Virus record (IMG/VR): IMGVR_UViG_3300020714_000006
DNA length: 64,000 nucleotides
Origin: a virus
Taxonomy: Duplodnaviria; Heunggongvirae; Uroviricota; Caudoviricetes
Direction: 5' to 3' (one strand)
The notes below the pieces were generated by a model, which saw only the letters and a list, made by a program, of their open reading frames with translations, made no database searches and had not been told where the DNA came from. Position numbers and translations under genes: made by a program. Positions 1 through 64,000 of this stretch are shown one piece after another (position 1 is the stretch's first letter; every line of letters starts with the position of its first letter).

Positions 1-1
1 A

Positions 2-580
2 GCACAGCAAGATACTGGTGTTGGAACGGGTATTCACAATTTTGTCAGACGTGGTGCAGACTGGCTTGGTAATACAGCTAATGCAATGGTGGGTTCTCCA
101 GTAACACCTAATGCTCCACTGATAGACCCTAATGATCAGAGTTTGTATATTGAACAAAATGGTAAACAAGTGCCACTAACTGGCGAAAATAATGGACACA
201 TTTATATAAGTGGCGATCCAAACAATAAAGATCTACCATTTTATGGTCCAATTATTGATCTTACTACTGGTAATGAAGGAGCCCCGGATTTTTTTTGGAA
301 GGGCGAAGGCACTTATAAAAACCACCCACAAGTTCCAGTTGGTAATGCATACAAAAAAGCTAATAACTTATTTGGTACAGCGGAATCCAATCCTAATGTT
401 GCAGCTGCAATTAAAGCTGCAACAGGTGGGATTACCGCACCTCCAAAATCTACAACCACATCTGATGAAACTACGAAAACCAATGCTGCGCAGAAAAAAA
501 TACCAGTGGAAGGAATGAAGGCTACTGCAAAAGATGGCAGTCCTATAATTTTTAAAAATAACAAATGGGTATATTTATAA
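2..580 (+). CDS. Hypothetical protein, 5'-partial
   Basis: The frame of ORF 86..580 stays open back to position 2 (AQQDTGVGTGIHNF...); its TAA overlaps the next ATG at 580. Confidence 0.7.
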   Translation, partial: AQQDTGVGTGIHNFVRRGADWLGNTANAMVGSPVTPNAPLIDPNDQSLYIEQNGKQVPLTGENNGHIYISGDPNNKDLPFYGPIIDLTTGNEGAPDFFWKGEGTYKNHPQVPVGNAYKKANNLFGTAESNPNVAAAIKAATGGITAPPKSTTTSDETTKTNAAQKKIPVEGMKATAKDGSPIIFKNNKWVYL

Positions 581-1890
581 TGAGAGATTTTAGATATTTA
601 TTTAACGAAGATTCAACATGGATTGGGTCACATGATGCTGGAGCAGACGTATCACTTGATAACTTGCCAGATGATTTTATTCAACCTGAGACTCAGGTTG
701 TTAATAACCAACAAAAAAAACCAGGTAATAAAATTGGAGGATCAGTGATAGTTCCACCAAAACCAGGACTTAAACCCAATCCTACTACTAAGCCTAATAT
801 ACCGGTTGATCCAAAAGTTAAAGCATTGCAACAACAAATTCTTGCTAAAGACCCAAATGCATTACCAAAATATGGAGCTGATGGCCGTATGGGACCAGAA
901 ACACGTGGTGCTATGCAACGGTTAGGTATGACTGGTGCAAGTGGTCAAGCACCTGTTGCTGGTTCACAATTGCCAAATGGTAGCCTATCATCAGGTGATG
1001 CTGCATTGGATGCTAGAATGGCTGATAATGCTGCGTATTTTAAAATGACACCAGAACAAAGAAAGGCGGCAGATGCCGAAGCTGCAAAAAAATTAAATCA
1101 AGCAGATCCTTCGATGACACAACAAATAACAAACTACTTAGGTAAAGGACCTTCTAACATGAATCAACAAAATGAATCAAAAAAATTTACAAACACAGTA
1201 GATGAATTAAAATATTATTCACAAATACTAGCAGAAACTCAGTTGGATGAATTTAAAACATATGATAGTATGCGTAATCCACCAACATATGCTGATGCAG
1301 TAAAAGCCAGAGAATTAGGCAGAATAAATCCTGAATATGGATTAAACGCTAAATTTGCTAGTTCACAAAAGAAACCACCACATTTAGATTTAACAAATCC
1401 AGTTCCTAATACACCAATTCCTGGTGGACCTACTGATGATGCAAATAAGCCAGTTGAATTTCCGCAATCAGCTGCAAAAACATTTAACCCAGCACAAACT
1501 TCGGTTGCTGATGATGAACAAGCTCAAATAGATCAAGCAACAGCTGAACTTAATATGCCACCGGTTGAAGATGATATGACAAGTGCAGCACCAGCTACGA
1601 ATTTTCCATCAAACAATCCAGCTAGTAAATCTGCACCATCGGCAGCGGCACCAACGCCAAAACCTACACCAAATCCAAAAGTTAAAGAAGCTCAACAGGC
1701 ACTTATTCAATTTGGATACTTGCCAAAAGGTTCTGATACTGGTATAATGACTAAAGCAACCAGAGATGCACAAAAAGAATTACAGGCTGCTTATAATTCT
1801 TCTCCACAACCAGTTAATCCAATGCAAGAGCATATTTCATTTGGTGAGATTGATTCTTTAGCAAGAATCGTTCAATTATCTAGAAGATAA
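580..1890 (+). CDS. Pro/Ala-rich protein with two peptidoglycan-binding (PG_binding_1-like) modules
   Basis: VKALQQQILAKDPNALPKYGADGRMGPETRGAM and VKEAQQALIQFGYLPKGSDTGIMTKATRDA match the PGBD pattern; start at the TAATG overlap. Confidence 0.7.
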   Translation: MRDFRYLFNEDSTWIGSHDAGADVSLDNLPDDFIQPETQVVNNQQKKPGNKIGGSVIVPPKPGLKPNPTTKPNIPVDPKVKALQQQILAKDPNALPKYGADGRMGPETRGAMQRLGMTGASGQAPVAGSQLPNGSLSSGDAALDARMADNAAYFKMTPEQRKAADAEAAKKLNQADPSMTQQITNYLGKGPSNMNQQNESKKFTNTVDELKYYSQILAETQLDEFKTYDSMRNPPTYADAVKARELGRINPEYGLNAKFASSQKKPPHLDLTNPVPNTPIPGGPTDDANKPVEFPQSAAKTFNPAQTSVADDEQAQIDQATAELNMPPVEDDMTSAAPATNFPSNNPASKSAPSAAAPTPKPTPNPKVKEAQQALIQFGYLPKGSDTGIMTKATRDAQKELQAAYNSSPQPVNPMQEHISFGEIDSLARIVQLSRR

Positions 1891-1897
1891 ATAATAG

Positions 1898-2015
1898 TTG
1901 ACAACTTGACCAATTAAAAGTATAATACGTATTCTTAGTTGGTTAAGCAACAAACGAATTTATCAAAATCAGAATAAAATTATTCTTGACAAGATAAATA
2001 AAACAGAGTATAATA
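1898..2015 (+). promoter_or_regulatory. Two tandem sigma70 promoters upstream of ssb; the second contains a late-type ATAAATA box
   Basis: TTGACA-17-TATAAT at about 1898 and 1986, both followed by ACGTA. Confidence 0.75.
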
Positions 2016-2102
2016 CGTACTCTAAACACAGTTAAGCAGGAAGCTTAACACTTAGGCAACTTAGTCGATAAGACAAAACATAACATTAAAGGGAATTAAA
2101 TT

Positions 2103-2150
2103 ATGGCAACACTTCAAATAAGTCAACTGTGGTATATGATATTACGATGA
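2103..2150 (+). CDS. 15-aa leader ORF (MATLQ...), remnant of the ssb start, coupled to the endonuclease
   Basis: ATG GCA ACA CTT encodes the same MATL as ssb; its TGA overlaps ATG 2147. Confidence 0.5.
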   Translation: MATLQISQLWYMILR

Positions 2151-2830
2151 CTATCTTTCTTTATGTGAAAACACATAATATAACTGGACTTAAATATCTT
2201 GGTCAAACATCAAGATCTGATGTTGAGATATATCCTGGTTCTGGAAAATACTGGAAACGACATATCAAAAAACATGGGAATAATGTATGTAGATACATTA
2301 TAACTCAATGTGAATCTCTCGAAGAGATCCGTAAATGGGGATAATTATATTCCAATATGTGGAATGTTACAGAAAGTTCTGAATGGGCCAATCTCAAAGA
2401 GGAAGCTGGGCAAGGTGGCAAGCAAAACTCTGAAGTTAAATTAAAAATGAGTCAAATTAAAAAAGAGCAATTTTCTTCTGGAAAAATTCAACCTTGGAAT
2501 AAAAATAAAACTGGTATGTTATCAGATGAAGTTTGTAAAAAAATATCAGAACGACAAACTGGGAGAAAGCTTCCAGCAGAAACAATACAAAAAATGAAAA
2601 ATGCTGATAGGTCAACATATACCAGAACTGCCCCCGTATCAACTGAAACAAGACAGAAATTATCTGAAATACTACGTAATAAACCAAGTAGGTCATTAGG
2701 ATATAAATGGACAAATGAACAAAAAGAACATTTATCCAAAATAAAAAGTGGTCAAAAATGCCCAACAAAAGGTATGAAAAGAGTCTATCGAGAGAATGGG
2801 ACTTTTTATTTTAAAAAACCTGATGAATAA
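2147..2830 (+). pseudogene. GIY-YIG (Seg-like) homing endonuclease with NUMOD3-like repeats, one in-frame stop
   Basis: LYVKTHNITGLKYLGQT and YPGSGKYW motifs; TAA at 2342-2344, then the same frame continues LYSNMWNV. Confidence 0.8.
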
Positions 2831-2949
2831 TTTATATCTATCGTAAAATGTGGATATAAATTACTTATTAAAGTAAAACACATACAGTATGTGTATAATC
2901 TAACTGCATAGGGAAAATACAATAAATTAAATTATAGGGAAATAATAAT

Positions 2950-3927
2950 ATGGCTACTCTTGCTGAAATCAGACAAAAATTAAAACAATCTGAACGTGGT
3001 TCAGATAACTCACAACGTACTGTTGGTGATAACTCAGTTTATCCCTTCTGGAACATTCAAGAAGGTAAAGAATCAGTCTTACGATTCTTACCAGATAAAG
3101 ATAATTCAAATACATTCTTCTGGGTAGAAAGAGCAATGATTAAACTACCATTTGCTGGTATTAAAGGCGAAGCAGAAAGCAAACAAGTAACAGTTCAAGT
3201 TCCTTGTGTTGAAATGTATAATGATGGTTCAGTATGTCCAATTCTTTCAGAAGTTCGTGCTTGGTTCAAAGATCCAGGTTTAGAAGATATGGGTCGTAAA
3301 TATTGGAAGAAAAAATCTTATATCTTCCAAGGACTAGTAACTGAAGACGGTTTAAATGAAACTGATAGTCCAGCAAATCCTATTCGTAGATTTATTATTG
3401 GTCCACAAATCTTTACATTAATTCGTTCAGCATTAGTTGATCCTGAATTAGAAGATTTACCAACTGATTATATCAATGGTTTAGATTTCCGTTTGAAAAA
3501 AGGTAGTAAAGGTGGTTATGCTGATTACTCTACTTCAAATTGGAGTCGTCGTACTCGTCCATTAACTGCAGTAGAACAAGCCGCAGTAGACCAATATGGA
3601 TTACATAACTTGGCTGATTTCTTACCAAAAAAACCATCTGACATTGAATTAAAAGTAATTAAAGAAATGTTTGAAGCATCAGTTGATGGTGAAGCATATG
3701 ATTCAGAAAGATGGGGTCAATATTACAAACCAGCTGGGATGAATCAAAATACTGGTGACCCAGTTAAATCATCTACTCCATCTGTCTCAGTTAGTGAAGA
3801 TGTGCCAGTTCAATCAGTAGTTGTTGAAACACCTGTAGTAACTGAAACAGTTACAACTTCAGAACCAGCATCTGATAACCGTGCCGCTGATATATTAGCA
3901 ATGATTCGCAGCCGCAATCAAGCTTAA
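2950..3927 (+). CDS. ssb: Single-stranded DNA-binding protein, T4 gp32-like
   Basis: LRFLPD, VPCVEMY..CPIL, KYWKKKSY, DLPTDY..GLDF, KGGYADYSTS; acidic linker and C-terminus. Confidence 0.9.
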   Translation: MATLAEIRQKLKQSERGSDNSQRTVGDNSVYPFWNIQEGKESVLRFLPDKDNSNTFFWVERAMIKLPFAGIKGEAESKQVTVQVPCVEMYNDGSVCPILSEVRAWFKDPGLEDMGRKYWKKKSYIFQGLVTEDGLNETDSPANPIRRFIIGPQIFTLIRSALVDPELEDLPTDYINGLDFRLKKGSKGGYADYSTSNWSRRTRPLTAVEQAAVDQYGLHNLADFLPKKPSDIELKVIKEMFEASVDGEAYDSERWGQYYKPAGMNQNTGDPVKSSTPSVSVSEDVPVQSVVVETPVVTETVTTSEPASDNRAADILAMIRSRNQA

Positions 3928-3937
3928 AATATCATTA

Positions 3938-3968
3938 AAAAGTAGGGAGATGGTTCTCCCTACTTCTT
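3938..3968 (+). terminator. Intrinsic terminator (probably bidirectional)
   Basis: AAGTAGGGAGA-TGGT-TCTCCCTACTT flanked by A and T tracts. Confidence 0.8.
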
Positions 3969-3984
3969 TTCACGGAGGATTGTC

Positions 3985-5100
3985 ATGGCGACAAAAACAT
4001 TTGATTTAACAAAATTTAGAAAAACCCTAACCAAAAGTATTGAAGGATTAGGTGTAGGATTTAATGATCCTACTGATTGGGTAAGTACCGGTAATTATGC
4101 ATTAAACTATCTTATTAGTTCAAACTTCCATAAAGGAATTCCACTTGGAAAAGTAACAGTGTTTGCTGGAGAATCTGGTGCTGGTAAAAGTTATATTTGT
4201 GCTGGAAATATTGTAAAAAATGCACAAGACCAAGGTATATATGTTGTTTTAATTGATTCTGAAAATGCATTAGATGAAAAATGGCTACATGATTTAGGGG
4301 TTAATACCAGCGAAGATAAACTTCTTAAACTCAATATGGCTATGATTGATGACGTAGCAAAAACAATTAGTGAGTTTATAAAAGAATACAAAACAATGGA
4401 TGAGCCACCTAAGGTTTTATTCGTAGTCGATTCGTTGGGTATGTTATTAACACCAACTGATGTTGACCAATTTGAAGCTGGTAATTTAAAAGGTGATATG
4501 GGTAGAAAACCTAAAGCACTAACTGCTTTAGTAAGAAATTGTGTAAATATGTTTGGTTCACATAATGTTGGATTAGTAGCAACTAATCATACATATGCGA
4601 GTCAAGATATGTTTGATCCAGATGATAAAATATCTGGTGGACAAGGATTTATATATGCTAGTTCTATTGTTGTAGCTATGCGTAAATTAAAACTTAAAGT
4701 AGATGAAGATGGAAACAAAACTACTACTGTAAATGGAATTAGAGCAGCGTGTAAAATTATGAAAACTCGTTATGCTAAACCATTTGAAACATTAGAAGTT
4801 CATATTCCATATACTACTGGTATGAGTCCTTATAGCGGACTAGTTGATTTGATGGAAAAACAAAAGTTATTAATGAAAGATGGTAATAGTCTACGTTATG
4901 ATTTTATTGATGGAACTTCTATTAAGCAATTTAGAAAAGCTTGGGAAAAAAATGAAAATGAATGTTTAGATAAAATAATGGTAGATTTCGTCGCTAGACC
5001 ATCATATGTACCAATAGCTGATTCTGATTCTGAGGATTATGTGGTAGATTATGATACTGGTGAAATTATACCTGAAGAAATAGTAAATGATGGAGAATAA
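3985..5100 (+). CDS. uvsX: RecA-like recombinase UvsX
   Basis: Walker A GESGAGKS, IDSENALD, VVDSLGML, DMGRKPKAL, SGGQGFIYASS. Confidence 0.93.
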   Translation: MATKTFDLTKFRKTLTKSIEGLGVGFNDPTDWVSTGNYALNYLISSNFHKGIPLGKVTVFAGESGAGKSYICAGNIVKNAQDQGIYVVLIDSENALDEKWLHDLGVNTSEDKLLKLNMAMIDDVAKTISEFIKEYKTMDEPPKVLFVVDSLGMLLTPTDVDQFEAGNLKGDMGRKPKALTALVRNCVNMFGSHNVGLVATNHTYASQDMFDPDDKISGGQGFIYASSIVVAMRKLKLKVDEDGNKTTTVNGIRAACKIMKTRYAKPFETLEVHIPYTTGMSPYSGLVDLMEKQKLLMKDGNSLRYDFIDGTSIKQFRKAWEKNENECLDKIMVDFVARPSYVPIADSDSEDYVVDYDTGEIIPEEIVNDGE

Positions 5101-5103
5101 AAG

Positions 5104-5343
5104 ATGTTGAATGAAGCACAAATTGGTGAATTATGGACAATGTTTGCTGATTACATCGACAAAAAACAAGTCGATGTTGTAGCAGAACGATATGTTGAAC
5201 TATTAGCAGATTACGGTGTTCGTGATCGAGTTTTACAAAATGCAACAGGTGTAGATGTAACCTTAGACCATGCTATCGCATATTACTTAGATGCCGACAG
5301 CACTGAAGAAGATGATGATGATTACGGTGCATTGGATTTTTAA
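5104..5343 (+). CDS. Acidic hypothetical protein
   Basis: Clean ORF between uvsX and uvsY with coupled ends. Confidence 0.7.
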   Translation: MLNEAQIGELWTMFADYIDKKQVDVVAERYVELLADYGVRDRVLQNATGVDVTLDHAIAYYLDADSTEEDDDDYGALDF

Positions 5344-5798
5344 TGGGATGGTATTCTGAAGTCGTCAGAGATATATCAAAACTGTCAGATTGCATTGGTT
5401 ATTACGAATTAGAATTAACCAATGCAGCTAAAGAATGCAAAATTATTGGTAATTTAGAAAAAGCCGCTGCTTCTATGCCTGGTATTGTTGAACATAGATA
5501 TGGTCAACTTCAGGAAATAGAAGCAATACTAGAATTTCTCAACATTGAACATTATAGAATGAAATCTAGGTATTTTAGAAAATACTTAGAAGGATATAAT
5601 AGAGTTCTAACACAGAAAGAATGTGATAAATTCGTAGATGGTGAATCTGAAGTAGTAGATTTTGCAATCATAATTAATGAATTTGCATTAATAAGAAATA
5701 AGTGGTTAGGTATAACCAAGGCACTTGATCAAAAACAATGGCAAATTACCAACATTGTAAAACTACGATGTGCTGGTCTAGAAGACGCAACCATTTAA
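5343..5798 (+). CDS. uvsY: Recombination mediator UvsY-like
   Basis: Helical protein with FRKYLEGYNRVL, KFVDGE and KALDQKQWQITNIVKL, lying between uvsX and uvsW. Confidence 0.75.
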   Translation: MGWYSEVVRDISKLSDCIGYYELELTNAAKECKIIGNLEKAAASMPGIVEHRYGQLQEIEAILEFLNIEHYRMKSRYFRKYLEGYNRVLTQKECDKFVDGESEVVDFAIIINEFALIRNKWLGITKALDQKQWQITNIVKLRCAGLEDATI

Positions 5799-5866
5799 TT
5801 AATAGTAGATACAATTATTGTATCTACTACCTTGACTTTTAACATCAAATACTGTATAATATATTA

Positions 5867-7045
5867 ATGAATATAGATAATTATTTAAAACTAATAGTAA
5901 ACCACCCAGAATTTTCAACAATATTATCAGAGAAAGATGTAAAAGGATTTAATGGATTAACATCAACTATTAAAAATCATTATTTTCTAACTGATGGGCA
6001 AGCATTATTTTATATCAACTTATTGACTAAGAATAAAGATGCACTGGTTCCTATTCTTCCTATAGAATTCTCAGCAGATCTAGAATTTCCAATTTGGTCT
6101 AAGCCATTTAGACAAATAGAAATAATAAGAAAAATGTATATTTTAAATCATTTTATTTTTATAGAATCTAACTATTCTAATGAAATTAAAAATATAATGG
6201 CTAAATTTAATAATACCAACTATGGTATTTTATGTATTTCATCAGGTAAAACTTATAGAGTAATAATTTCTGAAAAGGCTATTGTTGAATTGGTTAGTAA
6301 ATTAAAACCATTAAATTTTGATATCAGTGATGAATTGCTAAACTATTATAATATTATAACATCATGGAATGCCACTGATACTTTAAACAAATTTAATATT
6401 GCAAATATTACTTCTGAAGAAACGAAGCAACTTATTATGTCTGATATTGGTATGGACACCCCAATTGATTCATTAATTGTAAATGATAGAAGAATTAGAT
6501 ATCAATTTAATAATGATGGCGGATATAATACTGGGTTGCCTAATGAACAAGTATCATTATCAGAACTTATCGCAAATAGATCTACACCAAAAATATGGAT
6601 TGATAATACAGCATATTCATTATCTGATATAATAAAAACATTGATAGATTTAAAAAGACTTCCAATATTGTTTATATTTGATAATAATACTGAACAAAAC
6701 ACAATTGACCAGTTACATAGACTATCTTCTGCATTAGAAGATAATAACATTACTGATAATATTGGAATATATTTTAGATTAAAAAATACTGATCATGGTA
6801 AACCATTTAATCAATTTATTGCTGATAAGAAATATAACAAACTATTAGATGAAACAACTAAAATTGCAGGTATAGAATTTGCTAATTTGCCAAAGTTTTT
6901 TTTAAAAACAAATTGGGAACCAATGACAGTATTATCATTTAATAATGGATTTCGCAGTAACAAATCATCAGTATATGCTAGTCGATGTGATTTAAATATT
7001 ACTTACTCAGCACATAAACCATTTATAGAACCAAAACCGTTTTAA
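5867..7045 (+). CDS. Hypothetical protein
   Basis: 392-aa ORF behind TTGACT-17-TATAAT at about 5833. Confidence 0.7.
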   Translation: MNIDNYLKLIVNHPEFSTILSEKDVKGFNGLTSTIKNHYFLTDGQALFYINLLTKNKDALVPILPIEFSADLEFPIWSKPFRQIEIIRKMYILNHFIFIESNYSNEIKNIMAKFNNTNYGILCISSGKTYRVIISEKAIVELVSKLKPLNFDISDELLNYYNIITSWNATDTLNKFNIANITSEETKQLIMSDIGMDTPIDSLIVNDRRIRYQFNNDGGYNTGLPNEQVSLSELIANRSTPKIWIDNTAYSLSDIIKTLIDLKRLPILFIFDNNTEQNTIDQLHRLSSALEDNNITDNIGIYFRLKNTDHGKPFNQFIADKKYNKLLDETTKIAGIEFANLPKFFLKTNWEPMTVLSFNNGFRSNKSSVYASRCDLNITYSAHKPFIEPKPF

Positions 7046-7072
7046 ATAATTACAACAACACAAGGAATGTGT

Positions 7073-9217
7073 ATGGCAGTAAAACTAACAATATGCGATG
7101 AAGTAAATATTAAATTTTCTGGATTATCGCTTGATGCAAGAAAAAAATTAGCAGCAACTTTTAAATATGAAATACCATATGCAAAGTACCAACCAGCATA
7201 TCGATTAGGTCGTTGGGATGGTACAGTAAGTTTATTTGGTATAGGTGGCTCTGGATATTTAAGTCAGCTTGAATCTATTTTAGATATCTTATCTAAGATG
7301 GGTATTCAGTTAGATGAAGTAGATGACCAACGCAACCCAATTAATTTAACATTTGATGATGTCACCGAAACATATTGGGCAGATCAAGGTAAGGTATGGC
7401 CACCTGGGCATCCAACTGAAGGCGCCCCAATTATGTTGCGTGATTACCAGGTAGCTGCCATTAATAAGTTTTTAAAAAATCCGCAAAGTTTACAAGAAAT
7501 TGCAACAGGCGCTGGTAAATGTCAACCATTGAATAGTCTAGTATTAACGTCTACAGGCTGGAAAACTATGGGTGATATTAAAATAGGAGATTTGGTGGTT
7601 ACCCCAACTGGTAAATTATCTAAGGTAATAAGTGTATTTGAACCTGGTGTTAAAGATATATACCAATTAACATTTTCTGATGGAAGAACTGCTAAATCAT
7701 GTAAAGATCATTTATGGAGAGTTCATAATATTGATTGGAAAACTAATTCTGGACATTGGAGAAATATATCTACTGAAGAATTGATTAAATTAAAATCAAA
7801 TACAAAACGTTCTATTGGCATACCATTAGTTTCTATGAAAAATAATGATACAGACGTTGACTTACCTATGGATCCATGGTTATTAGGATTTTTACTAGGT
7901 GATGGAAGTTTTAGAAATGGTCGTATTAATTTTAGTACATCAGATTCTGAACTTGTTAACAAGGTTGAATCAAAATTAAATAATAGATATAAAGTAAAGC
8001 ATTTAGGAAAATATGATTACACCATCCAATTTGCAGATTTAAATGACATGAGAGCCAGTCATTCAGAATTGATGAAAATAAAAAGTAGAAATAAGAATGG
8101 TCATATAATAAATAATAACCATACTTCATTAAATGAATATAGACAAATTATTAATGAGTTAGGATTAGGTGAAACATACAGTCACAATAAATTTGTCCCA
8201 AAAATGTATTTTAATTCCAGCTTTAATCAGAGAATAGAATTAATTAAAGGATTAGTTGATAGTGACGGAACTGTTGACACCTCTAGTGTAAGTTTTACTT
8301 CAGTAAGTAAACAATTAGCGTTAGATTTTCAACAATTAATATGGAGTGTTGGTGGGATAGCAAAAATCGCCACTAAAGAAAAGAATACATATAAGTATAA
8401 TAACGATATAAAATTTGGTAAAACGTCATATCGTGTATCAACAAAATATACTACTCCTTGGGAATTGATATCATTACAACGAAAAATTGATAAAACAAAT
8501 TTGTTTTATCAGTATGGACCAACATTAAAGTTAAACATAGAGCATATTGAAAAAATTGGTTCAGAGGATGTCAAATGTATTCTTATAGATGACCCAGACC
8601 ATTTATATATTACTGACAATTACATTGTTACTCATAATACCATTACTACTGCTACGTTATCCCAAATATGTGAAAAATTTGGTAGGACAATAATCATTGT
8701 TCCAAATAAATCATTGGTTGAACAAACTGAAGAAGATTTTATTAACTGTGGATTAGATGTTGGTGTGTACTATGGTGATAGAAAAGATTTATATAAAACA
8801 CATACTATTTGTACATGGCAAAGTCTTAATATTTTAGATAAGAAAAGTAAAAATCACGAACACGATATTATATCATTGGCTGAGTTCTTAGATAATGTAA
8901 AAGCAGTTATAGTTGATGAATGTTTTGATGGTAATGCCAAGGTATTATCTGCAGATGGGTCATATGTCCCGATAAAAGATATAAAATCTGGAGATAAAAT
9001 CATTAATTATTCAGAAGAAACAAAAGCGTTTAAAGTTGATACAGTTATTAACCAACATAAAAATCTTAACAAATCTAATAATGAAAAAATGTATGAGTTA
9101 GAATTTGACAATGGTAGTATTATTAAAGTAACCGGAAATCACAAATTCTTAACGACTATTGGTTGGGTGCGTGCAGATGAGCTTACAGATATGCATTATA
9201 TTATTAATAAAACATAA
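7073..9217 (+). CDS. uvsW: UvsW-like SF2 helicase, N-terminal part, with a cis intein and the N-half of a split intein
   Basis: LRDYQ, ATGAGK|intein|T, IIVPNKSLVEQT, VIVDE|C. Confidence 0.9.
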   Translation: MAVKLTICDEVNIKFSGLSLDARKKLAATFKYEIPYAKYQPAYRLGRWDGTVSLFGIGGSGYLSQLESILDILSKMGIQLDEVDDQRNPINLTFDDVTETYWADQGKVWPPGHPTEGAPIMLRDYQVAAINKFLKNPQSLQEIATGAGKCQPLNSLVLTSTGWKTMGDIKIGDLVVTPTGKLSKVISVFEPGVKDIYQLTFSDGRTAKSCKDHLWRVHNIDWKTNSGHWRNISTEELIKLKSNTKRSIGIPLVSMKNNDTDVDLPMDPWLLGFLLGDGSFRNGRINFSTSDSELVNKVESKLNNRYKVKHLGKYDYTIQFADLNDMRASHSELMKIKSRNKNGHIINNNHTSLNEYRQIINELGLGETYSHNKFVPKMYFNSSFNQRIELIKGLVDSDGTVDTSSVSFTSVSKQLALDFQQLIWSVGGIAKIATKEKNTYKYNNDIKFGKTSYRVSTKYTTPWELISLQRKIDKTNLFYQYGPTLKLNIEHIEKIGSEDVKCILIDDPDHLYITDNYIVTHNTITTATLSQICEKFGRTIIIVPNKSLVEQTEEDFINCGLDVGVYYGDRKDLYKTHTICTWQSLNILDKKSKNHEHDIISLAEFLDNVKAVIVDECFDGNAKVLSADGSYVPIKDIKSGDKIINYSEETKAFKVDTVINQHKNLNKSNNEKMYELEFDNGSIIKVTGNHKFLTTIGWVRADELTDMHYIINKT
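7520..8638 (+). mobile_element. Intein (373 aa) with LAGLIDADG endonuclease, inserted in Walker A
   Basis: Starts CQPLNSLV; LLGFLLGDGS and IKGLVDSDG; ends IVTHN followed by Thr. Confidence 0.93.
8921..9217 (+). mobile_element. Split intein N-half (98 aa) in the UvsW DECH motif
   Basis: CFDGNAKV...IKVTGNHKFLT (block B TxxH), followed by a stop. Confidence 0.88.
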
Positions 9218-9573
9218 TGCATATACCTAAAGCAGAGGTATTTATGAAAAAAACATCGCAACAAATGCTAGAAAAAATTAATTACAAATTGCAAGAATAT
9301 GAACAAAAAACGAGAGTTGTTGAATGGTGGTCTACATATATTGTGTTAGAAAACGGTTGCAGACTTGAACACAATGAACGACGTAAATTCACTAGACGAA
9401 TACTTAATAAGAAAACTAATCTGTGGGTTAAAAATATAGACAGTATATTATCGGGTGATATAACTGAACATGAAATAAAATCTAAATTGACTTCTAATGG
9501 TGGATTTGCTGTTCAAAAACAACATGGGGATAAAATAAAACAAAATTTAAATAAGGAAATTATATGCGATTGA
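9217..9573 (+). CDS. Insert ORF between the split-intein halves, probably a truncated endonuclease
   Basis: Basic 118-aa ORF coupled by TAATG; no nuclease motif visible; its end contains the AAGGA RBS for the IntC gene. Confidence 0.55.
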   Translation: MHIPKAEVFMKKTSQQMLEKINYKLQEYEQKTRVVEWWSTYIVLENGCRLEHNERRKFTRRILNKKTNLWVKNIDSILSGDITEHEIKSKLTSNGGFAVQKQHGDKIKQNLNKEIICD

Positions 9574-10406
9574 TAAAAAGAACAGAGATTGATAAACCTG
9601 ATATAGTATACAACCTACACGTAGAACATGATCATAATTACATAGTTGAAGGTTCAGTTGTAGCCAATTGTCACATGGCAAAAGCAGACGTTTTAAAAAA
9701 TATATTAACACAAAATTTATGTAATGCTCCAATACGATGGGGACTAACTGGAACAATTCCTAAAGAAAAATATGAGTATGAAAGTATATTTGCAAGTATT
9801 GGACCAGTCGTTGGTGGTATTAAGGCGCATGAATTACAAGAACTTGGTGTTTTATCACAATGTCATGTAAACATTACTCAGTTAATAGATATCCCAGAAT
9901 TCAGAGCATATGCAGATGAAGTAAAATATCTAGTAACCAATGATGAAAGAATGAAATATATCAGTGATATGATAAAACAAATATCTGAAACTGGTAATAC
10001 CTTAGTATTGGTTAACAGAATAGATTCAGGAAAATTTATTATTAATGAAATTGAAGATTCCGTTTTTATACATGGATCAGTTAAAACATCAACAAGGAAA
10101 AGTGAATATGATGAAATTAAAACAAGTGACAACAAACTTATTGTTGCGACTTATGGCGTCGCTGCTGTGGGCCTTAACATTCCTCGCATATTCAATTTGG
10201 TTTTGTTGGAACCCGGAAAAAGCTTTACAAGAGTTATACAATCTATTGGGCGAGGTATTAGAAAAGCCAAAGACAAAGACTTCGTACAAATCTGGGACAT
10301 CACCTCAACTTGCAAGTTTGCGAAGCGTCACCTTACAGAACGTAAAAAATTCTACAAAGAAGCAAAATATCAATTCACTTTAAATAAAGTTGATTGGTCA
10401 AAATAA
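9564..10406 (+). CDS. uvsW: Split intein C-half (35 aa) plus UvsW C-terminal part
   Basis: VYNLHVEHDHNYIVEGSVVAN|CH, then GLTGT, TYGVAAVGLNIP and QSIGRGIR. Confidence 0.9.
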   Translation: MRLIKRTEIDKPDIVYNLHVEHDHNYIVEGSVVANCHMAKADVLKNILTQNLCNAPIRWGLTGTIPKEKYEYESIFASIGPVVGGIKAHELQELGVLSQCHVNITQLIDIPEFRAYADEVKYLVTNDERMKYISDMIKQISETGNTLVLVNRIDSGKFIINEIEDSVFIHGSVKTSTRKSEYDEIKTSDNKLIVATYGVAAVGLNIPRIFNLVLLEPGKSFTRVIQSIGRGIRKAKDKDFVQIWDITSTCKFAKRHLTERKKFYKEAKYQFTLNKVDWSK

Positions 10407-10413
10407 GGATATT

Positions 10414-10920
10414 ATGAATATACTAACATTAGATAACGTATCATTTTCACTGAATAATCTACCAGATACTGTAGACGATGATACAAGATTTGCTGTTTTA
10501 GATAACAGCAATGTTTTAAACCCTGATTTCTTTTTTGTACCACTTATATTTCTAGAATCATTCAATGCACCCGCGATGGTTCTTAAAATAGGTGGACAAG
10601 AAATATCAATGCCATTAGATTGGCAAATAGCAGTGGGTGATGCAAACAGTGCAACCAATATTGAAATAATACCATTAACTAGTTTAAACGATAGAGGATT
10701 TGATGCATTGGTATTTAATCCATTGACATCACATAGACTAGAATTTAAACCTATAGAAATAGTTAATTTTTATAGCGATATAAAATGGTATTTTCCTAAA
10801 ATGAAAAATGGACAACTATTAGCAATGCCATTAAATTCTGGACCTAAACCAGATTGTGCTTACTTTGTTAAAGAAGTATCACGACAAAATGAGATTATAC
10901 ATCTAGACAAATTATTATAA
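10414..10920 (+). CDS. Hypothetical protein (possible degenerate Hint-like beta fold)
   Basis: Clean ORF with AAGGA RBS; fold is a guess from the beta-strand pattern. Confidence 0.65.
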   Translation: MNILTLDNVSFSLNNLPDTVDDDTRFAVLDNSNVLNPDFFFVPLIFLESFNAPAMVLKIGGQEISMPLDWQIAVGDANSATNIEIIPLTSLNDRGFDALVFNPLTSHRLEFKPIEIVNFYSDIKWYFPKMKNGQLLAMPLNSGPKPDCAYFVKEVSRQNEIIHLDKLL

Positions 10921-10941
10921 CTTTGCTATAATAGGAAACTT

Positions 10942-11430
10942 ATGGGAAAAAATAAACACGTAGACCTATTTACAGATATGATACCAGCTGTAGATCTTAA
11001 AATAATAGAACTATGGGATGCATCAACAGATGAAGGTAGAAAAGAAATCGTCGTTGATTTATGGAACTTAAATCGGTATATCAGTAGCGTTAAAACTAGT
11101 AATAGAGATATACAAGAATATTTTGTTTTAGCAGTAAATGAATATTATAACAAACATTGGTTCATTATTCAAAAACATCCAAAACTGTTATGGATGTTAC
11201 TTTGTGCATGTAGTTATGATGGTAAAACAAAATTCTATCATGAATGGATTGGTAATAAAAAGAAAACTGGCACTACTGATAAAAAAGTAAAATTCTTAGC
11301 TAACTTGTATCCAACTAAAAAAATGAGTGATATTGAACTATTAGCTCTTAAGTATTCTGATAAAGAAATACAAGAATTAGCGAAGGATTTAGGATGGGAC
11401 AAATCAGAAATTAATAAACAACTAACATGA
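10942..11430 (+). CDS. Probable clamp-loader small subunit (gp62-like)
   Basis: LNRYISSV..NEYYNKHW..KHPKLLW..EWI pattern; lies in the replication cluster. Confidence 0.5.
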   Translation: MGKNKHVDLFTDMIPAVDLKIIELWDASTDEGRKEIVVDLWNLNRYISSVKTSNRDIQEYFVLAVNEYYNKHWFIIQKHPKLLWMLLCACSYDGKTKFYHEWIGNKKKTGTTDKKVKFLANLYPTKKMSDIELLALKYSDKEIQELAKDLGWDKSEINKQLT

Positions 11431-11432
11431 CA

Positions 11433-12191
11433 TTAGTTATTTATTAACTTATTTAATGCATAAAGTGATAAATTTAATGCTAATTGTGCATCTTTTTTAC
11501 AAGAATATGTGATATTATTTATGGTTACTGATTTTGCATTTGAGTTATCTCCACCAAGTCTTTTTCCTTTTCTATTATTAGACATAATAGTTCTTGTTTC
11601 AATAGATACAACTCTATTCATAGTAGTAATGGACCGACTTTTCTTTAGGAGATTGGCTTTTTCAACACCATATATTTCTTCATATGTTTTTCCTTTTATA
11701 CATGTGGTTTTGCCTTTATTTTTATTAGATATACCTTTTCTTGCTATACTTAATTTTAATTTATGTTCAGCAGATTTAGGACCAGTTGATACGCCTTTTT
11801 GAGTTAACGAACGTTTAATGTTTGATTCTATAGACTGTTTACGACCGTTGTGTGCTTTACTAAGCGCTTCACTTCTTAATCTACGTGACATATCATATAG
11901 TTTTGATTTTGGTATATATCTTTCTTGGAAAGAATTAGATGAAAACATCATATTTAATGCAAATATCATTTTATATCTATATTCACCTGTTGTCATTTTT
12001 GTTAATAATAGGTGGCATATATAATGCTCTCGCGCTGACAAACTAACTAAATTGTCTTTTGAGTTATCACCATTTAATGATTTTGGAATTATATGATGCT
12101 TTTCTGTATAATAATTATTATTAAGTCTTGACTTTGCTGATAAAATTATGTTATAATAATATATAGTATATTTATTTTGGATGAAAATCAT
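11433..12191 (-). CDS. HNH homing endonuclease with NUMOD3 repeats, antisense insertion
   Basis: TEKHHIIPKS..GDNSKDNLVSLSAREHYICHLLL. Confidence 0.88.
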   Translation of the reverse strand: MIFIQNKYTIYYYNIILSAKSRLNNNYYTEKHHIIPKSLNGDNSKDNLVSLSAREHYICHLLLTKMTTGEYRYKMIFALNMMFSSNSFQERYIPKSKLYDMSRRLRSEALSKAHNGRKQSIESNIKRSLTQKGVSTGPKSAEHKLKLSIARKGISNKNKGKTTCIKGKTYEEIYGVEKANLLKKSRSITTMNRVVSIETRTIMSNNRKGKRLGGDNSNAKSVTINNITYSCKKDAQLALNLSLYALNKLINN

Positions 12192-12878
12192 ATGGAAACT
12201 CCGTTAGAAAATAAATGCATGTATTGCAATAAAGTATATAAAAATCCTAATACTTTATTTATCCATGTATGTGAACAAAAACGTAGAGCATTAGCACAAC
12301 ATGAAAAACATGTTGTTCTAGGATTTGATACATATAGAAAATTTTACAAAGCAACACAAAATATAAATCATGAAAAAACTTATGAAGAATTTTGTAAAAG
12401 CCCATACTATAATGCATTCGTTAAGTTTGGTAGTTTTGTAAGTAATGTCAAACCATTATACCCAGACAACTTTATTACATATGTAATAAACAGTGGGGTT
12501 AAACTAGATCATTGGTCTAGAGATGAGTTATATGATAAATACGTGGTTGATTTGATTAAAACTGAAAATGTAGAAACCGCCCTCACTAGAAGTGTAAATC
12601 ATATGATTGAATGGGCGGATACTAATAATTCAGCATGGAATCATTACTTTCTATATGTAAGCTTGTCTCGTGCAACCTACGATATTAAAGATGGAAAAAT
12701 TAGTCCTTGGCTAGTTTTAAATGCACCATCTGGCAAATCATTATTGAAAAAACTCAACGATGAACAATTGTCAGCAATTGGTGTTGTTATTGATCCACAA
12801 TACTGGATGCACAAATTTAAAAAATCACAACCCGACTTAGAATTAGTTAAACAAATAATCAAGGAATCAAACTTATGA
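12192..12878 (+). CDS. Hypothetical protein with N-terminal C2HC/C2H2 zinc finger (start may be 12177)
   Basis: CMYCNKVY...FIHVC. Confidence 0.7.
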   Translation: METPLENKCMYCNKVYKNPNTLFIHVCEQKRRALAQHEKHVVLGFDTYRKFYKATQNINHEKTYEEFCKSPYYNAFVKFGSFVSNVKPLYPDNFITYVINSGVKLDHWSRDELYDKYVVDLIKTENVETALTRSVNHMIEWADTNNSAWNHYFLYVSLSRATYDIKDGKISPWLVLNAPSGKSLLKKLNDEQLSAIGVVIDPQYWMHKFKKSQPDLELVKQIIKESNL

Positions 12879-13048
12879 TTGAAGAAGATAAAATTCCTGT
12901 AGATATTTCCATTTTTGTGACCGAAGATGATAATAGTGTTTATGTAAAATTTACTGGATTTGATTGTATTGAATCAGCTGATGATTATGCAGACCACCTA
13001 TCTAAGTATCTTCCACTCATGCTTTTTGAATCAAAAGTAGTACATTAA
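12875..13048 (+). CDS. Small hypothetical protein (57 aa; not in the ORF track)
   Basis: ATGA overlap at the 5' end and TAATG overlap at the 3' end; MIEEDKIPVDISIF... Confidence 0.65.
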   Translation: MIEEDKIPVDISIFVTEDDNSVYVKFTGFDCIESADDYADHLSKYLPLMLFESKVVH

Positions 13049-13623
13049 TGGATATAGATATAGATTTTGCAAATAGGCAATTTGCATTAGAAAAAATAAA
13101 ACATATAATAGCAGTAAGACAAACAGACACAGATATAGTAACACACAATACAGGTGTGTATTTTCAAAACATTCCTCATAACCCAGTTAATAATTTTTCA
13201 ACAATAGATTATAAAACTGCGGAACAACGAGGTTATTTTAAAATTGATTTCTTAAATGTTCACATATACAATGACATTAAAGATAACGATCATTTACTTA
13301 AACTGATGGAGACTGAACCAATATGGGACCTACTACAAAACGAAGAATTTGTAAATCTATTATTTCATTTGAACGGACACGTAGACATTCTACAGAAGAC
13401 ATTGCCGACTTCCGTGGAACAATTAGCTGCCGTCCTGTCAATGATACGACCAGCGAAACGCTATCTGATTGGGAAAGATTGGAACACTATAATGAACGAG
13501 GTCTGGGTAAAACCGGATAACGGAGAATATTATTTTAAACATAGCCACGCAATTAGCTACGCAATGGCAGTTATAGTTCATATGAACTTACTATGTGAAA
13601 AATTATCTAGTGTTTCTGACTAA
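13048..13623 (+). CDS. Miniature DnaE (Pol III alpha) palm-like protein
   Basis: DIDIDF, HNTGVYF, FKIDFLN, MIRPA and FKHSHAISYA parallel the DnaE motifs. Confidence 0.75.
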   Translation: MDIDIDFANRQFALEKIKHIIAVRQTDTDIVTHNTGVYFQNIPHNPVNNFSTIDYKTAEQRGYFKIDFLNVHIYNDIKDNDHLLKLMETEPIWDLLQNEEFVNLLFHLNGHVDILQKTLPTSVEQLAAVLSMIRPAKRYLIGKDWNTIMNEVWVKPDNGEYYFKHSHAISYAMAVIVHMNLLCEKLSSVSD

Positions 13624-13977
13624 GGTTATAGATTTACGTTTTACACGTTTGATTGTTAGGTCCATTAAATTAACTACTGGACCTAAAATTATTCGCACAT
13701 CTTTACTATTGAAAGTTTTAACTGCATATGCAAATGGTATTAATTGATCACGACAAAATATAGATATAGGAAATTGACGATTGGATTCCCACCACCATAT
13801 CTCACCAATTTCTATAAACGTCGTCTTTTCTTCTTGTGTCTTTATACAATTTAAATCATAAAAAGTTGTAACAAATTGATCTTGATTTATAATTATACCA
13901 ATATATTCGTTATTGCCATATGTTAGTACACTTATAAATGGTAAATTATGCTCTATGTTATCTCGTAATGTAGTCAT
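13603..13977 (-). CDS. Hypothetical protein
   Basis: ORF with a minus-strand ATAAATA at about 14000. Confidence 0.7.
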   Translation of the reverse strand: MTTLRDNIEHNLPFISVLTYGNNEYIGIIINQDQFVTTFYDLNCIKTQEEKTTFIEIGEIWWWESNRQFPISIFCRDQLIPFAYAVKTFNSKDVRIILGPVVNLMDLTIKRVKRKSITLVRNTR

Positions 13978-13999
13978 TGATGTCCAAGTAATTCCTATC

Positions 14000-14027
14000 T
14001 ATTTATCATATACAATTTCGATAAATA
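14000..14027. promoter_or_regulatory. Back-to-back late-type promoters
   Basis: TATTTAT at about 14000 and ATAAATA at 14021 face the divergent genes; resembles the T4 late promoter TATAAATA. Confidence 0.6.
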
Positions 14028-14049
14028 CTATATTCAAAGGATTTACCAG

Positions 14050-14895
14050 ATGCAAAAAATAATAACTTATTTATATACAAATAGAATACAATTACTGGCT
14101 GGTCTGGCAGGTTTTAATGTGGAGTATACCAACGTGTATCAAAGAAATGTAAAAATATATAGCGGTATAGATAATACCCTAGAATTCGATATAAAGAATG
14201 CTGATCAGAAAAGAGTTGACCTAACAACACTGACTTTATTATCACTTAATGTAATGGACATCAATGGAAATGGATTACCTAATAGTCCTTATACATTAAC
14301 TACAACTGCAACCAAAGGTATTGCAACAGTTATTATACCAGCCGTTGATTTAGAATTATTAACACCACAAACCCTGCAATATAGCGTTACTGCATACCAA
14401 GGAGCAACGCCAGTTATATTGTATACTGATAGTCATTTTGGTGCATTAGGTAACCTAGAACTAATCGGAAGTGCAGTGCCAGTTACAAAACCAAACCGAG
14501 TATTTGATTCATTTTCAGGTGAAATTGATTACATGGGCAATGTTCTAAATCATAGTAGCGCAATACCAGCAAAATATTACGAAGCTATACCAACGACTAG
14601 CCTTAACTTCTCGGTAAGTTGTACCGATTTTGTCGGAACTATATATCTAGAAGCTACTACAGATCAAACAATATCAGTAGAATCTTTTAGAAATTCTCCA
14701 CAATTACAATCATGGACAACTAATACACCAACAACTTCATCTATAACTTTTAGTGCAATTCCAATAGGTGATTATTGCTACTTCAGAATAGTATGGCATA
14801 ATCCATTACACGGGTTTACTTATGGTCCAAATTCACCATATAATCCAGGATTTACCAATAATTCAGGGTTAGTAAATAACGTTACAGTTTCTTAA
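14050..14895 (+). CDS. Probable virion structural protein (Ig/BppU-like N-terminus)
   Basis: Beta-rich and Thr/Gly-rich; late promoter upstream. Confidence 0.5.
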   Translation: MQKIITYLYTNRIQLLAGLAGFNVEYTNVYQRNVKIYSGIDNTLEFDIKNADQKRVDLTTLTLLSLNVMDINGNGLPNSPYTLTTTATKGIATVIIPAVDLELLTPQTLQYSVTAYQGATPVILYTDSHFGALGNLELIGSAVPVTKPNRVFDSFSGEIDYMGNVLNHSSAIPAKYYEAIPTTSLNFSVSCTDFVGTIYLEATTDQTISVESFRNSPQLQSWTTNTPTTSSITFSAIPIGDYCYFRIVWHNPLHGFTYGPNSPYNPGFTNNSGLVNNVTVS

Positions 14896-14938
14896 GTTAT
14901 TCATTGACATTCGTTTAGTATTATAGTATAATACTTAA

Positions 14939-15907
14939 ATGTCAATGATACCAGATACCTTAAAATTATACTTACCAGCTAAACAAAAACTAACCCCTAG
15001 CGGTTGGATTAGCTTTAACGCAGTCTGCTGTGCAGATAACAGAAATCGTGGAGGATTAATAATAAATGAAGGTAATGCGATAAGTTATTCATGTTTCCAT
15101 TGTGGATTTAAAGCAAGTTGGCAACCAGGTAGACAACTTAGTAAAAATATGAAACAATTTATGCGTTATCTGAGTATACCAGATAACGTCATTAATAAAC
15201 TTAGTTTTGAAGCAATTAAACTTCTTAATGAATATACTACTAATACATCTATACAACTATTACCAACATTTAATAATAGAGCACTACCATTAGATGCAGA
15301 ACCAATAACAAACTTTATTAAGGATGTCCCTGATAAATTGTTACCAGTATTAAGTTATATCCATTCTAGAGGACTATACCTAGAAGATTACAACTTCCAT
15401 TGGACTCCAAAAACAGGTTTTAATAATAGATTAATAATACCATTCTACTATAAAAATAATATAGTAGGGTATACCGCTAGAGCAGTCAATGAAGATAAAA
15501 CTAGATACCTATCTGAACAACAACCTGGTTATGTATTCAATATTGATAAACAATTTGATGACAGAAAAATTGTCATAGTATGTGAAGGACCACTAGATGC
15601 AATAAGCATCGATGGATGTGCTTTACTAGGATCGGAAATAAAAGAACAACAAAACTTCCTACTTCAAACTATTCATAAAGAAATAGTTCTAGTACCAGAT
15701 AAAGATAAAGCTGGTCAGAAAGTAGTTCATCAAGCATTGGAATATGGCTGGTCAGTTAGTATGCCAGACTTCCCAGATGGTATAAAAGATATCAATGACG
15801 CCGTAGTTAAACTTGGCCGATTAGCTACACTTTACTTAATAGTAAAAGCAAAACAAACCAATTCTCTTAAAATACAACTACGAGAAAAACAATGGTTTAA
15901 AACCTAA
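14939..15907 (+). CDS. DNA primase (Zn finger plus TOPRIM)
   Basis: NAVCC..CFHCG; VCEGPLDA; PDKDKAG; IKDINDA; sigma70 promoter at about 14905. Confidence 0.88.
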   Translation: MSMIPDTLKLYLPAKQKLTPSGWISFNAVCCADNRNRGGLIINEGNAISYSCFHCGFKASWQPGRQLSKNMKQFMRYLSIPDNVINKLSFEAIKLLNEYTTNTSIQLLPTFNNRALPLDAEPITNFIKDVPDKLLPVLSYIHSRGLYLEDYNFHWTPKTGFNNRLIIPFYYKNNIVGYTARAVNEDKTRYLSEQQPGYVFNIDKQFDDRKIVIVCEGPLDAISIDGCALLGSEIKEQQNFLLQTIHKEIVLVPDKDKAGQKVVHQALEYGWSVSMPDFPDGIKDINDAVVKLGRLATLYLIVKAKQTNSLKIQLREKQWFKT

Positions 15908-15941
15908 CAAGGATGTTAGGAACAAATTTAAAGGATTAAAT

Positions 15942-17219
15942 ATGAAACAAAATTACAACTACGATTTGAACATCCAAAAATTATATTTGGAAATGATGTT
16001 GGCAGATGCAGAAACATTTGTTAGATGTCAATCAATATTTGATCATGCACTATTTGATAGAAAATTGCAAGAACCAGCAGAATTTATCAATACATATGTG
16101 GAAACATTTAATGTATTACCAACCTATGAAATAGTAAATGCCGCTACCAACTCATCTTTTAAACAACCAGAAAATCTAAAAGAACAAAACTTTGATTGGC
16201 TATTAGTCGAATTTGAAACATTTACAAGACATAAAGGTCTAGAACGAGCTATCCTAGAATCTGCCGATATGCTAGAAAAAGGCGACTATGGCTCAGTAGA
16301 AGATAAAATTAAAAAAGCTGTACAAATCGGGTTGCAAAAAGATATGGGTACAGATTACTTTGCTAACCCACGTGCACGTCTATCTAAAATCAAAGATAAA
16401 AATGGACAACTATCTACTGGTTGGAAAGCAGTAGACGAAAAACTATTCGGAGGTATGAATAGAGGTGAACTTAATATCTTTGCTGGTGGGTCTGGTGCTG
16501 GTAAATCATTATTCCTAGCTAATCTAGGAGTTAACTGGGCATTACAAGGACTTAATGTAATCTACCTTACTCTAGAACTTTCTGAAGAACTAGTATCTAT
16601 GCGTATAGATTCTATGATGACCGGTATCCCAACCAGAGATGTATTCAAGAACATAGACGATGTAGAAATGAAAGTCAAAATGATTGGCAAAAAAGCTGGA
16701 TCATTACAAGTAAAATACATGGCTTCCGGTAAAACTTCTAATGATATACGTTCTTATCTTAAAGAATTTGAAGTAAAAACAGGTAGAAAAGTAGATGTTC
16801 TTCTAGTAGATTACCTGGATTTACTAATGCCAATCAGTAAAAAAATATCACCTGCTGACTTATTCATTAAAGACAAATACGTTTCAGAAGAACTTAGAAA
16901 TTTAGCAGTTGAAAAAAATTGTATCTTTGTTACCGCTTCACAGTTAAACAGATGTCTTTCTTTATCTACAATAGTGGAAGTTAATGGCATATTAACTCCC
17001 ATCAGTAATATAAAAGTAGGGGATTTTATAACGGCTAACACAGAATGTGTTCAAGTATTGGAGGTATTACCAATTGTAAAACAACCGGTGTTTGAAATTA
17101 CTACTAAATCTGGTAAAAAAATAAAATGTAGTGCAAAACACAAATTTCCAACTTTTACCGGATTACAAACACTTGAAACAGGGTTAAAGATAGGCGATAA
17201 ACTAATAATAAAAAAATAA
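15942..17219 (+). CDS. DnaB/gp41-like replicative helicase, N-terminal part plus split intein N-half
   Basis: GGSGAGKS, TLELSEE, VDYLDL, TASQLNR|CLSL. Confidence 0.9.
   Translation: MKQNYNYDLNIQKLYLEMMLADAETFVRCQSIFDHALFDRKLQEPAEFINTYVETFNVLPTYEIVNAATNSSFKQPENLKEQNFDWLLVEFETFTRHKGLERAILESADMLEKGDYGSVEDKIKKAVQIGLQKDMGTDYFANPRARLSKIKDKNGQLSTGWKAVDEKLFGGMNRGELNIFAGGSGAGKSLFLANLGVNWALQGLNVIYLTLELSEELVSMRIDSMMTGIPTRDVFKNIDDVEMKVKMIGKKAGSLQVKYMASGKTSNDIRSYLKEFEVKTGRKVDVLLVDYLDLLMPISKKISPADLFIKDKYVSEELRNLAVEKNCIFVTASQLNRCLSLSTIVEVNGILTPISNIKVGDFITANTECVQVLEVLPIVKQPVFEITTKSGKKIKCSAKHKFPTFTGLQTLETGLKIGDKLIIKK
16953..17219 (+). mobile_element. Split intein N-half (88 aa), gp41-8-like
   Basis: CLSLST..VLPIVKQPVFEI..KSGKKI..SAKHKFPT. 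Confidence 0.9.
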
Positions 17220-17272
17220 AAAATGTATAGTTTGTGTCGCAGTGATAATAATAGTATTTAAGGAAACAACAT

Positions 17273-18415
17273 ATGAATACTATATATACTAGTTCTAAAG
17301 CATTACATAAATTAAATTTATCTCAGCATCAAATTGATATGATCAACACAATAGAATTTGAAGAACATAAACGCCAATGGTTAATTAGCAAAATACAACA
17401 ATATACAAAATATAATTACCCATTAGAAGTATTAGTTAGAAACTATGATAAAATACTATTATTGGGTAGAGATTCGTCAAGTATAAAATCATATATAACT
17501 AGATTTGGTGAATCTTTAGGGATGGAACTTTTTAATAAAAAAGTGAAAGATACTACAGTTACTAATGAAAGATTAATAAGAACCTTTGGTGAAGAATTAG
17601 CAAATAAAATTAAACATAAAAGAAGTGCATGTATCGAAGTATATATTGAACGACATGGAATAGAACTTGGCACACAAAAATGGAACGACTATTTAAAAAA
17701 TAGAAAGATAGCATATCAAAATAAACGTGAAGCTGGTCATATCTACCCAAAATATACGCTTGAATATTATAAAAAGTTGTATGGTGATATAAAGGGTAGT
17801 GATATATATTATAAAAAAATAAATTCACAACGGTATAAAGTATCAAAGGCATATTACATAGACCAATATGGCCCGATAGATGGACCAATCTTATGCAGGA
17901 ACAGCAAAGACCACAGCAGTATTGAGTATTTTATAAAAAAATATGGGGATATAAACGGTGTTATTCAATATAACAATCATAAGAATAAAATGAAAATAGT
18001 AGCTAGCAAAAAAACGTACATTTATTATTCTGAAATGAGTTATGCATTTTTTAACTCTATAAAAGACATTATATTAGATTTGCAATATTACGGGCCAAAT
18101 GAACTAAAATGGGCAGTTAAACCAAATGAATTTATAACTCAGGCATTGATATGTCCAGATTTATTTTATAATGGAAAGATTATAGAATTTAATGGAGATG
18201 TTTTTCATGGCAATCCTGCGTTATTTTTAGATGAAGATTGTCCACACCCATTTCAAAAACATTTAACTGCTGCTAAACTACAAGAACTAGACAATAACAG
18301 ATACAAATATTTTAATAAACTTGGATATGATGTATTGGTTATTTGGGAAAACGATTACAACAATAATAAAGAAAAGGAATTAATAAAATGCATACAATTT
18401 TTAATGAACAAATAA
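17273..18415 (+). CDS. Vsr-like/PD-(D/E)xK homing endonuclease between the split-intein halves
   Basis: PDLFYNGKIIEFNGDVFHGNP..GYDVLVIWEND; repeated KKYG units. Confidence 0.85.
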   Translation: MNTIYTSSKALHKLNLSQHQIDMINTIEFEEHKRQWLISKIQQYTKYNYPLEVLVRNYDKILLLGRDSSSIKSYITRFGESLGMELFNKKVKDTTVTNERLIRTFGEELANKIKHKRSACIEVYIERHGIELGTQKWNDYLKNRKIAYQNKREAGHIYPKYTLEYYKKLYGDIKGSDIYYKKINSQRYKVSKAYYIDQYGPIDGPILCRNSKDHSSIEYFIKKYGDINGVIQYNNHKNKMKIVASKKTYIYYSEMSYAFFNSIKDIILDLQYYGPNELKWAVKPNEFITQALICPDLFYNGKIIEFNGDVFHGNPALFLDEDCPHPFQKHLTAAKLQELDNNRYKYFNKLGYDVLVIWENDYNNNKEKELIKCIQFLMNK

Positions 18416-18921
18416 ATGAATGGGATGAAATAGTATCAATTACATATGTTGGTATGGAAGATACTATAGATATAAACGTAAGTGGCGACAAATTGTTTTA
18501 TGCAAACGAAATTCTCACTCATAATTGTGCAGTTGATGAAGTAGAATTTGACCACTCTCATATATCAGGTGGACTTTCTAAAATACAAACAGCTGATAAT
18601 GTATTTGGTATCTTTACTTCTAGAGCAATGCGCGAACGTGGTAAATATCAAATCCAACTTATGAAAACTAGAAGCTCTTCTGGTGTAGGTCAAAAAATAG
18701 ATTTAGATTTTAATATCGATTCACTTAGAATTACCGATACAGAAGATATGGAATTAGGTAATATGAGTGGCACACAATCTACTGGATCAGCACTCCTTAA
18801 TAGTATTAAAAGTAGAGCATTCGTTGAACCAAATGATGGCAATGATGCTCCTAAAATAAAAGCTGATGTGCAAAGTTCTAGACTAAGAGATCTTATTAAT
18901 AACCTTCCTAGTAATGAATAA
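18388..18921 (+). CDS. Split intein C-half (46 aa) plus DnaB C-terminal part
   Basis: WDEIVSITYVGMEDTIDINVS..ILTHN|CAV; KIQTADNVFGI; QLMKTR. Confidence 0.9.
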   Translation: MHTIFNEQINEWDEIVSITYVGMEDTIDINVSGDKLFYANEILTHNCAVDEVEFDHSHISGGLSKIQTADNVFGIFTSRAMRERGKYQIQLMKTRSSSGVGQKIDLDFNIDSLRITDTEDMELGNMSGTQSTGSALLNSIKSRAFVEPNDGNDAPKIKADVQSSRLRDLINNLPSNE

Positions 18922-19141
18922 TAATGAATTTATATATAAAGCAAAAATATATCTGCCTAAAACAGATATAAATAAACCATCAACATGGCTTACTGATTTA
19001 TATACATTAGAACAATGGCTCAATCAACATATCGGAATACATATGCAAGATTGGGCCTATGTCAAAACCAGAGATAACCTTACCATAGGTTTCAAAAAAC
19101 CTGAACACAAAACTTTCTTCCTAATATATTATGATAAATAG
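18914..19141 (+). CDS. Small protein distantly like the WFxLRW family
   Basis: LEQWLNQHIG..DW..IGFKKPEHKTFFL. Confidence 0.6.
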   Translation: MNNNEFIYKAKIYLPKTDINKPSTWLTDLYTLEQWLNQHIGIHMQDWAYVKTRDNLTIGFKKPEHKTFFLIYYDK

Positions 19142-19145
19142 TAGT

Positions 19146-20312
19146 ATGAAAATGAATGAACTACTATCAGAAAATATAGATATCAATACCACAAAACCAC
19201 GCAACAAAAAATTGCGTGGTCCTGTTCCAGATTGGCCACCAGAGCAAGATTCTGATACATATCAAGCACCAGATCGCAAAAATCTTGATTATAAATCAGT
19301 CACTAAACGCATCCCGCAATTAACCGCTGCTTCTGATAAATTGGCTGCAGGAGAGATAGATAGATATGAATATCAACGATTAGTAAATAAACATAAACCA
19401 GTTTCATCATATGATGCCCTTCCAGATTCCGCAGATGATGAAACTATCAAACAATATCTACGCCCCGACGCTAGAGACCCAGATAAACTTAATAAAGTAG
19501 GCAATCAAATTCCAGACGGTGCTCCAGTAGAACTACGATTAGATATCCCAGCTTATACCTCTAGCGGTACATGGGTGGTTGCAGTTCACGGCCCAGGTGT
19601 TAGTTCTCCTCTTGCATATAGAGCAACCGCTATCGCTAACGATATATCCTTTAGACTCCCAGAAAAAAGCGCACACTATATTGCTAGAAATATGAACGCT
19701 AAAGGTGAAGTACAAGATAAAACACCTATCGCTACAATTAAAGGTAAATGGGAAGAAGCTACTCCAGCACAAGCACGTGCAGAAGCAGAACAAGCACTTG
19801 CGTCTTCAAAATCAAAAAATCCACAATGGATTCAAATTGGTATGGACCCAGAACGCCATTCCTATTTTTACGATAGAAAAACAACACAAATCGGTAACCA
19901 CAAAATCCATAGACCAGTAGAATCAGGTTCTCGCGTTATTCAAGTCGGCAGCTTAGTGTTCCTTAAAGATCCAGTCTACGGTGACTTCGACACCAAAATG
20001 TACGAACTATCTATTCAAGAAACTCTAAAACAAATAGACGAAGAAATTATTGCTGAATTATCTTTCCATGGATCAAAATGTACCCAAGATTGCTCCGGTC
20101 ATAAAGCTGGGTTTTCATGGGAGAAAAAACATAATCAAAATGTTAGACAACAAACTCCTAGTAATAGCTTTAATAACGGTACTCAAATAGCTACCGATAT
20201 GCGAGGAAAAGGTAGAATTAATGCCATCGGTTCAAATATCAAAAATGATAAAGGCCAATTTACTAAGTTCCAACAAATACCAAGATCACAGTATACAAGA
20301 CCAACACAATAA
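19146..20312 (+). CDS. Late hypothetical protein with MKMNELLSE leader
   Basis: ATAAATA at 19134; C-terminal CTQDCSGHKAG motif. Confidence 0.7.
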   Translation: MKMNELLSENIDINTTKPRNKKLRGPVPDWPPEQDSDTYQAPDRKNLDYKSVTKRIPQLTAASDKLAAGEIDRYEYQRLVNKHKPVSSYDALPDSADDETIKQYLRPDARDPDKLNKVGNQIPDGAPVELRLDIPAYTSSGTWVVAVHGPGVSSPLAYRATAIANDISFRLPEKSAHYIARNMNAKGEVQDKTPIATIKGKWEEATPAQARAEAEQALASSKSKNPQWIQIGMDPERHSYFYDRKTTQIGNHKIHRPVESGSRVIQVGSLVFLKDPVYGDFDTKMYELSIQETLKQIDEEIIAELSFHGSKCTQDCSGHKAGFSWEKKHNQNVRQQTPSNSFNNGTQIATDMRGKGRINAIGSNIKNDKGQFTKFQQIPRSQYTRPTQ

Positions 20313-20319
20313 GCGCAAA

Positions 20320-20667
20320 ATGAAAATTTATGAATTAATAGAATCATCTGACATATACTATCATGGAACTGATGCAACTTTTTCAAAGTTCTCTCATGTT
20401 CCATCTGGACATATTGGTTTTTATTTTACTAAAAGTTTTGATGAGGCACAAAAGTATGCTAGATCACATACAGGTAGAGTTATAAAAGCTGTACTAACAA
20501 TGAATAATCCCGCTACACCTGAAGCTGTTGAACATGCAGTCAACCAGGCACATGGCGGGAATCCTAGAAAAATGATAAGGGAAATTTTACAAAAACAAGG
20601 GTTTGATAGTATAATAAGACCTGGTGAAGTAATAGTATTTGAACCAGAACAAATTCATATAATATAA
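20320..20667 (+). CDS. ADP-ribosyltransferase-like protein with MKIYELIE leader
   Basis: YYHGT, GFYFT, A..YA, terminal EVIVF. Confidence 0.7.
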   Translation: MKIYELIESSDIYYHGTDATFSKFSHVPSGHIGFYFTKSFDEAQKYARSHTGRVIKAVLTMNNPATPEAVEHAVNQAHGGNPRKMIREILQKQGFDSIIRPGEVIVFEPEQIHII

Positions 20668-20668
20668 C

Positions 20669-20872
20669 TTACGACCACTTTAATAAAAACCAATTCAGTT
20701 CACTCTCATTATTGAATTGGAATCTATTGTATCCATTTCTAGTGGTGTGCTTGAATGTATCAACACACCATTCATCCATATCGTTATACATACTACCAGA
20801 ATATGATACCGGTGTACTTTCTATATAATGACTATATACATACATATTTAATTCAGATCTTACAACTATCAT
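20669..20872 (-). CDS. Solitary WFxLRWS-family protein
   Basis: EWCVDTF...FQFNNESELNWFLLKWS. Confidence 0.75.
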   Translation of the reverse strand: MIVVRSELNMYVYSHYIESTPVSYSGSMYNDMDEWCVDTFKHTTRNGYNRFQFNNESELNWFLLKWS

Positions 20873-20939
20873 AATAACTCTATCAATTTTTCAATAATTT
20901 GATTGTATCACAATTAGTTAAATATCTCAAATTTCATAC

Positions 20940-22439
20940 TCAATCTACTATCCAATGCTTACCACTCTTACGTAACTTAATCTCTTTTGTAATAAACTTT
21001 GATAACTCAGCAGAATGATAAAAATCATTATCAGTGTATTGATTAACAAAATATCCTACTATAGCAGGTAACTCAGTAGTAGCAGTAAAATCACCATCTA
21101 TACCAATAGCAAACTTATTAATATCATCTATATCAAGCTCAGTTATTAACTTCAATATAGTATCACGCCATTCTACCGCTTGCTTATTATGCTCAATGTA
21201 ATTCATTCCATCCTTCTTAGCACGATCATAATCAATTTCATCATCATCAGTTACATAACCAAGATCATATAACCAATACCCACCATCTAACTTCTCCAAC
21301 TTAGCTACCTCAGGAACTATAAATTCCCTGTCAACAACTTCTGCTATATCCCTCAATAAATACCTTATCTCAGATTCACTCGTATACTTAATATAATTGT
21401 TGTTCTTATCAACTGCTCCAATAGTCATACTATCCTTATCAGGATTGTCATTGTATACTTGCGGATTTAACTTGAATAATCCATTCAACTTCCTAGAAGC
21501 ATTTACACTATCTGCCCAATCTACTACCTGCTTACTAAAACCAACCGGTGCATCAGATGGATATACCGAGTTCTGTACTCCTAATGCTATAGAACCATCA
21601 TCAGCATTTACAAATGGCTTAATCAATATCCTAGCATACGGATCTTCTATCTTTAAATCATCCGCTCTTATTAAATACGCAACAACAGAACCCTCGGCTA
21701 TCTCTATAGGAATATATTCACGAAATCCCCCAGTGTCAATGTTCATACAACTTGCCCACCTACGATCAGTACTCATACTTCCAATATCATCAGGATGCCT
21801 AGAGATTACTACCATTAACTTTTTACGATACTTCGGATTAACCGCACTAGCCCTCACAGGATCATTCGTGAACTTCTTTAATAAACTAGCATCTACTATA
21901 CCATCAGCAATGCCATTACTTAATAACTTCCCAATAGAACCAGTTACATCAGCTCCTCGAAAAAAATTACCAGTCATGTACGATGCACGTGTATATGGAT
22001 TCATTACACACCCAGACCGACTCAATGCATTCAATATATCATCTTCATGCTCTACCGTGTTGTTTGCAACATCTTCTCGCCACTTGGTGATGATGTCTTC
22101 TTCATTCCTAAATGCAACTTCTATCGGTACCTTCTTATACTCTCTTCGAAATGCCTTACCTTCTAAATACCCAACTCTATTAGTGTTCCAACCAATACCA
22201 CCATTTATATTCCCAATCTTCCATAACGCATCTTCAACAACTTCCTGATACTTCGATTTAACTTCAGCTGCCTCTGGTAACTCACCATTGTATTCAATGT
22301 ATATACGATATCGATTTCCAAAAACTCCAGCCCAACGATGTCGATCATAATTTAAATTCTTTAATTCACTATATAATCTACGCTTCTGATCTTTCGTCAA
22401 TCCCTCTTCTAATCTACTAAATATCTCTCGTAATTTCAT
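20940..22439 (-). CDS. Late hypothetical protein with MKLREIF leader
   Basis: Minus-strand ATAAATA at 22445-22451; SRHPDDI..RWASCM..PYARILIKPF segment. Confidence 0.7.
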   Translation of the reverse strand: MKLREIFSRLEEGLTKDQKRRLYSELKNLNYDRHRWAGVFGNRYRIYIEYNGELPEAAEVKSKYQEVVEDALWKIGNINGGIGWNTNRVGYLEGKAFRREYKKVPIEVAFRNEEDIITKWREDVANNTVEHEDDILNALSRSGCVMNPYTRASYMTGNFFRGADVTGSIGKLLSNGIADGIVDASLLKKFTNDPVRASAVNPKYRKKLMVVISRHPDDIGSMSTDRRWASCMNIDTGGFREYIPIEIAEGSVVAYLIRADDLKIEDPYARILIKPFVNADDGSIALGVQNSVYPSDAPVGFSKQVVDWADSVNASRKLNGLFKLNPQVYNDNPDKDSMTIGAVDKNNNYIKYTSESEIRYLLRDIAEVVDREFIVPEVAKLEKLDGGYWLYDLGYVTDDDEIDYDRAKKDGMNYIEHNKQAVEWRDTILKLITELDIDDINKFAIGIDGDFTATTELPAIVGYFVNQYTDNDFYHSAELSKFITKEIKLRKSGKHWIVD

Positions 22440-22628
22440 ATTACTATTTATCCATACATCAATTTCAAACACCTTGAAAAAATTTTTCCCCCGCGAAAAT
22501 TTTGAAAACGAATTCTATTTTATACAAAAGGTTTTAACATACCATTTTTTCATCCTCAGAGGAAAAATTTTTCCGCCGGATTTTTTATAAGGTACTTAAC
22601 GATTTAGGGGACTTGCTTTTTAGAAAAG

Positions 22629-22696
22629 ATAAATATGAATGTAGCTCGCGGATTGCCGTCCCAACTACTTTAATACTTTAGAGGAGTATCAACATG
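22629..22696 (+). promoter_or_regulatory. Endonuclease leader motif, copy 1 (late promoter plus two hairpins)
   Basis: ATAAATA; GTAGCT-CGC-GGA(N6)TCC-C-AACTAC; ATACT(TTAGAGG)AGTAT; ATG. Confidence 0.65.
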
Positions 22697-22998
22697 AATA
22701 TTTATCAAACTACAACTAAGCATTGTCCAAAATGCAATACTACTAAACCTACAACAGAATTCTATAAAAATAATAACAAAAAAGATGGATATAAGGTTCA
22801 GTGTAAACAATGTAACCATACCTACCAATAGCATTTGCAACTACCGAAGAAGAAATAATGTTGATAAATCATTATACCAACCTTAGACCACTGTGGGCAA
22901 AAGATAATATCGTTAAAGGCGATAAACTAACAGAAGATGTATTACAACATCCTATATATAAATCTATACTCAATGCACGGTCTACCAAAATTTTCTAA
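22694..22998 (+). pseudogene. HNH/EndoVII-like endonuclease with internal deletion and frameshift
   Basis: CPKC..CKQC finger joined out of frame to LPIAFA..NHYTNLRPLWAKDN. Confidence 0.75.
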
Positions 22999-22999
22999 A

Positions 23000-23520
23000 T
23001 TCAACGAAAAAAAAATTTTCCAGGAATTTTTCAAAACCGTTTTCTAATACTACCAACATTCTTTTAAGGGGTGGGGGGCAAAAAGGTCTACCAAGATTTT
23101 TCACTAGGCGCGTAAAAAATTAGGGGGAGTTACTTACCGGCGAATGGGGCTGTTTTTCTACATATAAGGCTCTTTTTAAAAGAGTTCTTTTAGAGTAGAA
23201 ATTAAAATAGAAATAAATTGAAAAGAAAATGAATTCAAAATCAAGAAGTTTTTCACGCGCTCGATGAAAAAAATAAGTAAGTTCTTATTTACATGATCAC
23301 CCCCCCCTCGATAAGTAAGAACTTACTTAAAAAAATAAGTAAAAAAATATTTAAAAAAATAAGTTACGCATTACGATAAAAAAATAATGAATAACTTATT
23401 TACCACGCTCCCCCCCTCTGAAAATAAGGAACTACTTACCGAGGATTGTAAGTAGCTCCTGATTGGATTAGTTAAGGAAGTGCTGAACAGCATACACTGC
23501 TGTCGTCAACACTGCTATAA
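23000..23520. repeat. A-tract and G/C-tract region with TAAGTAAG/CTTACTTA repeats
   Basis: AAAAAATAAGT x3, CCCCCCTC x2, TAAGTAAG-AA-CTTACTTA hairpin; no ORF. Confidence 0.6.
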
Positions 23521-24118
23521 CCAAAAGACCGCCCGCGATTAAGGCAGTCATTACTACATCATCCCTTAGAATGTCCCACGCTATTGATAAGTAGTTCATT
23601 ACTTTCATATAGTAACCTCCCCCTTATCGCTCATCTTGATAACATCAAGCACTCGAATACCATCGAGTCTTAAGTCACTCATTAATTCCCCATAATCGGC
23701 TTGGGATACTTCGTAATAACCCTCGTCTTCTGTAATCACAATATAATACATTTAAAGCTCCTGTAATGCCCGTTAAGGCTTGATAATGGTCTAGGCTATA
23801 CAATCGCATAGCCTAGAGTGTAAAAGTGTCGCTATGAGCCTTGTAAGCCCATAGACATAAACAATGGACAATTAGCTTGTAATATATTAGGCATTGCATC
23901 TAATATAAACCTAGTTTTAAAGATACCGTTCGATAGCTGAATGCTACCATTAAATAAAGGCACTAAGCCTTGATATGTGTCTATAGCGGTATCACTATAG
24001 ACTGAAATAGCGTTAAATGAATCTGCTTGTACTACGCTTAAAATTGCCATTGTCTTAATCTCTCTCTTTTCAGGTTTATAAAAGATAGGCTTACATTATG
24101 TAAGCCTATCAAGGTTGA

Positions 24119-24655
24119 TTAGATTGTTTGTTTATTCGCGGTTAAGTTAATAACATTATCTAATTTTACTATTCTAACAAAGTCATCATGCTCGACTTGA
24201 TTAGTTACATTAAATACCGTTCCACTTGTATCTAGTAAATCTCTAGCACCGCTAGGCGTCATTAATACTGCGATTGCCTCGCGATTTGATAACTTACCAT
24301 TTAATGTAAATTCTACACTAGAACAATCGTTCCAATGTAGTGCAAGGTAATAATCATCTTTAGTATTATGTTTAGCTAAGCTATAACATTCATCGGTATG
24401 ATGCCAAAATGTTTTACCTTTTACCCATTCACCTGTAAATTCATCTGTTTTAATCGTTCTTAACACTCGATTTACATACGGGTCTGTATTATCTCGCAAG
24501 TTATTAAATAACATAATGCTACCCGTTGAGCGTTTCATTGCTATATTGGCTTTACGATTACCCGCAGATAATTCTACTGGCGTTAATATCTCAACATTGC
24601 CAATAGTAGCACCGCGAGTATTTGCTAATAAATCTATTAAATCTTGTTTATTCAT
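24119..24655 (-). CDS. Early hypothetical protein
   Basis: 178-aa ORF. Confidence 0.7.
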   Translation of the reverse strand: MNKQDLIDLLANTRGATIGNVEILTPVELSAGNRKANIAMKRSTGSIMLFNNLRDNTDPYVNRVLRTIKTDEFTGEWVKGKTFWHHTDECYSLAKHNTKDDYYLALHWNDCSSVEFTLNGKLSNREAIAVLMTPSGARDLLDTSGTVFNVTNQVEHDDFVRIVKLDNVINLTANKQTI

Positions 24656-25361
24656 TTTATAATCTCAATTAAGGTTAATAAGGTTTATTTGATATAGCCC
24701 ACTCAAGGTAATGAATAACCCCATAGGCGATAATCCCGAATTGTTAAAGAGCAGATAAAACATAAAACATAACTTAGGATTCACACTATACAGCAATAAA
24801 ATTTTATTGCAAGATTTATTTTCACTTGATTAAAACCTTACAAAATATCAGGTAATAAAACCTTACAATTTAGTAGGTAATTGCATTCAAAATATAGTCA
24901 TAAATCACTTATTACCCGAAAACCAAAAAATGCTCACTACGGCACGATAAAAAAAAAAGTAATACCAGAATAAGGCTTAAATCATTATCGAGCCACCACG
25001 GCAAAAAACGCATTTTTCAGATTACATTCACTTATAACTTATTATGACATGCTGGATTAAAATTTTTCTTGACTTGATATCAAGTTTATGTTAGCACTTG
25101 CCTAGCAAAAATTTCTATTGACTTGCCAGTAAATCTATGCTAGGACATAATTCCCCTACTAAGTAGTTGGTTATTATTCTGGTAAGCACTGACTTAACTA
25201 GGTAAGTAGTTACTGAACTGCTTCAGTTGTTACTTACTCGTGGCTGCGACTTCTGTGTGTTAGTCAGTGCTTCCTTATCATTGGCTGCGATACCCTGATT
25301 CAGTCAGTGCTTACTGAACTGCACCGGCAAAATAAAAGCCGGCATTGCCGGCTTTCGGTGT

Positions 25362-25706
25362 TTACTTCCCGACTAGGCGGGACACTGATACAATGTGTCC
25401 CTTATCGTTCCGCTGGGCGGTCGTTCCCGTGTCAGGGGCGAAACATTGTCCCGCTAGTGCGTGGTCGGCTGGTATGGCATCTAATACCATACTAGATACT
25501 AAGAGCGTGGCATCAGGGGCAAATACTCCGCCAAAGTCCACCGCTCCCGCTTTGCGGGTAATCACGGGGAAGCCGTGGCGAGTACCAGCTATAACTTCCT
25601 CAACCGTAACACGGGCAAGAAACCCGCTGGGTTGAACGGTAATGGCATCAATGCCATCAGCATTGATAGTGATAGCGTGCGGTGTAAGATTGATAAACTG
25701 TGTCAT
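25362..25706 (-). CDS. GC-rich early hypothetical protein (FINLTPH..PSG..ARV)
   Basis: GGAGC RBS before ATG 25706; terminator AAGCCGGC..GCCGGCTT downstream. Confidence 0.75.
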   Translation of the reverse strand: MTQFINLTPHAITINADGIDAITVQPSGFLARVTVEEVIAGTRHGFPVITRKAGAVDFGGVFAPDATLLVSSMVLDAIPADHALAGQCFAPDTGTTAQRNDKGHIVSVSRLVGK

Positions 25707-26319
25707 GGTGTTGCTCCTGCCCGTGGGCGTAGGTGGTAGCAAGACAGCCTTGCTACCTGAGATTAGTATTATACATGGGTGGGTTGCCCGTGTATACGTG
25801 TTATGCTAGCGGGCAATATTGCACAGCTAGCATATATGATTATGCTACTATCACAGCTAGCATTAATCGAATAACCAAGGCATACCTTGGTCGTCGTATA
25901 TAAAGTCTTCCCCAGTGTCGCGTGGTGCAGGTGCATCTGAGCCAACGTATAAATCCAATGAATTTATATCCATTTTTTCTCCTAGTCCGTAGACCGTTGA
26001 AGTGATTAAAATTGTTAAAGAGCGTGTAGTAAACTGCGACTACGGGATATATTCTACCAGCTCCAGCATGGATGTCAACACCTTTTGCAAAATAAATTTA
26101 AAGCTAATTTCAGCCCCGCCACGGCACGATTATGGTTAAACAATACCAGAGTAGCACTTACCAGCTAAACGACCAACCACGGGCATTTTTGCCCACTTCC
26201 TGCCAGTACCACTGGCATTACCACGGGCATTATCACTTATGGGATTGTATACCTTGATTCAGTCAGTGCTTACTGAACTTCACAGATATAAAAAGGCTGG
26301 ACAATGCCAGCCTTTTGTG

Positions 26320-26502
26320 TTAGAATTCAAAGTCCTCGAATTCCATGTCTTCTAAGTTGGTTACTAATCCGTCAAAGTCTTCACTCGATCCTAGGATGGA
26401 AGCCATGGTGTAAACTGTTTGTTTATCCACTCCATAGTCTTCTGCTAGACAGTTAAGATAATCTGTTCTATTTTCGTAGCCTTTGTCGGTATAGATGCTC
26501 AT
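26320..26502 (-). CDS. Small acidic early protein
   Basis: GGAG RBS; terminator AAGGCTGG..CCAGCCTT. Confidence 0.7.
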   Translation of the reverse strand: MSIYTDKGYENRTDYLNCLAEDYGVDKQTVYTMASILGSSEDFDGLVTNLEDMEFEDFEF

Positions 26503-26915
26503 GATTTAATCTCCGTTTGGGATAATGGTTGAGGGGAAATCCCTCAACCTTGTGATTATTATACAGGGTTTTTTAAATACCGCAAGCTTTTAGAAACTTT
26601 TCTTTGTCAAAGCGTGGATTGGCTTGTTTTGCCATTCTAGCAAAATCCTCGGCTGATTGTTTACGCACAGATAGGTCTTGATTGGCTTTAATAATGTTTG
26701 CCATTTGAATAAAATGTTTCTTTGAAGGCATTTGTAGCTCCTACATAGTGTGTTTAATGAGTGTATAGTATAACGGTCGGGCGCGTGGCTGTCAAGCGTT
26801 ATACACAGCTAGCATTATTGCTTTATCAGGTGTAACACTAGCATAAACCCGCTTGTTGTTCCTAGCACCATAGCACTAGCCATGATACCATCTAATATGT
26901 TGTGATATGTGTTCA

Positions 26916-27092
26916 TTAGTTTAGCTCCTCTAAATATTGAGCTTGTTCTTGCTCATCCAGAATTGCAGTCACTTCATAATGACTGGTTGATGGGTATTCG
27001 TATTCGGCACGTTCTTTGTTGTGTGCGAATACTTCCATTACTGCATCTTGGTCGCACATATTGTCGTTGAAGTGAACATAAAATTTAGCCAT
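26916..27092 (-). CDS. Small early protein (58 aa; not in the ORF track)
   Basis: Promoter module plus GGAG RBS; MAKFYVHFND... Confidence 0.65.
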   Translation of the reverse strand: MAKFYVHFNDNMCDQDAVMEVFAHNKERAEYEYPSTSHYEVTAILDEQEQAQYLEELN

Positions 27093-27159
27093 TTTGTTCT
27101 CCTTTCGGGTTTTGTTGTTGATGTGGCTATTATATACTAATAGCCACGATTGTCAACTT

Positions 27160-27384
27160 TTATTTTAAAGATAGTTCAAGATTTTCTGCTATCTCTGGGC
27201 GGTTAAATATCAACCACTTAGCAAACTTCATTGTTTGTGCGGAACGGGCAAACGAATGTGGAAACGCTCGACTAGGCTCTCTAATGTTGGTAAAATATTC
27301 TTGTACTTCCTCACATGGATACCATCGGTTAGCGTTATCGGTGTTGCCAATTCTTCTTAACTCTCTCCAAGATAATGTTTTCAT
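27160..27384 (-). CDS. Early hypothetical protein
   Basis: ORF with GGAG RBS. Confidence 0.65.
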   Translation of the reverse strand: MKTLSWRELRRIGNTDNANRWYPCEEVQEYFTNIREPSRAFPHSFARSAQTMKFAKWLIFNRPEIAENLELSLK

Positions 27385-27484
27385 TACTATTCTCCTACTA
27401 TTATATAAGTGTTATAAAGATATGTTACAGCATTACTTAAAATAATGCCAATACAAATTATATCGACAAACCATTGACTAAATA

Positions 27485-27742
27485 CTAGCATAATTCATTA
27501 TCCTCTCTAGTGTCAAATTCTTCGCCTACACCACGAACAAAGTGATCCCTATGCAATACCTCAGTTATGCGATTAAAGTCAGCCATAGGCAATTTTAACG
27601 TGCCTAATAACTCCTCTCTAATGTCGTTGAGTATATGATGAATAGATAGTTTATTATCTTGGTAATCATAAAATACTTCTAAGCCCCCAATGACTTTGTG
27701 GAAATCACTGGTTAAGTATCTGCCTGTATTGTTTTCGTTCAT
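27485..27742 (-). CDS. Early hypothetical protein
   Basis: Promoter module upstream. Confidence 0.65.
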   Translation of the reverse strand: MNENNTGRYLTSDFHKVIGGLEVFYDYQDNKLSIHHILNDIREELLGTLKLPMADFNRITEVLHRDHFVRGVGEEFDTREDNELC

Positions 27743-27994
27743 TTTGTTCTCCTTTCGGGTTTTGTTGTTGATGTGGCTATTATATACTAATAGCCACTAT
27801 TGTCAAATATTAATCTATGAAAAAATCATAGTCTTTATCAAATTCTTCCTCTGCCCAAGGTGCGTTGAAGTCTTCTTCATACGCTTCGTACTCTTCATAC
27901 TCTTCAAAACCTAATACTTCTTCAATCATTGCTTTTACTCCTTTCGTTGATGTTGGGATTATTATAGGGGCTTCCTTGCCCCTTGTCAATACCT

Positions 27995-28219
27995 TTATGC
28001 AAATAAATTTTCGTCATATCTCACGAGATATCCTCTCGTGCCGTTCATTGCTTTGAATACCATTGTATCCCCTACGATACATTCGTATCCACTATCTTTT
28101 TTGGTTACAGTCAAACCAGCTTGTCTTAGCTGTTTGATTGTTTGTTGTGTAACTGATTTAGTCCAAACTCTTGAAGTATATTTTATCATTTTATGATGCT
28201 CCGTGATGGTTAGAGCCAA
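27995..28219 (-). CDS. Early hypothetical protein (start probably 28192)
   Basis: GGAG RBS, promoter module. Confidence 0.6.
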   Translation of the reverse strand: MALTITEHHKMIKYTSRVWTKSVTQQTIKQLRQAGLTVTKKDSGYECIVGDTMVFKAMNGTRGYLVRYDENLFA

Positions 28220-28272
28220 TCTCTAACCTTGTGACTATTATACAGGACAATAGCCACTTGTCAAATTTTATT

Positions 28273-28485
28273 TTAATCTAAAATTGAATCTGCGAATACA
28301 TTTATTTTCTTGCCTTTGTAGCTTATATTGGCTGTACCATGATTACCAAAAGAGCTGTAATAATTTACTTTTCTGGTAATATCCTGGCCTTTTTTATTTT
28401 TCAAAGTTATTGTATCTTTAACACCATTAGTGTAATTGATCCAGCGTGATCCATTGTTGTTAAGATATAAAGTGCCTGTATACAT
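28273..28485 (-). CDS. Early hypothetical protein
   Basis: GGAGC RBS, hairpin promoter at 28510. Confidence 0.65.
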   Translation of the reverse strand: MYTGTLYLNNNGSRWINYTNGVKDTITLKNKKGQDITRKVNYYSSFGNHGTANISYKGKKINVFADSILD

Positions 28486-28552
28486 TGTTTTGCTCCATTG
28501 CTGTTTAGTGAGTGGATAGTATAGACTATCCACTCTAGCATGTCAAATCTTT

Positions 28553-28759
28553 TTAATCATTTTCTATTACAATGGCATTTGTTTGCCATTCATAGCACAC
28601 ATAATATCTTTTACCTTGCCATTTAACTAATCCTGTGGTATCAGTACCAGCTAATACTTGTAATCCCTTAGGGGCGCGTGTCCATTGAAAATGGTGTTTA
28701 TTCAATCCTGATGAGAATTGGTACAAGTCAAATAAGATATTACCTAGTAATTGGTTCAT
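28553..28759 (-). CDS. Early hypothetical protein
   Basis: Follows 28763..28951. Confidence 0.6.
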   Translation of the reverse strand: MNQLLGNILFDLYQFSSGLNKHHFQWTRAPKGLQVLAGTDTTGLVKWQGKRYYVCYEWQTNAIVIEND

Positions 28760-28762
28760 TGC

Positions 28763-28951
28763 TTATGCCTCCATTAAATTATCAAGTTTAATGCTTTCAG
28801 GACTATCAGCATAGGCAAGTTTTCTAGCAACATCTAATAATAACATTGCTTCATCTCTATGCAAGTTATGATACTCAGCAAACTTGTCAATGCTTATGAA
28901 ATTGTTTACCCAGTCAAAGTACATCTCAACTAATCGTTCTCTAGTGTTCAT
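28763..28951 (-). CDS. Early hypothetical protein
   Basis: ACGGAGC RBS. Confidence 0.65.
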   Translation of the reverse strand: MNTRERLVEMYFDWVNNFISIDKFAEYHNLHRDEAMLLLDVARKLAYADSPESIKLDNLMEA

Positions 28952-29033
28952 CTGAATTGCTCCGTTCTTATTGAATGAGCGTACAGTATACTATACGCTC
29001 GTGTGGTGTGTCAAGCGTTATACACAGCTAGCA

Positions 29034-29228
29034 TTAAGCATCCTGCATCACAATGGTGTAGCCGTTCTTAGTCGCTTTGCCGTGCAGTTGTATTTGTGTT
29101 TGTAGCATCATTGCATCGGCTGTTTGTTTTACAGTCAAACCACCTCCGCATACTTTAACACATATATTAGGCAATATGCTGTTATCATACTTTGTCACTT
29201 GGTTTGCTTTGTTTGTTACTGTAATCAT
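29034..29228 (-). CDS. Early hypothetical protein
   Basis: ACGGAGC RBS, hairpin promoter. Confidence 0.65.
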   Translation of the reverse strand: MITVTNKANQVTKYDNSILPNICVKVCGGGLTVKQTADAMMLQTQIQLHGKATKNGYTIVMQDA

Positions 29229-29292
29229 CTGGTTTGCTCCGTTTTGTTATTGAAGCGTATATGATACAGCTAGCATATACGCTTGTCAACTA

Positions 29293-29532
29293 TTATTTTA
29301 AACTTTTTACAATTCGTTCTTCTAGTTCAGGTAGCATACCTTCACACACCTGTAATACAATGCCTCCGCCATATTGTTTGTTATGAAATTTACGACCGCC
29401 TAACTTGTTACCACGTTTGATTGCCACTTCATAACTTGCCTTTTCATCTTCTTTGATGAAGTTCAAGAAGTGACATACATGACGAGAATTGCCATTGATG
29501 TCTGCGGATACTCTAGTGAATTCGATTGCCAT
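29293..29532 (-). CDS. Early hypothetical protein
   Basis: Promoter module. Confidence 0.65.
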   Translation of the reverse strand: MAIEFTRVSADINGNSRHVCHFLNFIKEDEKASYEVAIKRGNKLGGRKFHNKQYGGGIVLQVCEGMLPELEERIVKSLK

Positions 29533-29595
29533 TTTGTTTGCTCCGTTTTGTTGTTGATGTGGCTATTATACAGAACAATAGCCACTTGTCAATAA

Positions 29596-29844
29596 TTATT
29601 TGTATTCTAAATCGTAATTAACTAATATCCATTCCGATGTTGGATATTCCAAGTAATCTTTTAATTCTTGCTCGTTTTCAGCATAGTAAAAGATATTATT
29701 ATCTGGTATGCCATAATTGTCAAGTTCATTTTCTTCATCATTTTGACCAAATGATACATAACCAGTATAATGTACTCGTTCTGCTTCTGGATGGAATGTT
29801 TCATCCCCCCAATAATACTCGATTGTTGCCCCGATTGCTTTCAT
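29596..29844 (-). CDS. Acidic early hypothetical protein
   Basis: Promoter module. Confidence 0.65.
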   Translation of the reverse strand: MKAIGATIEYYWGDETFHPEAERVHYTGYVSFGQNDEENELDNYGIPDNNIFYYAENEQELKDYLEYPTSEWILVNYDLEYK

Positions 29845-29907
29845 GTTTGTTACTCCGTTTTGTTGTTGATGTGGCTATTATACAGGACAATAGCCACTTG
29901 TCAACAT

Positions 29908-30177
29908 CTATTTTTTCCAGATATGTTTTATCTGCCATTTCTCGACTATTGGCTTGCCATCCCAATCTTCGCCAATGGCAACATAGGCAACAGTTTTCTT
30001 GACATTAGCAAATCGAACACTACCATCACATACTGCGATCTCATGAGCAAAGCCATTGCGAATTCCCCAATCACCTTGTCTTGGGGCATCACCTGTGCTT
30101 ATTCTGTATTCAAATCTGGTTTTGAATTCTGGGATAATGAATTCACCGATTGCATCTAATGATTGAAAGTATGACAT
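29908..30177 (-). CDS. Early hypothetical protein
   Basis: GGAGC RBS before ATG 30177. Confidence 0.65.
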   Translation of the reverse strand: MSYFQSLDAIGEFIIPEFKTRFEYRISTGDAPRQGDWGIRNGFAHEIAVCDGSVRFANVKKTVAYVAIGEDWDGKPIVEKWQIKHIWKK

Positions 30178-30393
30178 TTTGTTGCTCCATTGTGGGTTGA
30201 ATAAGGATATATTATAAACCTTATTCAACCACTGTCAACAATTATTTTTTTATCTTATAACATTCAGCAACACGCAATTCTTTACGCTTACCAGCATCAG
30301 TCGATTCAAATAAGGCCATATCACATGATTGTTTATCAGTATAATAGGTCGATTGTACTTGACCATTATAAAAGATCAATAATAAAAGATAAC

Positions 30394-30555
30394 TCATTGC
30401 TCGACTTCCTCAATATCAAAGTCTAAAATATCTTCACCTGTATTATTATCTAAACCACACCAAATGGCTTCTGTTACCCAATTTCTAAGATTGCCCATTC
30501 TATCATCACATTTAACAGTGATGGTCATTGTATATGTTTTTAGTTCTTCGTTCAT
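30394..30555 (-). CDS. Early hypothetical protein
   Basis: GGAGC RBS before ATG 30555. Confidence 0.6.
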   Translation of the reverse strand: MNEELKTYTMTITVKCDDRMGNLRNWVTEAIWCGLDNNTGEDILDFDIEEVEQ

Positions 30556-30636
30556 GTTATTTGCTCCGGTTGTTAGTATGTGTGTATCATAACACGCGCG
30601 TATAGGCGTGTCAATCAATATGTACAGCTAGCACTC

Positions 30637-30819
30637 TTACTTCTTTTTAAGTATTATCAATAATAATACTATAACAAAAATGGCTTGTCCACCAATGCCT
30701 TGTCCCAATAACACTACACCAAGTAATGCCAAGAACAGTATAATTATGAATTCAATAGCGAATGATATGAAGAAAACTATACCTGCTATTATTAGTATCC
30801 AAAATAGTATTACTGCCAT
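30637..30819 (-). CDS. Small membrane protein
   Basis: Two long hydrophobic stretches and a KKK tail. Confidence 0.65.
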   Translation of the reverse strand: MAVILFWILIIAGIVFFISFAIEFIIILFLALLGVVLLGQGIGGQAIFVIVLLLIILKKK

Positions 30820-30917
30820 GTTATATACTCCTATATGTGTGCTATGCGGGCTATGGTAATATGTACAGCTAGCATTGTTATAATATGGGGCTAGTATAAC
30901 CTAGCCCCAATTGTATG

Positions 30918-31226
30918 TCAATCTAAATCTTCTAAATCTGGGTCATAGACTGTGATATAAGTATCATCTTCAAATGGTTCTTCTGTTATGATATAACCAA
31001 TGCGATTGGCTAATCTATAACCAGATTGAAGAACAGTTGGTTCATAATCTGGCACATAAGTCCATACACGATTAGGTTCTGTATTAGCAATAGATAATAC
31101 ATATTCCAATTCATCACCAGAGGTTTCAAACATACATCCAGCTAAACTTGCATTGTCGTCTAAATGGTTTACAATGGGACGATACTTTTCTTCAAACTCA
31201 TCATATGTTATTTCATATTGCTTCAT
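30918..31226 (-). CDS. Acidic early hypothetical protein
   Basis: Promoter module. Confidence 0.7.
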   Translation of the reverse strand: MKQYEITYDEFEEKYRPIVNHLDDNASLAGCMFETSGDELEYVLSIANTEPNRVWTYVPDYEPTVLQSGYRLANRIGYIITEEPFEDDTYITVYDPDLEDLD

Positions 31227-31294
31227 ACTAATTGCTCCGTTGTTGTTGAATATGTGTCCATTATATACTAATGAACACTATTGTCAAATCTTTA

Positions 31295-31552
31295 TTAATC
31301 TTTTTTACAATCACATACTTCATGAATATATCCACAAGTATCACAATGGGTTTCACTTGGGTCTGCTTCATCTTCAAGATAATCATCTTTAATCCATTGT
31401 GGTACTATGTCCCCAAATCCCTCGATATCTTTTGGTGTTAGTGTATAACCAAATTCAATATTGTCAACATCAATTAAACATACATCTACATCTGCATCAT
31501 TGACATAATCAGCCATGCCACCCTTTACTATAATAACTACTCTTTTATTCAT
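31295..31552 (-). CDS. Early protein with C-terminal CxxC..HxxCxC
   Basis: Promoter module. Confidence 0.65.
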   Translation of the reverse strand: MNKRVVIIVKGGMADYVNDADVDVCLIDVDNIEFGYTLTPKDIEGFGDIVPQWIKDDYLEDEADPSETHCDTCGYIHEVCDCKKD

Positions 31553-31609
31553 CTTGTCTTGCTCCGTTCTCGTTAAGATGTGTCTATTATAAACTATTGA
31601 ATAAGGTTG

Positions 31610-31795
31610 TCAACAATCTTTTTCTGCATTATCAAGCTCAAATCTACAAAAATCCGCAACCCCAGCCTCATAACCGATATTATAATAATACCAATCTTCT
31701 TCTAATATAGTTTCAATGTCTTCACTATAATATCCTTTATCTCTACCATCACGGTAGCCAATACCAAATGCGTAATATTGATTGAATTGTTCCAT
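31610..31795 (-). CDS. Early hypothetical protein
   Basis: Promoter module. Confidence 0.65.
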   Translation of the reverse strand: MEQFNQYYAFGIGYRDGRDKGYYSEDIETILEEDWYYYNIGYEAGVADFCRFELDNAEKDC

Positions 31796-32048
31796 TGTCT
31801 TGCTCCGTTGTTGTTGAATATGGGACTATTATAAACTACTGAACACTATTGTCAACTAATATTTTAGGCAAAAGAAAACCCATATACACTAAGGGAGCAA
31901 CTTAGCCTATATGGGTTATTCAATGTCAGCGGAATGCCGACTGGCTTTGAATAGCACTACACGGAGCATGGTGTGTGCTATTCGAGGTGATTATAATACC
32001 GGAGCAAGGGCATTATAATCAAGGGAGGACAACTTTATGTCATCAATG

Positions 32049-32843
32049 TTATATTCGTTTGAGTGTAAGACTAGCAACTTTTTTCCATTTATCGTTATCT
32101 GGAAATGCTTCTGCTAATTCCGCAGTTTTTGATACAGTTCTTAGTGATAACTTAATTTTATCTTTATTATCTAACACATAATCAACAACCGCTACCTTTG
32201 CTTCTTCGGTTAAATTCATTTCATTCAGCATACCATCAGCTACAACTTGTTTAATTCTTAAACTGCGTTCTCTAACGGTATGAATTGTAAGATCAAAATA
32301 ATGAACCCTATCTTCAAGTGCTTCTAAATGTGGTTTTAATGTTTTACTTCTAATCTTACTAAAATCAATATTAGTAATAAAAATGATACCACCTTTAAAT
32401 TCAAAAGAATTAGGAATACCTTCCTCACGCAATGAATGGCTATCAAAATGCCAGCTTAAGATTCTTGTCTTGCTAGTATCCAACGCGGATTTTAGCATAT
32501 TTAACCCACGTTCACTTTGAAACACATCATCACAATCATCAAAAATAATAGCATTTTTAGAATGACGGTATTCATACAATTTTTTATACATACCTAATTC
32601 ACCAATAGCACCTTTGACGATTTCATATTTTTTTAAACTTTGGTCTTGTGCAATATCAGCAAACATATCATGATATTTTAATACTTTTTCAATACCATGA
32701 CTTTTACCAATTCCAGCACTTCCTGATACAATCATTGAACGTACTGTTCCAGCTTTAACTGCTCGTGTCATGTCTTCAAGATAATTAAATCGTTCTCTGA
32801 TACGTTCCATGATTTCTTCATCTGTTTCCACTACTTTTATCAT
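32049..32843 (-). CDS. AAA+-type P-loop ATPase
   Basis: MIVSGSAGIGKS; IIFDDCD; IIFITN; EALEDR. Confidence 0.85.
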   Translation of the reverse strand: MIKVVETDEEIMERIRERFNYLEDMTRAVKAGTVRSMIVSGSAGIGKSHGIEKVLKYHDMFADIAQDQSLKKYEIVKGAIGELGMYKKLYEYRHSKNAIIFDDCDDVFQSERGLNMLKSALDTSKTRILSWHFDSHSLREEGIPNSFEFKGGIIFITNIDFSKIRSKTLKPHLEALEDRVHYFDLTIHTVRERSLRIKQVVADGMLNEMNLTEEAKVAVVDYVLDNKDKIKLSLRTVSKTAELAEAFPDNDKWKKVASLTLKRI

Positions 32844-32905
32844 TGCCTATTCCAGTTTTGTTAATATATGGTTATTATAATTTATTGTCAATAATATGTC
32901 AAGTG

Positions 32906-32988
32906 ATAAATACACTGCAACAAAAAAAGCCAATCGCGGTGGTGGTACACCCATTGGCATTAACGTCTTTGAGGAGGACATCAACATG
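32906..32988 (+). promoter_or_regulatory. Endonuclease leader motif, copy 2
   Basis: ATAAATA; GCCAAT-CGC-GGTG(N6)CACC-C-ATTGGC; GTC(TTTGAGGAG)GAC; ATG. Confidence 0.7.
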
Positions 32989-33789
32989 GATATTTATATT
33001 CCGTACACCTATATTATTAAATTTTTACCAACTGGTCAAGTCTATTATGGAGTTAGTTATGCTAATAATTCTAAAAGAGTTGCTAATCCATCTCAATTTT
33101 GGATTTCATATTTTACATCATCATCAACTATACATCAACTAATATCTGCTTATGGTATAGAATCATTTTCTGTTCAGGTTAGAAAAACTTTCAACAATGC
33201 TTCAGAGGCACGATTATGGGAACATAAGGTGCTTAGTAGGGTCAATGCTAAAAATAATCCATTATGGTTTAATAATCACAATGGTGGAACTAATTTTGCT
33301 AATGCTAAGCTATCAGCAGAACATAAAGAAAAAATAGCACGATCTAGACGAGGTAACCCTCTTTCAGATGAAACAAAACGTAAAATTAGCGAAACACGAA
33401 AACAATTAAGTTTACCATCCCCAACAACAGGAACACCACGTTCAGACGAAACAAAACGTAAAATTAGCGAAACACGAAAACAATTAAGTATACCATCACC
33501 ATTCAAAGGAAAAACACATACAACCGAAACAAAAATAAAATGTGGTAGTAAGAATAAAGGTCGTAAATTATCTGATGAAAATAAACAAAAGCTGTTACTA
33601 GCCAATATTGGTAGGAAAATGACAGAGGCTAATAAAAAACTATTATCACAACGGGCAAGTAAAGCAGTGTATTGTGATGGTTTTATTTTTAGTTCAATCA
33701 AATTAGCCGCACAAATATTAAGAGTACACATTTCTACTATTCTGAATAGAAAAAAGGCATACCCTTTACGATATTTTAATATAAATTAA
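32986..33789 (+). CDS. GIY-YIG (Seg-like) homing endonuclease with NUMOD3 repeats
   Basis: YTYIIKFLPTGQVYYGV; YFTSS; repeated SDETKRKISETRK. Confidence 0.85.
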   Translation: MDIYIPYTYIIKFLPTGQVYYGVSYANNSKRVANPSQFWISYFTSSSTIHQLISAYGIESFSVQVRKTFNNASEARLWEHKVLSRVNAKNNPLWFNNHNGGTNFANAKLSAEHKEKIARSRRGNPLSDETKRKISETRKQLSLPSPTTGTPRSDETKRKISETRKQLSIPSPFKGKTHTTETKIKCGSKNKGRKLSDENKQKLLLANIGRKMTEANKKLLSQRASKAVYCDGFIFSSIKLAAQILRVHISTILNRKKAYPLRYFNIN

Positions 33790-34022
33790 CACTATCATAA
33801 AAAACTATATAAAAATCAATAACTTATAACTAAGGATAATACATTCACTTAAATGACATTATCCTTATAAATCAATGACTTAGTTAAAAAAGTGTTGCAA
33901 GAAACTCAATTAGCAGTATCATAGCACCCACATTTCACGTAGGAACGCACATTTTATATAAGTCATTGATTTTATTATTAAACCACATAATAAAGTATAT
34001 TTTACTATATTGTTCTTATTTA

Positions 34023-34217
34023 ATGTTATTATAGAGAGCCCACTCATCTAAAATGAGTACCTCCACCTACAACGGTAGTATGCTAAGCCTTCCAAAATAA
34101 ACTCTGATACCGTATGTACACTAAGGTATTTTCATTTACTTGTATCGCAACCAAAGCCACTTCCGTCGAAGTCGAATACTTCAGTTTGCATTACACTAAG
34201 ACTCTCTATAATAACAT
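34023..34217 (-). ncRNA. Candidate structured RNA closed by a 16-bp perfect inverted repeat
   Basis: ATGTTATTATAGAGAG / CTCTCTATAATAACAT enclosing several hairpins; lies downstream of the tRNA. Confidence 0.4.
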
Positions 34218-34245
34218 ATATTAAACCATATGATAAAGCAGTTTG

Positions 34246-34317
34246 TACACCCTCCGAGACTCGAACTCAGATCTGACAAATTATGAGTTTGTTGTTTTAC
34301 CATTAAACTAAAGGTGT
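34246..34317 (-). tRNA. tRNA with anticodon CAT, probably Ile2; CCA not encoded
   Basis: Full cloverleaf: ACACCTT/AGGGTGT, GTTT/AAAC, ACAAA-CTCATAA-TTTGT, CTGAG-TTCGAGT-CTCGG; C4-G69 and C5-G68. Confidence 0.85.
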
Positions 34318-34681
34318 ACAAACTGCTCTACCGGCCCAATTTGTCAGTCATATACCTGACTGACTAAGGTTATATTATACTACTAAATGAAGAATAATGC
34401 AAGCACAAATATAAATGCTATTAGATATAGTACTTTGCTTGTTTCTTCTACTACCACGGGCACATTACTCTGTTCTTGCAAATAATGTCTACGTTGAATG
34501 CTACACTCTGGAACTCTCATTTATTCTCCTAATAATAACTCAATAGCGTCATCATCTTGCGAATGGACAATGCCATCATCAGTTGATATATAATACCATA
34601 ATCCCGATAATCTTGCAAACTCTTTTGCTACATCTAAAAATTCAAAGATACTTGCTTTACCATTTACATATACTCGATACA

Positions 34682-34909
34682 TTACGCCTCCTCTACTGTT
34701 ATTTCTAATGGATAGTCATCTTGAACTATCAACCTACACTTTACTTGTCTACTATTAAAAGTGCTTGGATATATTACCGTATCAATCAAGTCATTGTCAA
34801 GAAATATATTCCAAGATCGAACAGTTACAGTATCAGTACTTGGTTCTATGAAATCTTCTGGCTCAATGTCATCGTCTGCGTCTAATATGACAACCTCGCC
34901 CTTTTTCAT
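34682..34909 (-). CDS. Acidic hypothetical protein
   Basis: ATGA-coupled to csrA. Confidence 0.65.
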
Positions 34910-35091
34910 GACACCACTTCCTTTTCTTCTCTTAAGATACGGGCATAGACTTCTTCCCTATGAACTGATACATCTCTGGGTGCAGTAAAACTCAGTTTTG
35001 CTTGATTGCCTTGAATAGCAATAAGAGTAACAATTACCTCATCTCCTATCATTATTGATTCACCTACTTTTCTTGTTAAAACTAATGCCAT
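34906..35091 (-). CDS. csrA: CsrA/RsmA translational regulator
   Basis: [37 protein letters not shown]. Confidence 0.92.
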
Positions 35092-35158
35092 TTTCTTACT
35101 CCGTACTGTGTTTGTGTTATTGAGCGGTCGTTATAACCGCTCGTTTCTGTTTTGTCAA

Positions 35159-35794
35159 CTACCAAGAACTATGATATTCAAAAGTCCAGTTGGCTTGGGT
35201 AGATTTCTTTAATACACTTCTTAAGAACTTCTTAGTATTTCTTAAATCATCAAAGTACCATTTGTTATAATCGGTATTACCAAAGAAGCAACCATTAGAA
35301 GATGGTAATATCTTGTGTGCTAACCATAGATTAGACTTTGGTGCTTCCCATTTATACTTCTCATTATACATCTGTTTAGAAGCTGGAAACTTAATACCAG
35401 CTAATATAAAACTAATGCGTTCTTGTAAATCTATTAAATGGTGTTTTTCTACTGTATATCTTGTACAATCATCAATACCATCTTGTACATATTTTACAAA
35501 CCAATCATGTATCTGATTTGCTTTTCTCCAGTACATTACCTCTGTGCTTATGACATACTCACCATTAATCTTCCTAACAGTATTGATATCACCCATTTGA
35601 CCAACTAACTTTGGTAATGACTTTAATACTTGTGTAATTACTGCACCATTGCCCCAAAATTGTGATATAAACAATCCCTCTTCTGTCTCCATATCAGGTT
35701 CATTTAAGGTATTGAAGTAATCAATATATAACTTCTCTTTTTTCTTATATGCTGATAATGTTTTATTACCAACAAAATATTGATCTAAGCCCAT
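35159..35794 (-). CDS. Conserved phage hypothetical protein (MGLDQY..YWRKANQIHDWF)
   Basis: Recurrent phage motif; GGAG RBS. Confidence 0.75.
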   Translation of the reverse strand: MGLDQYFVGNKTLSAYKKKEKLYIDYFNTLNEPDMETEEGLFISQFWGNGAVITQVLKSLPKLVGQMGDINTVRKINGEYVISTEVMYWRKANQIHDWFVKYVQDGIDDCTRYTVEKHHLIDLQERISFILAGIKFPASKQMYNEKYKWEAPKSNLWLAHKILPSSNGCFFGNTDYNKWYFDDLRNTKKFLRSVLKKSTQANWTFEYHSSW

Positions 35795-35868
35795 AATACT
35801 TTAATCTCCGTCGTTGTTTAAGTTGTAATTAGTATAGCATAATAAAAACACTTGTCAACACTATTTTG

Positions 35869-35948
35869 ATAAATAATAGACAATAAAAAAGCCAATCGTG
35901 ATATTGCAAGTATCCATTGGCGGTAACGACTGGAGGGTCATCACAATG
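35869..35948 (+). promoter_or_regulatory. Endonuclease leader motif, copy 3
   Basis: ATAAATA; GCCAAT-CGT-GATA(N7)TATC-C-ATTGGC; GAC(TGGAGG)GTC; ATG. Confidence 0.7.
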
Positions 35949-36647
35949 GATATTTATCCTATACAATCTAAGCATTGTAAAAAATGCAATACCATTTTGT
36001 CAATAGATAATTTTCATAAAGACAAAGATAAAAAAGACGGGTTAAAAACACAATGTAAAAATTGTGAAAAAATCCGTAAAAAACTAACATATAAACCAGC
36101 TATACCTATTAAACTTCTCACTGTATCATCTGGTTATCATCATTGTAAAAAATGCGATACAACACGTCCTATAACTGAATTTAGTAAAGATAAATCTAAA
36201 CCCAACGGGATATCTTACACATGTAAATATTGCCGTAAATCATATCAGGATAAGTATCACCCAGAATACTTTCAAAATAATAAATCTAAAAGAGCAGAAT
36301 ATGCTAAAAATAGACGTGCTACTGATCCAATGTATCGGTTTAAAAGCAATGTTCGGTCATTAGTTTATAACGCTTTTTATAAGAAAGGCTATTCTAAAAA
36401 ATCCAAAACATTTTCAATATTAGGATGTTCTTACGAACAATTTATAATCCATTTAGAAACACAATTTACTGATGGTATGAAATGGGATAATTATGGTGAA
36501 TGGGTTATTGACCATATCATTCCGTTAGCATCTGCCTTGACTGAAAGTGATATAATAACATTAAATTATTATACCAACTTACAGCCATTATGGGCAACTG
36601 ATAACCTAGCAAAAAGTGATAAACTAGATTGGATTAAACCATTATAG
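35946..36647 (+). CDS. HNH/EndoVII-like endonuclease with two CxxC..CxxC fingers
   Basis: WVIDHIIPLA..NYYTNLQPLWATDNLAKS. Confidence 0.85.
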   Translation: MDIYPIQSKHCKKCNTILSIDNFHKDKDKKDGLKTQCKNCEKIRKKLTYKPAIPIKLLTVSSGYHHCKKCDTTRPITEFSKDKSKPNGISYTCKYCRKSYQDKYHPEYFQNNKSKRAEYAKNRRATDPMYRFKSNVRSLVYNAFYKKGYSKKSKTFSILGCSYEQFIIHLETQFTDGMKWDNYGEWVIDHIIPLASALTESDIITLNYYTNLQPLWATDNLAKSDKLDWIKPL

Positions 36648-36690
36648 TAAGAAGTGTCCATTATATACTAATGGACACGATTGTCAACTA

Positions 36691-36954
36691 TTAAAAATGT
36701 TTCATTTCTTTAAATTCTGCACCAGTTAAATAAGCGGATACTAACTCAATTCTGTTGTGTATTTCTGTTAGTTTTTTGGTTTCATTAGCAATGACATTTG
36801 TTATACAACTTTCCAATTTATCAAGTTTATCCTCTTTATGAACGCAACTTGACCAGCCATAGCATTCAATAATGGTAGTACCGCGATCTGTTATTTCTAC
36901 TTTAATAGTAGATGATAACTCTCCAACTTTTACTGTTTTAATAAATTTTTTCAT
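36691..36954 (-). CDS. Early hypothetical protein
   Basis: GGAGC RBS; its promoter hairpin loop is inverted. Confidence 0.65.
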   Translation of the reverse strand: MKKFIKTVKVGELSSTIKVEITDRGTTIIECYGWSSCVHKEDKLDKLESCITNVIANETKKLTEIHNRIELVSAYLTGAEFKEMKHF

Positions 36955-37024
36955 TATATTGCTCCAATATGTTTGTTTAAGAAGTGTCCATTAGTTTATA
37001 ATGGACACCATTGTCAACTACTAA

Positions 37025-37210
37025 TTATTCGATTTCTTCGTCTTCTTCAATCAATCCCAGAGTAATCGCATGACCTTTTAATTCTGAAACTGGTAAATCA
37101 TTGAAGTAATCAAATTGATCTTCACAGTAAACCTGCTGTAAATCTTCCATTGTCGCACTTGCCAATGCGTGTTCAGCTAATTCTGCTATAATATCATCTC
37201 TTTGTTTCAT
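37025..37210 (-). CDS. Acidic early protein
   Basis: Promoter module. Confidence 0.65.
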   Translation of the reverse strand: MKQRDDIIAELAEHALASATMEDLQQVYCEDQFDYFNDLPVSELKGHAITLGLIEEDEEIE

Positions 37211-37266
37211 CTTGTTTGCTCCGTTGTTGTTAATATGTGTCCATTATAAACTAATGGACACGATTG

Positions 37267-37518
37267 TCAAACATTATATTTTATATCTTCTCGCCATTGA
37301 TGATCTGGTTCAATTATATCACCATTCAATGTAGTGAAACCAATGTCCATTACATCTACACTACTAGGCAAACTTTCACCATAGTAATCAAAGTATTCAT
37401 AGACATCAACTTTAATCGGCCTAGAACCAAAATCATCGGTTAAATTACACGTTATGACACCACCAGCAATGGCATCAAATACAAATGTACCATGAGAACT
37501 TTTTGCTGTTACTAACAT
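37267..37518 (-). CDS. Early hypothetical protein
   Basis: GGAG RBS. Confidence 0.6.
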   Translation of the reverse strand: MLVTAKSSHGTFVFDAIAGGVITCNLTDDFGSRPIKVDVYEYFDYYGESLPSSVDVMDIGFTTLNGDIIEPDHQWREDIKYNV

Positions 37519-37834
37519 ATCATTACTCCACTATTTCGTAATCAGTCAATTCAGTATCTAAGATTTCTACACCATCTAAATCTATACCAAAATCATATTC
37601 TAAATCACCAAATATGTCTTCTATGGAATGTTTTCCATCGGTATCATATTCAATTCTTGCGGTAATATACATAACCTTTGTAGCCATTATTTCTCCTCAT
37701 TATATTCTTCAACACTTTCGATTGACATATTACCATACTTATTGGGTTCAATACCACCAGAGTATAATATATCAGTCGCTGTTTCTTCATCTTCTGCTTC
37801 TATGATATAGATTTCTTCTACTACTTGCACAATC

Positions 37835-38185
37835 TTAAAAGTTTTCATTACATGATACCCATTTTATTGCTGAATTCCATAATAACCAATTATCTTCAAT
37901 ATGGTCGGTATTATACGTTCTTTTACCAGTCCTGAAGTATTCAATGATTTCTTCATCATCTACTTTGGCAACATTTTTACTATATGACTTGATAAATGCT
38001 TCTTGCATAATAGTCAATTCTTCTACCTTAATCATTTCTATATGAATATCATCTGCATCACACTCAAAATATTTAAAAGCAAATAATTCCTTTAGAATAT
38101 GATCAAGAGCATCTGCTTCATTATCTGGCATATCTTTAGCTGTCCCAAAGTAACTGCCTTTGAAAAATATATCGTAATCTCTCAT
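37835..38185 (-). CDS. Early hypothetical protein
   Basis: Promoter module. Confidence 0.65.
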   Translation of the reverse strand: MRDYDIFFKGSYFGTAKDMPDNEADALDHILKELFAFKYFECDADDIHIEMIKVEELTIMQEAFIKSYSKNVAKVDDEEIIEYFRTGKRTYNTDHIEDNWLLWNSAIKWVSCNENF

Positions 38186-38251
38186 TGTCTTGCTCCGTTG
38201 TTGTTAAGATGTGTCCATTATAAACTAATGGACACTATTGTCAACTACTAA

Positions 38252-38866
38252 TTATTCGTGTTCTTCGTCTTGGTCTTCTTCCCACATTTCTAAATTCTCG
38301 ATGATATTAAATTCTTCATCTAATTCAGTTGGTAAGATATCTCTAGCATTCTCTAAACTCTCCCACTCGAAATATGAATTACCTCCCTCATTGGTAAACC
38401 ATCCAGCAAAACCACAACCAGACTCATAATACTTGGCATCTACTTCATAACCTTGTTCAAATAACTCTACATATATTTCACTAGGTGAACACCATGCTGT
38501 ATCAAATACCGCTCTTACAGTATAATCAGTCAATTCTAAACCATTGCCTTTATCTAACCATTGTGGCGGTAAATCCTCTATAATTCTAGCATCACATATA
38601 TCCCACTTCGTTCCCCACTCATGTGTAGTAAATTCATGCCAATCTGAATAACCATATTTCTTTCTATTCGATAATTGTTTAGCTTCTAATTCTTCTTGTT
38701 CAGGTGTTCCAGCACCCATACAACCTGCAACCGTTTCAAGCAATTCTTGTGGTACTGGTTTAATGGTTTCACATAATCTATTGTTTCTAATTGCTTCTAC
38801 AATCAGTTCCATTTTCTTAGGATCTGGATGTGATAATGTTAATGTATTATTGCACCAATTTGGCAT
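38252..38866 (-). CDS. YubB/Api92-like (DUF1281-type) ferredoxin-like protein
   Basis: MPNWCNNTL, DW...WGTKWD, FDTAWCSP, YYESGCGFAG. Confidence 0.75.
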   Translation of the reverse strand: MPNWCNNTLTLSHPDPKKMELIVEAIRNNRLCETIKPVPQELLETVAGCMGAGTPEQEELEAKQLSNRKKYGYSDWHEFTTHEWGTKWDICDARIIEDLPPQWLDKGNGLELTDYTVRAVFDTAWCSPSEIYVELFEQGYEVDAKYYESGCGFAGWFTNEGGNSYFEWESLENARDILPTELDEEFNIIENLEMWEEDQDEEHE

Positions 38867-38926
38867 TGTCTTGCTCCGTTTATTGTTAAGATGTGTCCAT
38901 TATATACTAATGAACACTATTGTCAA

Positions 38927-39151
38927 CTATTTTGATAGATACTTTAATCTTGCTTCATGGGCATCATCATAACTGTATTCATGTGTTCCCATTACATAAG
39001 GCCAACCAGAAAACGCATTACCATTACCTAAGAACTTTAATACATATTTGCCATTATGTATTTGAACTACAAGAATGTTAGTAATGTTGCGTAATTTCTC
39101 TAATGATGATACTCGTTCATCTAAGATACCCTCTGAACTGTTCCAACCCAT
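38927..39151 (-). CDS. Early hypothetical protein
   Basis: ACGGAGC RBS. Confidence 0.65.
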   Translation of the reverse strand: MGWNSSEGILDERVSSLEKLRNITNILVVQIHNGKYVLKFLGNGNAFSGWPYVMGTHEYSYDDAHEARLKYLSK

Positions 39152-39192
39152 TGTATTGCTCCGTTTCGTTAATGTCAGGTTATTATACCAAG

Positions 39193-39402
39193 TTATTCGT
39201 TGATGTCAACAAGTTTTAATTCATAAAACATATCTTTTTCTAAATCAACTTCATTATAGTCAATGGCATAATTGTCACCATACTCTTCACCAATGCCATA
39301 AAACATTTCATCATCCCAATGAGAGATACGAATGCCCTCACAATCGGCTGGTACATAGACTGCTGTTCTTGCTAATATAGCCTTAATTTTTTCAATACTC
39401 AT
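39193..39402 (-). CDS. Early hypothetical protein
   Basis: Coupled to the upstream gene. Confidence 0.65.
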   Translation of the reverse strand: MSIEKIKAILARTAVYVPADCEGIRISHWDDEMFYGIGEEYGDNYAIDYNEVDLEKDMFYELKLVDINE

Positions 39403-39611
39403 TGCTCTGCTCCTAAACTGAAATTACTAATACCTACGAATTTATACTCATCATACCAATCTGATTGACAACTACAACATTTTACATTGACTGTTGCCAT
39501 ATTGCAATCTAAATCTATACAAGAACTCTCTAAATCATTACTTCCACAATGGGGACAATATATACCACCTTTCTCTACATACTTGTTTTCTTGCTCTTTA
39601 GTCAATTTCAT
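39399..39611 (-). CDS. Zn-ribbon protein
   Basis: CPHCGS..CCSC. Confidence 0.7.
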   Translation of the reverse strand: MKLTKEQENKYVEKGGIYCPHCGSNDLESSCIDLDCNMATVNVKCCSCQSDWYDEYKFVGISNFSLGAEQ

Positions 39612-39659
39612 TGCTCTGCTCCACTTTGTTTAAGATGTGTCTAGTATAACATACCAGTT

Positions 39660-39977
39660 CTATTTGATCAACTCATTAAAATTTTTCCATTTTGGAACAT
39701 ACCAACCGTCCGAATCAGAAAGAGTATTGTATAAGTGATCACCTAATTCAATTTCATTGTTCTGCATTGGTACAACAGCTTCATCTTCATCTTCATCTTC
39801 ATCTTCTTCTGAAGTAAAACATATAGAAAATGGTTGTTTACATTTCTTAAGTTCAACTGCATGTGGGTCTACAAATTCATCTATCGCCCAAAATAAATCA
39901 GTGGTATTACCAGCTGATACTAATCCATGATGACTAATGGTATTGTCTGATTGTTTAATTCGAAATGCGTATATCAT
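39660..39977 (-). CDS. Acidic early protein
   Basis: Promoter module; (ED)n tract. Confidence 0.65.
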   Translation of the reverse strand: MIYAFRIKQSDNTISHHGLVSAGNTTDLFWAIDEFVDPHAVELKKCKQPFSICFTSEEDEDEDEDEAVVPMQNNEIELGDHLYNTLSDSDGWYVPKWKNFNELIK

Positions 39978-40039
39978 CGTTCTGCTCCACTTTGTTTAAG
40001 ATGTGTCCATTATAAACTAATGGACACGATTGTCAACTA

Positions 40040-40414
40040 TTATGCGTAATCATCTAATGTTAAAATATTTAATGTTAAAATATTGTATACGTCTGGATAA
40101 TCATATCTTACATCATTGACTATTGTTTGTATATCTTTTCTGTGTTTCATTTCTTGATATAACTGAGCGAATGCTTCAATCTTATTCATTATATCATTGT
40201 TCAACTCATGAACTTCATCAATATGCATCTTTATTGCTTCATCAATCTCTTTTGCTTGAAGTAAATCATTGCAATCAACATAGATAAGACCCTCAGTATA
40301 ATCTACTGTAGCCAATCCACCTGTCAATTCTCTTACCTTTTTTTCATAACCATGAACTCTAAATAACTCATTTATGTGTTGTGAAAAATTTACTTCAACT
40401 CTATATAATATCAT
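40040..40414 (-). CDS. Early hypothetical protein
   Basis: Promoter module. Confidence 0.65.
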   Translation of the reverse strand: MILYRVEVNFSQHINELFRVHGYEKKVRELTGGLATVDYTEGLIYVDCNDLLQAKEIDEAIKMHIDEVHELNNDIMNKIEAFAQLYQEMKHRKDIQTIVNDVRYDYPDVYNILTLNILTLDDYA

Positions 40415-40478
40415 TGTCTTGCTCCGTTTCGTTTAAGATGTGTTCATTATATACTAATGAACACTATTGTCAACTATT

Positions 40479-40679
40479 TTATACTAATACCTTGTATGTT
40501 TTACGACCTAGTACATATTCCTTAAACTTATTACGTTGAGCATGTTCGTGCATAATTTCTACTGCTCTCTCATATTCTACATCTCTTGCAATCGTGTATT
40601 GGTCATCACACTCATTATCACATATCATTAAATCATATCCATCTGCACCTTGGTGACTTATACAATATTCATACTTCAT
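40479..40679 (-). CDS. Early hypothetical protein
   Basis: Promoter module. Confidence 0.65.
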   Translation of the reverse strand: MKYEYCISHQGADGYDLMICDNECDDQYTIARDVEYERAVEIMHEHAQRNKFKEYVLGRKTYKVLV

Positions 40680-40738
40680 CTTCTTGCTCCGTTCTTGTTA
40701 AGATGTGTTCATTATATACTAATGAACACTATTGTCAA

Positions 40739-40969
40739 CTATTTTGTTATTACACGTCCATCACTACATAAGTATGTTGTGGTTTCTGGTATCTGTGTAA
40801 ATGAACCACCATGTAATGGATTATATACAGTATATCCATCAGTATGCTCAATGTCAACACATTCATTATCTAATGTTCGATATTCTACGATCTGAATATA
40901 CGCATTGATTCCCAATACAACCATTATTAATATAGTAATGATTGCAAAAAATTTCTCTACTCTAGTCAT
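40739..40969 (-). CDS. Small membrane-anchored protein
   Basis: N-terminal hydrophobic helix; GGAG RBS. Confidence 0.65.
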   Translation of the reverse strand: MTRVEKFFAIITILIMVVLGINAYIQIVEYRTLDNECVDIEHTDGYTVYNPLHGGSFTQIPETTTYLCSDGRVITK

Positions 40970-41324
40970 TATCTTCTCCTCTATTGAATATATGTCTATT
41001 ATATACTAATATTATTTCTTGTCAACTGTTGACATTATCTTATTCTTCGGTATAATATACACATCGATGCAAGGATAGCAACGTGGGATATACAGGTGAT
41101 GCTGATTACAAGTCGAGTAATATCAAAGGCAACTTGTCTGTTATTTTTTAATAACACAAATAATAATGGGAGCATTAGCCCCCATTATGATAATACCCAC
41201 GCTGGATACAGTATGTCCTTATATGTGACGTGTTATTATCTTGTAAGGTTTTTCACACCAAGACCACTCTTACATTATGTCTATAATACGGTGCTATGCT
41301 CCATGCACAATGATACAATAATCT

Positions 41325-41594
41325 TTAATAAACCAATACAGCTAAGATTGGCTTTAATTCGTTAAATGTCTGCTCAGATATCTCTCTGAAGCAATCTGCA
41401 TAAACCGCACATCCATTACTAAAGTGATAGCATTGGTCATCGGCCAAGTCATCACCATCTTCTGCATACCATGTTCTAGCAATGTCGTTTGCTTTCTCTT
41501 GTATCTCATCTTCAGTAGAGATTGCTAAACAACTGGTAGTATTCTCATACTCACCATTCACATCTGTTATTTGCACTAAATAAAACTTATTCAT
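41325..41594 (-). CDS. Early hypothetical protein
   Basis: Promoter module. Confidence 0.65.
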   Translation of the reverse strand: MNKFYLVQITDVNGEYENTTSCLAISTEDEIQEKANDIARTWYAEDGDDLADDQCYHFSNGCAVYADCFREISEQTFNELKPILAVLVY

Positions 41595-41660
41595 TCTAAT
41601 TGCTCCGTTTCGTTTAAGAAGTAGCCATTATATACTAATGGCTACTATTGTCAACTACTA

Positions 41661-41978
41661 TTATGCAGTTTCTTTATTATAAAATTCATCAATGGCAACT
41701 AATACATCATCCAATGAACCATCTAAAAAATCATTATGTTGCTTCTCAACAACTTTTGAAGTTATACGCTTACATGCTGTAGATATATAAGTTCTCATAA
41801 AGTCTTGATACATCATATGACTTACAAACATCCCCTCTCTCGTGCCTACACTAACGAAAGTGTTTAACAAACCATTGCTAGTCTTGCGTGTAGTAATAGA
41901 TACTTCTCTGTTATCTAAATCAATAGTTGTCTTTGCTACCCAGTTCTTTGACCAATCTTTACTAATATATGTGTTCAT
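41661..41978 (-). CDS. Early hypothetical protein
   Basis: Hairpin promoter at 42003. Confidence 0.65.
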   Translation of the reverse strand: MNTYISKDWSKNWVAKTTIDLDNREVSITTRKTSNGLLNTFVSVGTREGMFVSHMMYQDFMRTYISTACKRITSKVVEKQHNDFLDGSLDDVLVAIDEFYNKETA

Positions 41979-42042
41979 CTTTATGCTCCAATGTTTGTGA
42001 ATGAATGGCTAGTATATACCAGCCATTCTAATATGTCAACTA

Positions 42043-42393
42043 TCAGTTTAAATAAACTCCACTATACCAACTTGTACCTTGTTCACTATATAACCCTACT
42101 TCATCTAATGCTTTATCCATTAAATCTATAGCACCATAGCACTCATAATCATAGTTAAAGAATGGTGCAACACCACCACCATCATATACAATAATCAATT
42201 CAGCACCAAGACAAAATTCTTCCCCTCTGGCTTTCCATTCAGCTGGACTATAAAAGGTTTTACATCCACCTGTATCTAAGGCATCATTATCAATCAATAC
42301 TTGCATAATGGCTTTATATGCTTTCTTACCATTAGATGATAAACCATCTGGCATTAGGTTATTCACTACATCTTGTTTAATTGCTTCTCTCAT
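42043..42393 (-). CDS. Early hypothetical protein
   Basis: Promoter module. Confidence 0.7.
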   Translation of the reverse strand: MREAIKQDVVNNLMPDGLSSNGKKAYKAIMQVLIDNDALDTGGCKTFYSPAEWKARGEEFCLGAELIIVYDGGGVAPFFNYDYECYGAIDLMDKALDEVGLYSEQGTSWYSGVYLN

Positions 42394-42459
42394 TGTCTTG
42401 CTCCGTTATGTTTAAGATGTAGCCATTATATACTAATGGCTACTATTGTCAACTACTAA

Positions 42460-42702
42460 TTATTCAGCTAACAATCCACTAATTTTTGCATCTGCTCGTA
42501 ATTGCTTTAATCTATCCAAATTCATTAATTGGTATTCATTCAATTCATACCATTCTTTACGCTGTTCTTCATTAAAGTATATACTTGGACGTTTACGACC
42601 ATCTAATGAATGATATGTTGCAAATTTCCCAAAACTAAATGTTTCAATCTTTACCTTGTACCCAATCGCCTTTAATTCTTTTCGTAATTGTGCTAATGTC
42701 AT
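42460..42702 (-). CDS. Early hypothetical protein
   Basis: GGAGC RBS. Confidence 0.65.
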   Translation of the reverse strand: MTLAQLRKELKAIGYKVKIETFSFGKFATYHSLDGRKRPSIYFNEEQRKEWYELNEYQLMNLDRLKQLRADAKISGLLAE

Positions 42703-42756
42703 TGCTCTGCTCCAGTTGGTTAATGAATGGCTATTCTATCAGGTTTATTTTACTTG

Positions 42757-43038
42757 TCAATAGTTTCCACTAAGATAATCTATTACTCTAGTAATTTCAA
42801 TAACCCATCTTGAATTATTGTCAAATTTTTCTTCTAAAACCTGTTTTGTTTGTTTTGCTTCTAATAAAAATTCTTCCAATACCATTTTATTAAACATATC
42901 AACAGGAACAGTATAATCATTACTAATATACTGTATATTGTCAATAAACTTATCAATCTTTGGTAATGTTTCTAGTTTTATAATATCAACCATATCTTGA
43001 ATGTCATTGTCAATGTCTAAAATTTCAACAATTTTCAT
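42757..43038 (-). CDS. Early hypothetical protein
   Basis: ORF within the early block. Confidence 0.55.
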   Translation of the reverse strand: MKIVEILDIDNDIQDMVDIIKLETLPKIDKFIDNIQYISNDYTVPVDMFNKMVLEEFLLEAKQTKQVLEEKFDNNSRWVIEITRVIDYLSGNY

Positions 43039-43234
43039 ACAGGCGTGTTTTTTAACTTTTCTACTAATACTTCCAACTTGTCTACCGAATCTTTTAACCT
43101 ACTATAATACTCATATTCAGCTTTCAATTCGTCCTCCTTTTTTGTTATATCTTCTTTTAACTCATCTACCATTTTGTTATTCCTCATCATATTCACTTAA
43201 TGAATGGCTATTATTTCATAGCCATTCTATCTTG

Positions 43235-43453
43235 TCAAACTATTTTTACAAACTCATCATCATGACCATAATCTATACTATATGCACTAATAGCCAATTC
43301 ATCATCTTCATATACGACTTTTACATCAATCTCCGAACCATTGATAAAGTAAGCAAACCAATGCTCTTCACCATGTAATTCAACATCGTAAAAATCAAGT
43401 ATATAAGAAATGATTTCGTTCTCTCTACCACGCACTAAACTCTTAATGTTCAT
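43235..43453 (-). CDS. Early hypothetical protein
   Basis: ORF with upstream promoter. Confidence 0.6.
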   Translation of the reverse strand: MNIKSLVRGRENEIISYILDFYDVELHGEEHWFAYFINGSEIDVKVVYEDDELAISAYSIDYGHDDEFVKIV

Positions 43454-43526
43454 ATCTGCCCCTAGTTAAATGAAACACTATTCTATCAGGGTTATACTAA
43501 TTGTCAACAATATTTAAATCTGGTTC

Positions 43527-43826
43527 CTAATCTGGTTTGCTCATTAAATCAAATAATGTTCCTGCCCTAATACTAGGCAATAACTCAATTCGATAATTGT
43601 TTAATAACTCTGCCCATTCGTCTTGATGTGAAATATCAAATACTGTATAGATATCACCATCTTCTATTGACAATGAAGACAACGATTCAATGAATTCATC
43701 AGGACACATCATCTCTGCTTCTGGTATATCATAAATATCAAACTCATAACATCCATCTACTACATTAGCACCTATATATCTAGCCATCTCTTTCCCCAGT
43801 TCAATTACTATTTCGTCTATTCTCAT
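43527..43826 (-). CDS. Acidic early protein
   Basis: Overlaps 43801..44001. Confidence 0.6.
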   Translation of the reverse strand: MRIDEIVIELGKEMARYIGANVVDGCYEFDIYDIPEAEMMCPDEFIESLSSLSIEDGDIYTVFDISHQDEWAELLNNYRIELLPSIRAGTLFDLMSKPD

Positions 43827-44001
43827 AGTTCTCTAATTTGTCAAGTATTCTTCGTGATATCTTTAATGCCTCTTGATATATTTCCTCTTGTTCTTCTGCA
43901 CTATGTGTATGCTCTACTATATCAGCTTTATATTCTGGTATCAATACACCACGTTTAGCTAAGTTCTCCTTAGCTATCTTTAACTTTTCTTCAATGTTCA
44001 T
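43801..44001 (-). CDS. Early hypothetical protein
   Basis: Promoter at about 44030-44060. Confidence 0.6.
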   Translation of the reverse strand: MNIEEKLKIAKENLAKRGVLIPEYKADIVEHTHSAEEQEEIYQEALKISRRILDKLENYENRRNSN

Positions 44002-44196
44002 ATTATCATTCCACTATTCAAAACCTATATTCTATCACATCATCACAATCTGTCAACTGGTTTTCAAACATTTGTCTAGACAATAACATCTTTGTAATAT
44101 CAACCTGTTTAACAGTCCATTCTTCTATAGTATATCCTTCCGGTACATATTTCTCATCTATCATTATATTAATCCCCATATGTGTACATTACACAG

Positions 44197-44451
44197 CTAG
44201 CACATATCCAACTGCACCTGGTAGCCATTCCAGGATCCCAATATACCACCTGGTTTTACTTGCTGGTCTCTAATCTGCTCTAAAGCTTCCAATGCGGCAA
44301 TTGCTGCCAAGTTGAATGAACTAGTACTACCAACTCCACTTCGAACCATGGCAGCAGTAGTTCTAAATGATACTGCATTAACACGGACCAATAACTGCTG
44401 TGATTTACTTAACTGCTGCGATTTACTTAAACGTTTCATTGTGTGCTCCAA
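44197..44451 (-). CDS. Early hypothetical protein
   Basis: GGAGC RBS near 44445; start may be 44439. Confidence 0.55.
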   Translation of the reverse strand: MEHTMKRLSKSQQLSKSQQLLVRVNAVSFRTTAAMVRSGVGSTSSFNLAAIAALEALEQIRDQQVKPGGILGSWNGYQVQLDMC

Positions 44452-44915
44452 TTTAAAAAATCATATGGTAGCACAATGCATATATGGTGTCAAGCAATAT
44501 TACACAGCTAGCATATTAGAATATTGATATAGCACAGCTAGCATTATGGTAGGTAGATGGGTGTATTTGATAATGGACTTGACATCTTGAGTAAAGTATG
44601 ATATAATAGATTACTTTTCTCTAGACAAACGAAAACATCAAATCTCAAGCAATTTTTCGTTGAGTTCTGACGCTAATTGAAATTCTAATTGTATTGTTCC
44701 TGGTTATATGGTCCAGGGCCATTCTATGCCTATAATGTGTCTCACGTAAGGTAATGGTACGTCCATATAATGCTTGACAATGTGCCTGTATGCTGCCTAC
44801 TAGTGTATATCAATATTCACAGCTAGCATTCTTATATTAGCCACTTATGTACCAGGTCTTATGGGTCTGCCTGAAGTGGTTTCTCTATATCATACTATCT
44901 ATAACATTATTTATC

Positions 44916-45119
44916 TTATTTGTCAACTTCTTTAACTGTTACATGCCATCCTATAGAAGGTGGCGCTGTTGTTATATAGTCCATGGCAGCTTCTTCACTG
45001 TCAAAACACTCATAGTCAAACCTGGTGTCAGTATACTTCCAACAATGATAGATAGAGTTGCTGCGTCTCACTCTTACTACATGAGTTGTGAAAGTCATCT
45101 CAAATATTAAATCTTCCAT
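44916..45119 (-). CDS. Hypothetical protein
   Basis: GGGAG RBS and promoter at about 45150-45180. Confidence 0.6.
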   Translation of the reverse strand: MEDLIFEMTFTTHVVRVRRSNSIYHCWKYTDTRFDYECFDSEEAAMDYITTAPPSIGWHVTVKEVDK

Positions 45120-45484
45120 AACATACTCCCATTATATAAGATATTTACATATTATATCACATTTTTATACCATTGTCAATATACACAGCTAGCATTCTAG
45201 GGCAAAACTATGCAATTATCGTGCCAATAATGTTATCTAACAGCCTGGGAAAAGGGTTGACAACATTGTAGAAGTATGGTATAATGTGGGGTTTTGTGTA
45301 GTGAAAACGTGCATAGCTGAGAAAGATACTATGGTTTCCACAGCTTTATGACTGTATAAGAATGATTTCCACAGCTTTTTGACTGTACTGTACAATACAG
45401 ATAAAGTAAAGTATCTACCCTGTATGACGCTTATATGAGCGTGATAAGGGTGCTGATATATAGAGGCACAGCTAGCATTCTAGC

Positions 45485-45561
45485 TAAATATTAGACAATA
45501 AAAAAGCCATTCGTGATATGGGGATATCCAATGGCGGTAACGACTGGGAGGTCATCACATG
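45485..45561 (+). promoter_or_regulatory. Endonuclease leader motif, copy 4
   Basis: TAAATA; GCCATT-CGT-GATAT(GGGG)ATATC-C-AATGGC; GAC(TGGGAG)GTC; ATG. Confidence 0.7.
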
Positions 45562-46239
45562 GATATTTATCCTATACAAACCAAGCATTGTAAGAAATGC
45601 GATATAACAAAGTCGATAGAACATTTTAGTAAAGATAAGCATCATACTGATGGATTACAATCACAATGTAAGAGTTGTGTAAATGTTTATAGAGAAGAAA
45701 ATAAAGAGAAGTTAGCTGCATATAAAACTGAATACAATAAGAACAATAGACATAAAAGAAAAGAGTATCATATAGCTAATAAAGAAAAAGTATTAGCCCA
45801 ACAGAAGGAGTACAGATTGTCTAAAAAGAATATATCTATTGAGCAGGATATTGTATTAGATAAAAAAGTAGATCAGTTGATACAAAAGCAGAAGAAGAAT
45901 GCATATCAAAAATATAGAAAGGCCACTGATCCATTATTCAAGTTAAAGAGTAATATAAGAAATCTTATTGGGATATCAATTAATAGGAATGGCTATAAAA
46001 AGACATCTAGGACATATGAGATATTAGGATGTAGTTATGAAGAGTTCAAGGTTTATATAGAGAGTAAGTTTTTAGAAGGGATGAGTTGGGAGAATCGTAG
46101 TGAGTGGCATTTAGATCATATCATACCTGTAAGTTATGGATTGAATGAAGAGGAGATATTAGCACTGAATCATTATAGTAATTTGCAGCCGTTATGGGCT
46201 ATTGATAATTTGAGTAAGTCTAACAGGTATATAGGATAA
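45559..46239 (+). CDS. HNH/EndoVII-like endonuclease
   Basis: CKKC..CKSC; WHLDHIIPVS..NHYSNLQPLWAIDN. Confidence 0.85.
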   Translation: MDIYPIQTKHCKKCDITKSIEHFSKDKHHTDGLQSQCKSCVNVYREENKEKLAAYKTEYNKNNRHKRKEYHIANKEKVLAQQKEYRLSKKNISIEQDIVLDKKVDQLIQKQKKNAYQKYRKATDPLFKLKSNIRNLIGISINRNGYKKTSRTYEILGCSYEEFKVYIESKFLEGMSWENRSEWHLDHIIPVSYGLNEEEILALNHYSNLQPLWAIDNLSKSNRYIG

Positions 46240-46241
46240 GA

Positions 46242-46270
46242 ATGAACCCGGTTGATAGCCGGGTTTTTTA
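46242..46270. terminator. Bidirectional terminator between convergent endonucleases
   Basis: AACCCGG-TTGATAG-CCGGGTTTTTT. Confidence 0.75.
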
Positions 46271-46939
46271 TTACTTATATTTGTCTTTGCATTTAGTCCA
46301 GTGTATGTTATTAGATTTCTGTATATTATCTTCAGCCCATAATGGTTGGAAGTTTGTATAATGATTAAGTGCTAGTATTTCTTCTTCTGTTAGACCTAGA
46401 GATATGGGGATGATATGGTCAAGGTGCCATAGATTACGATTATCCCAATTCATACCTTCTGTAAATTGAAGTTCTATGTGTTGTTTAAATTGTTCATATG
46501 AGCATCCTAGTATTTGATTAGTTTTAGAGTTCTTTGTGTAGCCATTATTTTTAATTGATTGCCGAATAAGATTTCTAGTATTATGTTTTAATTTGTATAA
46601 AGGGTCACGTTTTCTTCGTTCTGTTATGTATGAGTTAATTTTATCTCGATTAGCTTTTTGGTATTGTTTAAGGTATTCTTTAACTCTATCTGCGTTAGCT
46701 TTACGGTATTGTTTCCTTCTTTCTTTTAATTTATCTTCATTTGCTTGATAGTATTCTTTAACTCTATCTGCGTTAGTTTTATAGTATTGTTTATTGTATT
46801 CTTTAACTCTATCTGCGTTAGCTTTTTTGTATACTTTAATACAAACTTTGCATTGTGATTGATATCCAGATTTTTTAGTTATATCTTTACTAAATTCTGT
46901 AATAGGTTTTAGTTCTTTGCATTTGGAGCATGATTTCAT
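46271..46939 (-). CDS. HNH/EndoVII-like endonuclease with KANADRVKEY repeats
   Basis: CSKC..CKVC; WHLDHIIP..NHYTNFQPLWAEDN; TTGACC-17-TATAAT upstream. Confidence 0.85.
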   Translation of the reverse strand: MKSCSKCKELKPITEFSKDITKKSGYQSQCKVCIKVYKKANADRVKEYNKQYYKTNADRVKEYYQANEDKLKERRKQYRKANADRVKEYLKQYQKANRDKINSYITERRKRDPLYKLKHNTRNLIRQSIKNNGYTKNSKTNQILGCSYEQFKQHIELQFTEGMNWDNRNLWHLDHIIPISLGLTEEEILALNHYTNFQPLWAEDNIQKSNNIHWTKCKDKYK

Positions 46940-47053
46940 TATTATATCCTTATAAAATTTTGATATTATAACATAAAAGGATGGTTAGGTCAATAGTAGT
47001 TGACAAGGTTATGTGTATATGATAAGATATTGGTTCTTCATATTGAGGTGGTC

Positions 47054-47323
47054 ATGAAATTTAAGATATTTGATGTTGATTGGAAAAATGATAAAGTAGA
47101 TCATTCTTGTGGTGTACGTGTTTCTGGTGGTGGTGAGATAAAGCGGTATTATCCTGAAGTATATGAGTGGTTATGTAAGACTTTTGGTGATTATGGTAAT
47201 ATGAGTCGTGATAAATGGATAAAGTGTTGTGATCGTCGATATTATATAAATAGGAATCGTATTTTTTTCAAGGATAAATCTGATTTAACTTGGTTTATGT
47301 TGAATTGGTCATCTCTATTCTAA
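47054..47323 (+). CDS. WFxLRW-family protein behind an orphan junction repeat
   Basis: ATTGAGGTGGTCATGA at 47042-47057; ends LTWFMLNWSSLF. Confidence 0.75.
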   Translation: MKFKIFDVDWKNDKVDHSCGVRVSGGGEIKRYYPEVYEWLCKTFGDYGNMSRDKWIKCCDRRYYINRNRIFFKDKSDLTWFMLNWSSLF

Positions 47324-47356
47324 TTGAATAAATATAGGTAATGGAGAATTATATAG

Positions 47357-48427
47357 ATGTTTCTAAGAGAATTATTTGAAGCGAGAAGTTTACCAAATGA
47401 AAATAGTTTGGGTAGACCTATTACAAACAATCCACAATCATTAAAGAACTTTTGGGCATGGTTTAAAGGTAGTAAAGTCGTAGATGCTAATAAAAGACCA
47501 TTAGTAATGTATCATGGTACCACTGCTGATTTCCCCAGTTTTGGATATGAATATGCTGATAAAGGTGAAGGTGCTTCTGGTATGGGTTTTTACTTTACTA
47601 ATATGCATCATACCGCAAGTGGTTATGCAATGCAAAATAGAGAAAGTAGTGGTGCAAATGTTATACCGGTGTATTTAAATATTAGTAAACCCATGGATAG
47701 TGAATATAAAAAATTGCTTAATAGGATGCAAATTAAACAACTAATGTTGATGGCACCTGATTTAGATATGAGCTTAAGTAACTTTGGTGATGTAGAATAT
47801 GAGGGTAGAAATAAGGTATTAAATAATGCCATAGATGGGTACCATGAATATGGATATGATATTTTATTACGTCAATTAAATAGCATAGGTAATGATTTTT
47901 ATAGTGGTGAGAATGAAGCATTTTTAAAGGCTATTATAGCTATTACAGGGTTTAATGGGGTTGTTAAGAAATTAGGGGAAGAAGTATATTATGTAGCATG
48001 GGACTCTTCACAAATAAAGTCAGCGGTTGGTAATGTTGGTGGCTATGGTTCTGGTGGCATAGTTGATGAAACCTTGTTAGAAGAATTAAAAGATGGTGAA
48101 GATCGTATAGTGATACCTGGTGGTTTGATTAGAGTAGTATCACCTGCACCATATTCTCCTAGAGATGCTAGTGTAGTAGAATTTATCGTAGATGAAGATA
48201 AACGTAACCAAGGTATTGGTACAAAATTAGTAGCAATGGCTGTCAATAAGTATCCTGATCTAGGGGCACAAGTGAGTTCGGTATCATCTATGAAGGCATT
48301 TTATAATAATGGATTTCGTAATCCTAAAATACCAGATGGGTCTTTTGATGATCATATTGAAGCATTTAAAGAAAACTGGGGTAGTTTATTCATGGCCTCT
48401 ACTGATAGAGATGGTAAACGATATTAG
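47357..48427 (+). CDS. ADP-ribosyltransferase-like plus GNAT acetyltransferase fusion, MFLRELFE leader
   Basis: VMYHGT, GFYFT, VIPVYL, VAWDSSQIKS; then VDEDKRNQGIGTKLV. Confidence 0.75.
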   Translation: MFLRELFEARSLPNENSLGRPITNNPQSLKNFWAWFKGSKVVDANKRPLVMYHGTTADFPSFGYEYADKGEGASGMGFYFTNMHHTASGYAMQNRESSGANVIPVYLNISKPMDSEYKKLLNRMQIKQLMLMAPDLDMSLSNFGDVEYEGRNKVLNNAIDGYHEYGYDILLRQLNSIGNDFYSGENEAFLKAIIAITGFNGVVKKLGEEVYYVAWDSSQIKSAVGNVGGYGSGGIVDETLLEELKDGEDRIVIPGGLIRVVSPAPYSPRDASVVEFIVDEDKRNQGIGTKLVAMAVNKYPDLGAQVSSVSSMKAFYNNGFRNPKIPDGSFDDHIEAFKENWGSLFMASTDRDGKRY

Positions 48428-48454
48428 ATATAATAGAGAACATTATAGTTCTAA

Positions 48455-48485
48455 AAATAAACCGGGTATATCCCGGTTTTTTATT
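48455..48485 (+). terminator. Intrinsic terminator
   Basis: AAACCGGG-TATAT-CCCGGTTTTTT. Confidence 0.75.
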
Positions 48486-48512
48486 GACAAAATTTTAACA
48501 TTATGATAAGAT
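48484..48512 (+). promoter_or_regulatory. Sigma70 promoter heading the array
   Basis: TTGACA-17-TAAGAT, same -10 variant as at about 46990. Confidence 0.65.
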
Positions 48513-48537
48513 ATTGATTTTTTATGTGGTGGGTATT

Positions 48538-48777
48538 ATGCCAATAGGTAAAACTTATACGTTATCCAATATATTCAAAGGACGAGAATATCACGTAGTA
48601 ACATATATTGGTAAAGAGTATTGGATGCCAGATGACCAACATACCTGGTGTACTGAACAATTTGGTAAAGCTGGCGATTTTACTAATATAGTGGCGTGTA
48701 GATGGTATCATCATGGTAACCGTTTTGGGTTTTTAAATGAAGCAGACCGTGATTGGTTTGTATTGAGGTGGTCATGA
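48538..48777 (+). CDS. WFxLRWS-family protein
   Basis: Ends DWFVLRWS. Confidence 0.75.
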   Translation: MPIGKTYTLSNIFKGREYHVVTYIGKEYWMPDDQHTWCTEQFGKAGDFTNIVACRWYHHGNRFGFLNEADRDWFVLRWS

Positions 48778-48974
48778 TTTATGAAGTTAAATGGATTGAT
48801 ATGCCAGAAAATGTAAGAGAAAATATATTTAAAGCAATATTACTTGATGAAATAGGAATAATTTCAAAACTTAAACTTGAATTGATGAAATATAATGGAA
48901 TGTATAGTGATAAAGGTACTATTGTATTTGCATCCGATGCACATTACAATTGGTTCATATTGCGGTGGTCATGA
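48774..48974 (+). CDS. WFxLRWS-family protein
   Basis: ATGA-coupled; NWFILRWS. Confidence 0.75.
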   Translation: MIYEVKWIDMPENVRENIFKAILLDEIGIISKLKLELMKYNGMYSDKGTIVFASDAHYNWFILRWS

Positions 48975-49168
48975 GAATTACCATAGATAAGCCTACGAGC
49001 ACATCTAAGTGGCGATGGGTATTAGTATGTCCTGGAATTTCAGATGATGAAATAGATGAAATAAATGAATGGCTTGATAATAGTGGCATTGAATATAGCA
49101 ATGTTACGGTAAGGTGGTGGATATCGAGAGAAGCTGATGTTAATTGGTTTGTTTTGAGGTGGTCATGA
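48971..49168 (+). CDS. WFxLRWS-family protein
   Basis: ATGA-coupled; NWFVLRWS. Confidence 0.75.
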   Translation: MRITIDKPTSTSKWRWVLVCPGISDDEIDEINEWLDNSGIEYSNVTVRWWISREADVNWFVLRWS

Positions 49169-49356
49169 AAACATTTTATATGGAAGATTTTCCAAGAGTA
49201 GTAGAGGCTGCTTCCAGTCTTGGTTATGCTGAATTTTTAAGAAGAGATGGATTTAAAACTACAGAATATATTGGTAATAAGTTTGAAGTTAGTTATTGTC
49301 CATCACATTGTATGAGTGAAGAAGAATATACTTGGTTTGTTTTGAGGTGGTCATGA
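49165..49356 (+). CDS. WFxLRWS-family protein
   Basis: ATGA-coupled; TWFVLRWS. Confidence 0.75.
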   Translation: MKTFYMEDFPRVVEAASSLGYAEFLRRDGFKTTEYIGNKFEVSYCPSHCMSEEEYTWFVLRWS

Positions 49357-49595
49357 AAGAACGTGAAATCAAATTAGGGGGTAGGTGGCATAGTTGTCCA
49401 CGTTGTTGGCAGAATTTTATTATAGCATTGGATTTCCATGATGATGAATCTGACATTCAGAGAGATAGTAAAATACGAAAAGAGTTATTAAAGTTTAATG
49501 CTAAAAGAATTGGTGATTTTAGAAGTGATGACGGTACAACAATACTATTTAAAACCCCAGTAGATAAGACTTGGTTTATATTGAGGTGGTCATGA
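49353..49595 (+). CDS. WFxLRWS-family protein
   Basis: ATGA-coupled; TWFILRWS. Confidence 0.75.
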   Translation: MKEREIKLGGRWHSCPRCWQNFIIALDFHDDESDIQRDSKIRKELLKFNAKRIGDFRSDDGTTILFKTPVDKTWFILRWS

Positions 49596-49792
49596 TAGAG
49601 ATGATAGGAATAATAGCTAGTGATGATCAGTATTCATATAGAATTGGGTTTAGTGATAGACCTAAAATTCCATTAGAAGTAAGGCAATGGTGTCGAGAAA
49701 ATTTTAATGAAGAACGATGCTATGTTGGAACATGGACTATTTGGTTTAAGACCTCTGCTGAGTTAAATTGGTTTATATTGAGGTGGTCATGA
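49592..49792 (+). CDS. WFxLRWS-family protein
   Basis: ATGA-coupled; NWFILRWS. Confidence 0.75.
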   Translation: MIEMIGIIASDDQYSYRIGFSDRPKIPLEVRQWCRENFNEERCYVGTWTIWFKTSAELNWFILRWS

Positions 49793-50001
49793 ATATACTA
49801 GAAATACCATTCTATACAGAATTGGATAAGAAGTTAGAAGAAATGTGGCGTCAAACTGAAGGCACTCCAGATGAATGGATTGATTTTATAAAAGAATTAG
49901 ATAAAAATATAATAGGTGTAGAAGATAGAGCACAGAAAATTACTACTATAACATTTAGTAAACCAGAACATATAACTTGGTTCTTATTGAGGTGGTCATG
50001 A
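49789..50001 (+). CDS. WFxLRWS-family protein
   Basis: ATGA-coupled; TWFLLRWS. Confidence 0.75.
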   Translation: MNILEIPFYTELDKKLEEMWRQTEGTPDEWIDFIKELDKNIIGVEDRAQKITTITFSKPEHITWFLLRWS

Positions 50002-50249
50002 TTGACAAAATTATATTAAAATGTTCTGGGGCACACCGTGATCCACGCAAGGGTGTAGATTATTATATAGTTTCTAGGAGTAATCATTTTTATTGGATGT
50101 ATGATGAACAGCACACCTGGTGTGTAGAAACATTTGGTGAGCGAGGTGATTTTTCATCTAGTGATATATGTAGATGGTATCATAATGGTTCTGTTTTTTA
50201 TTTTTTAAATGAAGAAGATTGTAATTGGTTTATATTGAGGTGGTCATGA
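49998..50249 (+). CDS. WFxLRWS-family protein, paralog of 48538
   Basis: Shares YWM.D.QHTWC.E.FG..GDF..CRWYH.G. Confidence 0.75.
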   Translation: MIDKIILKCSGAHRDPRKGVDYYIVSRSNHFYWMYDEQHTWCVETFGERGDFSSSDICRWYHNGSVFYFLNEEDCNWFILRWS

Positions 50250-50458
50250 TTGTATCGTGGAGTGATTTACCGTTATCTGTGCAAATGCATTTAGATGATA
50301 TCTCTGGATATACTAACACTAGTATTTTAACAAAAGAATGGATTAGTAATTTAAATGTGTGTTTGGAACCATTCACGGCAACATTTGATTTTGATGATGA
50401 TATTATTTACTTTGACAGTGAAGAATGTTATACTTGGTTTATATTGAGGTGGGCATGA
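50246..50458 (+). CDS. WFxLRWS-family protein
   Basis: Ends TWFILRWA. Confidence 0.75.
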   Translation: MIVSWSDLPLSVQMHLDDISGYTNTSILTKEWISNLNVCLEPFTATFDFDDDIIYFDSEECYTWFILRWA

Positions 50459-50640
50459 AAAGAATAAAGTTTGATACATATGATTTCCCAAAATTCATTG
50501 ATGCAACGGATGATATTATTGGGTGGAATGAATCTTTTATTTCACAAGGGTATAAGACTTATCAAAATGATTATAATAGTTATCCCAGACACAGTTTGAG
50601 TGAAGAAGAATATACTTGGTTTTTATTGAGGTGGTTATGA
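50455..50640 (+). CDS. WFxLRWS-family protein
   Basis: Ends TWFLLRWL. Confidence 0.75.
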   Translation: MKRIKFDTYDFPKFIDATDDIIGWNESFISQGYKTYQNDYNSYPRHSLSEEEYTWFLLRWL

Positions 50641-50837
50641 TCAAAAGAATGAGCGGAAATTGGGTCAGGATTGGTGATAACGACGTTGAAGCAGGTAGAT
50701 GGTTAGAAGATAATATGGATGGAAAATTTGTCCCATATGAACGTTACAGTTGGTGGTATTCTATAGGCACACACTCACACGGTCATCCTATTGTTGTTTT
50801 ATTTCATGATGCTAAAGATATGACATTTTTTTATTGA
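50637..50837 (+). CDS. WFxLRW-family protein with tail lost by a T-run frameshift
   Basis: A run of 7 T gives FFY*; 8 T would give FFLLRWA*. Confidence 0.7.
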   Translation: MIKRMSGNWVRIGDNDVEAGRWLEDNMDGKFVPYERYSWWYSIGTHSHGHPIVVLFHDAKDMTFFY

Positions 50838-50844
50838 GGTGGGC

Positions 50845-51060
50845 ATGACATATAAAGTTAATGTTGATCATCACACCAATAAACCTGTTTGGAGAGCTTA
50901 TGCAAATTCATATGAAGCATTCAAGCACCCACTAGGTCATAAGGCTGGAAAATCATTTTGGGATGCATACATAGCAGAACATAATGTTGAACTAGTTGAT
51001 GGGCATCTTGTTTTTAAAAGTGAAGCACATTTTACTTGGTTTATGTTGAGGTGGTCGTGA
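50845..51060 (+). CDS. WFxLRWS-family protein
   Basis: Ends TWFMLRWS. Confidence 0.75.
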   Translation: MTYKVNVDHHTNKPVWRAYANSYEAFKHPLGHKAGKSFWDAYIAEHNVELVDGHLVFKSEAHFTWFMLRWS

Positions 51061-51254
51061 TTATTAAGGAAGGGTTAGATTATTCAATGAAGTTGTCACC
51101 AAATTTTATAGAATTGAGTTATATCATCGAATGGTGCGATGACAATTTTGGATTTAACAACTGGGATTGGGAGCAAAATGATTATGTTGGGTATTGTACA
51201 TTTTATTTTCAAACAGAAGAATATCGTAATTGGTTTATATTGAGGTGGTCATGA
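51057..51254 (+). CDS. WFxLRWS-family protein (GTG start)
   Basis: GTGA overlap; NWFILRWS. Confidence 0.72.
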   Translation: MIIKEGLDYSMKLSPNFIELSYIIEWCDDNFGFNNWDWEQNDYVGYCTFYFQTEEYRNWFILRWS

Positions 51255-51436
51255 AGTATGTTAAATTTCAGTTATGGGATTATCCCAAGTTTGCAAAATG
51301 GGGATGTTCTACCAATGATGCTATTACTTGGCCATCTGTTTTTAAGGTAGCAGGGTATAAAACTGCTACATTGGAGTCTGGGTATATAACAATGCGTGAA
51401 GATGAATATACTTGGTTTGTATTGAAATGGTCATGA
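51251..51436 (+). CDS. WFxLRWS-family protein
   Basis: Ends TWFVLKWS. Confidence 0.75.
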   Translation: MKYVKFQLWDYPKFAKWGCSTNDAITWPSVFKVAGYKTATLESGYITMREDEYTWFVLKWS

Positions 51437-51677
51437 AAAAAGTGGATACATTGAGGTATCAGATGGATTTTGTTATTATGCGTGGGTAAATACTGAAATT
51501 TTAGAAGAATCTACCAAATGGGCAACTGAACATTTTGGTAACCCATTACGTCAAGGTAATTATGGTGAACATTACTTGAAAATAGATACAGGTAATTTTC
51601 GATGGAAGTTATTGACGTGTACTTTCTTTTTTAAAACAGAAGCAGATAAAACTTGGTTTATGTTGAGGTGGGCATAA
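51433..51677 (+). pseudogene. WFxLRW-family gene frameshifted in an A6 run after ATG
   Basis: One extra A restores an 81-aa ORF MKKSGYIEV...TWFMLRWA. Confidence 0.75.
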
Positions 51678-51887
51678 ATGGTAAAATATATTGGACATAA
51701 CCCACGATGGTGGGTCAAGTATAAGGAAACTACTTATATTGAATATAAGAAATTAGTTCCAGACTGTGGGTTTGAGGAGTGGTTCAAGCGTGATTTAGCC
51801 AAGCAAGGTGTTCATATATTTACGTCCTATATGCTTGAATTTAAATCTGAATCGCATTTTACAATGTTCGTAATGAAATGGTCATGA
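51678..51887 (+). CDS. WFxLRWS-family protein
   Basis: Ends TMFVMKWS. Confidence 0.72.
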   Translation: MVKYIGHNPRWWVKYKETTYIEYKKLVPDCGFEEWFKRDLAKQGVHIFTSYMLEFKSESHFTMFVMKWS

Positions 51888-52120
51888 ATACATTAAGAAT
51901 CCCATACTATTCAGAATTGGATATTAAGTTAGAAGAATTATGGCAAGAAACACCTGGTCATTGGTGTGATTTTTTATATACTCTTGATGACCATATAACC
52001 AATGTCTATGTTGAAGAAATAAAATTGAATGATGGAAGAAGTATTAGTCCCGAATCAGCGACGTATATAGAATTTTTCAAAGAAGAACATGTAACTTGGT
52101 TCTTATTGAGGTTGGTATGA
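51884..52120 (+). CDS. WFxLRW-family protein, paralog of 49789
   Basis: IP.Y.ELD.KLEE.W; ends TWFLLRLV. Confidence 0.75.
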   Translation: MNTLRIPYYSELDIKLEELWQETPGHWCDFLYTLDDHITNVYVEEIKLNDGRSISPESATYIEFFKEEHVTWFLLRLV

Positions 52121-52329
52121 GTGAGATAGACATGACATATAGCGGGTTGGTATACCATACAAAATTATTGTCAATACCTTTTTTAAAACTGTTAGAAATT
52201 ATCGAATGGTGTGATAAACAATTTGGATTTCATAATTGGGAGTGGGTGAGTGATGATCAATATGGTTATTGTACATTTTATTTTAGCCACGAAGAACATA
52301 TAACTTGGTTTTTAATGAGGTGGTCATGA
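52117..52329 (+). CDS. WFxLRWS-family protein, paralog of 51057
   Basis: IIEWCD..FGF.NW.W..GYCTFYF. Confidence 0.75.
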   Translation: MSEIDMTYSGLVYHTKLLSIPFLKLLEIIEWCDKQFGFHNWEWVSDDQYGYCTFYFSHEEHITWFLMRWS

Positions 52330-52559
52330 GTTATGAAGTAATAATAGATTGGAGTTATGATAAAGAACGCATTAAATGGAGCACTTTTGACAACCATATT
52401 ATAAATCTTTGTGAGGTTTGTGATAATAACTATCTAAAATTATGGGCTAGTGAAATTGAAAAATATGGTGGTAGAGTAATAGAAGAAACTGATCGTATTA
52501 CAAGACTTTATTTTGAAAGTGAAGCACATTATACTTGGTTCTTATTGAGGTGGTCATGA
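52326..52559 (+). CDS. WFxLRWS-family protein
   Basis: Ends TWFLLRWS. Confidence 0.75.
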   Translation: MSYEVIIDWSYDKERIKWSTFDNHIINLCEVCDNNYLKLWASEIEKYGGRVIEETDRITRLYFESEAHYTWFLLRWS

Positions 52560-52900
52560 AGAAAATATTATCAATACTTAGAAAAGTAATCCCTACAACT
52601 ATCGCACAAGACATTATAAGTGTTCAACCAATGACTGCACCACTTGGCAGGATTTTTACTGTGTTAGATGGCCGTGTTGGATTTTCAAAGTTTGCATTGG
52701 CCAATAATCAAGATGAATGTTTAAAGTATCCAGGGGAACATTATGCAGTTGATATACGACCAGAAGTTGAGCAATGGTTAGTTGAACAAGGTAATTACAA
52801 TTGGAAATACGCAGAAGAAAATGATGATTTGCACTTTGCATTTACTCGTGTTATAATAACAGCAGAATTGTATACTTGGTTAATAATGAGGTGGTCATGA
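52556..52900 (+). CDS. WFxLRWS-family protein with an N-terminal major-capsid (gp23 Gol-like) segment
   Basis: LRKVIPTTIAQDIISVQPMTAPLGRIFT. Confidence 0.75.
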   Translation: MKKILSILRKVIPTTIAQDIISVQPMTAPLGRIFTVLDGRVGFSKFALANNQDECLKYPGEHYAVDIRPEVEQWLVEQGNYNWKYAEENDDLHFAFTRVIITAELYTWLIMRWS

Positions 52901-53364
52901 ACTCTATTTGCACAATAGATACGTTAGGTAATAAAGAATGGTTTTTAAATGGCCTTCGACATCGAGAGGATGGCCCTGCAATTGAAAATGTAAATGGCTC
53001 TAAACATTGGTATTTAAATGGCCTTCGACATCGGGCTGATGGACCTTCTTGTGAATGGCCAGATGGTGCTAAACATTGGTTTTTGAATGGCGTGAGACAT
53101 AGACTAGATGGCCCTGCTGTTGAATGGCCAGATGGTGCTAAAGATTGGTATTTACATGGCCGATTACACCGACTAGATGGCCCTGCTCGTGAAAGAGAAA
53201 ATGGTGATAAAGTTTGGTATTTAGATGGCAAATACCACAGACTAGATGGCCCTGCTGTTGAATGGACAAATGGTCATAAAGAATGGTGGTTAAATAACAA
53301 AAAATATACCGAAGAAGAATATATTATGATACAATTTATGAATAGGAAGAACATCTATGCCTGA
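52897..53364 (+). CDS. HRxDGPA (MORN-like) repeat protein, 5 repeats
   Basis: G.KxWYLNG..HRxDGPA units; cap YTEEEYIMIQFMN. Confidence 0.8.
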   Translation: MNSICTIDTLGNKEWFLNGLRHREDGPAIENVNGSKHWYLNGLRHRADGPSCEWPDGAKHWFLNGVRHRLDGPAVEWPDGAKDWYLHGRLHRLDGPARERENGDKVWYLDGKYHRLDGPAVEWTNGHKEWWLNNKKYTEEEYIMIQFMNRKNIYA

Positions 53365-53620
53365 ACCAATACTAACTGAACTTTCAAATGGTGATAAACA
53401 TTGGTATTTAAATGGAAAACATCATCGAGAAGATGGCCCTGCTGTTGAATTACCAGATGGATATAAATCATGGTATTTAAATGGCCAATTACATAGAACT
53501 GATGGCCCTGCTATTGAATTTCCAACTGGACATAAATCTTGGTATTTAAATGGCAAACATTATACAGAAGAAGAATATGCTCTAATACAATTTATGAATG
53601 GTGTGAATGTATATGCTTAA
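53357..53620 (+). CDS. HRxDGPA repeat protein, 2 repeats
   Basis: 8-nt overlap start MPEP. Confidence 0.8.
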   Translation: MPEPILTELSNGDKHWYLNGKHHREDGPAVELPDGYKSWYLNGQLHRTDGPAIEFPTGHKSWYLNGKHYTEEEYALIQFMNGVNVYA

Positions 53621-53984
53621 AGTATGGTCTAATGAATTTGGTCAATATCATCGTCTAGATGGCCCTGCAGTTATGGATGGTGATGGTAATGATTCATGGT
53701 ATTTAAATGACCAATTACATCGAGAAGATGGCCCTGCAGTTATGGATGGTGATGGTAATGATTCATGGTATTTAAATGACCAATTACATCGAGAAGATGG
53801 CCCTGCAGTATTGTATGCTAATGGTTCCAAATTTTGGTATCAGCATGGCCTACGACATCGAGAAGATGGCCCTGCTACTGAATGGGCTAATGGTCGTAAA
53901 AGATGGTTTTTAAATGACAAAGAATATACCGAAGAAGAATATGTTATGATACAATTTATGAATGGAAAGAATATCTATGCCTGA
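53613..53984 (+). CDS. HRxDGPA repeat protein, 4 repeats
   Basis: Internal 66-bp tandem duplication. Confidence 0.8.
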   Translation: MLKVWSNEFGQYHRLDGPAVMDGDGNDSWYLNDQLHREDGPAVMDGDGNDSWYLNDQLHREDGPAVLYANGSKFWYQHGLRHREDGPATEWANGRKRWFLNDKEYTEEEYVMIQFMNGKNIYA

Positions 53985-54240
53985 ACCAAAACTAATCGAA
54001 TATGCTAATGGTGATAAACATTGGTGGTTAAATAACCAATTACATCGAGAAGATGGACCAGCTATTGAATATACAGATGGTCATAAAGCATGGTATCTAA
54101 ATGACCTACGACATCGGCTAGATGGCCCAGCTATTGAAACTGCAGATGGACGTAAATATTGGTATTTAAATGGCAAAGAATATACTGAAGAAGAATATGT
54201 TATGATACAATTTATGAATGGAAAGAATATCTATGCCTGA
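53977..54240 (+). CDS. HRxDGPA repeat protein, 2 repeats
   Basis: MPEP start, conserved cap. Confidence 0.8.
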   Translation: MPEPKLIEYANGDKHWWLNNQLHREDGPAIEYTDGHKAWYLNDLRHRLDGPAIETADGRKYWYLNGKEYTEEEYVMIQFMNGKNIYA

Positions 54241-54565
54241 ACCAAAACTAACTGAATTTGCAAATGGTACTAAACATTGGTATTTAAATGACAAATTACA
54301 TCGAACTGATGGCCCAGCAGTTGAATGGGCTACTGGTCGTAAAGAATGGTATTTAAATGGAAAATTACATCGAGAAGATGGCCCTGCAGTATTGTATGCT
54401 AATGGTTCCAAATTTTGGTATCTGAATGACGAATTACATCGAGAAGATGGCCCTGCAATTGAACGGCTAAATGGTGATAAAGAATGGTATTTAAATGGCA
54501 AAGAATATACTGAAGAAGTATATGTTATGATACAATTTATGAATAGGAAGAACATCTATGTCTGA
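54233..54565 (+). CDS. HRxDGPA repeat protein, 3 repeats
   Basis: MPEP start, conserved cap. Confidence 0.8.
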   Translation: MPEPKLTEFANGTKHWYLNDKLHRTDGPAVEWATGRKEWYLNGKLHREDGPAVLYANGSKFWYLNDELHREDGPAIERLNGDKEWYLNGKEYTEEVYVMIQFMNRKNIYV

Positions 54566-54800
54566 ACCAAAACTAATACAGTGGTTGTTAAATGGAAAAT
54601 ACCACCGAGAAGATGGTCCAGCTATTGAATATCCAGATGGCAGTAAAACATGGTGGTTAAATGGCCGATTACACCGAGAAGATGGTCCTGCTGCTGAATG
54701 GGCAAATGGGTATAAAGAATGGTATTTAAATGACAAACAATATACCGAAGAAGAATATATTATGGTACAATTTATGAATGGGGTGAATATCTATGCCTGA
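54558..54800 (+). CDS. HRxDGPA repeat protein, 2 repeats
   Basis: MSEP start, conserved cap. Confidence 0.8.
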   Translation: MSEPKLIQWLLNGKYHREDGPAIEYPDGSKTWWLNGRLHREDGPAAEWANGYKEWYLNDKQYTEEEYIMVQFMNGVNIYA

Positions 54801-55056
54801 ACCAATATTAACTGAATATGCAAATGGTGATAAAAAATGGTCTTTGAATGGCAGATGGCATAGAGAAGATGGTCCAGCTATGGAATATTCAAATGGTACT
54901 AAACAGTGGTTGTTAAATGGAAAATACCACCGAGAAGATGGTCCAGCTATTGAATATCCAGATGGCAGTAAAACATGGTGGTTAAATAACGAACAATATA
55001 CTGAAGAAGTATATGTTATGATACAATTTATGAAAGGTGTGAATATCTATGTCTGA
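54793..55056 (+). CDS. HRxDGPA repeat protein, 2 repeats
   Basis: MPEP start, conserved cap. Confidence 0.8.
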   Translation: MPEPILTEYANGDKKWSLNGRWHREDGPAMEYSNGTKQWLLNGKYHREDGPAIEYPDGSKTWWLNNEQYTEEVYVMIQFMKGVNIYV

Positions 55057-55381
55057 ACTAATACTAACTGAATTTGCAAATGGTGAGAAATTTTGGTATT
55101 TAAATGACAAATTACATCGAACTGATGGCCCAGCAGTTGAATGGGCTACTGGTCGTAAAGAATGGTATTTAAATGGAAAATTACATCGAGAAGATGGTCC
55201 AGCATATGAAGGTATATATGGGCGTAAAGTATGGTATTTAAATGGCCTACGACATAGAACAGATGGCCCAGCTGTTGAATACCCAAATGGGTATAAAGAA
55301 TGGTTTTTAAATGACAAAGAATATACCGAAGAAGAATTTGCACTCATACAATTTATGAATGGTAAGAATATCTATGTCTGA
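55049..55381 (+). CDS. HRxDGPA repeat protein, 3 repeats
   Basis: MSEL start, conserved cap. Confidence 0.8.
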   Translation: MSELILTEFANGEKFWYLNDKLHRTDGPAVEWATGRKEWYLNGKLHREDGPAYEGIYGRKVWYLNGLRHRTDGPAVEYPNGYKEWFLNDKEYTEEEFALIQFMNGKNIYV

Positions 55382-55775
55382 ACCAACACTTATTGAATAT
55401 GCCACTGGTCATAAAGAATGGTTAGTGAATGGAAAATTACACAGACTAGATGGTCCAGCTTGTGAATTTGCAAATGGTGATAGATCGTGGTGGTTGAATG
55501 GCGAACTACATCGACTAGATGGCCCAGCTATTGTATATTCGGATGGTTCTAAAGCCTGGTATTTAAATGGTAATTTGCACAGAGAAGATGGCCCAGCATA
55601 TGAAAGGGATGATGGTCAAAAAGAATGGTGGTTGAATGGCAAATTACATCGAGAAGATGGCCCAGCATATGAAAGGGCTGGTGGTCATAAAGAATGGTAT
55701 TTAAATGGCAAAGAATATACTGAAGAAGAATACGCACTAATACAATTTATGAATGGGAGGAATATCTATGTTTGA
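55374..55775 (+). CDS. HRxDGPA repeat protein, 4 repeats
   Basis: MSEP start, conserved cap. Confidence 0.8.
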   Translation: MSEPTLIEYATGHKEWLVNGKLHRLDGPACEFANGDRSWWLNGELHRLDGPAIVYSDGSKAWYLNGNLHREDGPAYERDDGQKEWWLNGKLHREDGPAYERAGGHKEWYLNGKEYTEEEYALIQFMNGRNIYV

Positions 55776-56169
55776 ACCAGAATTATATGTATATTCAAAT
55801 GGTAATAAATTTTGGCGATTAAATGGCCGATTACATCGAGAAGATGGTCCGGCAGTTGAATATGCAAATGGTACTAAACAATGGTTTTTGAATGGAGAAT
55901 TACATAGCCTAGATTGCCCAGCTCGTGAATTTGAAGATGGTTATAAAGATTGGTGGGTAAATGGCAAACGACATCGAGAAAATGGCCCTGCTATTGAAAA
56001 TGCAGGTGGATATAAAGCATGGTATTTAAATGGCAAATTACACCGAGAAGATGGCCCTGCTAGTGAAGATGAAGTTGGTCATAAAGAATGGTATTTAAAT
56101 GGCAAACGGTACACCGAAGAAGAATATGTTATGATACAATTTATGAATGGGAAGAATATCTATGCCTGA
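55768..56169 (+). CDS. HRxDGPA repeat protein, 4 repeats
   Basis: MFEP start, conserved cap. Confidence 0.8.
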   Translation: MFEPELYVYSNGNKFWRLNGRLHREDGPAVEYANGTKQWFLNGELHSLDCPAREFEDGYKDWWVNGKRHRENGPAIENAGGYKAWYLNGKLHREDGPASEDEVGHKEWYLNGKRYTEEEYVMIQFMNGKNIYA

Positions 56170-56503
56170 ACCAATACTAACTGAATATGAAGATGTTTCT
56201 AAACGTTGGGTTTTAAACGGCATAATCCATAAAGCATCTGGCCAATCTATTGTATCAGAATTACCAGACGGAACTAAAATATGGTGGTTGGATGGCAAAC
56301 GACATAGAGAAGATGGACCCGCTATTGTATGGGCCAATGGTTCTAAATTTTGGTATTTAAATGACCTTTTAAATAGAGAAGATGGCCCAGCAGTTGAATG
56401 TGCTGATGGTTTTAAACAATGGTGGTTGAATGGCAAAGAATATACCGAAGAAGAATATGTTATGATCCAATTTATGAATGGTAAGAATGTATATGAAGTA
56501 TGA
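56162..56503 (+). CDS. HRxDGPA repeat protein, 3 repeats (one degenerate)
   Basis: MPEP start, conserved cap. Confidence 0.8.
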   Translation: MPEPILTEYEDVSKRWVLNGIIHKASGQSIVSELPDGTKIWWLDGKRHREDGPAIVWANGSKFWYLNDLLNREDGPAVECADGFKQWWLNGKEYTEEEYVMIQFMNGKNVYEV

Positions 56504-56795
56504 ACTTATAACAAGAACTCTTAATCCGTTAAGAAACATCTTTTGGTATTGGATACCAGGTACTACAGTATCATGGACATTATCAGGTGAACAGATGTAT
56601 TCACCATTACATTATATTGATTATGTATTCGAAGAAGAAGTAGGGGCATGGCTAACAAATAATGTAGGTAAACAAGGAAGATATTGGGATTGGCGATATA
56701 ACTCTACAGATGAAAATGACCATTATAAAATATCAGTTAAGATTATAAAATCTAGACAACACTGGTGTTCTATGTTATTATTGAGGTGGTCATGA
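56493..56795 (+). CDS. WFxLRWS-family protein
   Basis: Ends SMLLLRWS. Confidence 0.72.
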   Translation: MKYELITRTLNPLRNIFWYWIPGTTVSWTLSGEQMYSPLHYIDYVFEEEVGAWLTNNVGKQGRYWDWRYNSTDENDHYKISVKIIKSRQHWCSMLLLRWS

Positions 56796-56980
56796 AAGTT
56801 TCCATACCGGATGTTGGCACCGTTGCAAAAGAACAAGAAATTGTAAATTGGACTATCAAAAATTGTAAATCTTATATTAAAATGGAAGCTACTATATGTG
56901 CTGACCTGCATAAATGGAAACTTAATTTTTATTTTAATGATGCAGCAGATGCATCTTGGTTCTTATTGAGGTGGTCATGA
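56792..56980 (+). CDS. WFxLRWS-family protein
   Basis: Ends SWFLLRWS. Confidence 0.75.
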   Translation: MKVSIPDVGTVAKEQEIVNWTIKNCKSYIKMEATICADLHKWKLNFYFNDAADASWFLLRWS

Positions 56981-57216
56981 TTTATACTTCTAAAACGTGG
57001 CAACATGAAATCAAAATCCCATTTGATGATTATAAAAATATTGAAGAAATGGAACAATGGTGTAATGAGTATAGTTCAAAGTATAGATTTTCGTGTAGCT
57101 ACGGACATAGACAACTCAAACTTAAAAACAATAATTTTGTACCTGACTTCATACCTCATACATTTTGGTTTGAGCGTGAAGAAGATGCTAACTGGTTTGC
57201 ATTAAGGTGGGTATGA
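56977..57216 (+). CDS. WFxLRWS-family protein
   Basis: Ends NWFALRWV. Confidence 0.75.
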   Translation: MIYTSKTWQHEIKIPFDDYKNIEEMEQWCNEYSSKYRFSCSYGHRQLKLKNNNFVPDFIPHTFWFEREEDANWFALRWV

Positions 57217-57416
57217 AGCGTATAACATTTAATAAGATTAGATACCATGAACAGAGAGATATGATTGACTGGTGTGTTAAATCTTTTGGACCTGGTTCAG
57301 TTGGACACATTTGTCGTGATAATGAGGTATGGTGTTTTAATACAATGTTTGGTAATAGTAATTTTTGTTTTAAAGAAGACAAAGATTATAATTGGTTCGT
57401 ATTGAGGTGGTCATGA
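57213..57416 (+). CDS. WFxLRWS-family protein
   Basis: Ends NWFVLRWS. Confidence 0.75.
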   Translation: MKRITFNKIRYHEQRDMIDWCVKSFGPGSVGHICRDNEVWCFNTMFGNSNFCFKEDKDYNWFVLRWS

Positions 57417-57625
57417 AAGTTTTCAAATATTGGCGTGATTTACCTGAAGTTGTAGAGAAAAATATTGATATTGCAACAAACTTTCATGACGTAACCGGTA
57501 CAGAATGGGTTAATAATGTTCGTGAATTGTTAAAACCGTTTAATGCAACATATGATAACTATGATAATGGATTATGCTTTAAAAGTGAAGCACATTATCA
57601 ATGGTTTTTACTGAAGTGGTCATGA
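57413..57625 (+). CDS. WFxLRWS-family protein, paralog of 50246
   Basis: W.DLP..W...L.PF.AT.D; QWFLLKWS. Confidence 0.75.
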   Translation: MKVFKYWRDLPEVVEKNIDIATNFHDVTGTEWVNNVRELLKPFNATYDNYDNGLCFKSEAHYQWFLLKWS

Positions 57626-57864
57626 AATTAAATATCTGGGATAACGAAAAGAAACAGTATAAAAGTTTTTGGACAAACTTTTGTAGAGATCTTGAAAACA
57701 GAATTACAAATGATAAATTTGATGAAGTCGATTACATCTCTTATTATTTTAGGAAACTAGAAGAAGAAATTAGACCGTACAATGGTATTTTTCTCAAAGG
57801 TCAGCATCATGTTGAATTTGAACGTGAAGAAGATCTTACTTGGTTTTTAATAAGATGGTCTTGA
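57622..57864 (+). CDS. WFxLRWS-family protein
   Basis: Ends TWFLIRWS; its TGA lies in the TTGACA -35 box. Confidence 0.75.
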   Translation: MKLNIWDNEKKQYKSFWTNFCRDLENRITNDKFDEVDYISYYFRKLEEEIRPYNGIFLKGQHHVEFEREEDLTWFLIRWS

Positions 57865-57889
57865 CATAGATATGTAATTGTAGTATAAT
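57861..57889 (+). promoter_or_regulatory. Consensus sigma70 promoter
   Basis: TTGACA-17-TATAAT. Confidence 0.85.
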
Positions 57890-57895
57890 ATAACA

Positions 57896-64000: not shown

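Follow-up and report, generated by a model that had tools for sequence, protein, structure and literature searches.

A conserved two-hairpin cassette at the start of homing endonuclease genes in a T4-like lake phage, with a candidate antisense RNA

Introduction

Homing endonucleases serve as a model of selfish DNA, and the ways in which phages render them harmless have, to our knowledge, been described in only a few T-even cases. A 64,000-nt stretch of an uncultured giant T4-like lake phage (IMG/VR IMGVR_UViG_3300020714_000006; hereafter the window) carries the same short element at the start of four endonuclease genes (sites s1–s4). A first-pass annotation, made from the sequence by eye, had described the element as an RNA leader and offered two explanations, a portable regulatory module or an RNA partner of the nuclease. 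The questions raised by this locus are which strand of the element folds, what signals it carries, and how it could act on the genes behind it.

Results

The cassette at four sites

All four sites contained a TAAATA box, two co-varying hairpins, a ribosome site and the start ATG-NNT-ATT-TAY, together about 90 bases with the first four codons included (Table 1). The sites were present where the first-pass annotation had placed them, and the shared pattern was far above chance. The quoted stems were also found, but GTAGCT/AACTAC is not a full pairing, as one C·A mismatch lies inside it. Similarly, the second hairpin exists but is longer than described, with 8 pairs extending from CTA, TTA or GTA on the 5' side to CAG, CAA or CAC directly before the ATG. 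Scanning with CATCANNATGRATATTTAT at up to two mismatches returned four matches in the window versus 0.25 expected; three of these were cassette sites, and the s4 spacer is shorter. Covariance model R1 identified the four sites only (E 5e-17 to 4e-16), the next-best match in the window having an E of 0.095. At Rfam 15 gathering thresholds, the window matched only tRNA and Polynucleobacter-1, both away from the cassettes, and Rfam E-value searches with two cassettes gave chance-level matches only (E 0.6–1).

Table 1. Coordinates of the cassettes, their predicted antisense RNAs and the genes behind them in the window.
Feature	Position	Strand	Details
Cassette 1 (s1), whole	22628..22706	.	R1 74.1 bits; R2 68.1 bits on − strand
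Cassette 1 sense box	22628-22635		GATAAATA; TAAATA at 22630
Cassette 1 hairpin 1/B	22641-22668		GTAGCT..AACTAC, one C·A = G·U on − strand
Cassette 1 hairpin 2/A	22670-22692		ATG 22694
Cassette 1 antisense box	22699-22705	−	ATAAATA
Predicted antisense RNA 1	22628..22693	−	8-bp hairpin, anti-SD CUCC in loop; bulged hairpin; AUUCAUAUUUAUC; −13.8 kcal/mol, MFE = centroid
Endonuclease-VII/HNH-type gene remnant	22694..22998	+	45 codons, then stop; C-terminal HNH piece in other frame, 22816-22998
Cassette 2 (s2), whole	32905..32998	.	R1 76.1 bits; R2 49.2 bits on − strand
Cassette 2 sense box	32905-32912		GATAAATA; TAAATA at 32907
Cassette 2 A7 run			directly adjoins stem
Cassette 2 hairpin 1/B	32929-32958		
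Cassette 2 hairpin 2/A	about 32960-32984		ATG 32986
Cassette 2 antisense box	32991-32998	−	perfect TATAAATA
Predicted antisense RNA 2	32919..32985	−	two hairpins, then U7; −19.8 kcal/mol, z −1.97
GIY-YIG (SegE-type) + NUMOD3 homing endonuclease gene	32986..33789	+	267 aa, MDIY start
Cassette 3 (s3), whole	35868..35958	.	R1 72.4 bits
Cassette 3 sense box	35868-35875		GATAAATA, then A6 run; TAAATA at 35870
Cassette 3 hairpin 1/B	35891-35921		
Cassette 3 hairpin 2/A	35923-35944		ATG 35946
Cassette 3 antisense box	35951-35958	−	GATAAATA
Predicted antisense RNA 3	35878..35945	−	two hairpins, then U6AUU; −17.2 kcal/mol, z −2.76
Endonuclease-VII/HNH-type homing endonuclease gene	35946..36647	+	233 aa, MDIY start; phrog_1035 1e-35
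Cassette 4 (s4), whole	45484..45571	.	R1 72.8 bits; R2 39.1 bits on − strand
Cassette 4 sense box	45484-45490		CTAAATA, then A6 run; TAAATA at 45485
Cassette 4 hairpin 1/B	45506-45535		
Cassette 4 hairpin 2/A	45537-45558		ATG 45559
Cassette 4 antisense box	45564-45571	−	GATAAATA
Predicted antisense RNA 4	45493..45558	−	two hairpins, then U6AUU; −18.7 kcal/mol, z −3.75
Endonuclease-VII/HNH-type homing endonuclease gene	45559..46239	+	226 aa, MDIY start; phrog_1035 7.9e-26

Genes behind the cassettes and spread of the cassette

The genes had been listed as one GIY-YIG and three HNH-type endonucleases. The GIY-YIG assignment was supported by Pfam (SegE_GIY-YIG, 28.5 bits against a cut-off of 25; NUMOD3, 43.2 bits), and the same protein matched the homing endonuclease family phrog_314 (5.8e-33). 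The third HNH-type gene, in contrast, is a dead remnant behind cassette 1. The label "HNH-type" also needs qualification, as the two intact proteins behind cassettes 3 and 4 had no Pfam match, HNH included, above cut-off and instead matched phrog_1035, annotated "endonuclease VII" (1e-35 and 8e-26). GenBank relatives of these proteins carry HNH or endonuclease VII annotation, and a C-terminal DH..N..N motif is visible in both. At the sequence level, the GIY-YIG and HNH-type families of the window are unrelated (BLASTP E 2.8).

Beyond the window, the R1 search recovered 48 copies in five IMG/VR genomes (4–15 per genome), which are T4-like, 195–361 kb in size and contain a T4-type gp23. A strict pattern scan identified at least 119 stretches with the cassette; among the matches listed, the outer stem was fully paired in 113/123, the pattern having left five of its six pairs unconstrained. 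The covariation first noted at the window sites held on 41 distinct copies from other phages: 95.4% of cells in the sense-strand structure were paired versus 68.4% in shuffles (0/500 as high), and 13 of 14 sense pairs were altered on both sides, although many copies share descent and these counts therefore overstate the independent events.

The proteins downstream fell into about 20 N-terminal groups, including several GIY-YIG types, HNH/endonuclease-VII types, NUMOD3-only and zinc-finger proteins, which bears out the view of the cassette as a portable module common to unrelated nuclease families. Within the window, the cassettes were more alike than their genes. Cassettes s3 and s4 were 87% identical while their proteins shared 40% identity, and the GIY-YIG cassette s2 showed 71–72% identity to the HNH cassettes of the window but only 54% to the cassette of its protein's own relative. 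Cassettes group by genome, not by nuclease family, and occur on both strands in other genomes. The cassette with its first four codons is probably exchanged between unrelated nuclease genes inside one genome. Conversely, the suggestion that the RNA is a partner of the nuclease found no support, because the nucleases have unrelated folds and decayed genes retain the cassette.

Which strand folds

An A·C mismatch on one strand is a G·U pair on the opposite strand, and a folded sense RNA is expected to tolerate G·U, not A·C. Across 144 unique leaders, non-Watson-Crick cells on the gene strand were A·C versus G·U at 22:1 in hairpin 1 (outer stem, bulge pair and inner pairs) and at 67:2 in hairpin 2. 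The latter count leaves aside one near-invariant A·C position, which was first fixed by the parse used for the 144 leaders; on the independent alignment of covariance model R2, the position was G·U (antisense) in 104 of 105 distinct rows. The pair adjoining it covaried (C-G 131, U-A 10, G-C 3), and the window cassettes include U-A and G-C variants.

Minimum free energies pointed the same way, being lower on the antisense strand in 131/144 leaders (−17.0 vs. −13.2 kcal/mol for sense; composition-controlled z −1.97 vs. −1.22). The 19 pairs of the antisense structure were formed in 98.0% of 1978 cells compared to 77.0% in shuffles; a caveat is that alignment A6 had been fitted to this structure. 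All four window copies gave clean two-hairpin antisense folds, while the sense strand of cassette 1 (−10.4 kcal/mol) did not form the family fold and those of cassettes 3 and 4 reached −14.6 kcal/mol (z −1.49) and −15.3 kcal/mol (z −1.73), respectively. Taken alone, hairpin 1 was only slightly less stable in sense (−9.6 kcal/mol) than in antisense orientation (−10.1 kcal/mol), so a sense 5' hairpin may coexist. The co-varying hairpins of the supposed RNA leader are real, but their fold is better explained on the strand opposite the gene.

Promoter-like boxes and U-tract

On the gene strand, TAAATA was found 2–23 nt from hairpin 1 in 135/144 leaders and about 5 nt before it in 87/144. At sites 2–4 of the window the box is shifted 16 nt and an A6–7 run occupies the gap, so that neither the box nor the U-tract appears to have been lost. 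Read on the opposite strand, codons 2–4 (NNT ATT TAY) give ATAAATA, the box of T4-type late promoters, at each of the four window sites. The amino acid of codon 2 varies while its third base is always T, and the Ile codon is always ATT, which argues for selection on nucleotides, not on the peptide. Pairing of these codons with the upstream TAAATA, as had been suggested, was not supported, as the flanks of TAAATA and TATTTA showed no covariation. With the codon 2–4 region left out of model R2, TAAATA was still located 3–6 nt before the antisense fold in 43 of 45 matches (38 of 39 unique matches from unbiased sources plus 5 of 6 extra matches). The 10 nt past the antisense hairpin contained a mean of 6.2 U; this tract is complementary to the sense box or A-run. 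A simple terminator scan did not flag the cassette hairpins, because they are bulged.

Late activity of the boxes is suggested by the T4-type gp23 of the genomes with the cassette, by TATAAATA located 37 nt upstream of gp23 in one of these genomes, and by NATAAATA, which PMC2984593 reports as the late promoter in T4-like cyanophages. In the two 360-kb genomes, the stretch immediately before gp23 showed no TAAATA.

Discussion

Proposed two-way control and its alternatives

We propose, with a probability of about 0.6, that the cassette is a portable, two-way control element in which convergent late promoters would produce an mRNA and a ~65-nt antisense RNA over the ribosome site, similar to RNA-OUT of IS10. 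On the gene strand, (N)ATAAATA about 5 nt (up to 16 nt at sites 2–4) before the 5' hairpin would start an mRNA with a ~55-nt leader holding the ribosome site. The box in codons 2–4 would start the antisense RNA just past the start codon; its 5' part would form a hairpin of 8 bp whose loop presents the anti-Shine-Dalgarno CUCC, and its 3' part a bulged second hairpin ending in the U-tract. This RNA would be the full complement of the leader and would most likely pair with the ribosome site, loop-loop first, holding down nuclease translation, and the face-to-face promoters may interfere with each other too. Because a genome holds 4–15 similar cassettes, cross-repression among different nuclease genes is conceivable. 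An extension that we consider possible but doubtful is a trans-acting antisense "governor" of all homing endonucleases of the genome, with repression proportional to the total selfish-gene load and the cassette also serving as the recombining unit between families; the pooled small RNAs would then act like multicopy inhibition. Counting against the antisense reading, both promoters would be late, so a timing benefit is not evident.

A cassette that works on the sense strand only, with a 5'-terminal stabilizing hairpin and a translation-damping SD hairpin on a late mRNA, appears unlikely to us, even though the hairpins covary and fold on the sense strand too and, at the common 5-nt spacing of TAAATA, the mRNA would begin with hairpin 1. 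There is good precedent, as late promoters with RBS-hairpin control are established for I-TevI, I-TevII, I-TevIII, segB and Aeh1 mobE, where the RBS of long transcripts is masked by a very stable sense hairpin that has the late promoter inside it (PMC2988022). Like these T-even genes, the cassette places a late-type promoter directly upstream of a homing endonuclease and RNA structure at the ribosome site, presumably for the common purpose of restraining or delaying the nuclease. Unlike them, it has its box before both hairpins rather than inside an inhibitory structure, its sense hairpin 2 is weak (mean −1.9 kcal/mol) and leaves the SD and AUG open about half of the time (unpaired probabilities of 0.49 and 0.46), its fold favors the opposite strand, and it forms one conserved sequence-and-structure family common to many genes. 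An I-TevI-like mask, the precedent cited in the first-pass annotation, was not supported, given the position of the box, the half-open SD and AUG, and the weak sense hairpin 2 with its near-invariant A·C. A sense leader alone would also need other causes for the strand bias and for the near-invariant T ATT TAY of codons 2–4. That the bulged hairpin and U-tract are mainly a minus-strand terminator, insulating neighboring genes from backward transcription through the nuclease gene with no dedicated regulatory RNA, would fit the orientation of the window nucleases, opposite to their neighbors, and the U6–7 tracts at sites 2–4. A perfect early promoter (36687-36660, − strand) fires into the s3 gene from behind, and early promoters of the next minus-strand genes lie right after the hairpins (32902-32874 and 35858-35831). 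Such a role would leave unexplained both hairpin A, in which G·U pairs are conserved, and the ATAAATA box ahead of this hairpin, and we judge it quite unlikely as the main one.

Finally, the cassette could act chiefly at the DNA level, as a recombination site for nuclease swaps, in the form of either a PeSL-like homology patch or a folded single-stranded site. The grouping of cassettes by genome is in line with this, folded single-stranded DNA also tolerates G·T, and a role in mediating shuffling among T4-type phages has been proposed for PeSL promoter-terminator motifs (PMC2839356, PMC4122927). Yet no recombinase is linked to the cassette, its boxes, SD, spacing and U-tract are signals of transcription and translation, and plain homologous recombination requires no conserved fold, which makes a DNA-level role highly improbable. 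Most improbable is a single-strand-folded site like the integron attC, despite the two conserved bulged bases on one strand of hairpin B, which recall the conserved extrahelical bases of attC.

Relation to known systems

Comparable control of homing endonuclease genes was not found in the literature searched, nor in Rfam. The cassette is a single conserved structured unit that abundant uncultured phages of lakes carry at hundreds of nuclease genes unrelated to one another, and, if the antisense reading is true, a transposon-like antisense brake would exist in this gene class. The two covariance models offer a search handle for free-standing homing endonuclease genes, intact or as remnants, of any protein family. 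The cassette also marks probable late promoters in phages without a cultured relative, and could serve as a compact part for keeping toxic nucleases tightly controlled.

A close parallel is IS10/Tn10, a selfish element whose gene has a promoter facing outward from just within its 5' end. The product, the ~69-nt stably folded antisense RNA-OUT, is complementary to the part of the mRNA (RNA-IN) where translation starts; the promoters are convergent, and repression rises with copy number (PMC5006887). At the sequence level, all four window sites likewise have a promoter box inside the 5' end of the gene on the opposite strand, and a short, stably folded antisense transcript with a U-rich end is predicted in silico. 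In contrast to IS10 with its transposase, the cassette heads a homing endonuclease gene of a lytic phage, its two promoter boxes are both of the phage late type, and the putative RNA has two hairpins, presents the anti-SD in a loop and has a terminator that overlaps with the sense promoter. The cassette and IS10 have no sequence relation.

An antisense RNA opposite a homing endonuclease gene has been detected experimentally in the T4-like cyanophage S-PM2. This RNA, CfrI (Millard et al. 2010, as described in PMC2984593), is ~225 nt long, spans the endonuclease gene and psbA, and has no known function. The predicted cassette RNA would likewise run antisense to a gene of this kind in a T4-like phage, but with a length of ~65 nt, and S-PM2 itself had no cassette copy (best R1 E 0.29). 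PeSL, an early sigma-70 promoter with a stem-loop that heads small early genes in T4-type phages (PMC2839356, PMC4122927), is likewise a short, conserved, repeated promoter-plus-stem-loop unit, located in the gaps between genes. The cassette was rejected as a PeSL since its boxes are of the TAAATA type, the nearby TTGACA boxes belonging to minus-strand neighbors; unlike PeSL, it has a late-type box on each strand, extends over the SD and the first four codons, and goes with homing endonuclease genes.

A cassette shared by unrelated nuclease genes

The four sites described in the first-pass annotation were all confirmed. Each consists of a (G/C)(A)TAAATA box, a 6-bp outer stem around a bulged inner hairpin (hairpin 1), a second hairpin bearing the SD (hairpin 2), and the codons ATG RAT ATT TAT. 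All four cassettes lie on the + strand, amid small minus-strand early genes. An endonuclease gene had been read behind each one, which held for sites 2 to 4 but not for site 1, where the gene is a remnant.

Coordinates of nuclease genes, promoters and RNA genes in the window
Feature	Coordinates	Strand	Site	Remark
'HNH-type' gene remnant	22694-22998	+	1	Internally deleted and frameshifted; stop after 45 codons, C-terminal HNH piece in another frame
GIY-YIG (SegE-type) + NUMOD3 protein gene	start 32986	+	2	
Endonuclease-VII/HNH-type gene	start 35946	+	3	Protein 40% identical to that of site 4
Endonuclease-VII/HNH-type gene	start 45559	+	4	Protein 40% identical to that of site 3
TTGACA-16/17-TATAAT promoter	32902-32874	-		
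TTGACA-16/17-TATAAT promoter	35858-35831	-		
Promoter	36687-36654	-		Just behind the site 3 nuclease gene
tRNA-Met	34245-34317	-		Between nuclease sites 2 and 3
Polynucleobacter-1 RNA (Rfam RF01718)	57918-58070	+		62.7 bits

A sense-strand covariance model (R1) was built from the four window sites and three copies upstream of protein homologues in IMG/VR. In the window it returned the four sites at E<1e-15, the next best match having an E of 0.095, and it found further copies in the records holding homologues, one of them ahead of a third, different HNH type. A strict sequence pattern matched at least 119 stretches in IMG/VR; among the matches listed, the outer stem was perfectly paired in 113 of 123, with five of its six pairs left free by the pattern, and more than 15 different compensatory outer stems occurred. 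Five complete or nearly complete records (195-361 kb) carry 4-15 copies each, and a T4-type major capsid protein gene is present in all three of these that were tested. Clustering by N-terminal domain sorts the genes downstream of the cassette into about 20 groups (single-linkage of whole proteins merges all of them through NUMOD3), including several GIY-YIG and HNH types, C2H2 zinc-finger and DUF723-type proteins, as well as NUMOD3/I-TevI-DNA-binding proteins in which no nuclease domain is recognisable.

Identity between cassettes 3 and 4 is 87%, far above that of their proteins, and the cassette of the site 2 GIY-YIG gene shares 71-72% identity with the HNH cassettes of the window compared with 54% with that of its own protein relative. 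These values indicate that the cassette, including the first four codons, is swapped among unrelated genes inside one genome. Together with the N-terminal groups, these identities bear out the earlier proposal of a portable module common to unrelated nuclease families.

Cassettes are also retained by decayed genes, at site 1 and at four loci outside the window (L072, L203, L213 and L216). Cassette 1 is intact on both strands despite the remnant behind it. The cassette at L072:1488-1651 has a damaged start of its own (ATG TAT TTA, a 30-codon dead frame), and 75 nt downstream lies a GIY-YIG gene that has its own ribosome site; this cassette may be a left-over ahead of a newer insertion. A further copy, at L127:2602-2688, has no ATG at the usual position and still keeps the minus-strand TAAATA box. 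In G008, a 195-kb genome, a cassette (C1:92084-92160, minus strand) lies directly downstream of gp23 (92316-93395, minus strand), which gives a core late gene a homing endonuclease as its neighbour, as with segD of T4.

Among 50,697 records of cultured phages, nothing was found by megablast with 4 kb of the window or by blastn with one cassette. Vibrio phage SRILMA, which has the closest cultured-phage homologue of a common cassette-borne GIY-YIG, lacks the cassette, and the R1 search found none in S-PM2, from which the CfrI antisense RNA is known. No Rfam family matched either strand at gathering or E-value thresholds.

The antisense strand as the probable folded strand

The covariation noted at the four sites persisted in a larger alignment, in which 95.4% of sense-strand cells were paired (68.4% in shuffles) and both sides had changed in 13 of 14 pairs. 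The exceptions to pairing were one-sided; read from the opposite strand, a gene-strand A·C becomes G·U. In a set of 144 unique leaders, hairpin 1 had 22 A·C and 1 G·U among its non-Watson-Crick cells on the gene strand, and the middle base of its '3-nt bulge' pairs with the single opposite base (G-C in 134, A-U in 4, A·C in 6). Hairpin 2, when extended, comprises eight pairs in these leaders. One of its positions is A·C in all parsed leaders, where the parse forces it; on the alignment of R2, an antisense model limited to the folded part, the same position is an antisense G·U in 104 of 105 distinct rows. The adjoining pair alternates between C-G, U-A and G-C (in the window, sites 1-2 have U-A and sites 3-4 have G-C), and the remainder of hairpin 2 gave 67 A·C vs 2 G·U. 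The comparison of A·C with G·U was not decisive on a 39-row unbiased set with the short structure; it took the larger set and the extended helix to make it clear.

Folding energies point to the same strand. The antisense MFE was lower in 131 of 144 leaders (-17.0 vs -13.2 kcal/mol), as was the composition-corrected z (-1.97 vs -1.22 for sense), and in the 19-pair antisense structure 98.0% of 1978 cells were paired. On the minus strand, all four window copies form the same clean two-hairpin fold, with the MFE equal to the centroid; at site 1 the sense strand fails altogether to adopt the family fold. At sites 3 and 4 (35908-35957 and 45522-45570), the sense MFE structure contains a different pairing, of UAUCCAUUG (the 3' half of hairpin 1) with CAAUGGAUA at the start codon, which is not family-wide.

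Convergent late-type boxes

Codons 2-4 read ATAAATA on the minus strand (TATAAATA at site 2; GATAAATA at sites 1, 3 and 4). The amino acid at codon 2 varies while its third base is always T, and Ile is always ATT. TAAATA stands 3-6 nt upstream of the R2 fold, outside the model itself, in 38 of 39 unique matches from unbiased sources and in 5 of 6 extra ones. The box corresponds to the late-promoter sequence of T4 and T4-like cyanophages (PMC2984593), and it also occurs upstream of gp23 in one of the genomes bearing the cassette. At sites 2-4 the sense box is shifted by 16 nt, the gap being filled by an A6-7 run; the complement of this run and of the sense TAAATA forms a U-rich tail after the second antisense hairpin. 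A simple terminator scan missed these bulged hairpins.

Most likely, judging from these sequence features, the cassette comprises two convergent late-type promoters. The sense promoter would give a nuclease mRNA beginning at hairpin 1, and the antisense promoter an RNA of ~65 nt that would begin just past the start codon, present an anti-SD in its first hairpin loop and terminate across the sense promoter. When paired, the two RNAs would conceal the ribosome site. We infer both the existence and the effect of this antisense RNA; its architecture would be the same as that of IS10 RNA-OUT/RNA-IN (PMC5006887). Among the papers searched for antisense control of homing endonucleases, CfrI was the sole case found.

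Other readings were weighed against this one. Masking of the ribosome site by a T-even hairpin, as in I-TevI, had been cited as a precedent, but the cassette differs in architecture from those masks (PMC2988022), two of whose defining features were looked for and not found; strong occlusion on the sense strand was ruled out by energies and accessibility. The proposed pairing of the first codons (TATTTA) with the upstream TAAATA in a long-range helix was rejected, as the flanks of the boxes do not covary. Other possible roles, which may coexist, are those of a 5' hairpin on the sense strand, of a simple terminator or insulator, and of an element in recombination.

GATAAATA occurs 15 times in the window against 9.7 expected, which is no enrichment, so motif frequency alone says nothing. 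TATAAATA is under-represented in the whole window (5 vs 19.1 +/- 4.5 expected), with three of the five copies at cassette or intergenic positions; this scarcity and placement would fit avoidance of a functional signal. Separately, perfect TTGACA-16/17-TATAAT promoters precede almost all of the small minus-strand genes in the 36-45 kb stretch. The promoter behind the site 3 nuclease gene would transcribe that gene backwards, and its -10 box lies within a hairpin (GTGTCCATTAGTATATAATGGACAC).

Follow-up and report, generated by a model that had tools for sequence, protein, structure and literature searches.

[quoted passage not shown] The arrangement would represent ordinary translational coupling, and the same patch of DNA would also serve as a boundary between gene cassettes. 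At the junction pointed out in an earlier note, TTG AGG TGG TCA TGA can indeed be read as peptide tail, SD and start at once (48754-48777; Table 1). Five bases separate the GAGG core from the ATG (48774-48776), which is composed of the A of TCA and the TG of the TGA stop (48775-48777). The mechanism is a known one, in which an intragenic SD and an ATGA overlap serve termination-reinitiation or independent initiation at a strong SD; the scale and the stereotypy are out of the ordinary, as is the way in which the signal is tied to a conserved protein motif.

Genomic context of the junctions

The window, which is the whole stretch of 64,000 nucleotides that was analysed, has a GC content of 33% and is part of an uncultured freshwater phage genome of ~334 kb ("giant"). 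Its DNA is contained in freshwater metagenomes of 17 studies and was found in no RNA run, and its intein-bearing helicase shares 40% identity with the helicase of a 348-kb coliphage. The window contains a helicase gene with LAGLIDADG and Hint/intein domains (7067-9217) and a DnaB-like helicase with an intein splicing fragment (15942-17219).

Family copies were located by a six-frame scan of the whole window with the tail pattern (W/M)(F/L)-x-(L/M/I)-(R/K/N)-(W/L)-x. Approximately 37-38 small genes end in WF-x-L-(R/K)-W-S, and 33 of them have a start codon next to the tail. The plus strand carries 36 intact family genes of 60-115 aa between 47054 and 61903. The apparent transcription unit headed by the flagged gene pair contains 20 family genes, followed by an array with DGPA/WYLNG repeats (52897-56503) and six further family genes, and no strong terminator was found inside this unit. 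The position of the family genes behind host-type promoters suggests that they are early accessory genes.

Table 1. Positions of the junctions, tail variants and associated features.
Feature	Position	Strand	Details
Flagged junction	48754-48777	+	TGG TTT GTA TTG AGG TGG TCA TGA = W F V L R W S stop
Upstream gene of the flagged junction	48538-48777	+	79 aa; the last seven codons and stop form the junction
SD GAGGTGG	48765-48771	+	last base of Leu TTG, Arg AGG and Trp TGG
ATGA overlap	48774-48777	+	start of gene 48774-48974 over the TGA stop of 48538-48777
Sigma-70-like promoter at array head	48484-48512	+	TTGACA, 17 nt, TAAGAT, with TG extension
Terminator-like hairpin	48459-48479		directly upstream of promoter 48484-48512
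Apparent single transcription unit	48538-57864	+	nearly all genes joined by overlaps
Leader copy of the junction	47031-47057	+	TGGTTC...TTGAGGTGGTCATGA, directly after promoter 47000-47028
Orphan junction DNA	50834-50848	+	TTGAGGTGGGCATGA / GAGGTGGGCATGA intact; LRWA peptide no longer encoded
Isolated family gene	20669-20872	-	tail (20669-20692) TTA AAG TGG TCG TAA; uncoupled, without overlapping start
Frameshifted family copy	51433-51677	+	frame broken in A6 run
Family copy without tail frame	50637-50837	+	one-base loss upstream
Variant GGGCATGA	50450
Variant GGTTATGA	50632
Variant GGTCGTGA	51052
Variant GGTCATAATG	59091 and 60725
Trp-less variant	52111-52120		AGG TTG GTA TGA (R-L-V)
Arg replaced by Asn	47308		AAT
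Array-terminal, uncoupled tail	57841-57889	+	TGG TTT TTA ATA AGA TGG TCT TGA; no SD, no ATG; listed as uncoupled at 57864 (ATA AGA TGG TCT)
Tail W F A L R W S H L L stop	58822-58854	+	TTA CGA TGG AGT...; peptide kept, SD absent; listed as uncoupled at 58854
Variant TTA AGA TGG TCA TGA	60029-60052, also 60474-60497	+	SD lost
TTG AGG TGG TCA TAA TG junction	60710-60735	+	feeds 38-aa hydrophobic ORF 60733-60849
Tail of last family gene	61880-61903	+	CTT AGG TGG TTA TAA; next gene 195 nt off
Uncoupled tail in locus L001	13797		TTG AGA TGG AGT

The 33 coupled junctions of the window comprise 26 ATGA, one GTGA, two TAATG and one TAAATG, together with three other overlaps. All the spelling variants named in the earlier note are present (Table 1), and its statement that Trp stays fails at the R-L-V variant. 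The -35 box of a perfect TTGACA-17-TATAAT promoter (57861-57889) includes the stop of the array-terminal tail 57841-57889; this promoter faces a gene-free stretch (57865-58372). After tail 58822-58854, the next start is an ATG (58836) formed by CGA (58834) and TGG; similarly, AGA and TGG create a second in-frame ATG in the variant TTA AGA TGG TCA TGA.

Between the first family gene and the main array lies 47357-48427, whose 356-aa product has a polyvalent-protein-type ADP-ribosyltransferase domain (PF18760, E 4e-21) and also matches GNAT acetyltransferases weakly. The second tandem array (52897-56503) consists of 11 genes of 80-157 aa with ...GxKxWYLNGxxHRxDGPA... repeats, for which the DUF6745 and MORN_2 Pfam matches are weak and below threshold. 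Its junctions encode ...FMNGKNIY(A/V) and a stop, with the next ATG inside TATGCCTGA, an 8-nt overlap and a weak GGnAAG site. Two hydrophobic ORFs of 38 and 39 aa (60733-60849 and 60846-60965), probably membrane peptides, are ATGA-linked between the family array and a 5'-nucleotidase-like gene (60962-61489; Pfam NT5C below threshold), and a perfect consensus promoter (TTGACA, 17 nt, TATAAT; 60739-60767) is located inside the 38-aa ORF.

Codon choice at the tails

Among the 33 coupled tails of the window, the Arg/Lys codon is AGG in 27, AGA in two, AAA in two, CGG in one and AAG in one. The five uncoupled tails carry AGG, AGA, CGA, AAG and AAT once each (AGG in 27/33 vs 1/5; Fisher p = 0.012), and the single AGG among them is that of tail 61880-61903. 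AGG makes up 7.7% of Arg, TTG 12% of Leu and TCA 31% of Ser codons in 30 long window ORFs; the corresponding values in the family gene bodies are 9.8%, 15% and 24%. The predominance of AGG despite the AT-richness, which the earlier note had reported, is therefore seen against a background of 8-10%, and the codon-level comparison over all junctions that it had called for reveals an Arg codon use that departs from the genome average (27 of 30 Arg codons AGG against 0.098, binomial p ~2e-24, in which independence is overstated because the genes are paralogs). The listed replacements of this codon (AGA, AAG, AAA and CGG) were all seen, and the list has to be extended by CGA (58834) and Asn AAT (47308).

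The adjacent Phe codon (TTT in 26 tails, TTC in 10) follows the genome average, which indicates that synonymous sites beside the Arg codon are not frozen. Aliphatic and Thr/Asn codons near the tail vary as well, and the per-base information profile displays a near-invariant block, TTGAGGTGG..ATGA, with low-information third positions on either side. The bodies of the window paralogs share just 22-42% protein identity. This low identity, together with the neutral neighbour codons, argues that recent duplication does not account for the spelling.

The wider sample contains 408 unique family tails from 119 phage loci and was gathered by peptide pattern. More than 115 stretches of IMG/VR contigs contain the 24-nt pattern exactly, and a related 38-gene array was found through protein look-up. 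In the ATGA overlap design (n=258), the Arg/Lys codon is AGG in 247 tails and the preceding codon ends in G in 253 (TTG, CTG, Met ATG or Val GTG), while the last codon specifies S, L, A, T, E, V, Q, K, G, I or R and is always NNA. AGG is used in all 24 tails of the TAATG design, and the GTGA design (n=12) equals the ATGA design in SD strength. A further 38 tails build the ATG from the last base of AGA, AAA or CGA and the TG of the Trp codon, with an 8-nt overlap; AGG is never used, and Lys is encoded in 23. This design, in which L-(K/R)-W-x-stop is written ..A TGG NNN TAA and the ATG spans the Lys/Arg and Trp codons, was observed in 32 loci (e.g. L004, L024 and L075) and also in the window (60029-60052).

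AGG, the preceding G and the final NNA are fixed only where a start codon lies 4-9 nt past the Arg codon, which bears out the earlier proposal that selection acts on the RNA or DNA. The association between AGG and an ATG at +4 to +9 is found in a test that leaves out 171 tails selected by DNA pattern (127/41 vs 25/44, p = 1.8e-8) and in a sample gathered by the NWF[IL]LRW peptide with fully degenerate codons (16/4 vs 2/9, p = 0.0017), both p-values being descriptive because paralogs and related phages are non-independent samples. The direction of this dependence is identical in every subset. About half of the tails without a start at +4 to +9 carry AGG anyway, part of which is misclassification, for example where the downstream ORF is shorter than 45 codons as at 60733. 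Six tails have a stop that overlaps or directly adjoins a TTGACA-N17-TATAAT/TATACT promoter, and none of them uses AGG; this arrangement of tail codons and TTGACA at array ends also appears in loci L001, L030, L076 and L128. The share of Lys is 3.5% with ATGA, ~60% in the design with the ATG inside the R-W codons and ~27% in uncoupled tails. As far as can be read from these distributions, it is the RNA signal that sets the codons and, largely, the preference of Arg over Lys.

Shine-Dalgarno signal and translational coupling

GAGGTGGTC pairs over nine positions, including one G-U, with a generic 16S tail. Pairing energies were computed with this generic 3' tail, which may not match that of the host; on this basis, the predicted mean is -13.5 kcal/mol for 23 window junctions and -13.1 kcal/mol for 258 junctions, with about -13 kcal/mol for the ATGA, TAATG and GTGA designs alike. 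The threshold for a 'strong' SD is -8.4 (Huber et al., 2019, PMC6728339). AGGA/GGAG sites of -2 to -7 kcal/mol precede most other window genes. The design of the 38 tails without an SD has a mean of -2.9 kcal/mol, and its existence indicates that a strong SD is not indispensable. The predicted unpaired probability is 0.35 for the SD-to-ATG stretch vs 0.46 for the flanks, and no clear sequestering structure at this stretch emerged from the pairing prediction, so that accessibility does not separate coupled from independent initiation.

The window junctions display the co-directional stop/start overlap of coupled gene pairs and, with the generic anti-SD, an SD in the 3' coding region of the upstream gene at 4-11 nt from the start. 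We infer that the GAGGTGG motif probably acts as an SD in the host and that downstream translation may be coupled rather than independently initiated; the SD is so strong that independent initiation is equally possible. A prfB-type +1 frameshift and a fusion of cassettes by frameshifting were both considered and rejected: there is no slippery CUU U, the pre-stop codon UCA (or GCA/UUA) cannot re-pair in the +1 frame, and a separate ATG in the -1 frame serves the next gene.

The signal is also retained separately from the peptide. No upstream gene ends in the junction sequence at the leader copy 47031-47057; here gene 47054-47323 apparently makes use of it as a simple ribosome-binding site. Gene 50637-50837 stops at the TGA inside TTGAGG after the one-base loss upstream, leaving the orphan junction DNA behind. 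Orphans of this kind, i.e. the 15-mer without a family tail, represent only 6 of 339 canonical 15-mers. The element therefore belongs with the tail family, rather than serving these phages as a general ribosome site.

The frameshifted copy 51433-51677 shows a -1 frame change directly after its start (ATG AAAAAA G), and one extra A restores the frame. The same A6 run is present in contigs of two other samples (2012, 2023), which indicates either a real pseudogene or a low-level slippage site. The junction upstream of this copy has the Lys codon AAA and no SD, and is one of two such junctions in the window.

The tail peptide and its protein family

A profile of 37 window proteins matches at least 655 cluster representatives (E <= 0.001, among 1.84 billion), nearly always at the extreme C-terminus. 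In 156 representatives found by the profile, the successive tail positions are W (128) or M (19), F (153), an aliphatic residue, L (138) or M (16), R (146) or K (9), W (154), and S (111), A (18) or G (11), with exactly one residue after the Trp in 124. In AlphaFold2 models of two subfamilies (pLDDT 88 and 80), the tail lies within the last helix, which itself has a pLDDT of about 90 in both and is preceded by a beta hairpin with F-x-F. The F..E...WF pattern, taken by the earlier note as a real shared helix, thus corresponds to a predicted C-terminal helix in two subfamilies.

Tails without a start encode L-(R/K)-W by AGA, CGA, CGT, AAA or AAG, and Ser is retained as AGT, TCT, TCG or AGC where an ATG is not needed (for examples, see the uncoupled tails in Table 1). 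Retention of L-(R/K)-W without SD codons argues that the peptide is selected in its own right, and with the tail forming a predicted helix end, the suggestion that it is partly a by-product does not hold.

The family of 60-115-aa phage proteins is undescribed. Searches of Pfam-A and PHROGs with eight members gave no family-domain match, the sole match being a Gp23 fragment in 52556-52900; Foldseek against the PDB gave no match at E <= 0.001; and the wide VIA-align search reached a best Z of 4.7, to generic ferredoxin-like or RRM-like folds that offer no clue to function. The Atlas feature search returned unnamed viral clusters only, and 50,697 records of cultured phages yielded no match to 47000-53000 by megablast or to two family members by tblastn. 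In bacterial and archaeal genomes, 40 stretches fit the peptide pattern and none was confirmed with a 28-aa query, which is too short to conclude absence. The literature search found nothing relevant on the tail motif. As for the Gp23 fragment, the N-terminus of family gene 52556-52900 (52556-52663) matches a conserved stretch of the N-arm of T4-type major capsid proteins (residues 3-36; Pfam Gp23, E 6e-8; PHROG 138), and Gp23 is found on 13% of the members of an Atlas cluster of similar length.

The patch as a cassette boundary

Synteny is lost at the patch. In 105 cassette pairs with bodies that are 70-97% identical, the mismatch is <=0.15 through the stop and rises to ~0.6, as between unrelated sequences, as soon as ATGA is passed; similarity upstream of the start is lost likewise in 40 cassette pairs. 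Single cassettes in three other contigs share 94% identity with cassette 50411-50634, while their flanking cassettes share the repeat only. These losses of similarity indicate that duplication and exchange occur in units bounded by the patch, and recombination probably takes place within it. Contigs from other freshwater samples end at junctions 48756, 50460, 50828, 52557, 60260 and 60476, which is weak evidence because the short sides (21-47 nt) may stem from other phages with the same repeat. A point against the dual-coding reading is that, in recently diverged cassette pairs, the third bases of TTG, AGG and TCA are just slightly less variable (0.13-0.19) than other third positions (0.2-0.3). 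The 15-24-nt patch contains neither a sigma-70 promoter nor a stem-loop terminator; promoters are found only at array heads and ends. We regard the boundary role as a consequence and possibly a second selected role, rather than the cause of the spelling.

Alternative explanations

Recombination or gene conversion might be the main reason why the patch is kept, in which case it would serve as a homology site and its likeness to a ribosome site would be secondary. Such a role would fit the abrupt end of cassette similarity at the patch on both sides, the 94%-identical single cassette common to phages with unrelated neighbours and, weakly, the contigs breaking at junctions. We nevertheless consider it unlikely, since any sequence would do for homology, whereas the patch complements the 16S tail almost perfectly and lies at the correct distance from the ATG. 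Although Leu, Met and Val all occur before Arg, the codon at that position ends in G in 253/258 tails, and the variants GGGCATGA, GGTTATGA, GTGA and TAATG lower the homology while preserving SD and start; moreover, the element is also used as a leader ribosome site behind a promoter. Both roles are compatible, and the alternative only concerns which of them drives conservation. A related idea is that the patch is selected as a 'universal adaptor', in which a shared end of 15-40 nt, containing the codons of the helix end, the ribosome site and the next start, lets phages duplicate, delete and exchange single small genes by homologous recombination. This we regard as tentative and, on balance, rather doubtful. 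If true, reading frames and expression signals would stay unbroken across exchanges, the system would be a recombinase-free analogue of integron cassettes, and the C-terminal motif of the family would be held partly by the adaptor role.

A tail without any protein role, present only as the translated RNA signal (the earlier note's idea in its strong form), would account for the loose constraint on the last residue in ATGA junctions, where the codon is always NNA, for the way Arg over Lys tracks the signal and for the one gene that has lost its tail and retains the junction DNA. It is largely refuted, and we judge it very improbable: uncoupled and array-terminal genes encode L-(R/K)-W with non-SD codons and keep Ser as AGT, TCT, TCG or AGC without the need for an ATG, the tail falls within a helix predicted with high confidence in two subfamilies, and L, R and W are near-invariant in the 156 profile-found representatives. 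The least probable account, to which we give hardly any credence, dispenses with selection on nucleotides and attributes the spelling to recent duplicates or to rare AGG and TTG codons that slow the ribosome before termination. The copies are paralogs and both codons are rare here, but the codon tables already contradict it. Gene bodies as divergent as 22-42% protein identity, freely varying adjacent Phe, Thr/Asn and aliphatic codons, and a 15-mer found in >115 viral contig stretches, some with conserved genes of just 65-73% DNA identity to those of the window, do not fit recent copying; rarity, in turn, predicts neither the G-ending Met/Val codons nor the dependence on a downstream ATG.

Proposed function and significance

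In the dual-coding model that we favour, the junction codons would complete a C-terminal amphipathic helix (E...WF-x-L-R/K-W-S), the family signature, at the protein level. At the RNA level, synonymous and near-synonymous freedom would be spent on writing GAGGTGG, with the ATG five bases past the GAGG core and overlapping the TGA. Ribosomes that end one cistron, or newly bind, could then start the next, which would allow early operons of >=20 small genes to be translated without spacers. Each cassette would bring the ribosome site and start for its follower, so that cassettes would also be duplicated and exchanged at the same 15-40-nt patch.

No new translation mechanism is revealed. The hundreds of junctions provide a natural dataset that separates peptide selection from RNA selection, with array-terminal genes, a promoter-proximal leader, a broken-frame copy and an alternative overlap design as internal controls. 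They show that the need for a ribosome-binding site can lock rare codons in place and favour Arg over Lys within a conserved protein motif. They also explain how dozens of tiny early genes can be expressed and reshuffled by giant phages with no spacers between them. To annotators, the junction supplies a reliable start-codon rule for a large unannotated phage gene family.

Comparison with known systems

Early regions of T4-like and jumbo phages that are termed 'hyperplastic' contain small, fast-evolving genes with host-type promoters and often ATGA overlaps. The arrays studied here resemble them in their long runs of small early genes behind host-type promoters, and differ in that a single family, whose members share a C-terminal helix, accounts for most of the genes.

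Coupling by termination-reinitiation has been described at ATGA and TGATG overlaps with an SD in the upstream 3' end (Huber et al., 2019, PMC6728339), and spacing and stop codons are adapted at overlaps (Palleja et al., 2009, PMC2784483). The junctions share with such pairs the co-directional genes, the 4-nt ATGA overlap and an upstream codon and stop usage that is bent to the signal. In contrast to the described pairs, a single 15-mer is repeated over dozens of consecutive junctions and is locked to the C-terminal motif of one family in >100 phage contigs.

PeSLs are mobile regulatory cassettes of T4-type phages (Arbiol et al., 2010, PMC2839356; Comeau et al., 2014, PMC4122927). The patch, which is not known to form mini-circles, resembles them as a short regulatory repeat between small non-essential early genes, at boundaries of gene gain, loss and replacement; here, too, the repeat forms the edge of gene replacement in related phages. 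Whereas PeSLs are intergenic promoter-plus-terminator units, the patch is coding, comprises a ribosome site and a start codon, and leaves two reading frames intact across the joint.

What the first reader, a model, noticed from the sequence alone, without database searches (positions are those of the whole stretch)
52556..52663. A cassette carries a Gol-peptide-like fragment of major capsid protein
Seen: the N-terminus KILSILRKVIPTTIAQDIISVQPMTAPLGRIFT is fused to a WFxLRWS body. Established: T4 gp23 contains the Gol peptide AVMGMVRRAIPNLIAFDICGVQPMNSPTG, which binds EF-Tu and activates the Lit protease, and capsid proteins trigger several abortive-infection sensors. The alignment R..IP..IA.DI..VQPM..P.G is ungapped. 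Inference: a captured capsid epitope expressed away from the structural genes could be a decoy for capsid-sensing immunity or an EF-Tu modulator.
Basis: partly seen in the sequence, partly recalled or inferred. Interest (0 to 1): 0.82.

Follow-up and report, generated by a model that had tools for sequence, protein, structure and literature searches.

The report
Capsid N-arm peptide on accessory protein
A small early-type gene of an uncultured freshwater jumbo phage begins with a real, diverged copy of the most conserved stretch of the T4-type major capsid protein (the Gol / N-arm segment). It belongs to a widespread, undescribed family of phage accessory proteins that all carry this flexible capsid-derived peptide, probably as a binding or mimicry module.

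Summary
Window 52556-52900 (+) encodes a 114-aa protein. Residues 3-36 match Pfam Gp23 above its gathering score (32.9 bits, E 6e-8), and the match aligns without gaps to the Gol / N-arm segment of T4-type capsid proteins. I found this phage's own capsid gene by walking along metagenome contigs. The copy is only 52% identical to it and synonymous sites look saturated, so it is not a recent capture.

The gene is not a one-off. A profile search found 85 clusters, mostly of 95-145 aa proteins with the same layout: the capsid-like N-segment, then a compact alpha/beta body ending in the cassette motif. In this family:
- 46 of 57 aligned members hit Pfam Gp23 on their own.
- The N-segment is better conserved than the body (2.7 against 1.9 bits per column).
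- AlphaFold leaves the N-segment unpacked (pLDDT about 55) while the body scores 88-97.

This pattern suggests a linear binding motif. Members sit in hypervariable small-gene arrays, here behind a sigma-70-type promoter and far from the head genes.

The function is inferred, not shown. My best guess (0.4) is a mimic of the capsid epitope that engages EF-Tu and/or capsid-sensing defences. Neither the EF-Tu nor the Lit link could be tested.

The parts
52556..52900 (+). Gene for the 114-aa protein P0001 (stop codon included)
   Evidence: ORF and translation. The exact protein occurs on at least 24 independent metagenome contigs.
52556..52681 (+). N-segment, residues 1-42: a diverged copy of the capsid protein's N-arm / Gol segment
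   Evidence: Pfam Gp23 32.9 bits. 17 of 33 identities to own capsid protein residues 60-92. hhalign 98.5%. pLDDT 50-57, not packed against the body.
52676..52897 (+). Folded alpha/beta body, residues 41-114, of the cassette type, ending YTWLIMRWS
   Evidence: AlphaFold2 pLDDT 88-97 with the 57-sequence alignment. BLASTP to neighbouring cassettes, for example 52117-52329 at E 3e-5. Atlas matches to 60-87 aa viral clusters.
52546..52559 (+). Upstream junction TGAGGTGGTCATGA: end of the preceding cassette, a Shine-Dalgarno-like GAGGTGG, and the ATG of this gene overlapping the TGA stop
   Evidence: Motif scan and sequence.
52887..52900 (+). Downstream junction of the same kind; its ATG starts the first HRxDGPA-repeat gene (52897..53364)
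48459..48512 (+). Terminator-like hairpin followed by a sigma-70-type promoter (TTGACA-17-TAAGAT, with TG) at the head of the gene array that contains this gene
   Evidence: Consensus scan. Function is inferred, not shown.
48538..57864 (+). Context: an unbroken array of abutting or overlapping small genes, namely WFxLRWS cassettes with the repeat-gene block 52897-56503 inside

Best explanation
SHOWN. P0001 is a two-part protein. Residues 1-42 are a diverged homologue of the capsid protein's N-arm, the segment called Gol in T4 (gp23 residues 94-122 and a few beyond). Residues 41-114 are a compact alpha/beta domain of the same type as the neighbouring WFxLRWS cassettes. This layout defines a widespread, unannotated family of small phage proteins. 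In the family the capsid-like segment is the best conserved part, yet it is predicted not to pack against the body. Members lie in hypervariable arrays of tiny, probably translationally coupled genes, not in the head module.

INFERRED. The N-segment works as a linear peptide that folds on binding. Made from a host-type promoter, probably before the capsid protein itself, it would occupy whatever recognises this most conserved capsid epitope in the infected cell. The candidates are EF-Tu domains II-III, which is the proven partner of the T4 segment, and/or a host defence protein that senses the capsid protein. The protein would then act as a competitor or decoy, or would tether its small body domain to that partner. 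Which partner is involved, and whether the effect is protective, is not known.
For: Homology: Pfam and PHROG matches and hhalign 98.5%.

Family: 85 representative clusters at E<=1e-3 and 27 at E<=1e-10, most aligned over profile positions 4-114. 46 of 57 aligned members hit Gp23 individually, best E 3.5e-15.

Selection on the segment:
- Mean column information is 2.68 bits in the N-segment and 1.87 bits in the body.
- 11 of the 18 substitutions against the own capsid protein are BLOSUM-positive, against 29% expected from random single-base changes (P 0.004). Third codon positions look saturated.
- The family has its own signature (Q18, D19, F34, where jumbo-phage capsid proteins have N, E, H), conserved across members.

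Peptide-like behaviour: pLDDT is 50-57 for residues 1-40 and 88-97 for the body, using the deep alignment.

Context: the array starts at a TTGACA-17-TAAGAT promoter after a terminator. No T4-late-type TATAAATA lies on the + strand within the array, although that motif stands just upstream of two genes flanking the head genes on L052. Two distant family members sit in similar small-gene arrays in other phages.

Modularity: the same segment is found on other cassette bodies (P0188, P0190, P0192, P0204, P0210). An unrelated Phosso protein also carries it.

Literature: the T4 segment binds EF-Tu domains II-III, 29 residues suffice for Gol function, and it is the most conserved part of gp23 (PMC3014915). 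Capsid proteins trigger several defences, and at least one of these builds EF-Tu into its complex (bioRxiv 10.64898/2026.01.04.697583).
Against: - No partner was identified; every functional step is inference.
- In T4 the Gol peptide activates Lit. A mimic is therefore only useful if it binds without activating, and there is no evidence that it does.
- Only one of the 37 cassettes in this array carries the segment.
- The homologue P0003 lacks the first 13 residues, and between P0001 and P0003 the segment diverges faster than the body (37% against about 60% identity). Part of the segment is therefore dispensable.
- Early expression rests on consensus promoter matches only.
- The conservative substitution pattern could partly date from before the capture.
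Confidence: 0.4

Rival explanations
1. Head targeting or lattice binding. The N-arm copy docks onto the partners that the capsid protein's own N-arm uses: the scaffolding core inside the prohead, or neighbouring capsomers after expansion. The small body would then be carried in or on the head, much as the capsid-targeting sequences of the T4 internal proteins work.
For: The segment is always near the N-terminus. In T4, gp23 residues 66-105 are disordered in the unexpanded head. They point inward and probably contact the scaffold, and later form the N-arm and N-fist with contacts within and between capsomers (PMC9546572). The segment is predicted flexible.
Against: - Only 8 of 48 members have an [LI]xE motif (the T4-type prohead-protease site) in the linker, so there is no conserved processing site.
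- The gene lies in an array with a host-type promoter and no late-type motif.
- The segment is only 52% identical to the own N-arm, whereas N-arms are about 85-90% identical across the whole jumbo-phage clade. That is unexpected if it had to fit the same lattice sites.
- Every lattice site already has a resident N-arm.
Confidence: 0.2
2. Assembly interference. The free N-arm peptide acts as a dominant-negative competitor in capsid assembly or expansion. It would work either against co-infecting phages with T4-type capsids or as a brake on premature assembly of the phage's own capsid protein.
For: - The segment is an interface element of the capsid.
- The family signature differs from the jumbo-phage capsid sequence at invariant positions. 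At F34 it agrees with T4-like and cyanophage capsid proteins.
- Other cassette-type proteins carry other conserved capsid pieces: profile 151-208 in L055 and profile 306-354 in Phosso.
Against: No evidence of co-infection or of a target. The family consensus is equally close (22 of 33) to the jumbo-phage and the cyanophage capsid sequences. A poison for a structure this conserved would risk harming the phage's own capsid.
Confidence: 0.12
3. Neutral relic. An illegitimate recombination event once placed a piece of a capsid gene at the 5' end of a cassette, and the piece is simply decaying.
For: The array recombines readily: the gene's neighbours differ between two phage variants whose proteins are 96% identical. 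P0003 has lost the first 13 residues. P0001 is less capsid-like than many relatives.
Against: The segment is kept, in frame and better conserved than the body, in 47 of 57 aligned family members that are only 25-55% identical overall. Substitutions are strongly conservative while synonymous sites look saturated. The same segment recurs on several unrelated bodies.
Confidence: 0.05

Closest known systems
Gol peptide of T4 gp23 (residues 94-122) in the Gol / Lit / EF-Tu exclusion system
   Same: A homologous, ungapped stretch with 13 of 29 identities, including R..IP..IA.DI..VQPM..P.G. In T4 a short peptide suffices for Gol function, and here too the segment looks like a free peptide.
   Different: In T4 the peptide is part of the late capsid protein and betrays the phage to the host. 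Here it is a separate small gene in an accessory array, with its own conserved signature. Neither EF-Tu binding nor any effect on Lit has been tested.
N-arm of T4-type / Rak2-type major capsid proteins (Pfam PF07068)
   Same: Same segment: own capsid protein residues 58-96 align with family profile positions 4-42.
   Different: Only about 35-40 of 376 profile positions are present. The rest of the protein is a 70-residue alpha/beta domain, not an HK97-like fold. Identity to the own capsid protein is 52%, while capsid proteins of the clade are about 85-90% identical in this segment.
Capsid-targeting sequences of T4 internal proteins (IPI-III, Alt)
   Same: A short N-terminal peptide added to small or accessory proteins. 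The capsid N-terminal region probably contacts the scaffold (the T4 targeting sequences are cited from my own knowledge).
   Different: No conserved prohead-protease site follows the segment. The segment is about four times longer. The promoter context is not of the late type.
DSAD1 against DSR2 (PMC11087589, abstract seen)
   Same: A small phage protein that would stop a structural protein from being sensed.
   Different: By that abstract, DSAD1 counteracts DSR2, which senses tail tube proteins. It is not described there as derived from the trigger. Here the candidate carries a copy of the trigger's own epitope, and no sensor is known.
Shuffled small-gene cassettes of T4-type phages (hyperplastic regions; mobile regulatory cassettes, Arbiol et al. 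2010, cited from my own knowledge)
   Same: Tandem tiny genes with a repeated junction. Gene order differs between close relatives.
   Different: The repeat here is a coding C-terminus that also serves as ribosome-binding site and start codon, not a promoter stem-loop. One cassette has gained a capsid-derived module.

Membership tests
Major capsid protein Gp23 (PF07068) | Score above the Pfam gathering threshold | tested here: met
   32.9 bits against 24.4. However, the match covers only profile positions 7-40 of 376.
Major capsid protein Gp23 (PF07068) | HK97-like capsid fold (A and P domains) covering most of the profile | tested here: not met
   No match beyond profile position 40. The protein has 114 residues, and its model is a small alpha/beta domain plus a free N-terminal peptide. 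It is not a capsid protein.
T4 Gol peptide (Lit activator, EF-Tu ligand) | Homology to gp23 residues 94-122 | tested here: met
   Ungapped, 13 of 29 identities to the T4 sequence printed. The T4 residue numbering is checked against A94, G97, M98 and L106 as named in PMC9546572.
T4 Gol peptide (Lit activator, EF-Tu ligand) | Binds EF-Tu domains II-III | not testable with these tools
   This needs biochemistry. No computed result here bears on it.
T4 Gol peptide (Lit activator, EF-Tu ligand) | Promotes Lit cleavage of EF-Tu at Gly59-Ile60 | not testable with these tools
   The host is unknown, and no lit-like gene could be sought because no host genome is held.
WFxLRWS cassette family of this array | C-terminal (Y)(T/N)W(F/L)x(L/M)RWS written over the junction GAGGTGGTCATGA | tested here: met
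   Ends YTWLIMRWS, with junctions at 52546 and 52887.
WFxLRWS cassette family of this array | Body related to other cassettes | tested here: met
   BLASTP of residues 70-114 to cassette 52117-52329 gives E 3e-5, and to 52326-52559 gives E 1e-4. The atlas shape search finds 60-87 aa viral clusters at TM 0.65-0.79 by target.
New family: capsid N-arm segment + QPxHMWK body + LRW-type C-terminus | Full-length profile match in many independent phage contigs | tested here: met
   85 clusters at E<=1e-3, most covering profile positions 4-114. 46 of 57 aligned members hit Gp23. The 57-sequence alignment is A3.
T4-type internal head proteins with a capsid-targeting sequence | N-terminal targeting peptide followed by a conserved [LI]xE prohead-protease site | tested here: not met
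   [LI]xE occurs in the linker of only 8 of 48 members.
T4-type internal head proteins with a capsid-targeting sequence | Late expression and presence in virions | tested here: inconclusive
   There is no TATAAATA on the + strand in the array, and a sigma-70-type promoter stands at its head. These are consensus matches only; there are no expression or virion data.

The most novel reading that the evidence does not exclude
Phages of this group display copies of their capsid protein's most conserved linear epitopes on small early proteins. The main one is the Gol / N-arm segment. Single cassettes also carry a middle piece (Pfam Gp23 profile 151-208) and a C-terminal YY.PYVPL piece. The purpose would be to pre-occupy, without activating, the host factors that read those epitopes: EF-Tu as a guarded cofactor, and capsid-sensing abortive-infection proteins. 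This would be a virus-encoded decoy of its own molecular pattern, a counter-defence class not yet described for phages.
Probability: 0.3. Interest if true: 0.9.

Novelty: new variant of a known kind. Interest (0 to 1): 0.72.

Why it matters
The Gol segment is the classic example of a phage epitope that gives the phage away to the host, and capsid proteins are now known to trigger many bacterial defences. This work finds the same segment kept under selection as a free, flexible N-terminal module on a whole family of accessory proteins.

That gives a concrete, testable handle on two open questions. The first is why this stretch of the capsid protein is so conserved, and whether its binding to EF-Tu has a role for the phage. 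The second is whether phages can counter capsid sensing by means other than mutating the capsid.

It also shows that the shuffled small-gene arrays of jumbo phages can take up pieces of core structural genes and put them to new use. The family has no match for its body in Pfam or PHROGs and was found only in uncultured phages. The nearest tractable handle is an unannotated capsid-like N-terminus in Sinorhizobium phage Phosso.

Tried and rejected
- **Megablast of window 50000-56000 against phage records:** no match.
- **Exact 58-base pattern in viral contigs:** none.
- **Whole-genome tools:** no genome is held for the window, and the metagenome records behind L006-L008 are not held.
- **Word-based search for longer proteins related to P0001:** nothing significant in a database of 5.8 billion.
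- **Search with the Phosso capsid protein:** the best 120 of 8000 hits were listed and none came from this phage. The own capsid gene was reached instead by six exact-protein look-ups along the contigs.
- **The search for related loci with P0001:** found only capsid genes.
- **Pfam Gp23 scans of PA5oct, 121Q, XaC1, fHe-Yen9-03, G17 and Atu_ph07:** only the capsid gene itself. The family profile also finds only capsid genes in the five cultured genomes searched with it (Phosso, PA5oct, 121Q, XaC1, Atu_ph07), plus the Phosso N-segment ORF.
- **First AlphaFold2 run with 8 near-identical sequences:** too poor to use, pLDDT 52.
- **Complex prediction of residues 1-48 with E. coli EF-Tu:** the tool returned 'no answer'; this is neither support nor evidence against.
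- **RNA sequencing runs:** no RNA holder was listed.
- **Fold searches for the body:** Foldseek against the PDB gave nothing at E<=0.001, and VIA-align wide gave a best Z of 3.9. The fold is therefore unassigned, which does not show that it is new.
- **Earlier-findings look-up by sequence:** nothing.
- **Literature searches for capsid-derived decoys:** no such description found.
- **Large proteins hit by the profile (P0187, P0197):** these are fibronectin type III repeat proteins, and I take the weak match as spurious. P0136 has no Pfam family.

Full report
**1. The gene and its setting**

Window 52556..52900 (+) encodes a 114-aa protein, P0001. Its ATG lies inside the repeated junction TGAGGTGGTCATGA. 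That junction closes the preceding cassette, and a second copy closes P0001 itself. The protein ends YTWLIMRWS, the array's C-terminal motif.

The array runs without a break from 48538 to 57864. It follows a terminator-like hairpin (48459-48479) and a TTGACA-17-TAAGAT promoter at 48484.

The rest of the window carries T4-type replication genes: an SSB, a UvsX-like recombinase, helicases with inteins, and a primase. The SSB is closest to that of Sinorhizobium phage Phosso (59%), then the PA5oct, XaC1 and Rak2/121Q-type jumbo phages.

The phage itself is uncultured. Exact copies of P0001 occur on contigs from many freshwater-type metagenomes, the longest 334 kb.

**2. Is the capsid similarity real?**

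Yes.
- Residues 3-36 hit Pfam Gp23 at 32.9 bits (gathering score 24.4; E 6.2e-8), on profile positions 7-40.
- PHROG 138 'major head protein' matches at E 6.3e-8.
- tblastn gives ungapped 60% matches to jumbo-phage capsid proteins.
- None of the other 36 cassette proteins hits any Pfam or PHROG family.
The numbering agrees with the residues A94, G97, M98 and L106 named in PMC9546572.

**3. The phage's own capsid gene**

It is not in the window, and no whole genome is held. I therefore walked upstream by exact-protein look-ups: SSB, large terminase, sheath, baseplate and fibre genes, then the head module.

The chain is sound. L050 lies on the same 284-kb contig that carries exact P0001 (L006). 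L050 and L051 are identical over 9886 bases, and L051 and L052 are identical over 3000 bases, including the last 156 bases of the capsid gene.

The capsid protein is L052:4737-5903, 388 aa (P0131). It sits after a portal gene with an intein, an S77 protease and a probable scaffold gene.

P0001 residues 4-36 align to its residues 60-92 with 17 of 33 identities and 82% positives. At the DNA level, third codon positions agree at 15 of 33. So this is not a recent copy. This segment of the capsid protein is nearly invariant across PA5oct, 121Q, XaC1, Phosso and this phage, which makes the divergence of P0001 stand out. The divergence is conservative: 11 of 18 substitutions are BLOSUM-positive, against 29% expected from random single-base changes (P 0.004).

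**4. A family, not an accident**

A profile search of 1.84 billion representative proteins returned 85 clusters at E<=1e-3 and 27 at E<=1e-10. Most are 95-145 aa and match over the whole profile. They show the capsid-like segment, a variable linker, a body with W..QPxHMWK and ISEELYT motifs, and an LRW-type C-terminus.
- 46 of 57 aligned members hit Pfam Gp23 on their own, best E 3.5e-15.
- The family profile aligns to a capsid-protein profile with 98.5% probability, E 2.5e-15.
- In many members the segment is closer to the capsid protein than it is in P0001.
- The N-segment holds more information per column than the body, 2.68 against 1.87 bits.
- The family has its own signature (Q18, D19, F34), which differs from the invariant N, E, H of jumbo-phage capsid proteins.
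- A few members lack the segment (P0135, P0140, P0144, P0165).
- The same segment also heads other cassette-type bodies (P0188, P0190, P0192, P0204, P0210; Gp23 scores 36-63 bits).
- In Phosso it heads an unrelated 206-226 aa ORF whose annotated start lies downstream of the segment.
- Six other cultured relatives have no such extra Gp23 piece, and the family profile finds no family member in the five cultured genomes searched with it.

**5. Structure**

With the 57-sequence alignment, AlphaFold2 models residues 41-114 at pLDDT 88-97 as a small alpha/beta domain. Residues 1-40 stay at 50-57 and are not packed against it.

The body has no clear relative among solved structures. It does resemble 60-87 aa viral clusters in the ESM Atlas and neighbouring cassettes by BLASTP. 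P0001 is therefore an ordinary cassette with an N-terminal extension of about 45-65 residues.

A segment that is the best conserved part of a family yet does not pack against the fold is what one expects of a peptide that orders only on its partner. The capsid protein's own N-terminal region behaves this way in T4. It is disordered in the unexpanded head and ordered as the N-arm and N-fist after expansion (PMC9546572).

**6. Context elsewhere**

Two distant members (P0225, contig GC 44%; P0168, contig GC 36%) also lie in long arrays of overlapping 60-120 aa genes. Most products of those arrays end in WFxLRW-like motifs.

In the head-region locus L052 the T4-late-type motif GTATAAATACATT stands just before two genes that flank the head genes. 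In the window it occurs at 47245, ahead of the ART-GNAT gene, but not on the + strand inside the array. The array therefore looks host-promoter driven, meaning early. This is inference from consensus matches.

**7. Mechanism**

What is shown: homology, modular architecture, family-wide conservation and array context.

What is inferred: the segment is a binding peptide. Three kinds of partner fit what is known of the parent segment. These are EF-Tu domains II-III (PMC3014915), host proteins that sense capsid proteins (PMC9712102 and bioRxiv 10.64898/2026.01.04.697583), and the phage's own scaffold or capsid lattice.

I favour a host-side partner, with the protein acting as mimic or competitor, at 0.4. 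My reasons:
- the accessory-array, early-type context;
- a signature distinct from the phage's own capsid sequence;
- the lack of a conserved prohead-protease site, with [LI]xE in only 8 of 48 linkers;
- the existence of cassette-type proteins that carry other conserved capsid pieces, which scaffold targeting would not explain. These are profile 151-208 in L055 (27.6 bits) and profile 306-354 in Phosso (25.6 bits).

The rivals are head targeting (0.2), assembly interference (0.12) and neutral relic (0.05).

The Lit-specific version needs the mimic to bind without activating, because the T4 peptide alone activates Lit.

**8. Novelty and verdict**

The 'capture' is old and family-wide. The decoy and EF-Tu idea remains open and testable.

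I found no description of such a family in Pfam, in PHROGs or in the papers searched. I rate it a new variant of a known kind: phage accessory cassettes, and counter-defence by mimicry. There is roughly a 0.3 chance that it is a new class of counter-defence in which a phage makes decoys of its own capsid epitopes.

Noticed in passing
window 47245 (motif) and 47357-48427 (gene): A T4-late-type TATAAATA motif stands about 100 bases upstream of the ART-PolyVal + GNAT fusion gene. The same extended motif, GTATAAATACATT, precedes two genes in the head-region locus L052. The ADP-ribosyltransferase may therefore be a late, possibly head-packaged protein like T4 Alt.
   Followed up: partly
L002-L005 versus window 52326-56503: In a phage variant whose protein is 96% identical (P0002), the gene lies after the HRxDGPA-repeat gene block instead of before it, and has different cassette neighbours. 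The repeat block also varies in gene number between samples (L006, L007, L008).
   Followed up: partly
window 52556-52900 versus L002:6499-6843: All five base differences between the P0001 and P0002 alleles are non-synonymous. Four of them fall in codons 5-12, the start of the capsid-like segment. Further alleles (P0004-P0008) also vary mostly at residues 5-15 and 29-30. The numbers are too small for a test.
   Followed up: partly
L055:5501-5809 (+) and Phosso L016:1321-1698 (-): Two other cassette-type small proteins begin with different conserved pieces of the capsid protein: Pfam Gp23 profile 151-208 (27.6 bits) and 306-354 (25.6 bits, the YY.PYVPL region). P0198 carries a YYAPYVP piece followed by the N-arm piece.
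   Followed up: partly
Phosso PV764938.1 182175-182855 (L015:1396-2076): The annotated CDS 276 starts at 182439. The 265-base 'gap' upstream is open in frame and encodes a significant Gp23 N-arm segment (E 4.6e-10), so the true start is probably upstream. Phosso also has arrays of small proteins ending in FKLRW or FKLTW.
   Followed up: partly
window 7067-9217 and 15942-17219; L026:2185-4758; L052:1-1112: Inteins or homing-endonuclease domains interrupt several core genes of this phage: a DEAD/ResIII helicase, the DnaB-like helicase, the large terminase and the portal gene.
   Followed up: no
P0136 (1216 aa, metagenomic): The family profile (positions 30-62) matches 17 separate stretches of one large protein that has no Pfam family. 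Two other large hits are fibronectin type III repeat proteins and are probably spurious.
   Followed up: partly
window 52897-56503: The block of HRxDGPA-repeat (MORN-like) genes directly downstream has no Pfam match above threshold (a weak DUF6745 hit only) and uses its own junction.
   Followed up: no
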